Assembly: GCA_002269645.1 (NCBI GenBank)
Contig: NIVC01000555.1
Coordinates: 1 to 64,000 of the forward strand
Origin: Macrostomum lignano
Taxonomy: Eukaryota
Reading direction: 5' to 3'
Length of the DNA stretch: 64,000 nt
The notes under the pieces are model-generated. The model was not told where the DNA came from. It did not search any database and worked only from the letters and a program-made list of their open reading frames with translations. The position numbers were made by a program, and so were the translations under genes. How positions within the stretch are numbered: the first letter of the stretch is position 1; every line of letters begins with the position of its first letter. This document shows, one piece after another, positions 1 through 64,000 of the stretch.

Positions 1-382
1 CTTACCAAAAATTTGGATACTAAGTTAATCTCGAACTCGTGATAGACTGTCGGCTGGTATTTACTGCCGTTTTATGGACGTCTCTTTTAGAAGCATCTAT
101 CCACTACCCAAGTCTACCCACGTTATGCTATAAGCCTCAGAAAGATAGAAAGCACTTTGCTTATACGATTGTTTTCGTCTATTAAGGTAAGTGGAATAGG
201 TGAATGTGCATGCACATTTGGTGTTAGTGCATGCATGCTGGAGAGGTACTGTACATTTACTGAACCGTTTTACAAGCCACGTTAAATGGGGCATTCTGTT
301 TTTTAGCTTCTAAGAAAATAAACGCTGAATAAGTGTACGCGCACCGAAAGCAGAGCTGGAGTATGTGGCAATGAATCGCCAG

Positions 383-396
383 GTCACCATGACAAC
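383..396. promoter_or_regulatory. RFX X-box-like motif
   Basis: GTCACCATGACAAC is close to the X-box consensus GTTNCCATGGNAAC. It lies ~90 bp upstream of a minus-strand ATG at 294; any gene would run off the window. Confidence 0.3.
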
Positions 397-2119
397 TGAA
401 CTGTTCAAGTTCGATCCCCGAAGTCAGTAAGAGAAAAATTCTGGCTTTTCAAATGGAAGAAGCAAAGAAACCCACTAGCAGGCACAAATTCACAGTAAAA
501 ATTCACAGTTTAGATGCTTTGGCCAAGTATGATTCTGCAAATGTAATTTTTTAGCAAAGAATGTATTCGAAACAGCTTTTTCGGAATAAAATGACCAGTA
601 AACGTGTGAGCAATTTTTCTCCATTAATTTTGATTTGTATCAATGATTGGTTTCAATTTATTTTTTCTACAGAACAACCCAATACAAATGATTTGTACAA
701 TTAAATGATTTACAAACAGAAAAGAACATTTTGTTGAATAACTAGTGAAGCATTGGCAATTGCAAAAAACAGCGAAAATTATTCTTTTGAGAATAAAAGT
801 GTTAAACAAGTGTTTTTTATTTCGTTGTTAAGCATTATTTTGAACATAAAATAAAATAAATAAATAGAAGATGGAAATAAATAAAGTACGAGCCGTATTT
901 TAGCGCTGCAGAAAGTAGTTACCGCTCTATAAATACTTAACCACATTGATGTCTTATAGCTCTGGGTCGTTCCTTTTTCACCAGTTTTTTATTAAGAAAG
1001 TTTCTATTTTTCACCGGCATTTATGAAGCATACGACGCAGTAGGGTGTTTTCTAGCTACGTAGCCATACTACCAACATAACTCTCGATCATACTCATAGT
1101 AGCCCTCCGACTTAGTGGGAAGCCCAATAAACACGGAAGAAATATAAAGCAATTCGGGACATGGATGCATTGATCCTAATTATAATTTTCTAATTGCAAC
1201 TCAAAGGCACTAATCAAGTTATTGAAAGTCTTTTGCATTGGACATTGGTCCATCTATCTAATTGCAGCTATTTGTTTTCCTGGTATCTTTTTTCTTAATT
1301 GTTAACTGGCATTTCCAAGGCTGGCAGAAGATTATCATTGATTCTAAATGAATCAGCAGTACAAAAGTATATTTACACTGCTGTAAAAGTATAGCTGCTG
1401 TAAAACTACAGCACAATTCTAGTAGGGCGACGAGAATTACCCACACAAACTAAAGTCGTCTGAAGTATTCTACTCATTGTGACATACATTTTGGAAAAAA
1501 ATAATCTCCATGCATCCATTTTTGTACTGCTTATTACCTTAGGTATAAGTACCAGAATGCGATACTTCTGAATTTGAGTCATAATAAATATTTGAAGATC
1601 GGCATCCAAATTTTTTTCTGCGAATCGCAAGTGCAGCGTACGCCCTGATATACTGCTAATTCTTGTTTTGTAAAAGGTTTTCTCTATTCACTCAAATTTT
1701 GGATGCGATAATAATAAAAAATATTATGTAAAACATCTTTATTTGAGGAATAACAGCATGCTTAATTCTGGATCAACACATGTTTTATGGTTTTTCAAAA
1801 AGGAATGTTTGAGCACTTTTTAATTGGTGGTTCTTTAAAATTAGAAAGGACCGGTAACTGAAGTACCGGAAGTTACTATCCTTGGAACCGGAAGTTACTT
1901 AACCTCCGCCTAACACTGTTTAAATAAATAAATAAATAAAATTGTTTCGATCAGGAAAAATGTTGTTAGTAGCTACAATGCCGAGTAATGCAATCAATCG
2001 GTTTACAACTGATCGAGAGAGTCGATGAGTAGAGCTTAGAAAACATGCAAACGTTAAGTAAGTCATATGTCATTTAAAGGCAGCTCGGCTCTCCAAAATC
2101 GCAGAGGCTGATCAAAAAC

Positions 2120-4060
2120 TTACTCAGCAATTTCCTCGTAGCCATTATGATCGTTGCTTTCGTTAATACCTGGGGGCGGCATAATATTTCGTTTCTTCTC
2201 TAGCGGAATACCATTCCTGCTTGATGATTCACTGAGCTCGGAACCTGCGTCCGTGCGGTCCACGGCCGCCTCCAGATAGGCCTCCAGATTGATTTTAATC
2301 ACCTGAAGCTCGGCCGCTTGTTGCTGCGTAGCTTCATTCTGGGACGCCTGGAGCTCTTCCACTTGTTTCTGGATGGCCTGGAGCTGTACTGCTAACTTCT
2401 GAGCTCCCTCATTCTGGGCCACCAGCTTCTGAGTAGTTTCATTCTGGACAGCTTTGAGTTCTTCCACTTGTTTCTGGATGGCCTGGAGCTGTACTGTTAG
2501 CTTCTCAGCTGCCTCATTCTGGACCACCTGCTTCTGAGTAGTATCATTCTGGGCCGCTTGGAGTTCCTCCACTTGTTTCTGGAGCTGGTCCTGAAGCTTT
2601 TGCTCATCACAAAGTCCAAGGTCTACTTCAAGACTTTTGGCTACACTTTCAATATTCATACATGACATCTCCTGAAAATTTTCAAGCTGAGCTCTTAATT
2701 TTTTCTTGGAGGAGACAAGTTTTGCTTTAACTTTCTGAAGTTCCTGCGCCGCTTTCACTAGCTGGCCAACTTCTTTGTATGTATACCACGAAAGACCCAC
2801 GACGGCTGCGATTCCGGCTGCAGCTGGCATTATTGTAGTCGTCACAACAGAAGCAGTTCCAACAACAGCGGCTGCAGAAACTGTCAGAGCAGTCTCAACT
2901 GGCTGAGAAGCTAAAGCTACAGCAGCATTATCGGCAGCAGAAACTGCCAGAGCAGTCTCAACTGGCTGAGAAGCTAAAGCTACAGCAGCATTATCGGCAG
3001 CAGAAACTGCCAGAGCAGTCTCAACTGGCTGAGAAGCTAAAGCTACAGCAGCATTATCGGCAGCAGAAACTGCCAGAGCAGTCTCAACTGGCTGAGAAGC
3101 TAAAGCTACAGCAGCATTATCGGCAGCAGAAACTGTCAGAGCAGTCTCAACTGGCTGAGAAGCTAAAGCTACAGCAGCATTATCGGCAGCAGAAACTGCC
3201 AGAGCAGTCTCAACTGGCTGAGAAGCTAAAGCTACAGCAGCATTATCGGCAGCAGAAACTGCCAGAGCAGTCTCAACTGGCTGAGAAGCTAAAGCTACAG
3301 CAGCATTATCGGCAGCAGAAACTGCCAGAGCAGTCTCAACTGGCTGAGAAGCTACAGCAGTATCAACGGATGTGGCAGCGCAATTTATTAATTTTTCTAC
3401 AGGCGCAGACGAAGAGGTAGCGACTGTTGGATTGGAGCTGCTCGACCAAAAAGTTGAAAAACTCAAAGGCCAAGCAAAGTAGATGTAGCCAATGGTAAAG
3501 GCTGCGAGTGCTGCTGCGCCCCCATATCCCAACCATCGACGCCAACTCGCACGATTTTCTAGGACGTCTTCCTGATCTTGGAGCGCTTTGATGAGCTGCT
3601 CAAGCACTTTGTCTGCTCTTTCTAACTGCTGCTGGAAAAACCTCATTGAGTCCGCGATACCTTCGACAAGAATTTTCGACTCCTGCAGTTTGTTGCTAAT
3701 AACTGCCGCAGTAGTGTTCTTTGTTTGGACGGATTTTCGTGAATCTCTTTTAGAAAATACGGTGAGTTTGAGGTCGGATTCAATTGGCACGTGATGTTGC
3801 TTCATAGCTTTCATACTGGAAGAAATAATCTTAATTTCCTTCACACCGTTCTGTAGATGAAGCAGTAGTTCCTCATAGTTGCCATCTCTTGGTGTACCAG
3901 ATTCTTCTTTTGCAAGTAGCTTCAGCGACTGATATAATTCATCAATAAACTTCTTGGTTTCACTTACAGTCGCAGTTGCTCTGGAGATCTCGCGGTTTTC
4001 GTTATGCACAGCGCGCAAACACTTCTTGAGATTTTTCAACTTTTTTGGATTGTCTGACAT
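2120..4060 (-). CDS. 646-aa single-exon coiled-coil protein with a split hydrophobic hairpin (ClyA/ApoL-like architecture) and internal 21-aa and 35-aa repeats
   Basis: Long open ORF. Heptad-rich N-terminus, WRRWLGYGGAAALAAFTIGYIYFAW at aa ~173-197, 21-aa repeats, a second hydrophobic helix (AAAVVGTASVVTTTIMPAAAGIAAVVGLSW), then a coiled-coil C-terminus. Confidence 0.8.
   Translation of the reverse strand: MSDNPKKLKNLKKCLRAVHNENREISRATATVSETKKFIDELYQSLKLLAKEESGTPRDGNYEELLLHLQNGVKEIKIISSSMKAMKQHHVPIESDLKLTVFSKRDSRKSVQTKNTTAAVISNKLQESKILVEGIADSMRFFQQQLERADKVLEQLIKALQDQEDVLENRASWRRWLGYGGAAALAAFTIGYIYFAWPLSFSTFWSSSSNPTVATSSSAPVEKLINCAATSVDTAVASQPVETALAVSAADNAAVALASQPVETALAVSAADNAAVALASQPVETALAVSAADNAAVALASQPVETALTVSAADNAAVALASQPVETALAVSAADNAAVALASQPVETALAVSAADNAAVALASQPVETALAVSAADNAAVALASQPVETALTVSAAAVVGTASVVTTTIMPAAAGIAAVVGLSWYTYKEVGQLVKAAQELQKVKAKLVSSKKKLRAQLENFQEMSCMNIESVAKSLEVDLGLCDEQKLQDQLQKQVEELQAAQNDTTQKQVVQNEAAEKLTVQLQAIQKQVEELKAVQNETTQKLVAQNEGAQKLAVQLQAIQKQVEELQASQNEATQQQAAELQVIKINLEAYLEAAVDRTDAGSELSESSSRNGIPLEKKRNIMPPPGINESNDHNGYEEIAE
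2315..2585 (-). repeat. Coding ~105-bp (35-aa, 5-heptad) repeat, ~2.6 copies
   Basis: QKQVEEL...QLQAI recurs every 35 aa in the 646-aa ORF. Confidence 0.8.
2874..3353 (-). repeat. Coding 63-bp VNTR (ASQPVETALAVSAADNAAVAL) x~7.6
   Basis: Near-identical 63-bp units. The Ala/Thr variant pattern A,A,A,T,A,A,A,T implies duplication of a 4-unit block. Confidence 0.95.
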
Positions 4061-4230
4061 GTCATCAAACGTCAGCAGTTAGTAGCTTCAGTAATAGTAA
4101 CAATTTTTTAACTTAGCTTATTTATACTTATTTATAATTAAAAATTATGTAGATTTATTAGTTAAAAACTCTGAAATCGTGTAGGCATTCCGATGAAGCA
4201 ACCTTTCTGTAAAAAAGTTACTTATTTTAG

Positions 4231-4325
4231 CGGATTTTCCTCGGCAATTCCATGGAAAAGCCTCTGCGCAGAAAGGAGTCGCGGTGAAATTTCCGCGGCA
4301 ATTCCGCAGGCTTTTTCTGGAAAAG
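4231..4325. promoter_or_regulatory. Cluster of Rel-family (kB/NFAT)-like motifs upstream of the 646-aa gene
   Basis: GGATTTTCC, GGCAATTCC x2, GAAATTTCC and TGGAAAAG x2 within ~95 bp. Confidence 0.3.
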
Positions 4326-5506
4326 CACACATTGAACAAGTTTTTTCATCATGCATATGCCACGCTGCTAATGCTTTTTGTCTCCTAAATCTCTTTGTTA
4401 AGACAAAGGGGGCAATGCAGACAAAATCTTCCGCGCGACAAAAATGCACTGCAGGAAAAAAACATTGCATTGGGAAAAAGTCGGTGGGAAAAACTGGGCG
4501 GGCAATTCGCTCGCGGGCAAATCTCCTGCGGGCTAATCATCTGGGGGCGATTCTGGTGCTTCCAGAATAAAGTCTGACTGTGCAAAAAACAAACGTTATT
4601 TACGAGTTTATTGTTTAGACACGAGAAACTTTCTCAGTCTATAGGAGGTCTACATAAAGAAGACCGTTAACTGGATATATATGTATGAAGCTCCTGATAT
4701 CAATTTCGAAGAAAAGGACCTTTATCATCACAACATGTCTCTTTAAGTTCTGACAATGGTAGATTGTGTAGCACATAACTGCCGAATTAAGTGAGTAATC
4801 ACGATATACATGTATATTGTGTTAAATTACTTCTTGCCAATACGCGCTCACGAGCCGTTTAAGCGGGCTTTTAGCGTTTAATGCACGCTGGATCGTACAT
4901 GTATTACAATGCATAAATATATGAGCTATTACACGCTGACAAGGACTATAGACACTTGTGAGCTTCTGCTTTTTATGCTTTTACCATAGCCCAAGCGCAA
5001 GCCGCTAGCCCAGTTACGATTGAAACCGTAGTGTTTTTTGCAAGGTTGCTAGGGCAGGACGAATTGTCTTGGTCGAATCTCTGCAGTTCCGCCCTGTGAC
5101 TTCTGAAGTCAACAACCGTGATGAGCCGCGTCTTTACTGGCGCCCCTGCACCCAGTACTGAGTGCAAACACAACACAAAATGCACTGTTCTTAGCTTGTA
5201 GAAGAGTCCGTGCGGGGTATAATGCCCAGCCCACAGTTTACAAGCCTAATGCATGAATACCAGAACAGCGCGCGACTGAAAATGAATTCAGACTATATTG
5301 TTTATCAGATCTTTAACTAGATTACGCTTATCTTAAATGTACAGAAAATAGTTTTCTTTCCTTCAGCGGAGTTAATTTAATTTGATATATATTGTCTATC
5401 GCAGCCATTTTAAAGTTACAGAACAGATTAAGTAAAATAAATTGATATCCGGGTGTACTCTGTAAGCTGAACTTGCAACACCTAGGCTTGAAACAATCAA
5501 GCGACA

Positions 5507-6478
5507 ATGTCCAATCAAAGTGAGGCATCGGCTGAGATGGCAAAAAATCTGGCATGCTGGAGCATAGTGCTGGACGCCACTCACAAGGTCGCCGAAGCTG
5601 TCAGGCAGATGGAGACGATAAAAGAAGGCCTACAGGACCTTCACGTCCGATGCGAGCAAATAACGGAGCTCGATTCGATTAGTTTCCAACTAGGCAAGGA
5701 GAAGCTCAAAGAATGCAAGACGAAAATCGACGAGCTAAGCCGAACTGGAGTTCCGCTGAAGGAACAGCATCAGTTTGTTGAGAAGTGCCTGACGCGGATG
5801 ATCAAATCTGGCAAGATCACGGAAGCCGACGTCAGTGAAATTCAGACTCAGCTGGACAACTCTATTGCCATCTCGAAGCAGCACCTGGAGGAGATGAAGA
5901 AGTTCCTAGTTAGCATGGAGAAGCTACGGGAGTTTTTCTCTAGCACAATCGCCGAGGTCGAGAAGGAGTCAAGCGAGTCCGACAAAAAAGCTACGAATTG
6001 GAAACGGTGGGGCTACGGCCTAGCCACGGCATTGTCTGGAGTTGCTGCCATCCTTGGCCTCTCCTGCAGTTTCATTGCTGCTGCAGCTGGTGGAGCTACT
6101 GCCTTGGGAGTTACAGCATTCGGGACGGCTTACGTAACCAAACTGAGCTCCAGCGAGCTGACAAAGAAAGCGGGGGTGCTCAGTGAGGCTGCTGCCGCTC
6201 TCCAGACCTGCCACCGCGCACTCGAAGCCCTGGAGCGGCAGGCGCGCCTGGGACCGATCTCGCTCAACGAGGAGCTCATCGACTCACTGCAACACGTGCT
6301 CCAAGTTTACAGCATGGTGCACAAGAGAGACCAGGAGATTGACCAGCTCAGGCTGGAAAACATCCAACTGGCGGCAGAACGCGAGCTAATCATAACCAAG
6401 GAGCGAGAAAAAGACGAAGAGATGAAGAGTCTTAAGATGGAGCTGGCCAGACTCAGGTCACGAGACGATTCGTCCTGA
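5507..6478 (+). CDS. 323-aa single-exon coiled-coil protein with a central hydrophobic hairpin (ClyA/ApoL-like architecture)
   Basis: Open ORF with GC3-rich codons. WKRWGYGLATALSGVAAILGLSCSFIAAAAGGATALGVTAFGTAY at aa ~165-209 is flanked by heptad repeats. Divergent from the 646-aa gene. Confidence 0.82.
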   Translation: MSNQSEASAEMAKNLACWSIVLDATHKVAEAVRQMETIKEGLQDLHVRCEQITELDSISFQLGKEKLKECKTKIDELSRTGVPLKEQHQFVEKCLTRMIKSGKITEADVSEIQTQLDNSIAISKQHLEEMKKFLVSMEKLREFFSSTIAEVEKESSESDKKATNWKRWGYGLATALSGVAAILGLSCSFIAAAAGGATALGVTAFGTAYVTKLSSSELTKKAGVLSEAAAALQTCHRALEALERQARLGPISLNEELIDSLQHVLQVYSMVHKRDQEIDQLRLENIQLAAERELIITKEREKDEEMKSLKMELARLRSRDDSS

Positions 6479-7569
6479 CAAATATACTTCGCAGTTTGGT
6501 ACCTTGCCGCCGTGTTGACTGTAATTAAGGGCGTTTAAACTACGTAGTGGATCCTTACTCACTATTTTACTACTTAAATGTACTCTTAACCCTTTGGAAG
6601 CAATTTTATTTATGAGCATTAGCTAGATTTCCCTGCATTCAATCAATTTTCGAATATTACCCAATATTCATTATAGGGGGATTACAAAGTCAGAATCAAC
6701 AAACTTAGCAACCAATAGAAATTGATCAAGGGGAAATTACTCCTGATTTTGAGGAACCCTTCTTATTTGTTCATCCATATGCTAGCAAAATTCCCACATT
6801 TATAATTGATTCTATTTGGTGTACTAATTACTCGTACATTAAATATGACTATTACTGACAGATACTAAAAATAACGCCAGGATATGTATACCTCGCAATT
6901 AAAGCTGCGAAAAAAGTAGAGCGTCTACTATTTTCAGTATTTTGTCTGCCCAGTGTCGCCAAAATTTAATGTGGCAGTAAAAATTTCCTTGCCTTTCTCG
7001 GGGTTTGCGGCCTCAGGAGCATATGGGGGTTAACCCCCCCCCCCCCCCAACACTGATGGCACGCCAGGCGTGCCATGGGTCTCATTTAACCATACACTGA
7101 GAATACGTGTCTATGGCCTAGATGGTTTAGCATAAACTAGCAATCTAGTGCGGCCCCCCTTCGGGGCGCCCAATAAGAAAGGAGCAAAAATAGTTCATGA
7201 AAAACAATAAAAAAGCACACCAATTCCTTCTTCACTTTTAAAAATCACCTTATTCGTCTAAAATTGTCACGGACAAAGATGTTTGCAAAGTGAAAGAATC
7301 ACTTTTTCTCTAAAGTTAACAAACAGACAACAAAATATAGCTTTCCCTAAATAGAAAATATTCCATGCTATTTTTTTGTAATTTTTTACCTACATATTTG
7401 ACTGCAAGTACAGGATAGATAGCAAAAACTTTAAAAAAGGACAACAACAAAACAAAAACAATTAGGTAAAAAATATTTAATGCATTGATGAGGCATTAAG
7501 GAGGAGCGTTTTGAATTTCATATTCTGAACGTAATTAAGTTTTACACCGTACCACCAGTGCAACTACTG

Positions 7570-9275
7570 TGCTGCTGCAGTGTGCCAATTCTGAAAGCAT
7601 GGGACGGCACACAGCCCGGGCTCTCCTGCGCAACCAGCGCATACGAACACCGTTCTCTTGGCCACACCATTGCTGTAGCAGACTCTGCATTGCTTTGTCG
7701 GCCTCGCATTGGCATCTGTCGGCAGCAGCTTTGATGGCGCGTGCTATGAGACGGCCCTGCTCTTCGGTGTATTCAGACGTTTGCCCCGGCCTGTCTGCTC
7801 CATGAGAGTGCGGATCGCAGCTTCCAAAAGTTCAACGAATTTGATATCGCTTCCTCCTTGGCAGTTGCAGATCCAGGCATTGCGAACCAACTGAAGCAAA
7901 ATGTGGAACCCGAGCTTCTGGTGCCATCTGTAGGTTCTTCTCCCCGCACTGTAAGGCTGCAGTGCTGAATCAAGGCGATCAAAGCCTCCCATGTTCTTAT
8001 TGTACTGCAGAACGAATTCGGCTTTAAAACTGACTCCTCCGCTCCGCCTCGGATCATTCGCCTCACTTCCGTGCTTTCAGCAACACCGTGCGTGCCCAAC
8101 AGGTACACAGTTTTGCGACCGCTTGCCTTCCTGTCTACCAGCTTGACTCCGAGAACATCGCCGCGGCGCATCTGGGAGTGACTGATGGGTTGCAGGGGCA
8201 GCAATTTCAGCTCATTCGGCGCACCTCAATTGGGCCTCACCGTCCCAGTCAGTAAAGTACTGCGTTCCAGCAGAAACTGCGCCAGACGGAGCGATGTGAA
8301 CCAGCTGTCACAGAAGACCTTGTCCCCAGGTCCAGCAAATTTTTACTCAATTCGACGATCTTCTCGCTCATCGACAAACTCCCGCAGTTTAATATATCTC
8401 CAAACTTGTCGTTATCCTGCTTAGCAGCATGTAAGTCGTACATGAAAGTTCCACAGAAAACCTGTCGAAGCTTTCGTCAAGCAGTAGACCTTGATGCCGA
8501 ATCTGGCACGCTTGTTGGGCATGAACCAACATGAGCCTGCCCTTGTACTTGACCAGTTCTTCATCGACAGACACCTCTTGACTTGGGCTGTAATTTGCTT
8601 GGCAAATATTGCAGGCAATATTAAGAAAAGGTCTAATCTTTTTCAAGGAGTCCTGGTGGTTGACGGTGGTGCAGTCGTAAAATCGAAGGCATGATCATAT
8701 CTGCACAAACCGATCCCTTCCAAGGCAATGTTCTTTCTGTGAGTTCTTACAAGTTCTTACAAGTTCTTACAAGCCATTCGCCACCGTAGAAGTCACCCGT
8801 GGACCAGTAACATGTGCATTTCGGGCTTCTTCACAAGACCCATGTACAGAACGATTGCTAGAGACTTCTTCACCTCATTGTCGGTACACGGTCTCCAAGT
8901 TGATAGCAAATTGGGAAGAGATCCATCCTGATCTTCAGCTGTTGAAGCTCCATGTCAGCTCGGGCGTTGGTCCAGATGCGAATGGCAGACACCAGATCAG
9001 CGGTGAGAAAGTGCTGCAGATAGAATTGCACCTGGGCCCATTTTACCTTCAGAAGCTTGTGCTTGAATGTCTGGGTTCAGGCCAGGCACAGCGAGGAATT
9101 CGGGCAGATCGCTGAGACGCGAATCTTCACCATATTGAGCAGCTGTCCATTCTTTCTCGTTGACAAACTCGACTCTATGCTCCGCATTACTCATGGTTCT
9201 GGATTACTCTCACCATCTTCCTCGTCCAGCAACTCTCCATCGACACTCACATATTCACTGTCGCTGCCATCGTTG
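7570..9275 (-). pseudogene. Frameshifted piggyBac (PGBD4-like) transposase
   Basis: Fragments in different frames: acidic N-terminus NDGSDSEYVSVDGELLDEED, WRPCTDNEVKKSLAIVLYMGL, SVDEELVKYKGR, MPNKRARFGIKVY, VFCDSWFTS, YNKNMGGFDRLD, RRTYRWHQKL and C-terminal PGLCAVPCFQNWH. Confidence 0.9.
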
Positions 9276-9285
9276 GTGAAAACAG

Positions 9286-10989
9286 ACAACAACAACAACA
9301 ACAAATTACGCGCCAGGGTCGGTGTTGGGCGTCACAGGTCGCGCCTCAGAGCACGGGAGCGGAGAAAGGCCGGTCCACCGGCCTGGTCGGGGGCGCCAGC
9401 ATCGGCCAGCAGGCAGTCCGGATACCGCCGAGTGCGCGCCTGCCCCCGCCGGAAGGGCGCCGGGAGCGCAGGCAGCAGCGTCTCCTGCGCCGGCTCGGGG
9501 CAGTACGCCTCAGCGCGGATGAGGTGGCCTGCCAGCTGGAGCCGCCGGCGGCGGAGCAGATCGCTGGGGCGGGCCAGGCGAGCTCGGGCGTACAGCGCCG
9601 CGTTAATGACATGCTCGCCGCCGCCGATCTTGAAGGCCTGTCGCTCGAGCGTCTCCGTCAGCGTCCATGTTTCAGCGTTGTAGAGCAGGACGGTCTCGAT
9701 CACCGCCTGGAACAACGCCGAGCGCTGGCGGTCTGGCAGGGCCGCAGAGTGCAGGACGGTCCTCATGGAGTTGAAGGCCGCCCAAGCGAGTCCACGGCGA
9801 CGCCTCAGGTCGTCGAAGGCGTCAGGTACCAGGCCGCCGAGGTACACGAACTGCTGAACGCGCGGCAGCAGCGTTGCCTGCCCATCAGCGCCTCGGCAGT
9901 AGATGTCGGCTTGGATGTTGGTGGGCATGGTGAGCACGACGGTCTTTTGCGTGTTGATCACCAGGCCGACGCTCGCAGCAACGCCAACCAGACGGTCCAG
10001 CTGACGTTGGGCGCCCTCGACGGTTGAGGACAGCAGGGCGAGATCATCGGCGTAGCCCAGGATGCTGAGGCGACGCTCCGGCTGGCGGCGGCCCACACGG
10101 CGTTGCAGGAGGAAGCCATCGTCGGCTGTTGGTAGGGCAGTCCGCAGCACCCAGTCCAGAACCAGTACAAACAGGAAGGGCGCCAGCGTGTCCCCCTGGA
10201 GCACTCCGGATGACGTGTCGAAGGTGTCCGAGAGGCCGTCTGGCGTCACCACCGCAGCTCTGGTGTTCTGGTACAGCGCCATCGTAGCACTGACCAGTTG
10301 CTGCGGCACGTTGTACGCTCTGAGCACCAGTGGAAGCGCGCTTCTGGCAACCGAGTCGAAAGCCTTCCTGAAGTCGACGAAGACCACGATCATGCTTGAC
10401 TGGCGCGTACGCGCCTCCTCGATGACTCGCCGAAGGGCCAGGATCTGCGTAACAGTGCCGCGTCTTGGCCAGAACCCGTTCTGCTCGGTCCGCAGATAGG
10501 GATCCAGCACGGGCTGCAACCGGGTAAGCAGGAGCCGGTTGAACAGCTTCGCGGCGATGGACATTAGGCAGATGCCTCGATGTTCCTCCAGCTTGGTGGT
10601 GCCAGGCTTCTTTGGTATGCTGACGATGTGTGCCATGGTCCATTCGGTAGGTGCTGGACCTCCGGCAAGCACGCTGTTGATCACACGGGTGACCTCAGTG
10701 GCCACGCAGTTGATGCGCAGCGCCTCGATTGGCACTTCGTCTGGACCCAGCGCCGTGCCACCCGGGGTCTTAAAGGCGAGGGTAACAACATCGGCAGGGG
10801 TGACTGGACTGGTGTTGAACTGCTCCACCGTTGGCACTGGTGTTTCAGGCGGCAGTTGCAGATCAGCTGGCAGCGTGGGCGGCGGCGGTGCATTGACGAT
10901 GGCGGCGAAGAACGTGCGCAGACTGTTCTTAGGCTCGTCCGGGGTGTCGCCTGCCAGGTTGAGCGCCGCCCGCTGATGACACGGTGATC
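9286..10989 (-). mobile_element. 5'-truncated RTE-clade-like non-LTR retrotransposon
   Basis: 10-bp TSD GTGAAAACAG at 9276-9285 and 10990-10999, a (TTG)n 3' tail at 9286-9304, and RT motifs DFRKAFDSV, GVLQGDTLAP, YADD and YLG. No endonuclease domain is present. Confidence 0.92.
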
Positions 10990-11047
10990 GTGAAAACAGG
11001 GAACCTTCCATAATTGCAATTGCGGCCTCGTCAATGCTGTTAGCCAT
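9332..11047 (-). CDS. 571-aa chimeric ORF: 19 N-terminal codons from the piggyBac transposase plus a non-LTR reverse transcriptase
   Basis: The ATG at 11047 (MANSIDEAAIAIMEGSLFS) lies outside the TSD-defined insert, and the frame stays open through the whole RT domain. Confidence 0.6.
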   Translation of the reverse strand: MANSIDEAAIAIMEGSLFSRSPCHQRAALNLAGDTPDEPKNSLRTFFAAIVNAPPPPTLPADLQLPPETPVPTVEQFNTSPVTPADVVTLAFKTPGGTALGPDEVPIEALRINCVATEVTRVINSVLAGGPAPTEWTMAHIVSIPKKPGTTKLEEHRGICLMSIAAKLFNRLLLTRLQPVLDPYLRTEQNGFWPRRGTVTQILALRRVIEEARTRQSSMIVVFVDFRKAFDSVARSALPLVLRAYNVPQQLVSATMALYQNTRAAVVTPDGLSDTFDTSSGVLQGDTLAPFLFVLVLDWVLRTALPTADDGFLLQRRVGRRQPERRLSILGYADDLALLSSTVEGAQRQLDRLVGVAASVGLVINTQKTVVLTMPTNIQADIYCRGADGQATLLPRVQQFVYLGGLVPDAFDDLRRRRGLAWAAFNSMRTVLHSAALPDRQRSALFQAVIETVLLYNAETWTLTETLERQAFKIGGGEHVINAALYARARLARPSDLLRRRRLQLAGHLIRAEAYCPEPAQETLLPALPAPFRRGQARTRRYPDCLLADAGAPDQAGGPAFLRSRALRRDL

Positions 11048-11368
11048 TTTAAGTCTCGCGAGAGTTGACTTAATTATACAGTAAAGTTCGACAAGTTTGT
11101 GTTATCAGGAAAAATTTGCTGCATGATTCTGAACTGTTTTTACAATAGACAGTTTTAAAATAAACTGTAGCCGTAAATTGACACAGTGCTCTGTGGTAGT
11201 GGGAAAGAGATTGAAGCCCCATGGTATGCGTGGCGTGCCATCCTTCAATAGTGACTGTTTTTCGAAAAAAGCTACTGGTTTTAAGAATTAGCAACAAGCA
11301 TTCAACTCGATGTACACAAGTCAACACAGGACTGACGAAACTCAGCCTAAGGGGGGGGGGGCAGGTCC

Positions 11369-11745
11369 AATCTAGCTCAGCCAATAAGAGAGCAGTAAGG
11401 AGAGAGGTTAAAGTTAGACGGACGAAACTCAGCCTAGAAGGCAGACGCAATCTAGCTCAGCCAATAAGAGAGCAGTAAGGAGAGAGGTTAAAGTTAGACG
11501 GACGAAACTCAGCCTAGAAGGTAGACGCAATCTAGCTCAGCCAATAAGAGAGCAGTAAGGAGAGAGGTTAAAGTTAGACGGACGAAACTCAGTCTAGAAG
11601 GCAGACGCAATCTAGCTCAGCCAATAAGAGAGCAGTAAGGAGAGAGGTTAAAGTTAGACGGACGAAACTCAGTCTAGAAGGCAGACGCAATCTAGCTCAG
11701 CCAATAAGAGAGCAATAAGGAGAGAGGTCAAAGTCAAACGGACAA
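11369..11745. repeat. 80-bp tandem repeat x~4.7
   Basis: TCTAGCTCAGCCAATAAG recurs at 11371, 11451, 11531, 11611 and 11691. Confidence 0.95.
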
Positions 11746-12679
11746 ATTTTTTAAACAATTCCGAGTCTGAAGCAGTCTGGAATGGGTAAAAATAGGATAA
11801 AAAGAAAAAATTAACTTGGTCTTGCTTGTGGAAAGCCGGAGGCAATTATCGCAAATTCAAAAACTTTAAACACAAATAACGCTAATTATACTACTGAAAA
11901 CAGCAGATTCGCGAGCGAATTTTTTGAATGGTATATCAAGCTATTCTGGTACCTGTGCTATTTACCTAGCTTAAAAATGAACAATCAGAAGGAAAATATA
12001 AGTTAATTAATGTACTGCCCTGTTTAAACGAAAACAACGCAAGCTTCAAAACTAGCAATAGACGCAAATTTGATTGTAGTTCGTATTTATTTGTTATTTT
12101 AACTTCAACTTAAACTGATCGCGCCCAACAGAAAGCGGCAGTCTACCACTAGATACTGGAAGCAAAAAACATTAGAAATAGCAAATAGGTTGGTAAACAG
12201 AAAAAGCAGTTCATATAAAGCCTTTGAAAATCCAAGGGTAGAACACGGAGATAGCTGAATATGTTTAATGAGAATAGACTATATATACTACTAATGAGTG
12301 CATAGGAAAAATAACGCCTAATGACAGCGAAAAGTAATGAAAAATACGTACTTTAAACTACTAACAGTTACAAGTAGCTAGTGTCGAATTTGCTGTCTAG
12401 AATTTAGGATTCTTTTTATGCAAAAAGAATGCAACGATAAATTCTAATATGAAAGAGACTTTGGATTTAAACATATACTTTGGAGCGCCACTTGTGATTG
12501 ATTAATATTTAGAACACGTTAAGACAGCCGTGCTGTTACCGGGATACTGCGACAGACATTGAATAGATAAATTAGAACCGAAAGGAAGTAATGACTGACT
12601 GCATAAGGAGAGTGGCTGAAAATAGACAAGTATAGAGACATGGCAAGAGATACAGAAGTGTATAGAAAGATACAGACAC

Positions 12680-13735
12680 ATAGAGGGAGACAGAGAGGGA
12701 GACAGAGAGGGAGACATAAGGGGAGACAGAGAGGGAGACAGAGAGGGAGACAGAGAGGGAGACAGAGAGGGAGACAGAGAGGGAGACAGAGAGGGAGACA
12801 TAAGGGGAGACAGAGAGGGAGACAGAGAGGGAGACAGAGAGGGAGACATAAGGGGAGACAGAGAGGGAGACATAAGGGGAGACAGAGAGGGAGACAGAGA
12901 GGGAGACATAAGGGGAGACAGAGAGGGAGACAGAGAGGGAGACAGAGAGGGAGACAGAGAGGGAGACAGAGAGGGAGACAGAGAGGGAGACAGAGAGGGA
13001 GACAAAGAGACAGAGAAGGAGACAGAGAGGGAGACAGAGAGGGAGACAGAGGGAGACAGAGAGGGAGACAGAGGGAGACAGAGAGGGAGACAGAGGGAGA
13101 CAGAGAGGGAGACAGAGAGGCAGACAGAGAGGAGACAGAGAGGGAGACAGAGAGGGAGACAGAGAGGGGGACAGAGAGGGAGACAGAGAGGGAGACAGAG
13201 GGAGACAGAGAGGGAGACAGAGAGGGAGACAGAGAGGGAGACAGAGAGGGAGACAGAGAGGGAGACAGAGAGGGAGACAGAGAGGGAGACAGAGGGAGAC
13301 AGAGAGGGAGACAGAGAGGGAGACAGAGAGGGAGACAGAGAGGGAGACAGAGAGGGAGACAGAGAGGGAGACAGAGAGGGAGACAGAGAGGGAGACAGAG
13401 AGGGAGACAGAGAGGGAGACAGAGAGGGAGACAGAGAGGGAGACAGAGAGGGAGACAGAGAGGGAGACAGAGAGGGAGACAGAGAGGGAGACAGAGAGGG
13501 AGACAGAGAGGGAGACAGAGAGGGAGACAGAGAGGGAGACAGAGAGGGAGACAGAGAGGGAGACAGAGAGGGAGACAGAGAGGGAGACAGAGGGAGACAG
13601 AGAGGGAGACAGAGAGGGAGACAGAGGGAGACAGAGAGGGAGACAGAGAGGGAGACAGAGAGGGAGACAGAGAGGGAGACAGAGGGAGACAGAGAGGGAG
13701 ACAGAGAGGGAGACAGAGGGAGAAGCAGAGAGAAA
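12680..13735. repeat. Purine-rich (GAGGGAGACAGA)n 12-bp array
   Basis: Direct inspection; includes 10-bp and ACATAAGG variants. Confidence 0.95.
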
Positions 13736-13844
13736 GGCAGAGTCAGAGGTGCTGAGTGTAGGAACGTGAACAGTGATAAACTGCCAAGTTACAAAACGCG
13801 GAGACTCAGCCGACTCAAGTGCCTAGCAAGCCAGCAAGCGGTTG

Positions 13845-15676
13845 TCACATTTCCTCCACACTAACCGAGCGTTGGAATTCCGGCTTGACGCGGAACGCGG
13901 GCCCATGGCCGGGCACCACCGCCTGCGACTTGTGCAGAATTCGCTTGCGCTGGTCGGTCTGCACCTCCGAGTTGGCTGACCGGCTCATCCACTGGGCGTC
14001 GCCGTCGGCATTGAAGTCGGCCTCGGATTCGAACAGGTCGCCCGCCACGGCCACCTGCGGGAATGGCGTTGCGAAGGGGAATTGCTCAGGTGGCTATAAG
14101 GAGTCAGAGGGGAAACGCTCAGGTGGCTATAGAGGGGAATCGCTTAGGTGGCTATAAGGAGTCAGAGGGGAAACGCTCAGGTGGCTATAGAGGGGAATCG
14201 CTTAGGTGGCTATAAGGAGTCAGAGGGGAAACGCTCAGGTGGCTATAGAGGGGAATCGCTTAGGTGGCTATAAGGAGTCAGAGGGGAATCGCTCAGGTGG
14301 CTATAAGGAGTCAGAGGGGAATCGCTCAGGTGGCTATAAGGAGTCAGAGGGGAATCGCTCAGGTGGCTATAATGAGTCAGAGGGGAATTGCTCAGGTGGC
14401 TATAAGAAGTCAGAGGGAAATTTCAGAGGTGGCTATAAGGAGTCAGAGGAGAATTGCTCAGGTGGCTATAAGGAGTCAGAGGGGAATCGCTCAGGTGGCT
14501 ATAAGGAGTCAGAGGGGAATCGCTCAGGTGGCTATAATGAGTCAGAGGGGAATCGCTCAGGTGGCTATAATGAGTCAGAGGGGAATTGCTCAGGTGGCTA
14601 TAAGAAGTCAGAGGGAAATTTCAGAGGTGGCTATAAGGAGTCAGAGGAGAATTGCTCAGGTGGCTATAAGAAGTCAGAGGGAAATTTCAGAGGTGGCTAT
14701 AAGGAGTCAGAGGGGAATCGCACAGGTGGCTATAAGGAATCAGAGGGGAATCGCTCAGGTGGCTATAAGGAGTCAGAGGGGAATTGCTCAGGTGGCTATA
14801 ATGAGTCAGAGGGGAATTGCTCAGGTGGCTATAAGAAGTCAGAGGGAAATTTCAGAGGTGGCTATAAGGAGTCAGAGGAGAATTGCTCAGGTGGCTATAA
14901 GAAGTCAGAGGGAAATTTCAGAGGTGGCTATAAGGAGTCAGAGGGGAATCGCACAGGTGGCTATAAGGAATCAGAGGGGAATCGCTCAGGTGGCTATAAG
15001 GAGTCAGAGGGGAATCGCTCAGGTGGCTATAGAGGGGAATCACTCAGGTGGCTATAAGGAGTCAGAACGGAATTGTTCAGAAAACAAGGCAACTTATTAG
15101 AAGTAGCCATGACAGATAGCAGAAATATGTAAAGAAAAGCCTGTGTTGATATGAACTACATGACTAGGCGATCAAAACAGATTGAAAAAATAAACACCTA
15201 TAATTTCCTACCGTTATCTCGGACTCTCCCTCAGCCTTCATGGCCTCAAACAGCGGCCCCGAACTGGTCCTAACCAGCACGGTGACATCGTCGGACGAGT
15301 GTCCCGGCGTGTGTACAATCCGGACAAACTCGTCCAACTCGTAGGCGATGCCGGACCGAAAATCGTGGGCCAGAAATCGATCAGGAGATTGAGCAATATC
15401 GCAGCCGACAATCATGAGTTTGTTAGGACAGCCGGTTGAGAACATGGCCAGATTGCCGATGTGATCCACGTGACCGTGCGTGCAGATCACCATGCTGATG
15501 CTGGAGGCTGAGAGGCCGCGAGCAGTCAGCAAGTTGGTTAGCAGGTCGGCCTCCCAGGGACCGCCAGTGTCGATGAGGATGTGCTGGTTGGCTCCGCTAA
15601 CCAGGGTGATGGTGCAGGCGCTGCGCTCGTCTGAGCTGTAGCCAGCTCTGAGCACCTCGACTGAGTATGGCGAGGC
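13845..15676 (-). CDS. MBLAC1: Metallo-beta-lactamase domain-containing protein 1; exons 15676-15212 and 14054-13845; start codon not located
   Basis: Motifs LIDTG, THGHVDHIGN, TPGHS, VAGDLFE and VVPGHGPAF. A phase-0 GT..AG intron (15211-14055) joins EIT|VAVAGD. Confidence 0.88.
14075..15065. repeat. 33-bp intronic minisatellite (MBLAC1 intron)
   Basis: GGTGGCTATAAGGAGTCAGAGGGGAATCGCTCA x~28, plus 25-bp variants. Confidence 0.95.
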
Positions 15677-17134
15677 CTGGAATCAGTTTTTGGTGTGATC
15701 AGGTTTGTTCTTGGTGATGATGCTCATGAGTCATGGTTATGATCAGACTAGCTCATGTTAAGCATGCTCAAAGTGTTAATGCTTATTATGATCAGGTTTA
15801 TTTATTCAATATATTATTAGACTTTAAGCACAAAAATAAGGTCTAGAATGCATATATAAATATACTATTTTTGAATTCAATTGAATAAGAAATTTAAAAT
15901 AGATTACTAAACTTTTTTTAAATATTTTGACTAAAAATATCTATTTATTTTATTTAAAGGTTATTTAAAGTTATTTGACATAAAAATTGATAAAAAAGAA
16001 ATACATGTTTTTCAATATCATTTCAAAATTCAATATACATAGTTAGAAATTGCATATATATTAAATACCAATGTCAAGAATGCTAATGTACCTTTGCAAT
16101 AAAAACTCAGATAGGTATACATTTTTCCTGATAACAATAAATAATGAAATAAGAGAATAAATATTCACAAAAATTTTAGAGAGAGCTTTTGTATACAAAT
16201 CAATATTCTATTTAATATTTGCTGGTTTTGAATATAAAACGCATCAATTAAAATGCTTCTATCATCTGGTAAAAAGTGCCTGCACTAAATATAGGCTAGA
16301 CATAGACCTATATTGTAACCAGATAAAAAGTAGCCGCATTAATAAAGTAAAAAAGAATGCAAATACACAAATATATATTTTTTGAAATTAGCAATCTGAC
16401 GAAGGCTCACATTTCACAAATTGTGTGCTAATACCAATACCAACACAATGTATAATGATAGCTAAGTCTAGTCTAGGCCTAGCCGCCTATAGTCAAACTG
16501 ATGTAGCAAAACTACCCCGATGCATTGCCCTGGGTTAAGAGTAAAGAGTAAAGACATATATAAATACTGTGCGAGAGTTTTCTAGAACTTTCTAGAATTT
16601 TTTCTTAGAATTTTCTAATTTAAAAAAATCAACCCATTGGTATCGCGTATCGGTATCACTTAGGATTAACCCCTAGTGAAGTCTTAAAAACGTATAGGAG
16701 CTTTACATCCATACATACTTGCAAATACTGGATAGCTTAGCTATTTTAGAGTATGTCGATAGTTGTTTAAATACGTCCAATCATCTGGTTTTACAGACAA
16801 TTTTTAAACAACAAAAATTTTATTGTCGGTCAGACATGCAACAACATGCAACATGCAGCCGCAGGCAGGCAGGCAGGCAGGCAGGCAGGGACAGGCAGAC
16901 ACCTCGACTGGCGCTTTATGTAATATGTACGCATTGTTGTGTCAACAAGTAAATTCTCTAAGCACTCTAGTCTCTCTGCTTTTCAACAAGCTTTAATAAA
17001 GGTGCAGGCTCTAGCTAGTGATGCTAAGCTACCTAAGAGGCTAAGCCTAAGTGTAGACATAGACTTACCCCAAACAAAAAGTAGTTTAAGTAGGAGGCAC
17101 GCAACTGTAATGTAAGTGCAAGTCACATTATTCG

Positions 17135-19097
17135 CTGCAAATGCCATTCTAAGTTTCATTAGTTTAATTTTGATGACATTTTAGTTTAGCTATTACTATT
17201 AGGTCTAAATTAGGAGTATTGCCTTTTGTCATTTTGAACTGCTTATTAGGCCTCACAGGCAACACATACAAATATACAGTGGCAGATTCAGGATTTTTAA
17301 AGTAGGGGGGGGGGGGCAGTCATAGGCAGATTGACCCAGAATAAGCTCTAAATATTCCAAAAATTGCAATACTCCCCCTTTATACAATTATATGCAAGTT
17401 GCAAGTTTAGCCATGGCAAAAGAGGGGGGAGGTGGCTGCCTCCCTTGCCCCCCCTCTGGATCTACCATTGCCAATCTATTTTGTAATAAATATACAATAG
17501 CCCAGGCCTAGCACTAGCAGATTGCACATTGCACAACTTATAGTTTTAAGTATAATCTCAAAAATTTATGATACAGTACTGTAGCCTAGCATTATAGGCC
17601 CTATAGGCCCTATATTTATTATATTGAAGAAATCCTTAAGGCCTATTTATGTAAAATATAAGTTGCAAGACTTAAGATCAAGAATAAAAGCTTTTTAGGA
17701 CCTTAGGCCTAGTGTAATATAAAGCCCTAGGGCCTAGCTAGGTATCCATAACTATAAGGCTACAGGGTTAGTATTTAAAAATGGCAGTTGTTAGGCCTAT
17801 TATTTGTCTAGGCTTATATATTTTGACCAATTAAATAGTTAATTTATTGTTATATTATAATTAACATGTAAAACAAATATTAGGCCCTATAATTGTATAA
17901 AGTATAATATTGACTTTAAAGATATTTCATTGTTATGTTATATTATATTCAAGTTATAACTCATATAGGCCTAACCTAAGCCTTAAGATTGATAACAATG
18001 ATCCTTAAAAGTTAGTACTAGGCCCCTATCATATCAATGTATTTAAATAAGTTTTTTATTTTTTATTGCTACAAGTACAATATACTTATAGATGCTAATA
18101 ATAAACTTATCAGATTTTTGTTATCAACTAGCCTAGCTTATATGGTATATTTGTTAAATAGTAAAAGTAAATTGGCAAATATTTTATAATATACTATTTG
18201 GTTGAAAAGTGCAAGGCTTCAATGAAGCTTTTATATTTTATTATTATAACAAGGGCCTCCTATCTACATCTTAATATGAGGAGGTGCCTATATATATATA
18301 CTATGAGGCTAAGTATAGATATAGACAATATATATATATATACTGTTTAATGGTATATGTTGCATATTGCTATCAATTGAATGTTGAGTATTTATTTACA
18401 ATCTTTATTATACTTATTTCTATAGCAAAGCAAATCACTTCAATAGAATTATCTTTTATAGGAATAGCAATAGTAATAAGATATTAAGGTATATTTCTTA
18501 TGGTTTAGGAATGCTAAATGGTTTCTTTTTTATAATTGAAGAATTAGATCTTTAAGCATTCTCTTTAGTGGTTATTGCTTCACTAGATAGTGAATCTTCC
18601 TTAGGAGGTCTTGCATTATCATATGCATCTATTATTGCATGAACTTCAAGCTTTTATCTATCTATTATTGCTATTGTTGCATATTGTACATGTCTTTCTC
18701 CATATTTTGCATTTGCTATTACAAAGTAAACTGTAAAGCACTAATGTTTAGACTTTCCAGTTTGTCAAGTTTCAAAAAATGCTACCAGATTGCATATACT
18801 AAAGTTCCTGAGCCATCCTATACTAGGAACTAATAGAGTGTTTAAAAATTGCAAAATAGAGAAAAATGATATTTTGAACTAAAAAAAGCCAAGACAAGTA
18901 GGTACTACAAGTATGAAAAGTGCAACTTTATAATTGTAAAGCAAATGATAATGTATACATAGGTGCACTTATAACTGCACTTATATTTTAAGACAAACAC
19001 CAAGTACTAGTCATAAGCAAGTAAGAGGATACTAACCAGTTAGATTTCTAAGTAAAAAACCTTAGAATGGCCTTTGATTCCATAGTAGTTGCCTTAT
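17135..19097. other. CpG-free, TpA-rich tract
   Basis: No CG dinucleotide seen between 17135 and 19097, and only two more up to 19720. CTAG, TAGGCC and TATA are abundant. Confidence 0.8.
17277..17470. mobile_element. Short MITE-like element with transition-eroded TIRs
   Basis: CAGTGGCAGATTCAGG ... TCTGGATCTACCATTG: a 16-bp inverted repeat with 4 mismatches, all transitions. Internal G- and C-runs. Confidence 0.65.
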
Positions 19098-19876
19098 CGA
19101 CACTAACACAAAATAGACTTGAGCAAAAGAATATGGATATTATATAAATGATTAAAAGAAACAACATATGAATGCAAGTATTTTGTAGGCTACACAAGAA
19201 TATTTCAAGGAGTATATAGGACTAATTAGTTAATTATTAATTAGCAAAAGGAAGATTCATTTTGTGGCCTACATATGTTTAGAGTATTCTATATATTATA
19301 TTCTAGAAAGGTATGTACTATTACATATATTTACCTTATTGATATATATTGGCCTTTTCCTTTTTATGGAAGATATCAGGATTGCCACAATAAAAGTAGG
19401 TATTTTTGGATTCTATTTTGTAGTGTAGCTGCTTATAAACATAAACATGTCTTGATACGCTGTCTTATAACAAAGAAATTTGTATTGCTATCCTGTCCTT
19501 CCTCTACTTTTTCAGTTTTACTTGGGTCTTTGCCTTTTGTCACAAAAGAAATCCTGCATTTTGAATATTAAATTAATAGTAATTTCTTCTCTTATTGTAG
19601 AAAAGTTTATATGCCTATCATAAATCCTAGTACAAAAATTTTCAATCAATAATTTTAATGGAATGTCAAACATTGCTTAAATATTGATTTTTCATGCTTT
19701 GCACCTTCTCTGACTTTAATCGATTGCAATAGCAGGCTTTGCCAACAGTTTCTCTTAAACTTTCTCTTTTGCAAGAGAAGAAAGTTGCCATCAAATCAGT
19801 GTTATAAGTTCGCTACTGCTGTAGGGATACAGAATCTCAAATCCTGTGTAGAAGTCACGTGAACTATTCGCACATC

Positions 19877-22800
19877 ATGGAGAATGGATGCTTAAATGGC
19901 GTTACCAATGGCAACAGCGGTAACCATGCAGCATCAACTGCCGAAGCTGCCGCTGCCGCTGCGGCTTCTGCCGTGTCGCCACCGCTGAATGAGCGCAGCC
20001 TGGAGACTGTGCGCCTCATCGGGCAGTTTCTTCGCGAGCTGGGCCTCGCGCACAGTGTTGATGCCCTCGTGCAGGAGAGCGGCTGCGCTCTGGAGAACAG
20101 CGCCGCTGCTAGCTTTCGCAGGCACGTTGCCAATGGCGACTGGGACGCGGCTGAGGAGTGCATGCAGTCGCTGCAGGTGAACCTCTCATCATATTGAGAC
20201 TGCTTTTTGTTTGAGTAGAAACTGCTGGATATTCCTATATTTAAAGCCAGAAATCTCATTCTCAAAACTGTAAATCCCCATTCTGGAAACCAAGAAATCC
20301 CCATTCCGAAACCAAGAAATCCCTTTTCCGAAACCAAGAAATCCCTATTCCGAAAACACAAAAATCCCCATTCGAAAACCAATAAATCCCCATTGCAAAA
20401 CCAATAAATCCCCATTCCAAAACCGATAAATCCCAATTGCAAAACCAATAAATCCCAATTGCAAAACCAATAAATCTCCATTGCAAAAGCCAAGAAATCC
20501 CCATTTCGAATATCCCCATTCTGAAACCAAGAAATTCCCATTCCGAAAACCCGAAAATCCACATTCCAAAACCAAGAAATCCCAATTGCAAAACCCAGAA
20601 ATCTCCATTTCAAAACCAAGAAATCCCCATTCCGAAACCTTGAAAAACTATTCCGAAAATCTAAAAATCCCCATCCCGAAAACCAAAAAATCCCCATCCC
20701 GAAAACCAAAAAATCCCCATTCCGAAACTAAGAAATCCCCATTCCGAAACCAAGAAATCCCCATTCCAGAAACCAAGAAATCCTCATTCCGAAACTAAGA
20801 AATCCCCATTCCAAAACTAAGAAATCCCCATTGCAAAAAGCAATCCTTATTCTGTAAACCAAAGAAATCCCCATTGCAACACCAAGAGCCATTTGACAAT
20901 CGCCAATCCCTTCAGTCGCTGGTAACCGAAGCATCCTCGGCAACGGAGATCGCATTCCGCCTATGCGAGCAGCGCTACATGGAGCTGCTTGAAGCCGGCG
21001 ACTACATGGGCGCTTTGAATGTACTGCGCAACCGGCTGACTCCGCTGAAGTTCAACACCGGCCGAGTGCACGAGCTCAGCACTTATATCATGTGCAGCGA
21101 TGCCGAAGAGTTGCACAGGATTAGCGGCTGGCCCGGCTCCCTTGGCGGTGAGTTGACACTGTTGACACTGGCTTGATGATAATTGAATATTTTATCGTAG
21201 TTTAACTACTGTTAGTAGATCAATCCGCACATTCAGTGGGCTGCTGATCTATCCGGCCTTTTAGAAAACCGCTTTGTCTATCCGCCCCCTTTTTAGAGGG
21301 CCACTATCCACCCCAATTTTTAGAGGGGCGCTATTTGCCCCTACTCTTTAGAGGGCCACGATCCGCCTTCTCTCTTTTAGAGGGCCGGTATCCGCCTCTC
21401 TTTTAGAGGGTCGCTATCCGCCCCGTCTCTTTTAGAGGGCCGGTATCCACCCCGTCTCTTTTAGAGGGCCGGTATCCACCCCGTCTCTTTTAGAGGGCCG
21501 CTATCCACCCCGTCTCTTTTAGAGGGCCGGTATCCGCCTCTCTTTTAGAGGGTCGCTATCCGCCCCGTCTCTTTTAGAGGGCCGGTATCCACCCCGTCTC
21601 TTTTAGAGGGCCGGTATCCACCCCGTCTCTTTTAGAGGGCCGGTATCCACCACTCATTTTCGGAGGTCCGCTGTCTACCCCTCCATTTAATCGCCTTCTA
21701 TTCCTTTTTTAAATGTGTTTACCTGTTGAAGCCATTCTCTAACATGTCATTTTTGTCAAGCAGTTATTACCGGCTACTATTTAAAGTGAATAGTATTTAA
21801 CTCAGCCCTGTGCCAACCAACTATCAAGGCACTCGCGAGGCCCTACTAGACCAACTGCAGCAGTTCTTCCCCCCGGCTGTGATGCTGCCTCCCAGGCGAC
21901 TTCTGTCACTGTTAGATGAAGCTGTGCAGTACCAGCTGGCCAAGTGTCGCTATCACAACACCGACCTGCCCGTTGCCGAGGTGTCGCTACTGGCTGATCA
22001 TGCCTGCAGCAGGGACAGCGCCGAGTTCCCAGCCAGATGTGGCCAGGTGAGAGAGCGGATATCATTGCAGACTGGCTTCTGAGATTGGGCTACCTGTCCA
22101 CAGAGACTGGGGGCTACCTGTCCACAGAGACTGGGGCTACCTGTCCACAGAGACTGGGGCTACCTGTCCACAGAGACTTGGGCTACCTGTCCACAGAGAC
22201 TTGGGGCTACCTGTCCACAGAGACTGGGGCTACCTGTCCACAGAGACTGGGGGTTACCTGTCCACAGAGACTGGGGCTACCTGTCCACAGAGACTTGGGG
22301 CTACCTGTCCACAGAGACTGGGGGTTACCTGTCCACAGAGACTGGGGCTACCTGTCCACAGAGACTGGGGCTACCTGTCCACAGAGACTGGGGGTTACCT
22401 GTCCACAGAGACTGGGGCTACCTGTCCACAGAGACTGGGGCTACCTGTCCACAGAGACTGGGGGTTACCTGTCCACAGAGACTGGGGGTTACCTGTCCAC
22501 AGAGACTGGGCTACCTGTCCACAGAGACTGGGGCTACCTGTCCACAGAGACTTGGGGCTACCTGTCCACAGAGACTGGGACTACCTGTCCACAGAGACTG
22601 GGCTACCTGTCCACAGAGACTGGGGCTACCTGTCCACAGACACATCAGAGACTAAAGTCTACCTGTCCTCAGACACCCCAGAGACTGAGGGCTTCCTGTC
22701 CTCAGACATCTCATAGACTGGTGGCTTCCTGTCCTCAGACATTTCAGAGACTGGGGCTACCTGTCCTCAGACACCTCAGAGACTGGCCTGTCCTCAGACA

Positions 22801-25267
22801 CCCCAGAAGCTGAGGGCTACCTGTCCTCAGACACCTCAGACTACCTGTGATTAAATCTCCATAAACTGATCTATAACCCTGCCCACCATGCCCGACCCTC
22901 CTCAGGTGGCCGACCAGCACCAGGACGAGGTGCGCTGCTGTCAATTCTCCCCAGACGGCCGCCACCTGGCCACCGGCTGCAAAGACGGCGCCGTGTTCAT
23001 CTGGCGCGTTGACGACCTGACGCTCCGACTGAGCGTTGCTAGGCGGTACCACATCGGCGAGGAGCGAGGCGGAGTGGCCTGTCTAGCTTGGTCTCCAGAC
23101 AGCCGACTGTTGCTGTGCTGCGCTGCCGAGGACAGCTCCGACGTGCTTGTCTGGTGCGTCTCTCCGCCGCCGCTGCTGCCGCCTGCGTCAGCTGCTGCTC
23201 ATCATCATTCCCTGTTGGCGGAGTCTCATCCTAACGGCGCTAGCGTGGTTGTTAACAGCGCCTCTGTGCTGAGCGGCGGCAGCTCGGAGCCGCAGCGATT
23301 CAGCCGGGGTGGCACGCCGGAAGAGTCGCTGACCACTGCGGCTTGGTTTCCCGACTCTGTGCACTTTGTTGCCGGGGGCATTCGAGGTAAGCTGTTGAGA
23401 ATCTCCCCTGAACAGACCTTAAGAATCTCCCTTAATCACCTTTGAGAATCTCCACTAAACACCATTGAGAATCTCCGCTAAACACCATTGAGAATCTCCG
23501 CTAAACACGATTGAGAATCTTCCTCAAACACTCCTGAGAATCTCCCTTAAAAACCTTTGAGAATCTCCCCTGAACAGCTTTGAGAATCTTCATTAAACAC
23601 CCTTGAAAATCTCTCTTAAACACTCCTGAGAATCTCCCTTAAACACCTTTGAGAATCTCCCCTGAACAGCCTTAAGAATCTCCATTAAACACCCTTGAAA
23701 ATCTCCCTTTAACACTCCTGAGAATCTCACTTAAACACTCCTGAGAATCTCCCTTAAACACTCCTGAGAATCTCCCTTAAACACTCCTGAGAATCTCCCT
23801 CAAGCACCATCGCTCCTAAAAACCCTTGACAATCGCCCCTAAACGCACCATCGCCCCCCACCTGCAGGCCAGTTCTACCTGTTTAGCCTGGAGGCCGGCT
23901 ACCGCAAATCCTGGGATTTCATTCGCGTAGTTGCCCTGGCAACCAGAACGGACCGCGACGGCAACACGGCCGCCTTGGCTGCAGATTCTTTCGGTCGAGT
24001 TCGGCAGTACAGGTTCGACACAATGCAAGACGAGACCCTGCTGCAGGAGGACGGCAGTATTATAGCCATGTGCCTGTCCAGAGACCAGCAGGTTGCCGCA
24101 TTGAATGTTGTCAACTCTGGCCTGCGGCTGTGGGATCTTCAGCATCGGGTCTGTCTGCAGCGGCTGGCAGGCCCTGGAATCAGTCAAGGCGGCTACTGTC
24201 TGCACGCCTGCTTCGGCGGGCTGACTGGCAACTTTTTGGCCTCCGGATCGCAGGACAATTGCGCCCATGTTTGGCGTATTGGAGGGGCCGACTCCCAGCC
24301 TGACAGGTGAGGGAGGGGTGTCTGAACTAGTCTTTGTGTGTGCTGGGGTAACTGGATGTTTTTGTGACCAGAATGTGCTAGGGTAACTGGATGTCTTTGT
24401 GACCAGAATGTGCTGGGGTAACTGGATGTCTTTGTGACCAGAATGTGCTAGGGTAACTGGATGTCTTTGTGACCAGAATGTGCTGGGGTAACTGGATGTC
24501 TTTGTGACCAGAATGTGCTGGGGTAACTGGATGTCTTTGTGACCAGAATGTGCTAGGGTAACTGGATGTCTTTGTGACCAGAATGTGCTAGGGTAACTGG
24601 GTGTCTTTGTGACCAGAATGTGCTAGGGTAACTGGATGTCTTTGTGACCAGAATGTGCTGGGGTAACTGGGTGTCTTTGTGTGTGCTGGGGTACCTACTA
24701 TAGGAATCGGGTGTCACTGTAGGAATTGGAAGTCACAGTGACCTACTGTAGGAATTGGAAGTCACAGTGACCTACTGTAGGAATTGGAAGTCACAGTGAC
24801 CTACTGTAGGAATTGGGGGTCACAGTGACCTACTGTAGGAATTGGGGGTCACAGTGACCTACTGTAGGAATTGGGTGTCACAGTGACCTACTGTAGGAAT
24901 TGGAAGTCACAGTGACCTACTGTAGGACTTGGGGGTCACAATGACCTACTAAGGAACAATGTGTCAAACTCCGCCCTGACTACCTCCCTACAGACTGTCG
25001 GGTCACTCGGGCATCGTGAACTCTGTAGCGTGGAATCCCCAGCACCACGGCATGTTGGTCACAGCCAGCGACGATTGCACAATTCGGGTGTGGCTGCCAA
25101 CCGGCCGGGCGCTGTCCGCCGCTGCAACCGACCACGGCTCCGGCGGGACCGCCGCTACCGACGGGTCTTCGGGACAGGCGTCGGCCAACCTGGCCTCGTC
25201 ACCGGCCACCCACTCGCCATCGGATTCCAACCCGGACGAAGACGATGATGACGGGATTTTGGAGTGA
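19877..25267 (+). CDS. WDR26: WD repeat protein 26 (GID7, CTLH E3 ligase subunit), ~647 aa; exons 19877-20176, 20916-21147, 21829-22046, 22906-23386, 23868-24306, 24994-25267
   Basis: LisH/CTLH region ([30 protein letters not shown]), [35 protein letters not shown] and [13 protein letters not shown]...[10 protein letters not shown]. Splice phases are consistent and the exons total 1944 nt. Confidence 0.93.
20265..20880. repeat. 22-bp minisatellite, WDR26 intron 1
   Basis: AAACCAAGAAATCCCCATTCCG-type units. Confidence 0.9.
21265..21660. repeat. ~29-bp minisatellite, WDR26 intron 2
   Basis: TTTTAGAGGGCCGGTATCCACCCCGTCTC units. Confidence 0.9.
22075..22845. repeat. 22-24-bp minisatellite, WDR26 intron 3
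   Basis: CTGGGGCTACCTGTCCACAGAGA units. Confidence 0.93.
23395..23805. repeat. ~23-bp minisatellite, WDR26 intron 4
   Basis: GAGAATCTCCCTTAAACACTCCT units. Confidence 0.9.
24335..24950. repeat. Two adjacent minisatellites (35 bp then 29 bp), WDR26 intron 5
   Basis: GGGTAACTGGATGTCTTTGTGACCAGAATGTGCTA units followed by CTACTGTAGGAATTGGAAGTCACAGTGAC units. Confidence 0.93.
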
Positions 25268-25341
25268 AATTTTTTTGGAATCTGTATAAATATTTGCTTT
25301 AACTTGATTAACTCTGTGTGCAGGGTGTGTTGTGCGCTATT

Positions 25342-25500
25342 GCCGATATGTATCGAAATTAACTTTGTCTAGCCTAGCAATTTATATCGCAGAGGGTTTA
25401 TTTGTTAGTTGCCGATATGTATCGAAAATAACTTTACAGCCTAGGATTTTAAATTTTAAACGTTTTTTTCTGCCGATATGTATCGAAAATAACTTATAGC
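25342..25500. repeat. Three spaced copies of GCCGATATGTATCGAAA downstream of WDR26
   Basis: Copies near 25343, 25411 and 25472; a degenerate copy near 25750. Confidence 0.7.
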
Positions 25501-26209
25501 TTAAACGTGGTGGATCTTTTTTTAAGTCCATGTTACATGATTAGAAGCTCTCGGGGCGATAGATATCGATAATTAACCAGAGATAAGTAGTTTAAGATAA
25601 CAGCAATTATTGCTAGCAGGAAACTATTTTAAGCTACTTAGTAAGTAGTCTGTGAATCGTCAGTCTTTCAATTTTCAATCTTCTAAGTTTGGTCTAAATA
25701 CATTTATACCTAACAGCGGATGTCTCAGAATTAATAACATCTAAACCTACCGATATGTATCTAAATTGCTAAGTTTTAAACGATTTTAAATAACGTATTT
25801 TTATTAGTAACATTAAGCGCACATGATATCAAATATTACTATAAGTAGTCGGTCATTTTGCCACACAGTACGTTCGCACTCCTGGCGTGTGCTGAGTGTC
25901 TTTCCAAACCTTTCTCAGCTTATTTTCCTTGCTTGTGCGTAAATCTTGCTTCACTTTCTCTCTGGTATAATTTCCCTTATTAATCTACTAATGTACTTGA
26001 GGCTCTAAAGATCCCACATTAAGTTTTCTTTTAGACGCGTTTCTTTAACCTTCAAATTCGTTTAATATTGATTTTTATATGTATCTGTATAACTGTGTAT
26101 TCTTATACAGTTTGTACTGTACTTGTTTAGGCTTCTGTATGTTGTCTAGTGTCCTTGGACAGATTTCATAGTGTCCTTGGGCCTGCATCCCTCCAGTCAC
26201 CCTTATCTG

Positions 26210-27482
26210 GTCTATCCACACTGACCCACCCCTGATCTATCCTCACTGACCCACCCCTGATCTATCCTCACTGACCCATACCTGATCTATCCTCACTGAC
26301 CCACCCCTGATCTATCCTCACTGACCCACCCCTGATCTATCCTCACTGACCCATACCTGATCTATCCACACTGACCCACCCCTGATCTATCCACACTAAC
26401 CCACCCCTGATCTATCCTCACTGACCCACCCTTGATCTATCCTCACTGACCCACCCCTGATCTATCCTCACTGACCCATACCTGATCTATCCACACTGAC
26501 CCACCCCTGATCTATCCACACTAACCCACCCCTGATCTATCCTCACTGACCCACCCTTGATCTATCCACACTGACCCACCCCTGATCTATCCACACTGAC
26601 CCACCCTTGATCTATCCACACTGACCCACCCCTGATCTATCCACACTGACTCACCCCTGATCTATCCACACTGACCCACCCCTGATCTATCCACTCTGAC
26701 CCACCCCTGATCTATCCACACTGACCCATCCCTGATCTATCCACACTGACCCATCCCTGATCTATCCACACTGACCCACCCCTGATCTATCCACACTGTA
26801 TCCACACTGACCCATCCCTGATCTATCCACACTGACCCACCCCTGATCTATCCACACTGACTCACCCCTGATCTATCCACACTGACCCACCCCTGATCTA
26901 TCCACACTGACCCATCCCTGATCTATCCACACTGACCCACCCCTGATCTATCCACACTGACCCACCCCTGATCTATCCACACTGACCCATCCCTGATCTA
27001 TCCACACTGACCCATCCCTGATCTATCCACACTGACCCACCCCTGATCTATCCACACTGACCCACCCCTGATCTATCCACACTGACCCACCCCTGATCTA
27101 TCCACACTGACCCATCCCTGATCTATCCACACTGACCCATCCCTGATCTATCCACACTGACCCATCCCTGATCTATCCACACTGACCCACCCCTGATCTA
27201 TCCACACTGTATCCACACTGACCCATCCCTGATCTATCCACACTGGCCCACCCCTGATCTATCCACACTGGCCCACCCCTGATCTATCCACACTGACCCA
27301 CCCCTGATCTATCCACACTGTATCCACACTGACCCATCTCTGATCTATCCACACTGACCCACACCTGATCTATCCACACTGACCCACCCCTGATCTATCC
27401 ACACTGTATCCACACTGACCCATCCCTGATCTATCCACACTGACCCACACCTGATCTATCCACACTGACCCATCCCTGATCT
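26210..27482. repeat. 25-bp minisatellite
   Basis: CTGATCTATCCACACTGACCCACCC x~50. Confidence 0.95.
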
Positions 27483-28539
27483 ACCCACCCGCTTACAATC
27501 AATATCTACCTATTTTTCAAATCCTCATCTCCATTCTCTGGCTCATTCTTCAAGTACCTGTTAGGCTTTTACCAACCATCTTAGGCCAGACCAACCCAAT
27601 CAAATCTTGGATTGTTGTCAAGGCAGTAGACTTGCATCCGCCTGTCCCTCAGCCTCGTGTGACTGACCGGGTCACGGGTTTCCTCAGCAGCAACTGTGCA
27701 ATGCTACAAACTATAATTTTTTTAAAGATGATTTTTAAAAAAAAAACTAAAAGCACCGCCTGTTTTTGATAAACAGCTGAGATATGTTCGTTTATCATAC
27801 TAGCAGTAGTAGCGCACTGAATCGCATTATGATTAACAACCATATACTGACATTTCGTTTTGACAACATAATATTCTGATAACTTGTGTACATACTGATT
27901 GAAAAGTACAATTCTTACGCTTTTTGATTACTATTATATCGTTCAGTGATCATTAATAATTAATTAACTTTCTCTAAGCTTGTCGACCATGTTGCAAAAT
28001 TATTATAAATCTGTCTAACAATTTACTATGAGTAGTGTAGGTAGTATGCGCTTGTCACTGATTTTGCTTTAACATTTTATATTAATCATAAATAAATATA
28101 TATACTACTGGAATACACTACTGATTGTTTGATTTGTTTGGTTATATTAATATCTACAGGTCTAATAAATTTCGATTAAGCTTGTCGATTTAATTGCATC
28201 ATTTAAATGATCATGTTTACATATTTGTTATTGGATAATTTTAATTAGCAAAATCAACAATTGATTACATAGATGGGGACAATTTGTTATGAGTTATCTC
28301 TGGGTATGTGTGGGCACAAGGGTGTTATGTGTGAGCACGGTGCTATGGATGATCACTGGGTGAAATGGTTTATCACGGTGTTATGTGCGATTGTGAAAAC
28401 GGGGGGTGTAATGGGTGAGCACCTGGGTGTTATGTTTCAACACAGTGTTATGGGTGATCACAGGGTGTTATCGATGATCACACGGTGTTATGGCTGAGCA
28501 CATGCTGTTATGGATGAGCAAAAGGGTGTGATGTCATGT

Positions 28540-29162
28540 TTGAGCACGGGGTGTTATGTGAGAGCACATGGTGTTGTGCGAGAGCACGGGGTGTTATGTG
28601 AGAGCACATGGTGTTGTGCGAGAGCACGGGGTGTTATGTGAGAGCACAGGGTGTTATGCGAGAGCACGGGGTGTTATGTGAGTGCACAGGGTGGTATGCG
28701 AGAGCACAGGGTGTTATGTGAGAGCACAGGGTGTTATGCGAGAGTACAGGGTGTTATGTGAGAGCACAGGGTGTTATGAGAGAGCACAGGGTGTTATGAG
28801 AGAGCACAGGGTGTTATGATCGAGAGCACAGTGTGTTATGGGTAAGCACGGGGTGTTATGTGAGAGCACGGGGTGTTATGTGAGAGCACAGGGTATTATC
28901 GGTGAGCACGGGGTGTTATGTGAGAGCACAGGGTATTATCGGTGAGCACGGGGTGTTATGAGAGAGCACAGTGTGTTATGGGTAAGCACGGGGTGTATGT
29001 GACAGCACAGGGTGTTATGTGAGAGCATAGGGTGTTATGTGAGAGCACAGGGTGTTATGCGAGAGCACAGGATGTTATGCTAGAGCTCAGGGTGTTATGC
29101 TAGAGCTCAGGGTGTTATGTGAGAGCACAGGATGTTATGCGAGAGCTCAGGGTGTTATGTGA
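28540..29162. repeat. 20-bp minisatellite, left part (interrupted by a gypsy element)
   Basis: AGAGCACAGGGTGTTATGTG units. Confidence 0.93.
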
Positions 29163-29199
29163 TTGAGCGTGCAATCCCAACACTCGACGACTACGACAA

Positions 29200-30048
29200 A
29201 TGGAAGACACCCAACGTCAACAACCTCCATCAGACACTCCACCTGCAGCAGCTTCTTCGGAGAACGCCATACCGGAACCGGTAGCGTCGGTACAACGCGC
29301 CACAATTAGACCACCGCCGTTCTACCGTCAAGCACCCGAGATTTGGTTCCGCCAACTCGAATCACAATTTACCCTGGCTGGAATCAGCTCCGCCAGCACC
29401 AAATTCCACCACGCACTGGCCGCGCTCCCGGAGGATGTTGCCTGCTACATCGACATAGACATCGTCGAATACAACCGACTCAAAACAGCTGTTCTAGACT
29501 CACTGCGCGCCAACCGCCACCAGCGTATCGAGGAAGCCCTTGCAGCAGTAGAACTCGGCGACAAACGCCCTTCGCAATTGGTAACTGACATTAAGCGCCG
29601 CTTCATCGAAGTGGGTTTAGCAGCCGACGAGTCTATCATCAAGTCACGCCTGCTCACGGCGCTCCCAACGCACATCCGTTCAGCGTTGGTCGGTCATGAA
29701 AACTCTCCGCTAGAAGACTTCGCCAAAATCGCCGACAGCATGTTAGCCGTCGCGGGCAGCCGAACTCCGTTTTTACCCATTCAGCGCACGTCCGAAGCCA
29801 GGGATTCGAGACCGCACGGCGCGTTCAAGCCTAGGCAGGCGTACGAAGGAGATCACCGGCAACAGCGATCCTATCGTAAGAGACCTAAGATCTGTAATGG
29901 CCATCTATTCTACGCTTCACAAGCCCGTACGTGCCGACCTTGGTGCAAATGGCCCGGTCCCAAACCCACAACGATGCTCAGCAGCCGCCAGACCACACCA
30001 GATCACTCGCGTGCAAACAGCCCAACTCTAGAAAGTGCTTCAAACTAG
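29200..30048 (+). CDS. gag: Ty3/gypsy Gag
   Basis: IRPPPFYRQAPEIWFRQLESQF, LGDKRPSQL and a C-terminal C..H....RTCRPWC knuckle. Confidence 0.85.
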   Translation: MEDTQRQQPPSDTPPAAASSENAIPEPVASVQRATIRPPPFYRQAPEIWFRQLESQFTLAGISSASTKFHHALAALPEDVACYIDIDIVEYNRLKTAVLDSLRANRHQRIEEALAAVELGDKRPSQLVTDIKRRFIEVGLAADESIIKSRLLTALPTHIRSALVGHENSPLEDFAKIADSMLAVAGSRTPFLPIQRTSEARDSRPHGAFKPRQAYEGDHRQQRSYRKRPKICNGHLFYASQARTCRPWCKWPGPKPTTMLSSRQTTPDHSRANSPTLESASN

Positions 30049-33000
30049 TCGGTCACGTGCCCTGGCCGACCCGTGACCAGAGCAAGGCCACCACTTTGTT
30101 ACTCCGTTGCAACGTTCTTCGCACCATGGTTTCATTTATTGTTGACACTGGAGCCGAACGGTCACTCCTGCCTCTACAGTACGTCCCTCAAAATCTGCTT
30201 ACTCCGACACCCGTGAAGTTGCGCAGCATTGGTGGACATGAGATCCGTACCTTTGGACAATGCTGCCTGACTCTCTCTATTCCGGGGCTCCGGCGACCAT
30301 ACCCAGCAACATTCATCGTCACTTATACGGCACCGATTCTCGGAGCGGATTTCTTCGTAAAGTTCGGTTTGATCATCGACCTTAAGTCGAGACGCATCAC
30401 AGACCCAGTAACGGAATTATCCACAGCCCTGAACTGCTCTTCCGATCCAGTTCCACAAATCAACGTGACAACGGAAATGGAACCATCAAACCCGCTCACC
30501 CAGTTTCCACGCGTACTAGAGGCGCCCGACTACACGACCCCATCCGCAACAGGCGTCCGACATCCGATCGAAACGGAAGGCGAGCCGATCTTCTGCCGAC
30601 CACGACCACTGTCACCGGAAAAGTTCACTGTTGCAAAGGAAGAGTTTGACAAGCTGCTTCGACTCGGAATCGTCCGACCATCTTCCAGCCCGTGGGCATC
30701 GCCCCTTCATATGGTGAGAAAAAAAGACGGGTCTTGGCGCCCTTGTGGTGACTATCGAGCTTTGAACGCCGTGACCAAGCCCGATCGGTACCCCATACCG
30801 AACATTAACCACTTCCACAACCAGCTGCATGGGTCGAAAGTATTCAGCACCCTTGACCTCGTCAAGGCCTATCACTTCGTCCCCATGGCTGAAGACGCGA
30901 TAGAAAAGACCGCAATCTGCACCCCTTTTGGATCTTTCGAATACCTTCGAATGCCCTTCGGACTGCGCAACGCAGCTAGCACGTTCCAGAGGTTCGTCGA
31001 CGCAATCTTTCGAGATTTCCCCTTTGTCGTTTCATACATCGACGACATCCTAGTGCACAGCACTTCTCGACAAGAACACGAGCAACATCTGCAAGCCATC
31101 CTTCAGCGTCTAACGGACAAAGGTCTGAGGGTTAACGCAGCAAAGTGTCAGTTCTTCCGAGACTCAGTGGAATTTCTGGGATACCTCGTATTAGCCGAGG
31201 GAATCAAGCCACTTCCCACTCGAGTGGAGGCCCTTCGCAAACTGCAGGCCCCGACCGATCAAAAGACGCTCCAGCGCTATCTGGGAATGTTTGGTTTCTA
31301 CCAACGTTGCATCCCCGCATACGCCCAAGTAGTACAGCCTCTTCGCCAACTCGTCAGTTCGAGTCAGTTCGTCTGGACGAACCAGCATGACGAAGCTTGG
31401 AAACTGCTTCAAAACAGCCTGGCTGAGGCCGTAACTTTAGCGTTCCCCGAACCTAGCGCAACGCTCACTATCACTACGGACGCAAGCTCAATGGCCTTAG
31501 GCGCAGCCCTACATCAAGTGGTAGACGACAAGTCTGCACCCCTAGCTTTTTACTCGCGCAAACTGTCGGATACCGAGAGAGCCTACAGCACGTTCGACAG
31601 AGAACTACTGGCTATTTTCGCCGCCGTCAAAACCTGGAAGCACATGGTCCAAGGTCGCCCTGTCACGGTGTTCTGTGACCACAAGCCAATCGTGGGAGCT
31701 TTCAAGAATCGGAAACAGCGTTTCTCTGACCGCCAACAGCGCCAACTATCAGCGATAACTGAGTACGTTCTCGACATTGTATACATCGCCGGTAAAGACA
31801 ACGTAGTAGCCGACGCACTGTCTCGTCCAGAACCATCCTCAGTTACCCAGACCAACAACGTGCGACTCTTAGAAGATGTCCCAACAGCCGTTGACCTTCC
31901 GGCTATTGCAAGAGCTCAGAAAGATCTAACGCCTGAAGACACTCCGGCCGGCCAGTTCAAGCACTTTGACATCGGAATCCCAGAGTGCCCGCTTCGCTGC
32001 GAGACTTCACAAGCCAACCCACGCCCTGAAGTACCAGGACCGCTTCGCCGAAAAGTGTTTGATTCGCTACACACTTTGGCGCACCCGGGAGTAAAAGCGA
32101 CACAGAGGCTTGTCGGATACCGTTTTTTCTGGCCCAATATGTTCGCCGACATCAAGAAGTGGGTCACTGAATGTGAGCGCTGCCAGCAATGCAAAGTTAG
32201 CAAGCATATTCACCGGCCGCTCCACCAGTTACCAGTACCATCGCAACGATTCACGACGGTGCACATCGACCTAGTCGGACCATTGACGCCGCCCGAATCC
32301 GACGCGGTTGGACCAAAACCCCGATACCTGCTGACCATGGTGGGTTCATACACACGCTGGATCGAGGCTACTCCCGTCATGGACACCACGGCTGAGACCG
32401 TCGCGCGGAATTTCCTAGCATCCTGGATTGCCCGCTTCGGACCACCGCTTACATTGATTAGCGACCAAGGGACGCAGTTCCGAGCCGAGCTCATGCAAAA
32501 CCTGACGCAGCACCTGGGGATTCACCATATCCGAACTTCTTCATACAATCCGCGAGCCAACGGCATCGTCGAACGCGCTCATAGAACGTTGAAGACGGGC
32601 CTAAAAGCACGCGGAAAATACTGGTTGAGCCAACTGCCTCTCGTTCTTCTTGGAATGCGTATCTTTGCGGACGAAACCGGATCATCACCTTTCTCACTTG
32701 TTACTGGAGAGCAACCCATGGTTCCGCAAGTAGTGGCCGACACTTCGACTCTGACAGAGCTATCGACCAAGCTCCACCAAATGTTTTTCCCCTACCGCCT
32801 ACCGCGAACTCGTCCGGTCCCCACCCATATGCCGACCGCGCTGGACTCCTGCACACACGTGTGGCTACGGTTAGATCGCGTGAGGCGTCCGCTTGAAGCA
32901 CCTTATCAAGGCCCGTTCGCTGTTCTTAGCAGACATGAAACAACAATGACGCTAGAGATCAACGGCCGGCCCACCACAGTGTCAATCGACCGACTTAAAC

Positions 33001-33146
33001 CAGCTACGCTACCGCCGCCGCCACCGGAGACCCTTCCAGAGCCTACTGCTCCGCCTAATGATTCACCAGCCGCTAATACTCGTTCAAGAAGTTCTCGCCA
33101 TGTTCGATTTGCCTCCCAGCCGTCGATAAAATACTTTACACCTTGA
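29931..33146 (+). CDS. pol: Ty3/gypsy Pol (PR-RT-RNaseH-IN), in the -1 frame relative to gag
   Basis: VDTGA, RPCGDYRALN, YIDDIL, TTDAS, the AHPG..C..C zinc finger, HIDLVG and SDQG; 1071 codons uninterrupted. Confidence 0.95.
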   Translation: MPTLVQMARSQTHNDAQQPPDHTRSLACKQPNSRKCFKLVGHVPWPTRDQSKATTLLLRCNVLRTMVSFIVDTGAERSLLPLQYVPQNLLTPTPVKLRSIGGHEIRTFGQCCLTLSIPGLRRPYPATFIVTYTAPILGADFFVKFGLIIDLKSRRITDPVTELSTALNCSSDPVPQINVTTEMEPSNPLTQFPRVLEAPDYTTPSATGVRHPIETEGEPIFCRPRPLSPEKFTVAKEEFDKLLRLGIVRPSSSPWASPLHMVRKKDGSWRPCGDYRALNAVTKPDRYPIPNINHFHNQLHGSKVFSTLDLVKAYHFVPMAEDAIEKTAICTPFGSFEYLRMPFGLRNAASTFQRFVDAIFRDFPFVVSYIDDILVHSTSRQEHEQHLQAILQRLTDKGLRVNAAKCQFFRDSVEFLGYLVLAEGIKPLPTRVEALRKLQAPTDQKTLQRYLGMFGFYQRCIPAYAQVVQPLRQLVSSSQFVWTNQHDEAWKLLQNSLAEAVTLAFPEPSATLTITTDASSMALGAALHQVVDDKSAPLAFYSRKLSDTERAYSTFDRELLAIFAAVKTWKHMVQGRPVTVFCDHKPIVGAFKNRKQRFSDRQQRQLSAITEYVLDIVYIAGKDNVVADALSRPEPSSVTQTNNVRLLEDVPTAVDLPAIARAQKDLTPEDTPAGQFKHFDIGIPECPLRCETSQANPRPEVPGPLRRKVFDSLHTLAHPGVKATQRLVGYRFFWPNMFADIKKWVTECERCQQCKVSKHIHRPLHQLPVPSQRFTTVHIDLVGPLTPPESDAVGPKPRYLLTMVGSYTRWIEATPVMDTTAETVARNFLASWIARFGPPLTLISDQGTQFRAELMQNLTQHLGIHHIRTSSYNPRANGIVERAHRTLKTGLKARGKYWLSQLPLVLLGMRIFADETGSSPFSLVTGEQPMVPQVVADTSTLTELSTKLHQMFFPYRLPRTRPVPTHMPTALDSCTHVWLRLDRVRRPLEAPYQGPFAVLSRHETTMTLEINGRPTTVSIDRLKPATLPPPPPETLPEPTAPPNDSPAANTRSRSSRHVRFASQPSIKYFTP

Positions 33147-33307
33147 TTCTACACTTCTTGACTTGACTTGATTCTACACTCCTTGATTACACTTGACAAT
33201 TTGATTCTAGAGAAGTAGCGCCATGAATCTGTTACCCCAAATTTCCCTCCTGTTAATTCTTTGTTTTAATCCTAGAAGTACTCCGTTATGGGGAAGGGGG
33301 AGTATCT

Positions 33308-34536
33308 TGTAGCAGCACCAAAGCATTCATCATTTATTCTAATTATTTCTTATTCTATATTCCAATCGCTTTAGTTCACCCATAGACACTTCTGTACTAT
33401 TCGTTCGCCCCAGCGCTAAATAGCCCCCAACGCAATGGTTGGTTATTCGTAAGTGAGACTTTAGGATAATAGTCCGGCTCACTCAGCCGCACTCATGAGC
33501 CGGACTATTATCCTAAAGTCTCACTTACGAATAACCGCATTGTCGAATTTCAGTGGGGCCATAGACAAAAAGCTAGGCATCGAAAGGAGAGAGGGGTTAC
33601 CGAGGAGAGAGAGACATAAAGACTGAGGTGGTTTACTGGAGTTTGGGCCATAGACAACGAAGTTGCAAACAGGCTGGGGGTTAAGAGGGTGGAAAGGAAG
33701 GAGATGTGGAGAGAAAGAGAGAATAAAACGTAAATAGCTACATTCGCTTGGCCATGGAGAACCAGACGTCATATCCGATCAACTGGGGCAATCTGCCTGT
33801 CGAAAGTTTAGCCAACGTATCTAGCAGCGAACTCAATTGGATCTCAAGACTTTCCACCTCTCAGAAGGACATGAAGGATAACGAAGACTTTTTGAACTTC
33901 TTGCACTTTCTTGAGACCTGGAATCGGCTGGGCATTCGATGAGCGAGATCATGGCTATCACGGGTCAAAAGTCCGAGAGCACGGTCCGGCGCTACCTGGC
34001 AGTTAAACGGGACAAGTCCCTGCAACAATGCAGCGATGCAGTGTCGCGTGCGTTGAACATGGGACAAAGCGCCGCGACCCACGGTCAAGTAACAATGCCT
34101 GCTGACATCAGCATCCAAAGTTCCATCGTGCAAGAAGCAGTGAGCGTGTCTGATGGTCGTCAGATGAACGGTCGGAATATCTTTATTATGAACAACTGCA
34201 CTTTCAACAATTGCAATCTGTAATGGTCTTCGGCACTATGACAATTGCGCCATATTGATACTGCACAATTAACTTTCCATAGCGCTAATCTTTTGTTGTT
34301 GGTGTTGCTGTTTTGTTCTAAAAATAGGCGTCCATTATCCCGAGTTTGAAATCATTATCCTGATGTTTAAGTGAAAAAATAAATAAATGTGCTCATGGTT
34401 TAACCATAGACGATTGCATTATCCTAAAGGCTGATTTTTGACAATGACAAAATATACTTTAAACCTCCCGCTTTTGCTAGCTATCTTCGAAGTGCCACAT
34501 ACACTCGTAAGCTTGTAGCGGTAACCTAACGCTACA
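33308..34536 (+). repeat. 3' LTR (enlarged by a nested insertion)
   Basis: Follows the PPT and has a terminal inverted hexamer TGTAGC/GCTACA. Confidence 0.75.
33421..34460 (+). mobile_element. Internally deleted Crypton-like (tyrosine recombinase) element; boundaries approximate
   Basis: 41-bp perfect inverted repeat (33441-33481 / 33496-33536). ORF 33939-34223 has IMAITGQKSESTVRRY (YR H..Y region, H replaced by Q) and ends in FIMNNCTFNNCNL. Confidence 0.65.
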
Positions 34537-35082
34537 TGTTATGGGTAAGCACGGGGTGTATGTGACAGCACAGGGTGTTATGTGAGAGCATAGGGTGTTA
34601 TGTGAGAGCACAGGGTGTTATGCGAGAGCACAGGATGTTATGCTAGAGCTCAGGGTGTTATGCTAGAGCTCAGGGTGTTATGTGAGAGCACAGGGTGTTA
34701 TGCGAGAGCTCAGGGTGTTATGTGAGAGCACAGGGTGTTATGCGAGAGCACAGGGTGTTATGTGAGAGCACAGGGTGTTATGTGAGAGCACAGGTTGTTA
34801 TGTGAGAGTACAGGGTGTTATGAGACAGCACAGGGTGTTATGAGACAGCACAGGGTGTTATGTGAGAGCACAGGGTGTTATGTGAGAGCACAGGGTGTTA
34901 TGAGACAGCACAGGGTGTTATGTGAGAGCACAGGGTGTTATGTGAGAGCACAGGGTGTTATGTGAGAGCACAGAGTGTTATGAGACAGCACAGGGTGTTA
35001 TGTGAGAGCTCAGGGTGTTATGTGAGAGCACAGGGTGTTATGAGACAGCACAGGGTGTTATGTGACAGCACAGGGTGTTATG
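34537..35082. repeat. 20-bp minisatellite, right part
   Basis: Same unit as 28540-29162; its first 189 bp duplicate 28974-29162. Confidence 0.93.
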
Positions 35083-35309
35083 TTGTGAGACCTGCAGAAT
35101 GTCATGCAAGCGTCTTCAGACTGAACTTTACTTTGAACTATAACTATTATAAGTACTATTTGTAATCTTTATGCGCAGAATAAAACAGTTCACATTAATT
35201 AGCATTTATGATTTATTGAAGCACTATTGAACTGACATGAAACAGAGTTGAAAGCCTTGGGGGAATCTACCTGTTAATAGCAATGAACTCGTCCAGCCCG
35301 TCACTCGGG

Positions 35310-38300
35310 TCACGTGCTCTCCAGCGAGTAGAAGGTCTCGTCCGTGAAGATGGAGTCATTGATTCGTTTGGCTTTGAGTTTGCGACAAACTGTGGCTGTG
35401 GTGCTCATCAGACCGTCTTTCTGCAGTGCCGGCAAAATGTCCTTTTCTGTCAGAGGCAAGTCTAGATCTGACCTCTTCTCGTCTTCTGACTTATTATTGA
35501 CCAGCTGCTTCTGTTGCTGTTCAGCTTTCTGCTTTTGTTGCGAATCTTGCTGCTGCTGCGGCTGCTGGGTCTGCCGAATAGGAGCTGGGTCTGGAGTGCC
35601 CTGTGATCCGGCGGGTGCCTGACTGGCCGCAGACGGCTTCCTGTTGAGTAGGCGGGGATGTCTACTATTTTGGCGCCGTCTCTGACTGTCTACCATTTTG
35701 GCGCCGTCTCTGACTGTCTACCATTTTGGCGCCGTCTCCGACTGTTTATCATTTTGGCGCCGTCTCTGAATGTCTACCATTTTGGCGCCGTCTCTGACTG
35801 TCTACCATTTTAGCGCCGTCTCTGACTGTCTACTAATTTGGCGCCGTCTCTGACTGTCTACCATTTTGGCGCCGTGTCTGACTGTCTACTATTTTGGTGC
35901 CGTCTCTGGCTGTCTACCATTTTGGCGCCGTGTCTGACTTTCTACCATTTTTGCGCCGTCTCTGACTGTCTACTATTTTGGCGCCGTCTCTGACTGTCTA
36001 CCATTTTGATGCCGTCTCTGACTGTCTACCATTTTGGCGCCGTCTCTGAATGTCTATCATTTTGGCGCCATTTTCCAGACTGCCTGACTGGCCGCTGACG
36101 GCTTCCTGTTGAGTAGGCGGGGATGTCTACCATTTTGGCGCCGTCTCTGACTGTCTACCATTTTGGCGCCGTCTCTGACTGTCTTCCATTTTGGCGCCGT
36201 CTCTGACTGTCTTCAATTTGGCGCCGTCTTTGACTGTCGTCCATTTTTGCGCCGTCTCTGACTGATTTCTATTTTGGCGCCGTCTCTGACCGTCTTCAAT
36301 TTGGCGCCGTCTTTGACTGTCGTCCATTTTCGCGCCGGCTTTAATTGTCTTTCATTTTGACGCCGTCTCTGACTGATTTCTATTTTGGCGCCGTCTCTGA
36401 CTGATTTCTATTTTGGCGCCGTCTTTGACTGTCTTTAATTTTGGCGCCGTCTTTGACTGTCTTTCATCTTTCATTATTTTTTACGCCGTGTACCAAAAGC
36501 AGAATGACACTACTCACCCATCAGTAGTCTGCTGCTCGGTGACAGTCTCCAGCGATCCGGGGTAGAGCTCACTGACCTTCACGTGTTCATAGTTCACCTT
36601 CCTGGGATTGGCCGCAGTTTTCCTGTTGTACAGCTGCGGCCCCTGGCCGTGACCTTCGCCCCTGTCTGAGGACTTGCTGGCCGCCTGCGGCGTCTGGAAC
36701 TTATCGGTTGGGCAGGACTCGGCGCTAGCCGTCAGCAGAGCCTGCTCCTCGACGTTGTTCTCCGTTAGGCTCAGGAACGGTGTGTCTTTCGGTTCCTCGT
36801 GCAACTGCTGCCGGTGGACCTCCCTGAGGACGGGGGTCACGATTTAATTAGAGAAAGGGCTTTAGCACCAGGGGCGCCAGCACCAGGGGCTTTAGCACCA
36901 GGGCTTTAGCACCAGGGGCGCCAGCACCAGAGGCTTTAGCACCAGAGGCTTTAGCACCAGGGGCTTTAGCACCAGGGGCTTTAGCACCAGGGGCTTTAGC
37001 ACCAGGGGCTTTAGCACCAGGGGCTTTAGCACCAGGGGCTTTAGCACCAGGGGCTTTAGCACCAGGGGCTTTAGCACTATGGGCGCCAGCACCAGGGGCT
37101 TTAGCACCAGGCGCGCCAGCACCAGGGGCTTTAGCACCAGAGGCGCCAGCACCAGGGGCTTTAGCACCAGGGGCTTTAGCACCAGGGCTTTAGCACCAGG
37201 GGCGCCAGCACCAGGGGCGCCAGCACCAGGGGCTTTAGCACCAGAGGCGCCAGCACCAGGGGCTTTAGCACCAGAGGCGCCAGCACCAGGGGCTTTAGCA
37301 CCAGGGGCTTTAGCACCAGGGGCTTTAGCACCAGGGGCTTTAGCACCAGGGGCTTTAGCACCAGGGGCGCCAGCACCAGGGGCGCCAGCACCAGGGGCGC
37401 CAGCACCAGGGGCGCCAGCACCAGGGGCGCCAGCACCAGGGGCGCCAGCACCAGGGGCGCCAGCACCAGGGGCGCCAGCACCAGGGGCGCCAGCACCAGG
37501 GGCGCCAGCACCAGGGGCGCCAGCACCAGGGGCGCCAGCACCAGGGGCGCCAGCACCAGGGGCGCCAGCACCAGGGGCGCCAGCACCAGGGGCGCCAGCA
37601 CAAGGGGCGCCAGCACAAGGGGCGCCAGCACCATGGGCGCCAGCACCAGGGGCGCCAGCATCAGGGGCGCCAGCACCAGGGGCGCCAGCGCCAGGGGCGC
37701 CAGCATCAGGGGCGCCAGCATCAGGGGCGCCAGCATCAGGGGCGCCAGCATCAGGGGCGCCAGCATCAGGGGCGCCAGCACCAGGGGCGCCAGCACCAGG
37801 GGCGCCAGCATCAGGGGCGCCAGCATCAGGGGCGCCAGCATCAGGGGCGCCAGCATCAGGGGCGCCAGCATCAGGGGCGCCAGCACCAGGGGCGCCAGCA
37901 CCAGGGGCGCCAGCACCAGGGGCGCCAGCACCAGGGGCGCCAGCAACAGGGGCGCCAGCACCAGGGGCGCCAGCACCAGGGGCGCCAGCACCAGGGGCGC
38001 CAGCACCAGGGGCGCCAGCACCAGGGGCGCCAGCACCAGGGGCGCCAGCACCAGGGGCGCCATATCGTTTCAAAGGGTTGCCTTTCAATATTTTGAGTCT
38101 GTGCTCACCGGGAGCTGCGAAAACGGGACGCCATATTGGTGCCCAGGCTGACCAGCGACATCAGGGCTCGCCTCGGCAGCTCCATGACGCTCCGGCGGCT
38201 CTTCTGGCCCATAGTGTGCCGGACCTTGTACACCTGGATGAGCCGGGTGCCGCCGCTGGTCTGCAGCCGGGTCTGCTGATTGTACACCTCGTACTGGTGC

Positions 38301-39608
38301 AACCTGATCACGTGACCGAATAGCCCTCGAATCACCGTGTAGTTAATTAGCGACTGCACCGACTCGATTGACAGCTGCAGGTAGAAGCTGAAATTTGATT
38401 TGTGCGGCTGAAATTCCATGAGTTTTCAGTTGTTGCTGCTTAGCTAATGCGCTATTGGCTTATTGTAGGCTAATGATTGCAGGCTATCAGATAAATTATA
38501 CCTGCATGTGCGAATACCTGACACCGAGTTAATTAGCTACCTGACACTGAGTTAATTAGCTACCTGACACTGAGTTAATTAGCTACCTGACACTGAGTTA
38601 ATTAGCTACCTGACACCAGGTTAATAAGCTACCTGACACCAAGTTAATTAGCTACCTGAAACCAAGTTAATTAGCTCGCTGACACATGCTGATAGGCAAC
38701 TTGTACCTGTAGGTAAGTTAATTAACTATCTAAAATAGTAATTTGTTTACATGACACCAAGGATACAGTTTTCTGGACACAGCAAACTTAAAATAGAATT
38801 TCCATGGTCCTACCGCTCCAACCATCGTCACTAACCTGCTGTACTTGCAGTGCAGAGCCAGCCTTGAGCAGTCGTACTTCACCACGCCCAGAAGGTGACC
38901 GGTGAGCAGCAAGCGATGCACGCTGTCGTCAACTGACATCTGACTGGCGTTGATCCGGCAGTCGTTGAGCACTTCAATCACGTGTTTGCCCATCTCATAG
39001 TAAGTTGACTCCTCCAGCTTGTGACCCAGGACTTCAATATCCTTGATATCGATGAACGGACTCTCCCTGAAGTAGTCCTTGTACAGCTGCGTAGTCTGGG
39101 CGGCAATGTTCACCTTGGAGTAGATGAGGAACACAATGAGGCTGATGGCGCTGAGGATGTGCGGAGCCGAAACCTCGGTGGTCATGGCGGCTGACAGCAG
39201 CGCCTGGTGGCAGTTGATGCAGCACAGGTCGCCGTCCTTGACTTTCTGGTTGTGATAATAGGCCAGCTTCATTATGTAGTAGATTCTGACGACCGACTCT
39301 AATAAGTATAGAAGCAGCAGGACTAGAAACACCTCACTCCAGATGCCGTAGTTCATGTGTGACAGCAGTACAGATCTGCTCATAGCCGCGTGACTGAATG
39401 CATAATTCTTGACGCTGATCTTCAGAACAATGCCCAGTTGAGTCAGGTAGAAAGTGAAATCGGCTATGCAGAACATTATTAGAGCCAATTCTGAATAGAA
39501 TATCACACGGAGCTTAGTGAAGTATCGAACAGTTTCCTGCAAAATGTCCAAGTAGTATTTCAGCTGCTGCGTCAATGTCGTTAAGGAAATTTTTTTGTGC
39601 TCAAGCAT
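35310..39608 (-). CDS. Orphan membrane protein, ~572 aa; exons 39608-38814, 38374-38109, 36823-36518, 35661-35310
   Basis: Three GT..AG introns with consistent phases (0, 2, 2); exons total 1719 nt. Hydrophobic segments in exon 1 and a Q-rich disordered C-terminus. The first donor choice is uncertain. Confidence 0.65.
35662..36480. repeat. ~28-bp intronic minisatellite
   Basis: TTTTGGCGCCGTCTCTGACTGTCTACCA units. Confidence 0.92.
36858..38062. repeat. 15-bp intronic minisatellite
   Basis: CCAGGGGCGCCAGCA and CCAGGGGCTTTAGCA units in variant blocks. Confidence 0.97.
38515..38690. repeat. 23-bp intronic minisatellite
   Basis: AGTTAATTAGCTACCTGACACTG x~7. Confidence 0.9.
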
Positions 39609-40763
39609 TTCAAATCAACGTTTTACTAAGTGGAACTCGTGGAATAAATCTTGTTCAGTTTTATTTGGCAAGAAACAATTCAGATGATGATGATGATGTT
39701 GATGGATCCAATTGGGCGTATTAATAAACCTGAGCTTTGACCATAGACAGATCCGTGCATTTGCATCTATTCGTCCTTCGAGAGCATGCAGTTTGTTCAG
39801 AGCATTTCAGAACGATTTATCATAATTAGAGTCTTCTGCTTATTCTACTCGAACCGTATGTGTATACCTGTAGAGACGCGCACACTCAGTGGTTTCGTCA
39901 ACAGCCTGCTGACTGATGCTAGTTCTGTTGTACAGGTATACAGGTGGTTTCACGCATTTTATCCCGTAATTGGCATTCGTTGCATAAGGTAATTAAGGAC
40001 CTGGGGATGGATAATTCTATGCAATTCTGGCTACTCGTACCATTGTTATTGATCTATTTCAATGTATTCAGTAATTGCAGTCTAGTTTGCAGCAATGGCT
40101 CTCTAACGATATACGAGAATAGTTTTCGTAGGACATCCCCCTTTGAAGAATGCTGTCAGACAAATATATGCTACATGATAGCATTTTTTCTAGATAGGAT
40201 TTATATCTAGTTTCAATTCGTTCATGTGCGTCAAGACACTGACATTCACAGTGCAGCGACCAGTACGATCGTACATGTTTATCTTTTTCCCAGCTAAATA
40301 TGTTCGAAATTCATAGTCCAAGTATGTGGCCTATGGGGAGGCTATCTTAATTCTTTTCTATCTCACCACTGCTGACACCAAAACCTTGTTTGGTAGCAGC
40401 GAGAGTTGCCCGAGAGGAACACACTGGAGTTTTGAAATTATACCCAAAAGTTAACACTGCAGCGTTTCCAAAGGATCAAAACTTTCCCAGTCATCATGAT
40501 CATGCATTCCCAATACTATACTTCACGGCTTTTTAATGCTGATCTGTATCCCCAAATATGTTTTAATTTGAACGTAGCTAAATATTTACTCGTCTAGCTT
40601 TTACAGTCTGCTCTCTTCTATACATGCACCCTTTTAGCAAAGCCTACACGACTTCCCCTTATCCTATTTTAGGTAAATATTAAACTTCACGTCTACTCCC
40701 TTTTTTTACCCTGGAGCTTTTACGACAGATCCCCTCTTTAATGAGGGTTTTATAAGAGCAAGT

Positions 40764-40868
40764 CAGGGACTACTCAAACATGTTTGAGTAGTGCGTAAAC
40801 AGTTAAATATTAAATTGGCTAATCATTCAATCTAATGAATATAAACATGTTTGCGAGTGTAGTCCCTG
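40764..40868. mobile_element. ~105-bp MITE-like foldback
   Basis: CAGGGACTACTC..AAACATGTTT vs AAACATGTTTGCGAGTGTAGTCCCTG, plus a 24-bp perfect palindrome at 40769-40792. Confidence 0.5.
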
Positions 40869-42731
40869 CATGGAGCTTAAGTTTTAAAAGGCAAACGGGG
40901 AGTTAATTATAGTTGGAAAGTTTAGGCCAGTAGAAAAGCAAGTTGATTGCATTTCTGTTCAGCTTCCTCCTTTTCATAAAAAATACTCAGAATCTGAGCT
41001 CCTATTGGCTGAGACGATCAAGACAGAATTCAGTAAATAAATCAATAAACTGCAATAACTTTTATGATTGGCTAAATGAATTAAATAGGCTTACTTTATT
41101 ACTAAATAAAATATGGGTAAAATAATGAATGCTATATACCACTACAGAAACGCATATTAAGGGTAAAATACCCACATGTATGCATATACTGTGGAATGTA
41201 GATTTACGTTTGTCTTCAAATACTCATGCAAAGGCGACATTCACTACAAATTATAACGAGAAATTTAACAGGTCTCACATACGTAGATCAATACGTATCG
41301 TAATAACATATTATCATCACAACAGCATCGCAAGGCCAGTAGATAACGCGCTTCAATTTTTTCAATGCAAAGTCTGAATTCATGTAAAGTGGTCCGAGTA
41401 CAAAATAATTATCGTGGAGGGAATAATTAAACAAACTAATTAGCTAGGTATCTAAAAAGTATCAAGCTACCATCCGTTTTTTACGAAAAGAAAAATTATA
41501 ACAGCAATATGTGTACAAAATGTTTGCACTGTTACTTCAGTCAAAGACGCTGAGCCGATTTTAACTTCAATCCAGTATGACTAATTTTTCCTAACCAACA
41601 CGGTCATCGGTCATCAATAAGCGTCTGTATATTCAAAAATAGCATTAATTCGTTTCTGCTTGCTGTCGATTAGATTTGATCATTTTAATTTTTTAATTAT
41701 TTTCTATGCGTAGCACTAAAAATTAATGAGGCCTTATCATGATATTCTTACTGATACTGATCAATCTTACAGCGTAGTACAAAGTACAAGTACTTGAAGT
41801 GTACAGTTCTCATGCCGGCGTTGCGTCATACTCGAAATTATTATTATTGAATTAGGCTCTATAAGAACTATGATATGAAATCTAAATTTTAAATAAAATT
41901 TGCTTTTTATATCAATTAAAAAAGTAAACAGCCTGATTCAATCTAATTAATAAACAGGCTTAGCTAAACTTCAGGTTTAGGTATGAGAGGCAAAGGCGAT
42001 GTTTGCCTTATGCCATATTTATGAATTTGTAGATTACCCACTATTATTAGGCTTTCTATATAATATGTATATAATATAGTAATACATACACAACTGTTGG
42101 ATCACCTAGTTAATCTGGCTCAGTTGTAATTTGTAAAGTGTCATTTGTGGCAAGCCAAATATAAGCAACAAAATTGATGACTTTTTTTACAATTCTTGAC
42201 AACATTTAAAAATGAATTGTCAATAGACAATATTTTATTTTTTTAAGTCGATTGCAAAAAGTCACATTTTCAATAAAAACTAAGTTGCATGGCTAGTGTA
42301 TTTCAGAGGTTGCACATGTATGAATATTTTGTATAATTAATTATATATTGTATAGGCTAGACATTGCTTTTTTTATAGAACTCATTAATGCTAATAGGTC
42401 TAAGTTCTAATGCTAAATAACTAATTTTTAATTGTTAAGCTTGATGTTAATATGCATGGTTGGCTGATTATATTAAATATGAAATTTTGTCCATATAGCC
42501 ATTGAAAACTTTTGATAAATAAATCAAGCAAATAATAAAAGAATAATAATAAATAATAAAAGAGGGCTAAGAAAAACGCTTCTTTTATCCTATAAAAGAA
42601 TTATAGGATAAGGCTAATTATTTCCAAATACTAAGCTTGTGCCCTATTCAAGTACTTTTAACAAAATTTATTCAAAAAAGAAATCTTCAATCAGCTTTGC
42701 ACCTGTAATTTTTCCCATCAACAGAGTAGCA

Positions 42732-44009
42732 ATGGCGCTAGATTTCATATTTGGTCGGCGCAAGACGCCAGAAGAGATGCTGCGCCAAAATCAGCGCGCA
42801 TTAAACCGCGCCACGCGCGATCTAGATCGGGAAAGGACGCGTCTGGAGCGCGAGGAGCAGAAAACCATTATGGAGATTAAGAAGCTGGCTAAACAGGGCC
42901 AAATGGATGCAGTTAAAATCATGGCTAAAGATCTTGTACGAACAAGAAACTATGTGAAGAAGTTTATCTTGATGCGAGCCAACATACAGGCTGTGGGGCT
43001 TAAGGTTGGTTGTGATTTTTTTTCAATTTTTGATTGTGGTTTTGTCTGCTGAGTTCATTTTTACAAGTGTCAGGTAGTGAGGGAGGGAGAGGGCGAGGGT
43101 GTCAGACAGTGAGGGAGTGAGAGGGCGAGGGTGTCAGACAGTGAGGGAGGGAGAGGGCGAGGGTGTCAGACAGTGAGGGAGGGAGAGGGCGAGGGTGTCA
43201 GACAGTGAGGGAGTGAGAGGGCGAGGGTGTCAGACAGTGAGGGAGGGAGAGGGCGAGGGTGTCAGACAGTGAGGGAGGGAGAGGGCGAGGGTGTCAGACA
43301 GCGAGATGGAGAGGGTGATGCCCTCAGGCTTGTTTGTACCTCTATCGATTGATCCATGAAATCCCGTGACTGATCTGGTTAAAAAAGCTGCGTATTAAGT
43401 TGATGCATGATTAATGTGTTCTCCAAAAAAATTACCTTCTTCAATGACGCCGAGAGCGAGCTTTTCTCCTGTCAAGTGGTTACATAAAAGGTCCAGATAG
43501 TTTAAAAAGTGTGGTCTTAATGCCTAATACCTAATTTAAAGTATCACCTGTCAACTCAAACCGCAAAGGTGCAAACTCTGCGCTCAACCAATCAGATGGC
43601 TCAAGCCATGAAAAGCGTCACTCGAACGATGCAGCGAATGAATAAAACTATGAACTTGCCTCAGCTGCAGCAGATTATGGCTCAGTTTGAGAAAGAATCT
43701 GAGATCATGGAAATGAAAGAGGAGATGATGTCCGACGCCATTGACGATGCCATTGGCGGAGATGAAGATGCGGACGAGTCGGAAAAAATTGTCACCCAGG
43801 TGTTGGACGAGTTGGGCATCGATCTGGCTGGCCAGATGCCTGAACCGGGGGCCGCCGCTCCAGCCTCTGCTGGGGGTGAGCGCCAGCCTGCTGCTGCTGC
43901 TGCGGCTGCTGCTGCTGCTGCGGGGCCTCCAGGCCCTGATGGCGGCGCCGGCGGAGCCGATCTTGACGCCGATTTGGAGGCTCGATTGAACAATTTGAAA
44001 CGGCAATAG
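42732..44009 (+). CDS. CHMP2A: ESCRT-III subunit CHMP2A/Vps2, 237 aa; exons 42732-43004 and 43569-44009
   Basis: FGRRKTPEEMLRQNQRAL, AKQGQMDAVKIMAKDLVRTR, MKEEMMSDAIDD and C-terminal DLEARLNNLKR; phase-0 intron. Confidence 0.96.
43079..43302. repeat. 32-bp minisatellite, CHMP2A intron
   Basis: GAGGGAGGGAGAGGGCGAGGGTGTCAGACAGT x7. Confidence 0.95.
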
Positions 44010-44794
44010 ACAGGATCGCTCGATACGCACTTATATTGTCTTGGAAACCCAAAATGATAATCATTTGGGCTTTTCCAAGAAACGAATAGGAAGAGGTTTT
44101 GAACCCTAAAAAATATTCTCTGCATCCATGAAAAAGTCAAAATAAATTTCGGACATTAGAAAACTCACTATTCGGTCTTCGATATTTTGTATGGGAATCT
44201 ATTAATAGAATTAACTGCATCCTAGAATTTATTGTCTTTCCTATAAAATCATCTAGGTGGTCAACTGTCCTTTCTTGGAAACTCCAAATAATGTACTCGT
44301 GTCTTCAATACCTTTTCTGTATGCAATTTTTTTTATCAACGCATTAATCCAGACCTTTACCAATATTTTTTGAAAGTTTTTCTGATAAAGCACAACTACA
44401 AAAATTTAGCTACATATTTTTATGTCAATAATCCCGCCCTATTTTGAGTTGGGTTTGCTTCCTCATTGTTATTAATTGTGCAGAGATTTTTTTAGCTGTA
44501 TACCTAAATTTTTATAAAAAAACTTTTTTTCACGCGTAGTTTTCTAATTTTGTATTCTTCAGATGATCGAGAGATTTCAGATGGCTATATATCGAAACGT
44601 GAAGCAATTCCAGGCGCATGTATATTTCTTAATTTTCTATTGTAAAAACCTTTTACTACTGTAAAACGATAGCAATATAAGGTGCTTTTGTTGTAAAAAG
44701 TTCAGGAAAGTAAGTTTTGTTATTCTTTGATTTTTACTATATTGTTTATTTCACTGATAAGTTTGCGTGAATCTTATAACCATTTAGAATTGAA

Positions 44795-45552
44795 TCTTGC
44801 TGCAGATTGTGACCATAGACTATCAAATATTGTTGCAGATTGTGACCATAGACTATCAAATATTGTTGCAGATTGAGACTATAGACTATCAAATATTGTT
44901 GCAGATTGTGACCATAGACTATCAAATATTGTTGCAGATTGTGACCATAGACTATCAAATATTGTTGCAGATTGTGACCATAGACTATCAAATATTGTTG
45001 CAAATTGTGACCATAGACTATCAGATTGTTGCAGCTTGTGACCATAGACTATCAAATATTGTTGCAGATTGTGATCATAGACTATAAAATATTGTTGCAG
45101 ATTGTGACCATAGGCTATCAAATTGTTGCAGCTTGTGACCATAGACTATCAAATATTGTTGCAGATTGTGACCATAGACTATCAAATATTGTTGCAAATT
45201 GTGACCATAGACTATCAGATTGTTGCAGCTTGTGACCATAGACTATCAAATATTGTTGCAGATTGTGATCATAGACTATAAAATATTGTTGCAGATTGTG
45301 ACCATAGGCTATCAAATTGTTGCAGCTTGTGACCATAGACTATCAAATATTGTTGCAGATTGTGACCATAGACTATCAAGTATTGTTGCAGATTGTGACC
45401 ATAGACTATCAAATATTGTTGCAGATTGTGACCATAGACTATCAAATATTGTTGCAGATTGTGACCATAGACTATCAAATTGTTGCAGCTTGTGACTATA
45501 GACTATCAAATATTGTTGCAGATTGTGACCATAGACTATTAAATATTGTTGC
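44795..45552. repeat. 31-33-bp minisatellite with a 194-bp higher-order duplication
   Basis: TTGTTGCAGATTGTGACCATAGACTATCAAATA units; the same variant series recurs at 45026 and 45220. Confidence 0.93.
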
Positions 45553-46242
45553 ATATTATGACAGACAATCGAATATAGTGGATAGTTACGGATTGAGACC
45601 ACAGACAACCGAATCTATGATGACATGATGACATTCATGATTTACATGTACATGTAGCTGTAAAATAGGAGCTTACAAACTTGGATTTATTTGATCTTGT
45701 TTCAGATATGAGAATATATGATTTACGAGTATAAGATACAATAGCTATCCACATGCACTGCGTATCAAAATTAAGTGTCACAATTACACTGTTTCGATCT
45801 CCTAATACTCGTACATGTATTGAATATGTATCCTTCCATCATACACGTCTGCAGTTTCGAGTGCAGGGGCATTTGTAGCAATTGTACTGCTTCGATCAAC
45901 TGGTAACTTAATAATAAAATACGTGTTATTCATTTGCATGCTAGCGATTTCCGCTGACTAATTTAGACGTACATATACATTATTATAGCTTAATATTAAA
46001 GCAAGTGTATATATAGGCCAGTCAGCGCACACGACGTCGATCGGCCTGATATACATTTATATAAAACTATTCATAAATACTGCACATGCGCCTGATCATT
46101 CCATGCGGTGACTGCTCAATCGCCTGACAAAATGCCTTCAAAAACAGCAGCTGTAATCAAAAGCGGTCTAGCGAACGGAGTTGCTAGTAGTGCATCATGT
46201 ACAAGACGACAGCGTCGCGATTCGGATCTGGCCGCTGCGGCC

Positions 46243-46256
46243 GTTGCCATGGTGAC
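46243..46256. promoter_or_regulatory. RFX X-box-like motif in a GC-rich island
   Basis: GTTGCCATGGTGAC, with half-sites TAGCAAC and GTTGCTA nearby. Confidence 0.35.
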
Positions 46257-46542
46257 GCGAGCGTCTAGCAACGGCGGCAGAGAGGATGCGGCAGATTTGG
46301 TTGCTATGAGCTTGCTGGTGGCCAGTCTGCTAAGGAAACTTCGCTGTCAGCAGAGGATCCTGCGATTGCTGCTGGTGCAGTTAAATAATGACTGAGTTCA
46401 CTAAATGCACTGCTGATCTACACTGTACATGTGCGTGCAGTCAATTAGCTTCATAGCTTCATTATATTCAATAATATGCTTTGTGCTTGTATCGACCAGC
46501 TGCATGTACTGATGCAGCAGCCAAAGACAACATGTTAGCTGC

Positions 46543-46848
46543 AGGGGCGTCGCCACAGGGGAATCGACAGGGGACATATGTCTATGGTGGACATTCCAAT
46601 GCTCTGTCCCCCTATATCCAACTTTGTGACCCGTTATGGAAATCAATAATTTTGCTTCACGGGCGTCAAAATATAATCAAACTGAGTGCCTGTAGCGCTA
46701 AAGAGAGTGCCTGCGGTGCTAAAATGAGTGCCTGCGGTGCTAAAATGAATGCCTGCGGCGCCAATGAGCGCTGGCAACACCGATTCTAAAAATACATATA
46801 TAATTCTTGGTTTTGTCCCCCCACCATAAAATCCATGGCGGTGCCCCT
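46543..46848. mobile_element. MITE-like element
   Basis: Terminal inverted repeats AGGGGCGTCGCCA / TGGCGGTGCCCCT; short internal TGCCTGCGG repeats. Confidence 0.55.
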
Positions 46849-47553
46849 TTATAGTAGCCTACATGTACATGTAGATTACAGGTATTGTTGGTCATAATTT
46901 TATAGATTGTGAATTGCAAGTAGGTATAGTCTAATTGTTAATGCGTCTGCTAATTTTGCTTTTTCATTTTTTTCCTTGCATGACTTCGCAATAAAAAAAT
47001 GAGACAGTTTTTGTTGCAAAGAAATACATTGCTGTAGATTATTCGGAATTGTTTCATGTTGTTTAAATAAAATTTTCAATAAACACCATTGAAGTGTTTA
47101 CGTTCAATCTTAGATGGGTCTCCGACCTTATAGTACACATAGCTCGTACATGTATGTGCATCCAAAATCTACCATAAATTTGCCGACACTGTAAGTAGAC
47201 TGCAATGCAAATCACAGCTAATTCTTCATTAGGTGACAAGTCTGTAAACTTTTTAGCTCTTATTTTAGTCTATTTAGGACGAATTTCTATCGGGTCCATG
47301 GCTTATCAGTTGCACTAAATGTAATACGGCATGCAATTAAAAAGTAAATGCAGAATCAAATTGAACAGACAATAATTGTTTAGCTTTGAAATTCATCAAG
47401 CAATTCATCATATAGTTGCTGTACGCTTTATTTTTGTCTTCATCCAATCCACCTCAAAGAAAGAAGTTTTTTCCATTGAAATCTCTTTTTTCGGGTTCAC
47501 ACACACACCACACACACACTGGAAGGTCATTTTGTACTTTTCTCGCTATGACG

Positions 47554-52092
<4,539 letters not shown>

Positions 52093-52752
52093 GCTCAAGT
52101 GAAGTATCGCAAGTTTGATAATAGAAAAGCGATCGATATAAATTTTCAGTTAAAGTGTTATTATAGAGTCATTAAATTGCCAATTTTACACACTAGAACT
52201 TGCGCGATTGGTTAATTTAATAAGAAACCATTTAAAACTGGTAATGAAAGAAAATAATGCAAAAAGTCAAAGCTAGCAGTAAAACTGGCTACTTGTCAGT
52301 AGTCAGTTTAGCATATGAAACTGGCAATAAAAATTCATGATATGCACAAACTTATACGAAAAACACAAAATAAAACATAGAGAAAGTAGTATCATCAAGT
52401 AGTTCAGCATATGTGCTGCTTGTACCCCATTTCTCATTTTTGATCGCTGGACGTAGGTAGAACTGATGTCTATGGCCGAGCTTGAAAGGCATTCGGCAAA
52501 CTGCTGTTGAATTTTAATCAAGTTCAGGCTGTTTTAGCAAAGAAACTAGTGCGCGCTTATTTCTTTTGAGAAGCGATTTTATATCAGACATTGATTAACC
52601 AGAATCAATCGATTCAAAGTCGGCCCAGCTGCTTCTGCAAGACTACCTGTTGTCTATTTTTGTAAAGAATTTGTTGAAAGGTGAGCTGGTAACTGATAAA
52701 ATAGATAGAATTATTAAATAGCAGTTGATAAATTTACACATTTGTAATTACA

Positions 52753-53745
<993 letters not shown>

Positions 53746-53863
53746 AAATTAATGGACCTCTTGGTCAATCGATTTTATGTGGCTTTATTGACTGATTGAT
53801 TGATAGATTGATGATCGATTTGATTGATCGATTCATTCATCACTCTCTCCAAACCTCCCAGCA

Positions 53864-54115
53864 ATGTCAGCCCACTTCGAACTCGATGAGCTGAGCCAGA
53901 GCTCCGAGAGCTACACAGTTGTCGAAGTGACCGTGGTGGAGTACTCGCTGAACTTTTTGGCTGTCATAACTCTGCTGCTTCTAATAGCAATCGTGGCGGC
54001 TGCATTCAAGAATGTATTGGTCAAGGACAAAAGCCAGGCCAGCAGGTCCATAACGGTTGTGGCCCAGCCTCTCAGAGCCAACAAAGCGAGCACTAAAGAA
54101 GTCTCAATCGTTTGA
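53864..54115 (+). CDS. Candidate 83-aa single-pass membrane microprotein
   Basis: Acidic N-terminus, hydrophobic LNFLAVITLLLLIAIVAAAF and a basic tail; GC3-rich codons in AT-rich surroundings. Confidence 0.45.
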   Translation: MSAHFELDELSQSSESYTVVEVTVVEYSLNFLAVITLLLLIAIVAAAFKNVLVKDKSQASRSITVVAQPLRANKASTKEVSIV

Positions 54116-54551
54116 GTCAGCCAGTTGCTAAGTATTGACAGGGGCTAATTCTGCACAAGAAATTGTATATTGCGTACTATTAGTAGACCTTGGCGCATCT
54201 GACCCGAATAAAATTTGCTTTAATGTGCAATTTTAAAGAAAAACTTTGCGACAGCTAAAATGCAAATATAAAATCCAATTCTTTATGCATAAAACCAAAG
54301 CAAGTTTGGTAAAATAAAACTGAAATTTCAAACTTCCCGGCAGAAAGATTTTCACACAAACCTTTAATTTCCAATTTGCACTGTCAAATATATTTTTATG
54401 AAGTGGTCTTCATTGAAATTGGGCCGTATATATTGATATTTTAGAGTACAGTTTATAATTCACAGTTTGATGAGGGAGGGTAGTTCGTATTTGAAGATGG
54501 CTGCATGTGTGCATGCGTTATGTATTGGCTACATGTACATGTACCACCATT

Positions 54552-54938
54552 ACATGACACTGCCACCTTTCATGACTCAGCCACCTTCCATGACACTGCC
54601 ACCTTCCATGACACTGCTGCCTTCCATGACACTGCTACCTTCCATGACACTGCCACCTTCCATGACACTGCTACCTTCCATGACACTGCCACCTTCCATG
54701 ACACTGCTGCCTTCCATGACACTGCCACCTTCCATGACACTGCCACCTTCCATGACACTGCTACCTTCCATGACACTGCCACCTTCCATGACAGTGCTAC
54801 CTTCCATGACTCTGCCACCTTCCATGACACTGCTGCCTTCCATGACACTGCTGCCTACCATGACACTGCCACCTTCCATGACACTGCCACCTTGCATGAC
54901 ACTGCCACCTTCCATGACAGTGCTACCTTCTATGACAC
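54552..54938. repeat. 18-bp minisatellite
   Basis: CCATGACACTGCCACCTT x~21. Confidence 0.95.
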
Positions 54939-55572
54939 TAGCATATTCTTACAGCAGCGTTACATCCCAAGAATCATTACAGAAGAGTTCTGCACTATTT
55001 GCACGGAAACAAATATATTAAGAGAACTGCATCTAAGAATTTCTCGTTAAGAAAAATATTTATCTATAGTTGCAATGTACACTGACCAGCTGCCAAAAAA
55101 GTAATTTTTAAATTAACAGCCTCTTAGCTTAGAGCATCAACAGCGCAAGACCGTTGGGTTTAATGCAAAAGACAGAGAAGTAGAAAGATAAAGTGTGCTC
55201 AAATAATAATAACGCTCGTAGTTGTTATTCTCAAACTGTTCTTTTAATGCCGTCTTTATCAACTAGAAAATGGTTGAAAAACACAAGTTGTGACCCAGTG
55301 AGCTCTGCATATTCAGAAAGCTTTATGCGAGCTGCAAAAAAGTCGTACAATTCCATGTGTCCCTATCATCATGCAGCGTACATTTTTCAGCAAAGAAAGG
55401 GAACTTCATCAAAAAACAAAACGTGAGTTGTATGGGTGCAAAAAAGCATATTTTCGGTTAAAAGTCTTGAGTACGCACAAGTGGGCCCATAAGCAACAAG
55501 ATTTTAAAGTTAATTTTTTGCTTGCGGGCAATGTCATTGAATTGAATATAGTGTAGATTGGCCTATATATTC

Positions 55573-55840
55573 AATAGAAAGTTATAGACGTCTCCAATAC
55601 GCATTATTCCTACGTCCCCAAGACGAACGTGTTGCATTTTTAAGTCAAATTTACAAGAAGTTTGATTTTTGGCTTAAGTTTGGAGAATAAATATTGCTTC
55701 GAGACATGACACAGCTAGGTATGGTTAATGTTTTGCAATTGAATTTGCAAACTTGATCTTAAAATCAAAATGAATCGTCTCTGAGACGTCCATACGGCCA
55801 CATCCCTAAAGAATATATTGGAGACGTTTAACTTTCTATT
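55573..55840. mobile_element. MITE-like element
   Basis: Inverted ends AATAGAAAGTTATAGACGTCTCCAATA / TATTGGAGACGTTTAACTTTCTATT. Confidence 0.55.
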
Positions 55841-56397
55841 AAGTCCACTCATTTGTCGTACGGGATATACATGTAGAAGGGCTAAAAAGGTTAAAACGGT
55901 AACTACGGCAATAATGTGACATGTCAGCCGCCAGGGGAAAGATTAATAGAGCATGACAGATCAATCTGACACGCGACCCTTCTTTGTTCGGTGCTGACGG
56001 CTATGCACTATCAATAACAAATTGAGTCTTCGTAGCAAGAGTCTTATATTTGAACTTTGACTGATTGTATTTAATTGTATTATTTATTTGATCTGACAAG
56101 ATTTAAACTACGAGCTATTGCCGTTAAATCATTGGTAGTGAGTTATAGTGAACAGGCACCACGCGGCGGACCAACCAGAAAGCACGCACAAAACCAAAGA
56201 ATAAGAGCAAAATCGCGGTTTAACCGTTTTTAAATAATACAACGCTCATATTTCTATGAAGGATACAGTAAAACAAATTTTAGGCGTTCAATATTGAATA
56301 ACTTATAAATTCACTAATGAATAGTAGATAAAATAATATAATGCTAAAGAGAAATTAATAATACCAAATTATTTTTTAAAAATAAATATCAACATCG

Positions 56398-57324
56398 TTA
56401 CAAATCATCGGAATCACTGCTGACTGAAATTCCTAACTCGGCAAGTTTAGCCAAGAGCTTTCTTTCTTTTCTCTCTTTCTTATCCAGTGCGTCCTTGACT
56501 CGTTTCTCTCTGTTTCTTCCAGTTTCGATGTTTTTTTCCATCTCTGCTGTATTTTTTTCCAGGCTCGAAATCAAGTTGGACAGTCGATTCAGCTCCCGAA
56601 GCGTCGCGTTCATTCTTCCACGAGCTTGGCTAAACGTTTCAGAGAGGCTACGAAGAGTACCGGACGTAACGTTAGTCCAAGCAGCAGTGCCTACGCAGAC
56701 CGTTGTCAGGCTTCCAGCAGCGAACATCACTACAGGAGCAGCCGTGCCAGCAGTCGCCACTGTCGCTGCAGCTGCACCCAAGCCAAAGACTGCTGCTGCA
56801 CCGTAGCCTTTTTGTTTTCTGTTGGATTCCTCTTCTCTCTTGCGAGCCGCTTCCTTCGCTAGCTCTTCAACTAAGAGGGAGCAGTCATTGATGGCGGTGG
56901 ACAGTCTGGCTCGAGTCTCAGAGTATTGCTCTTCGCAAGCTTCACACTTTTTCAAAAGTTTTTGCATATCTTCCAACAGTTTGTCAAGTTCGTCGGAGCT
57001 TAAACTTTTCTTATCACTGCTGGATTTTTTAAAATCATCTGCAAATCCGTCCCATTTTTCGCAGAGCTTAAGGCACCTTCCTTTCAATCCTTCTGCAGAG
57101 GATTTTGCATTGTCCATCGAGTTGAAAAAATCTTTTCTCTTACTGTCTAGGCTAGAAGGACAATCTGGGAGATTCACCAGCTCATCTCTTGCTTTTGTTG
57201 TGGAATTGCAAAGTTCGGAAGAGAATTTTTCTGCCTCTGACGCAATCACTTTGGCATTTTCCGTGCCTATTTTCGTAAGCCATTGGGCGATTGAGTTGTG
57301 GTCGTAGTCTCCTCCTTGAGCCAT
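56398..57324 (-). CDS. 308-aa coiled-coil protein with a central hydrophobic hairpin (ClyA/ApoL-like architecture)
   Basis: KGYGAAAVFGLGAAAATVATAGTAAPVVMFAAGSLTTVCVGTAAW at aa ~172-216 between heptad regions. Possible 5' UTR intron at 57461-57334. Confidence 0.82.
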   Translation of the reverse strand: MAQGGDYDHNSIAQWLTKIGTENAKVIASEAEKFSSELCNSTTKARDELVNLPDCPSSLDSKRKDFFNSMDNAKSSAEGLKGRCLKLCEKWDGFADDFKKSSSDKKSLSSDELDKLLEDMQKLLKKCEACEEQYSETRARLSTAINDCSLLVEELAKEAARKREEESNRKQKGYGAAAVFGLGAAAATVATAGTAAPVVMFAAGSLTTVCVGTAAWTNVTSGTLRSLSETFSQARGRMNATLRELNRLSNLISSLEKNTAEMEKNIETGRNREKRVKDALDKKERKERKLLAKLAELGISVSSDSDDL

Positions 57325-57574
57325 TTCTTGAAACTACAATAATACGAGTAAATGACTTTAAATTAGCATTGATACTATAGTATTACATGAGCATTTACCA
57401 TTCGATAATTTTACGTTCATTTATGTTTAATCATTCAAATAAAAAATACTTATGCACTTACCGGAAAAGGATATGAGTTTTATCAGTAATAATTGATAGA
57501 ATTAAACTTCAACCAGTACGAATGTTAAAACAAATAAAGTGTCTGAGTTTCCGCATGAATAGGTTCACTAGAGT

Positions 57575-57670
57575 GGGGATTTACGGTATATTTACGGTAC
57601 TGTCTGAAAATTTCGAGAAAATTCCACGGCTTTTCCACGGCTTTTCCGTGGAATTTCGCAATTTTTCTGC
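57575..57670. promoter_or_regulatory. Cluster of Rel-family-like motifs upstream of the 308-aa gene
   Basis: GGGGATTTAC, GAAAATTCC, GGCTTTTCC x2 and GGAATTTC. Confidence 0.3.
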
Positions 57671-57798
57671 GGTAAAACGAGCCAGGCAACTAACTAACTT
57701 ATGATTATTACAAGTTGTTTATAAGCCACAAAGCCGAAGAAGGTCTGTCTATTTAAATTTTTTAAGATTTGTTTTGCTTGAAGAAAGTTAATTGGACA

Positions 57799-58176
57799 AG
57801 GGGGGCCGTAGCCCAGCGGTCTAGCGCAGGCTCTGGTGTGCCAGCGACCCAGGCTCGATTCCAAGTGCAGTCACATTAATTTGAAGCTGAATTGGAATCT
57901 CGGCTTGGCTCTGCTCGTGCAATTAACGGCCTTGACAGCCAACCCCCCAAGGCGCAGTGAAGTGTACATGCCTAACGATAAAATAAAGTTAGGGCCGCTG
58001 TACACTCCTGTGTGAGTGTGTGACTGCGTACGTATCCGCGCGCTTGTATGCCTGCTCAGGGGAGTCGGCGGAATGGGCAGTAATGCCTCTTGCCGGTTGT
58101 GTGCCTATTTCGCTTAAAGGGCGCCAGGGTGCACACAACCCCCCTGCCTATAATAAAAAAAAATAAATAAATAAAT
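57799..58176 (+). mobile_element. tRNA-derived SINE
   Basis: A box TAGCCCAGCGG, B box GGCTCGATTCC, an A/(TAAA)n tail, and a 14-bp TSD AAGTTAATTGGACA at 57785-57798 and 58177-58190. Confidence 0.9.
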
Positions 58177-59251
58177 AAGTTAATTGGACATTAAGGAAAG
58201 CAAAAATATCCTATCTGGATTTACAGTATAAGTACAACCGCATTTTTAAAGCGACATATAAAATTGTTTCAGCAAAGTATTGAATATCAACACGTTCTAC
58301 TCAAATAAGTAGCTAGCGACGTTTTATGCTACCATTATTTTCAGTTGTAACGTACCTCTTCTCAATATTATTTTAATAGAGTGCAATGAAAACTGCGATT
58401 CCTTACTGAGACTCACGTCAGTAAGACAGAAAAAGCTAGCCATGCCCCAGCTGCTGCTGATCTGCTTGGAACAGTTTGCTTAAAGCAGCGCATATGGTGT
58501 GGCAAAAGAAACCTTAATTAAAGTGTCGTTTACGAGACCAAAATGTTGGGCAGAGTAGCCTACCTATACTGGTCAAAGTCAGGGCTCTTTAGTTAGCGGC
58601 GAGGGAATTACTGTTAAACTCCTAGATAGCTGCTGGTCTGTTGTCGTCTCAACATTTGAAAATGTCAAAAGCCCAAAGCAGTAACTTCTCACAGTGATAG
58701 AAGCGTCACATCTCCAAGGACAACGTCAAATCTCCAAGGACAACGTCACATCTCCAAGGAGGTCACATCAACAAGAACAGTGTCAAATCTCCAAGAACAC
58801 AAGAACAGTGTCAAATATCCAAGGAAAGCGTCAAGTCTCCAAGAACAAACATTCACGAAATTCTAATTACAACACTACTCAGGGACTACTGTAGTCCCTG
58901 ACACTACTATAATATGTTAGGGAGAGCTGCACATCATGCGCTCCGTACGGCGTATCATTTCAGCATGCGTGAACGAGAGTGCAAAAGTTGCTTTCAGTTT
59001 ATTATCATGGCCGAAATAAATGGCTTGGCTCATTCAAAGTATTTTTAGCCGACGTGTCACCAACTTACGCCATAAAATAGTCACAAAACTTATCTATAAT
59101 GCCTAGTGATAAGCTCTACTACATGTATGTACACGACCTGGCTTGCTGTACTGGCAAAGTGTGGCAACTTCGCGTTGTGAATACATTTAAACTGACGATT
59201 GGGAAGAGTCTATAAATGCTCGCTGCCAAGAGACGCTGAAAAGCTACTGAA

Positions 59252-59482
59252 ATGAAAAACTCGAAAGACATGAACAAGGCGGTCTTCGAAGCACCTCATG
59301 ACGCAACGCTGGATCAGCCTGCAGGCTCGTCAGATCGGGAGAAAATTATTGCAACTTCAGTGGAGGACACAAAAGCAGAGACGAGCAAGATGGAGACTCT
59401 GGAAAACGTCTGCTGCTGCATCCACATCTGCTTGGCGTGTCTCGAGTGTGGCCTGGATATTGCCAACCTCTTCAAGTCCTGA
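59252..59482 (+). CDS. Candidate 76-aa protein with a Cys-rich C-terminal membrane anchor (CYSTM-like)
   Basis: Hydrophilic N-terminus followed by VCCCIHICLACLECGLDIANLF. Confidence 0.4.
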   Translation: MKNSKDMNKAVFEAPHDATLDQPAGSSDREKIIATSVEDTKAETSKMETLENVCCCIHICLACLECGLDIANLFKS

Positions 59483-59662
59483 CTGAGTCAATCTAGTCTA
59501 TTTAATATTGAACAATCACCGCGTACTTTTATTTCCAATTATTGCTTATACAGACCATTGTACTAAACATTACTGCGCAACTATAGTACACTACTCTACA
59601 CAACAATACACTGAAGTACACTCTTAGAGACTACTTAAGTGTCGTTTGCATATTTGTATGGT

Positions 59663-60900
<1,238 letters not shown>

Positions 60901-61067
60901 GGTTTGACACAGAACAAATATATAAAGATGAATGAATAAATGGTCATTGACGATTAAAAATTTATTGGTTAAGTTTGATGAAAGTCCGTCTAGCTCTCTA
61001 GCTCTCTTGGAAGAGATGCACTGTGCACACATACAGTATAAATTTCCTTGCGCAGAGACTGCATCAG

Positions 61068-64000
61068 TGTTATGTCCTCTTCTTCTGCTTCTATACCGAC
61101 TATTGCCTCCAGGCTACCATCTGACATCAAAGTCAAGTCGAAGAAGCATTATTTGAAATACGAGCTGTTCACAAGCTTTATTTGCCTCTAGCCGGCGCAC
61201 GTCTTGTTTGCCCTTTGTAATACTGTTAGCCTTCGGCTCTTAAAGAAATAAAATATTGTACCCTAGACTATAGACAAAAGAAGGGATGCATTAGTGCATT
61301 TGCTAAACCAAAAGTCCATACACAACATTCCCCCCTTTGTCAATTAATATCTCAACCGGTCCGGTTTCTGCAATTTGTCTCTGTCCCTCAGTCGTCTAGG
61401 TTCTTTAGCCGATGTGTCAGTGCTCTTGCCACGAGTTCCGTCTGAGTCGGTTGTCTGTGGTTCGTCTTGCACGGGCCCGCTTTGGGCTGCTGGATTTAAA
61501 ATGTCCTCACTCTGCATTTGCTCACGAGCCAAGTCAGTCTGATCGTCCTGATGCCTCGTCATGATTGGTGGAATTCGGGTGGGAAGAACGTCTGTCTTGA
61601 CAATTTGATCAACGTGCCTCTTCCAGATTTGACCGTTGACCTGCAGTCTGTAAGACATTGGTCCTGTGCGGGTGACCACCTCGGCAGGAATCCATCTGTT
61701 CTCTTTCTCCCTTCTGAAATCCAGCGTCAGAACTTTTTCTCCCTCCTGGAACTCCCTCGACGACGCTCCTCTATGGCTTTTTCGTTCGGTCACACCAGTC
61801 TGCTTATCCAGTACTTTTGAGTAGGTGTCCGGCCTAAGAAAGTCCAATTGAGGCCGGCGCTTGTAGCACAGCATCATTTCAGCTGGCGTCCTACCAGTTG
61901 TAGAGTGAGGTGTACTTCTGTATCTGAACAAGAAGTCCTGCATACTCAGTATTGGGTCTCCATGCGTTTTGATTCCGGCTTTAATAGCAGACTTCGCAGT
62001 CTGGACCATCCTTTCGCTAAGTCCATTAGTACGCGGATGTCCAACAGCCGTTAAAATTTGACGAATATTATTTCGCTTCAAAAACGCACGAAACTCAGAT
62101 GAGCAGAACTGACTGCCGTTGTCACTTAAGACTTGCTGAGGAATTCCGAACCTTGTGAAAGTATCTCGCAGGCACTCAATTGTCTTACTTGTAGTCGTAT
62201 GTTTCATAGGAAAAATCTCGACCCATTTGCTAGTTGCGTCGACAATGATAAGCCAGAAATATCCGTGAAATGGTCCCATGTAGTCCAGCTGGATTCTTGT
62301 CCATGGCTTCTCTGGCCAAACAAGAGGTTGTACAGGTGCCTGTGCAGGTAAATTTCTTTGCAGCTGGCAACCTTACAGCTTCGGACTAGGTCTTCGATGG
62401 CACTATCGATTCCAGGGAACCAAACATGCAGCCTAGCGATAGACTTCATAGCAACTATTCCAGGGTGTCCGTCGTGAAGCAACTCCAAAACCATTCGTTG
62501 CACACTCCTTGGAATAACGACGCGCAGTCCCCAGAAAATCACTCCTTGCTCGATACAAAGCTCATTTCTTTTACGAAAATACTGTTTCAAACCTGGCTCA
62601 CTTGTTTCTGGCCAGCCGTTTTGGCAGTAGTGAACGACTTTTCGAAGTTCTGCGTCCTTCCGTGTCGCGGTTCTAATCGTCTCTGCTGTGATCGGTAGCA
62701 TCTCAAGTCTGACTTCCAGAATATTGTCACATGAGATGTTCTTGGCTCGATCTGGTAAGCGTGAAAGCGCGTCCGCATTTGAATGGTCCTCTGTCCTTCG
62801 AAATTTGATTGTGTATTAGTGGGCGGACAGAAGTACGGCCCAACGCTGAAGACGACTTGCTGCGATGCTAGGGATATCCTTTTTGTCTCCAAAGATGGTT
62901 AGGAGCGGCTTATGGTCCGTCACAAGCACGAAATGATGTCCAAACAGGTACTGGTGGAACCTTTTTACTCCGAATACTATGGCCAGCGCTTCCTTCTCCA
63001 ACTGCGAGTAGTTAATCTCCGGCTTTGATAGCGTCCTCGAAGCATAGGCAACTGGCCTTTCATCACCATTCGGCATCACGTGCGAGATGACACATCCGAT
63101 TCCATACTTTGAAGCATCCGTTTGTAGAACGAGCTGCTTCTTCGGATCGAAATGCGCTAGCACTCGGTCAGATGTCAGCGTTTTCTTCACCCTGTCAAAT
63201 GCAGTGTTGCACTCCTCACTCCAGCGAAACTCCGATTCCTTGCACAACAGTCGATTGAGCGGTACCAGAATCGACGACAGATTCGGGATGAACTTCGCGT
63301 AGTAGGTTATCATTCCAATTAGAGAGCGAACTTCGGTTGCATTTGTTGGTGCCGGTGCATTGTGAATTGCCTCAACTTTCTCGTTTGATGGGTGAAGTCC
63401 ATTTTCGTCAATAACGTATCCGAGGAATGCAATCTTGTTGAGACGAAATTCACACTTCTTTCTGTTTAAATGCACGCCATAATCTGAAAGGCGCTCCAAC
63501 ACAGCGTTCAACCTATTATCGTGGTCTTCCAGACTGGTTCCAGACACCAGAATATCATCTATGTATACAACGACGTCCAGGCCCTGCAGTATTTTCTCCA
63601 TGGCCTCCTGAAACTGAGCCGGTGCGGATGCCAGTCCCATTGTGAGTCGGTTATTTGAAGAAAATCGGTTGAGCCATTTTTTCTGAAATCTATCGCATAC
63701 CCACAGACAACTCATTTTTAGTATATAGGATATTGAAACAGACCGAGATGAGTGTTGATAGTGGTAAACCTTCTACAGGATTCTTCCAACTCAAGCTGCA
63801 GGAATGCTTGCGAGATGTCCAGTTTGGTAAAATATTTCCCGCCATTTAATGTTGCAAAAATTTCTTCTGGTCGTGGCAGAGGATACTTGTCGACCTCTAA
63901 TTGTGGATTGACTGTCCTTTTAAAGTCAGCGCAAATTCTCACTGATTTTCCATCGCGCTTGAGAACAGGAACGATTGGCGATGCGAAATCCGATGCCTTC
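61068..64000 (-). mobile_element. Degenerate Ty3/gypsy retrotransposon (3' portion; continues past the window)
   Basis: RT (RICADFK, YIDDIL), RNaseH (LQTDAS, EKEALA) and integrase (GHPG, MGPF..IVDATSKW, SDNG) split over frameshifted ORFs. PPT at ~61328-61338 and a putative 260-bp LTR TGTTGT..ATAACA at 61327-61068. Confidence 0.92.
63654..63730 (-). mobile_element. 77-bp Helitron-like 5'-end fragment inserted in the RT
   Basis: Inserted between the A and T of a TAT codon with no TSD. Begins TCCTATATACTAAAAATGAG and contains AACCGATTTT; removing it restores LFQY-NRLTMG. Confidence 0.65.

What the first reader, a model, noticed from the sequence alone, without database searches (positions are those of the whole stretch)
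2120..57324. Three-gene family with ClyA-type alpha-pore-forming-toxin / ApoL-like architecture in an animal genome
Seen: three intronless ORFs (2120-4060 -, 5507-6478 +, 56398-57324 -) share a ~170-aa helical N-terminus. Each then has a basic/Trp lead-in and GYG (aa 178-180, 169-171, 173-175), ~40 aa of Ala/Gly/Thr-rich hydrophobic hairpin, and a coiled-coil C-terminus; elsewhere they are very divergent. Known: ClyA/HlyE (303 aa, hydrophobic tongue at ~180-200), Nhe/Hbl, YaxAB/XaxAB and MakABE have this layout, have no signal peptide, and often work as 2-3 divergent components; ApoL proteins are animal membrane-lytic analogues. Inference: this could be an undescribed multi-component cytolytic or innate-immune effector system.
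Basis: partly seen in the sequence, partly recalled or inferred. Interest (0 to 1): 0.8.

Follow-up and report, generated by a model that had tools for sequence, protein, structure and literature searches.

The report
Flatworm helical-bundle membrane-hairpin protein family
Three genes in this Macrostomum lignano (flatworm) window belong to a real, fast-evolving, unnamed protein family whose shape, a long four-helix bundle tipped by a greasy Gly/Ala-rich hairpin, looks like bacterial ClyA-type pore-forming toxins, but neither kinship with those toxins nor pore formation could be demonstrated.

Summary
The window is Macrostomum lignano contig NIVC01000555. ORFs A (2120-4060 -), B (5507-6478 +) and C (56398-57324 -) are intact. 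GYG sits at the stated residues, followed by an uncharged Gly/Ala/Thr-rich stretch of 44-45 residues in B and C. In A that stretch is split by a ~180-residue insert containing a 7.8-copy 21-aa tandem repeat. Leave-one-out profile tests show one family: 50-104 bits, against at most 26 for architecture-preserving shuffles. M. lignano has at least 10 members, and distant relatives occur in unidentified eukaryote assemblies.

AlphaFold2 gives B and C the same four long helices, with the hairpin between helices 3 and 4. Foldseek ranks ClyA-superfamily proteins (AhlB, Hbl-B, AhlC, SmhB, ClyA) as the best natural matches for both, but E stays at or above 0.046 and TM at or below 0.51, and designed bundles score as well.

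Sequence links to Hbl-L1, LeoBC, SLATT and XaxA mostly disappear under reversed or shuffled controls. ApoL gives nothing. DUF677 is borderline and seen in C only.

Verdict: a new family with α-pore-former-like architecture. The toxin or immune-effector function and the multi-component idea remain unproven. Interpretation partly supported.

The parts
2120..4060 (-). Gene A, 646 aa. Family member with three N-terminal helices, two separated hydrophobic segments, and a long repeat-containing C-terminal coiled coil.
   Evidence: ORF. Leave-one-out family HMM 50 bits, against shuffle maximum 22. Family HMM 211 bits. A public model of a near-identical protein is PAA80992.1.
3434..3535 (-). A, first hydrophobic segment (aa 176-209, WLGYGGAAALAAFTIGYIYFAWPLSF...).
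   Evidence: Uncharged run.
2869..3358 (-). A, in-frame 63-bp x 7.8 tandem repeat (21-aa unit ASQPVETALAVSAADNAAVAL) inserted between the two hydrophobic segments. Copy number differs in the second genomic copy (about 5.5 units).
   Evidence: TRF, 98% matches. Comparison with L012.
2777..2893 (-). A, second hydrophobic segment (aa 390-428).
   Evidence: Uncharged run, KD19 up to 1.89.
2324..2583 (-). A, 105-bp x 2.5 repeat encoding 35-aa coiled-coil units (QKQVEELQA...).
   Evidence: TRF; translation.
4061..5506 (.). 1.45-kb spacer between the divergently oriented genes A and B. Presumed shared promoter region (inferred only).
   Evidence: Head-to-head arrangement. The same arrangement occurs in the second copy, L012.
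5507..6478 (+). Gene B, 323 aa. Family member with four long helices (2-51, 58-101, 106-174, 215-322).
   Evidence: ORF. AF2 pLDDT 71, pTM 0.54. Leave-one-out HMM 56 bits, against shuffle maximum 22.
6008..6139 (+). B, hydrophobic hairpin (aa 168-211, WGYGLATALSGVAAILGLSCSFIAAAAGGATALGVTAFGTAYVT).
   Evidence: Uncharged run, G+A 0.45, 13 small-xxx-small motifs. pLDDT<50 in the model.
56398..57324 (-). Gene C, 308 aa. Family member with four long helices (9-50, 57-102, 110-180, 213-296).
   Evidence: ORF. AF2 pLDDT 79, pTM 0.68. Leave-one-out HMM 104 bits. dN/dS 0.41-0.65 against paralogues.
56674..56808 (-). C, hydrophobic hairpin (aa 173-217, GYGAAAVFGLGAAAATVATAGTAAPVVMFAAGSLTTVCVGTAAWT). 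Together with helix 3 it is the most conserved part in the C clade.
   Evidence: Uncharged run. Identity 69-73% against 31-50% in helices 1, 2 and the C-terminal half of helix 4.

Best explanation
Shown: A, B and C are intact genes of one lineage-expanded, fast-evolving eukaryotic protein family that has no name in public databases. A typical member (~300 aa, no signal peptide) folds into an elongated antiparallel bundle of four long helices. A 41-69-residue uncharged, Gly/Ala/Thr-rich segment, flanked by basic residues, links helix 3 to helix 4 at one tip of the bundle.

Inferred mechanism: the protein is made in the cytosol. The tip segment inserts into a membrane as a helical hairpin while the bundle stays on the side it came from. 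The many small-xxx-small motifs let hairpins of several subunits pack together. The assembled protein then perturbs or permeabilises that membrane. This is the working principle of ClyA-type alpha-pore-formers, of intracellular ApoL proteins and of bacterial 2TM effectors. The variable C-terminal coiled coil would mediate oligomerisation or partner binding.

The resemblance to ClyA is one of architecture and mode of action. Common descent is not shown. A is a derived member whose two hydrophobic segments are separated by a polymorphic repeat loop, so it is more likely a constitutively membrane-spanning protein.
For: - Family reality: leave-one-out HMM scores of 50-104 bits, against at most 26 for block-preserving shuffles. 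An exhaustive search finds about 12 distant relatives with the same length and layout. dN/dS of 0.41-0.65 shows the coding sequence is under selection.
- Fold: B and C, 13-16% identical, each give four long helices with near-coincident boundaries, with the hydrophobic segment between helices 3 and 4.
- Membrane-hairpin character: uncharged runs of 41-69 residues, mean Kyte-Doolittle hydropathy 1.1-1.7, G+A 0.40-0.61, basic flanks. These values match the ClyA tongue (1.61; 0.48) and the Hbl-L1 head (1.64; 0.48), taken from real sequences.
- Functional weight on the hairpin: helix 3 and the hairpin are the best conserved parts (about 70% identity, against 31-50% elsewhere).
- ClyA-superfamily chains are the best natural Foldseek matches for both models: AhlB pore E 0.063; Hbl-B prob 0.99, TM 0.47; AhlC TM 0.51; ClyA prob 0.97-0.99, TM 0.42-0.45 over ~300 columns.
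- Conflict-gene-like dynamics: tandem arrays, near-identical duplicates, a copy with a deleted hairpin, a variable-number tandem repeat (VNTR) inside a coding region.
Against: - No structural match is significant (none at E<=1e-3; TM at most 0.51). Designed four-helix bundles, F-BAR domains and axonemal coiled coils score similarly.
- The hairpin itself is modelled at pLDDT<50, so its conformation is unknown.
- Sequence links to toxins fail the controls.
- In a eukaryotic cytosol, a 45-69-residue uncharged segment is most simply a constitutive membrane anchor.
- A's 180-residue insert is incompatible with a tight tongue.
- dN/dS below 1 gives no sign of positive selection.
- There is no expression, localisation or activity data for any member.
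Confidence: 0.4

Rival explanations
1. Constitutive hairpin-anchored scaffold or tether. The two hydrophobic helices are a permanent membrane anchor, for example in the ER, the mitochondrial outer membrane or lipid droplets. The cytosolic four-helix bundle and C-terminal coiled coil act structurally (tethering, organelle shaping, cytoskeleton attachment), with no permeabilising activity. Mitofusin HR1-TM-HR2 and plant DUF677/AT14A have this layout.
For: - No signal peptide, with a long uncharged segment flanked by basic residues on both sides (positive-inside hairpin).
- A tolerates a 180-residue polymorphic loop between the two segments.
- C-terminal coiled coils vary in length and are built of repeats.
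- C reaches the Pfam gathering score of DUF677, a plant membrane-protein family (29.1 bits). Reversed and shuffled C do not hit it.
- LeoBC stalk-paddle-GED hits for P0014 and P0015 exceed their reversed controls (41.6 vs 23.1 bits; 37.8 vs none).
Against: - The hairpin is unusually poor in large aliphatic residues (LIVFMW 0.24-0.39, mean KD 1.1-1.7). It resembles the toxin tongues more than typical permanent transmembrane helices (the comparison with typical TM helices rests on general knowledge).
- The family evolves fast and turns over in copy number, which is unusual for housekeeping scaffolds.
- No BDLP, mitofusin or other membrane-tether structure appears among the top 50 fold hits.
- DUF677 is hit by only 2 of 17 members.
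Confidence: 0.33
2. True homologue of the bacterial ClyA/Hbl/Nhe/Ahl superfamily, either acquired horizontally or ancient. It would act as a two- or three-component cytolysin in which divergent paralogues (A/B, C/P0004-like, the hairpin-less neighbour) play the roles of the A, B and C toxin components.
For: - ClyA-superfamily chains head the natural fold hits for both models.
- The family profile hits Hbl-L1 in PDB sequences at E 1.5e-6, and hhalign gives prob 96% over 209 columns.
- Sub-threshold NCBIfam hits to XaxA (8/17), MakA, MakE and HblD.
- The local motif at the start of the tongue is alike: ClyA EAYAGAAAG, C KGYGAAAV.
- A hairpin-less helical paralogue lies 1 kb upstream of P0004 and shares its C-terminus at E 4e-9.
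- The A-B pair is retained in the duplicate locus.
Against: - Calibrated controls remove most of the signal. The reversed Hbl-L1 profile still gives prob 71%. Block-preserving shuffles of Hbl-L1 reach 29-31 bits against 25-28 for the real sequence.
- ClyA, Hbl-L2 and Hbl-B give nothing.
- No Pfam HlyE or HBL hit at E<=1.
- All NCBIfam scores are about 100 bits below their cut-offs.
- The model has four helices, not the five-helix tail of ClyA, Hbl-B and NheA (the five-helix tail is from general knowledge).
- The second A-B locus is 99.6% identical at the DNA level, so its retention says nothing about selection for pairing.
Confidence: 0.15
3. GTPase-less derivative of a dynamin-like protein. 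The family would descend from the middle-domain, paddle and GED half of a LeoBC/BDLP/mitofusin-type protein and act in membrane fusion or fission or in vesicle release.
For: PADLOC LeoBC matches 12 of 17 members collinearly over profile positions ~300-590 of 601, with a best E of 2.1e-11. [quoted passage not shown]
Against: - Reversed family sequences hit the same model at 23-30 bits. Reversed P0011 scores better than forward P0011.
- Genuine Hbl-L1 toxins also hit it at 20-22 bits.
- The window proteins B and C do not hit it at E<=1e-3.
- There is no GTPase domain.
- No BDLP, LeoA or mitofusin chain appears in the top 50 fold hits.
Confidence: 0.05

Closest known systems
ClyA-superfamily alpha-pore-forming toxins, especially components with a long hydrophobic head (Hbl-L1/NheB/AhlB/SmhB), and ClyA itself
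   Same: - About 300-400 aa, an elongated bundle of long antiparallel helices.
- An uncharged Gly/Ala-rich segment of 27-60 residues at ~0.58-0.72 of the length, between the third and fourth long helix, flanked by basic residues.
- Best natural fold matches for both models.
- ClyA likewise lacks a signal peptide (general knowledge).
   Different: - No significant sequence or fold similarity once controls are applied.
- Four rather than five bundle helices.
- Eukaryotic, cytosolic synthesis.
- C-terminal coiled-coil extensions built of repeats.
- One member (A) carries a 180-residue insert inside the hydrophobic region.
- Pore formation is untested.
Apolipoprotein L (ApoL1-6), intracellular or secreted membrane-lytic proteins of animals
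   Same: An animal protein of similar size with a helical bundle, a Gly-rich hydrophobic helix-loop-helix and a C-terminal leucine-zipper-like helix. Most ApoLs lack a signal peptide. (These ApoL features are general knowledge.)
   Different: No Pfam ApoL (PF05461) hit at E<=1 in any of 17 members. No ApoL chain among the listed PDB sequence or fold hits. Genuine Hbl-L1 scores better against ApoL (E 0.015) than this family does.
Plant DUF677 / UPF0496 (AT14A-like) membrane proteins, Pfam PF05055
   Same: C aligns almost end to end (residues 97-305 to profile 105-322 of 336) at exactly the gathering score of 29.1 bits. Reversed and shuffled C do not. The layout is the same: helices, two hydrophobic helices, then helices.
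   Different: Only C (29.1 bits) and its 92% paralogue P0003 (15.7 bits) hit. P0004, B, A and all the distant members do not. DUF677 is described as mainly a green-plant family with a drought-stress role (PMC13471261).
LeoBC (Eleos) / bacterial dynamin-like protein stalk-paddle-GED module; mitofusin HR1-TM-HR2
   Same: Helical stalk, Gly-rich hydrophobic paddle and a returning helix. Collinear HMM matches for 12 of 17 members.
   Different: No GTPase domain. The matches are mostly reproduced by reversed sequences and by unrelated Hbl-L1 toxins. No fold hit.
SLATT 2TM effector domains of bacterial conflict systems
   Same: Two adjacent hydrophobic helices followed by a helix. Sub-threshold hits in 9 of 17 members with Pfam and 7 of 17 with NCBIfam.
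   Different: All scores are below the gathering score (best 21.6 against 26.3). Reversed C also hits a SLATT model at 18 bits. SLATT lacks the ~170-residue N-terminal three-helix part.

Membership tests
ClyA superfamily (ClyA/HlyE, Hbl, Nhe, Ahl/Smh, Xax/Yax, Mak) | Elongated tail of long antiparallel helices | tested here: met
   AF2 models of C (pTM 0.68) and B (pTM 0.54) each have four helices of 42-108 residues. The models show four helices, not the five of the canonical tail.
ClyA superfamily (ClyA/HlyE, Hbl, Nhe, Ahl/Smh, Xax/Yax, Mak) | Hydrophobic tongue or head inserted between the third and fourth long helix, at ~55-70% of the chain | tested here: met
   Uncharged runs at relative position 0.50-0.75, with the same composition as the ClyA 177-203 tongue and the Hbl-L1 234-293 head. 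Not met in A, where the region is split by a 180-residue insert.
ClyA superfamily (ClyA/HlyE, Hbl, Nhe, Ahl/Smh, Xax/Yax, Mak) | Significant sequence or profile similarity to a family model (Pfam HlyE/Bacillus_HBL; NCBIfam XaxA/Mak/Hbl) | tested here: not met
   No Pfam hit at E<=1. NCBIfam hits are ~20 bits against cut-offs of ~125. hhalign to Hbl-L1 gives 96% against 71% for the reversed control. In the HMM test Hbl-L1 scores 25-28 bits while shuffles reach up to 31; ClyA scores 7 bits.
ClyA superfamily (ClyA/HlyE, Hbl, Nhe, Ahl/Smh, Xax/Yax, Mak) | Significant structural superposition on a solved member | tested here: inconclusive
   These chains are the top natural hits for both models, but E is 0.046-0.9 and TM 0.25-0.51. 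Designed bundles score equal or better. The hairpin is modelled at pLDDT<50.
ClyA superfamily (ClyA/HlyE, Hbl, Nhe, Ahl/Smh, Xax/Yax, Mak) | Soluble-to-membrane switch and an oligomeric pore; synergy between components | not testable with these tools
   Needs protein biochemistry. No multimer prediction was available.
Apolipoprotein L | Match to the ApoL domain (Pfam PF05461) | tested here: not met
   No hit at E<=1 in 17 members, nor at E<=0.1 in the four further members scanned.
Apolipoprotein L | Fold similarity to solved ApoL1 domains | tested here: not met
   No ApoL chain in the top 50 Foldseek PDB hits of either model.
DUF677 / UPF0496 (PF05055) | Score at or above the Pfam gathering threshold across family members | tested here: inconclusive
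   C scores 29.1 bits, equal to the threshold, and the controls are negative. P0003 scores 15.7 bits. No other member hits.
Dynamin-like proteins (LeoBC/BDLP/mitofusin) | Dynamin-type GTPase domain | tested here: not met
   The proteins are ~300 aa and all-helical. LeoBC matches are confined to profile positions ~300-590. No P-loop NTPase family is listed.
Dynamin-like proteins (LeoBC/BDLP/mitofusin) | Specific similarity of the stalk-paddle-GED module | tested here: inconclusive
   Forward scores reach 41.6 bits, but reversed sequences give 23-30 bits and Hbl-L1 gives 20-22 bits. No fold hit.
SLATT 2TM effectors | Score above the gathering threshold of a SLATT model | tested here: not met
   Best score 21.6 bits against 26.3. 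Reversed C hits SLATT_fungal at 18.3 bits.

The most novel reading that the evidence does not exclude
Animals (at least macrostomid flatworms and some unidentified eukaryotes) encode their own ClyA-type alpha-pore-forming proteins. These would be a multi-paralogue, possibly multi-component cytolytic system, made in the cytosol without a signal peptide and used for defence, prey killing or regulated cell lysis. They would be related to the bacterial tripartite toxins either by ancient descent or by horizontal transfer.
Probability: 0.15. Interest if true: 0.85.

Novelty: new variant of a known kind. Interest (0 to 1): 0.45.

Why it matters
If these proteins permeabilise membranes, they would be the first ClyA-like alpha-pore-formers described in an animal. 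My literature searches found no such report. They would also add a new class of intracellular membrane-attack proteins beside ApoL, gasdermins and MLKL. M. lignano is a good organism for testing this because RNAi and transgenesis are available (general knowledge).

Even if they turn out to be plain membrane anchors, the work still defines an unannotated, rapidly evolving eukaryotic family. It also gives a cautionary result: HMM hits between 'helical bundle plus Gly/Ala-rich hairpin' families (Hbl-L1, LeoBC, SLATT, ApoL, viral fusion proteins) reach E-values of 1e-5 to 1e-8 from architecture and composition alone.

Tried and rejected
- **Word-seeded homologue searches with B, C and the 17-sequence profile.** These found only M. 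lignano paralogues plus two Logan proteins.
- **LeoBC / dynamin-like origin.** It looked strong (E 2e-11, 12 of 17 members), but it is rejected as evidence of homology. Reversed family sequences and real Hbl-L1 toxins hit the same model at 20-30 bits.
- **SLATT.** Sub-threshold in every member, and reversed C also hits a SLATT model.
- **Hbl-L1 homology.** PDB profile hit at E 1.5e-6 and hhalign prob 96%, but not better than architecture-preserving shuffles.
- **PADLOC LmuB, JetC and DruC; NCBIfam SMC and Rad50; Pfam EzrA, IMD and spectrin.** Coiled-coil noise.
- **PDB sequence search with C and with A1.** Nothing significant.
- **BFVD fold search.** Only tail fibres, tape-measure proteins and t-SNAREs, all at E>=0.03.
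- **Scans for prokaryotic or viral relatives.** The alignments were too degenerate to seed a genome-contig scan. The viral scan with GxFT[FA]G[IL]GT gave 37 pattern matches, none confirmed.
- **Literature.** Nothing on the gene identifiers, and nothing on ClyA-like families in animals.
- **dN/dS for A and B.** The second locus is 99.6% identical at the DNA level, which is too close to be informative.
- **Source organisms of the distant members.** Only sample accessions were obtained: SRR27456854, SRR29844786 and ERZ25072293.

Full report
**Source and observation**

The window comes from the free-living flatworm Macrostomum lignano, assembly GCA_002269645.1, contig NIVC01000555.1. GYG lies at the stated residues.

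B and C each carry one uncharged stretch, of 44 and 45 residues (168-211 and 173-217), rich in Gly, Ala and Thr and preceded by a basic stretch. None of the three proteins has an N-terminal signal-peptide-like segment. A differs from the description. Its hydrophobic part is two segments (176-209 and 390-428) separated by about 180 residues. That insert includes a 63-bp unit repeated 7.8 times at 98% identity. A second repeat of 105 bp x 2.5 lies in the C-terminal coiled coil.

**Are the three proteins related?**

Pairwise BLASTP is marginal: B-C E=4e-4 over the hairpin region, A-B 0.012, A-C nothing. An exhaustive HMMER search of 1.84 billion representatives with a family profile returned 18 proteins. 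About a dozen of these are distant, unnamed proteins of 280-350 aa with the same layout.

I then ran leave-one-out tests. Each window protein was scored against a profile built without it. I also scored 500 shuffles that keep the hydrophobic block in place, and the reversed sequence. C scores 104 bits, B 56, and A with its repeats removed 50. The shuffles never exceed 26 bits and reversed sequences never exceed 17. With a profile made only of non-window members the scores are 105, 49 and 33 bits. The family is therefore real and not an effect of composition.

The family is much larger than three genes. A family HMM finds at least 10 members on the four M. lignano loci I fetched. These include a tandem trio on contig NIVC01000020 and P0004-like copies next to the C-type genes. 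GYG is not conserved across the family.

**Selection and dynamics**

C and its paralogues give Nei-Gojobori dN/dS of 0.65 (P0003, dS 0.058), 0.43 and 0.41 (P0004, dS about 0.6). These are real coding genes under relaxed purifying selection. Within that clade, helix 3 and the hairpin are the best conserved parts (about 70% identity, against 31-50% for helices 1, 2 and the distal part of helix 4).

The divergent A-B pair and the neighbouring metallo-beta-lactamase-fold gene recur on contig NIVC01000230. That copy is 99.6% identical at the DNA level, so it is an allele or a very recent duplicate and says little about selection. It differs by a 1-nt deletion in an A-run of B and by about 5.5 rather than 7.8 repeat units in A. 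The truncated public models of B (PAA80991.1, PAA87469.1) are explained by such single-base differences.

**Fold**

AlphaFold2 with the 17-18-sequence family alignments gives C pLDDT 79 and pTM 0.68, with helices at 9-50, 57-102, 110-180 and 213-296. It gives B pLDDT 71 and pTM 0.54, with helices at 2-51, 58-101, 106-174 and 215-322. In both models the hydrophobic segment is an unresolved loop (pLDDT<50) between helices 3 and 4.

Foldseek against the PDB finds nothing at E<=1e-3 for either model.
- For C, the top of the list is AhlB pore and pre-pore (E 0.063-0.2), Hbl-B (prob 0.99, TM 0.47/0.43), AhlC (prob 0.97, TM up to 0.51), SmhB and ClyA. These are interleaved with F-BAR domains, designed bundles and the trypanosome HpHb receptor.
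- For B, de novo four-helix bundles come first. ClyA follows (4phq E 0.046, prob 0.99; 1qoy prob 0.97, TM 0.42/0.45 over ~300 columns), then AhlC.
- No dynamin-like, mitofusin or ApoL chain appears in either top 50.

ClyA-superfamily toxins are thus the closest natural shapes for both paralogues. The match is at the level of 'long helical bundle' and is not statistically significant. The viral structure library adds nothing.

**Sequence-level links and their controls**

Several libraries gave tempting hits.
- Pfam DUF677 on C, at exactly the gathering score.
- SLATT_1, sub-threshold in 9 of 17 members.
- NCBIfam XaxA in 8 of 17, plus MakA, MakE and HblD.
- PDB Hbl-L1 at E 1.5e-6 with the family profile.
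- PADLOC LeoBC in 12 of 17 members, best E 2.1e-11. The matches are collinear with the C-terminal half of that model. From the published description of LeoB, that half corresponds to middle domain, Gly-rich paddle and GED (PMC4159319).

I fetched real ClyA (E. coli hlyE) and twelve Hbl/Nhe-family proteins from Bacillus plasmids and ran controls.
- **hhalign.** The family against Hbl-L1 gives prob 96% and score 69.5 over 209 columns. Against the reversed Hbl-L1 alignment it still gives prob 71% and score 42.5 on the hydrophobic block. ClyA, Hbl-L2 and Hbl-B give under 5%, no better than their reversed versions.
- **Calibrated HMM test.** Hbl-L1 scores 25-28 bits against the family. Architecture-preserving shuffles reach 29-31 bits, and 1-5 of 500 score at least as high as the real sequence. 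ClyA scores 7 bits.
- **LeoBC.** Reversed family members hit LeoBC at 23-30 bits. Reversed P0011 beats forward P0011. Genuine Hbl-L1 toxins hit LeoBC collinearly at 20-22 bits. Only P0014 and P0015 rise clearly above this background.
- **SLATT and cross-hits.** Reversed C hits a SLATT model at 18 bits. Hbl-L1 itself cross-hits Pfam ApoL and viral fusion glycoproteins.
- **DUF677.** Reversed and shuffled C do not hit it, but no other paralogue reaches it either.
- **ApoL.** No member hits ApoL.

All these links reflect a shared architecture: amphipathic helices, a long Gly/Ala-rich uncharged block, then another helix. None establishes common descent. DUF677 remains an open, weak lead.

**What it most likely is and does**

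Shown:
- It is a eukaryotic family that is unnamed in the public sources I could query.
- Members are made without a signal peptide.
- They have a four-helix bundle and a conserved 41-69-residue hairpin-like segment rich in small residues at the tip.
- The segment's length, relative position (0.50-0.75), hydropathy (1.1-1.7) and G+A content (0.40-0.61) match the ClyA tongue and the Hbl-L1 head.

Inferred: the tip inserts into a membrane as a helical hairpin from the side where the bundle sits. Hairpins of several subunits pack through small-xxx-small motifs. The assembly perturbs or permeabilises the membrane. This is an alpha-pore-former or ApoL-like mode of action, and I give it about 0.4.

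The main rival, at about 0.33, is a permanent hairpin anchor carrying a structural coiled-coil scaffold. It is favoured by cytosolic synthesis, by A's large luminal-type insert and by the repeat-built C-termini. True ClyA-superfamily membership with multi-component action gets about 0.15. It is suggested by the fold ranking, by a hairpin-less paralogue next to P0004 and by the paired or tandem arrangement, but it is not supported by any controlled statistic. A dynamin-stalk origin gets about 0.05.

**Verdict**

The family is a new variant of a known architectural kind. Interest is moderate: the strong reading would be remarkable, but the present evidence is mostly resemblance.

Noticed in passing
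L002:8179-8985 (+) (same contig as the window, NIVC01000555.1:203449-224348): A 268-aa all-helical ORF without any hydrophobic hairpin lies 1 kb upstream of the family gene P0004. It shares P0004's C-terminal 44 residues at 45% identity (E 4e-9). It may be a hairpin-less paralogue. No equivalent lies next to C in the window.
   Followed up: partly
L002:1849-2505 (+) and L002:1593-1886 (+): A P0004-like copy in which most of the hydrophobic hairpin is deleted (...KGNFAALVSFGAAVLGRLSDKF...) and the N-terminus is in a separate ORF. It looks like a decaying family member.
   Followed up: partly
window 55501-58359 compared with L002:7560-11413: The flanks of the C locus and the P0004 locus are 84-96% identical at the DNA level. 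The segment holding the gene is not alignable by blastn (57% protein identity, dS about 0.6), and L002 has an extra gene there. This looks like a replaced or much older segment inside a young duplication.
   Followed up: partly
window 2869-3358 compared with L012:5509-5856: The in-frame 63-bp repeat of gene A has about 7.8 copies here and about 5.5 in the 99.6%-identical second locus. This is a coding variable-number tandem repeat (VNTR) between the two hydrophobic segments.
   Followed up: yes
window ~5983-5988 and ~6127 (gene B): Public protein models of B end early, inside or just before the hairpin. PAA80991.1 has 209 aa and PAA87469.1 has 171 aa. Their divergent tails are exactly what 1-nt deletions at these two sites would produce. 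These may be homopolymer or indel errors of long-read assembly, or real null alleles.
   Followed up: partly
L011:2448-3401, 4988-5878, 10001-10846 (+) (contig NIVC01000020.1): Three family genes lie in tandem (P0010 type, NWGAAG instead of GYG). The first has charged residues inside the hydrophobic block, so it may be degenerating.
   Followed up: partly
window 29200-33146 (+); 61344-63715 (-); 9332-11047 (-): Transposable elements. The first is an apparently intact Ty3/gypsy-type element: a gag-like ORF with DUF7041, then RT, RNase H and integrase. The second is a fragmented LTR-element pol (RT/RNase H, integrase zinc-binding domain and integrase core in three ORFs). The third is a reverse-transcriptase-only ORF.
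   Followed up: yes
window 15164-15655 (-) and 22888-23445 (+): ORF fragments with metallo-beta-lactamase-fold and WD40 Pfam domains. They are probably exons of ordinary host genes. The lactamase-fold gene is also the neighbour of the A-B pair in L012.
   Followed up: partly
window 12502-13755, 14206-15100, 19864-20709, 22037-22813, 36892-38323, 50226-51150, 54467-55050, 59631-60947: Many micro- and minisatellite arrays create long spurious ORFs on both strands, with strong GC or AT skew. Several recur at the paralogous loci L001 and L002.
   Followed up: no
L006:3125-4342 (Bacillus wiedmannii plasmid, hblD) as control: A genuine Hbl-L1 toxin weakly hits Pfam ApoL (E 0.015), viral Fusion_gly and DUF726, and PADLOC LeoBC (E 5.6e-5). 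Families built of helices plus a Gly/Ala-rich hydrophobic block cross-match one another.
   Followed up: yes
window 38730-39608 (-): A 292-aa ORF with several hydrophobic stretches and no Pfam match, in an AT-rich region. Its status is unknown.
   Followed up: no
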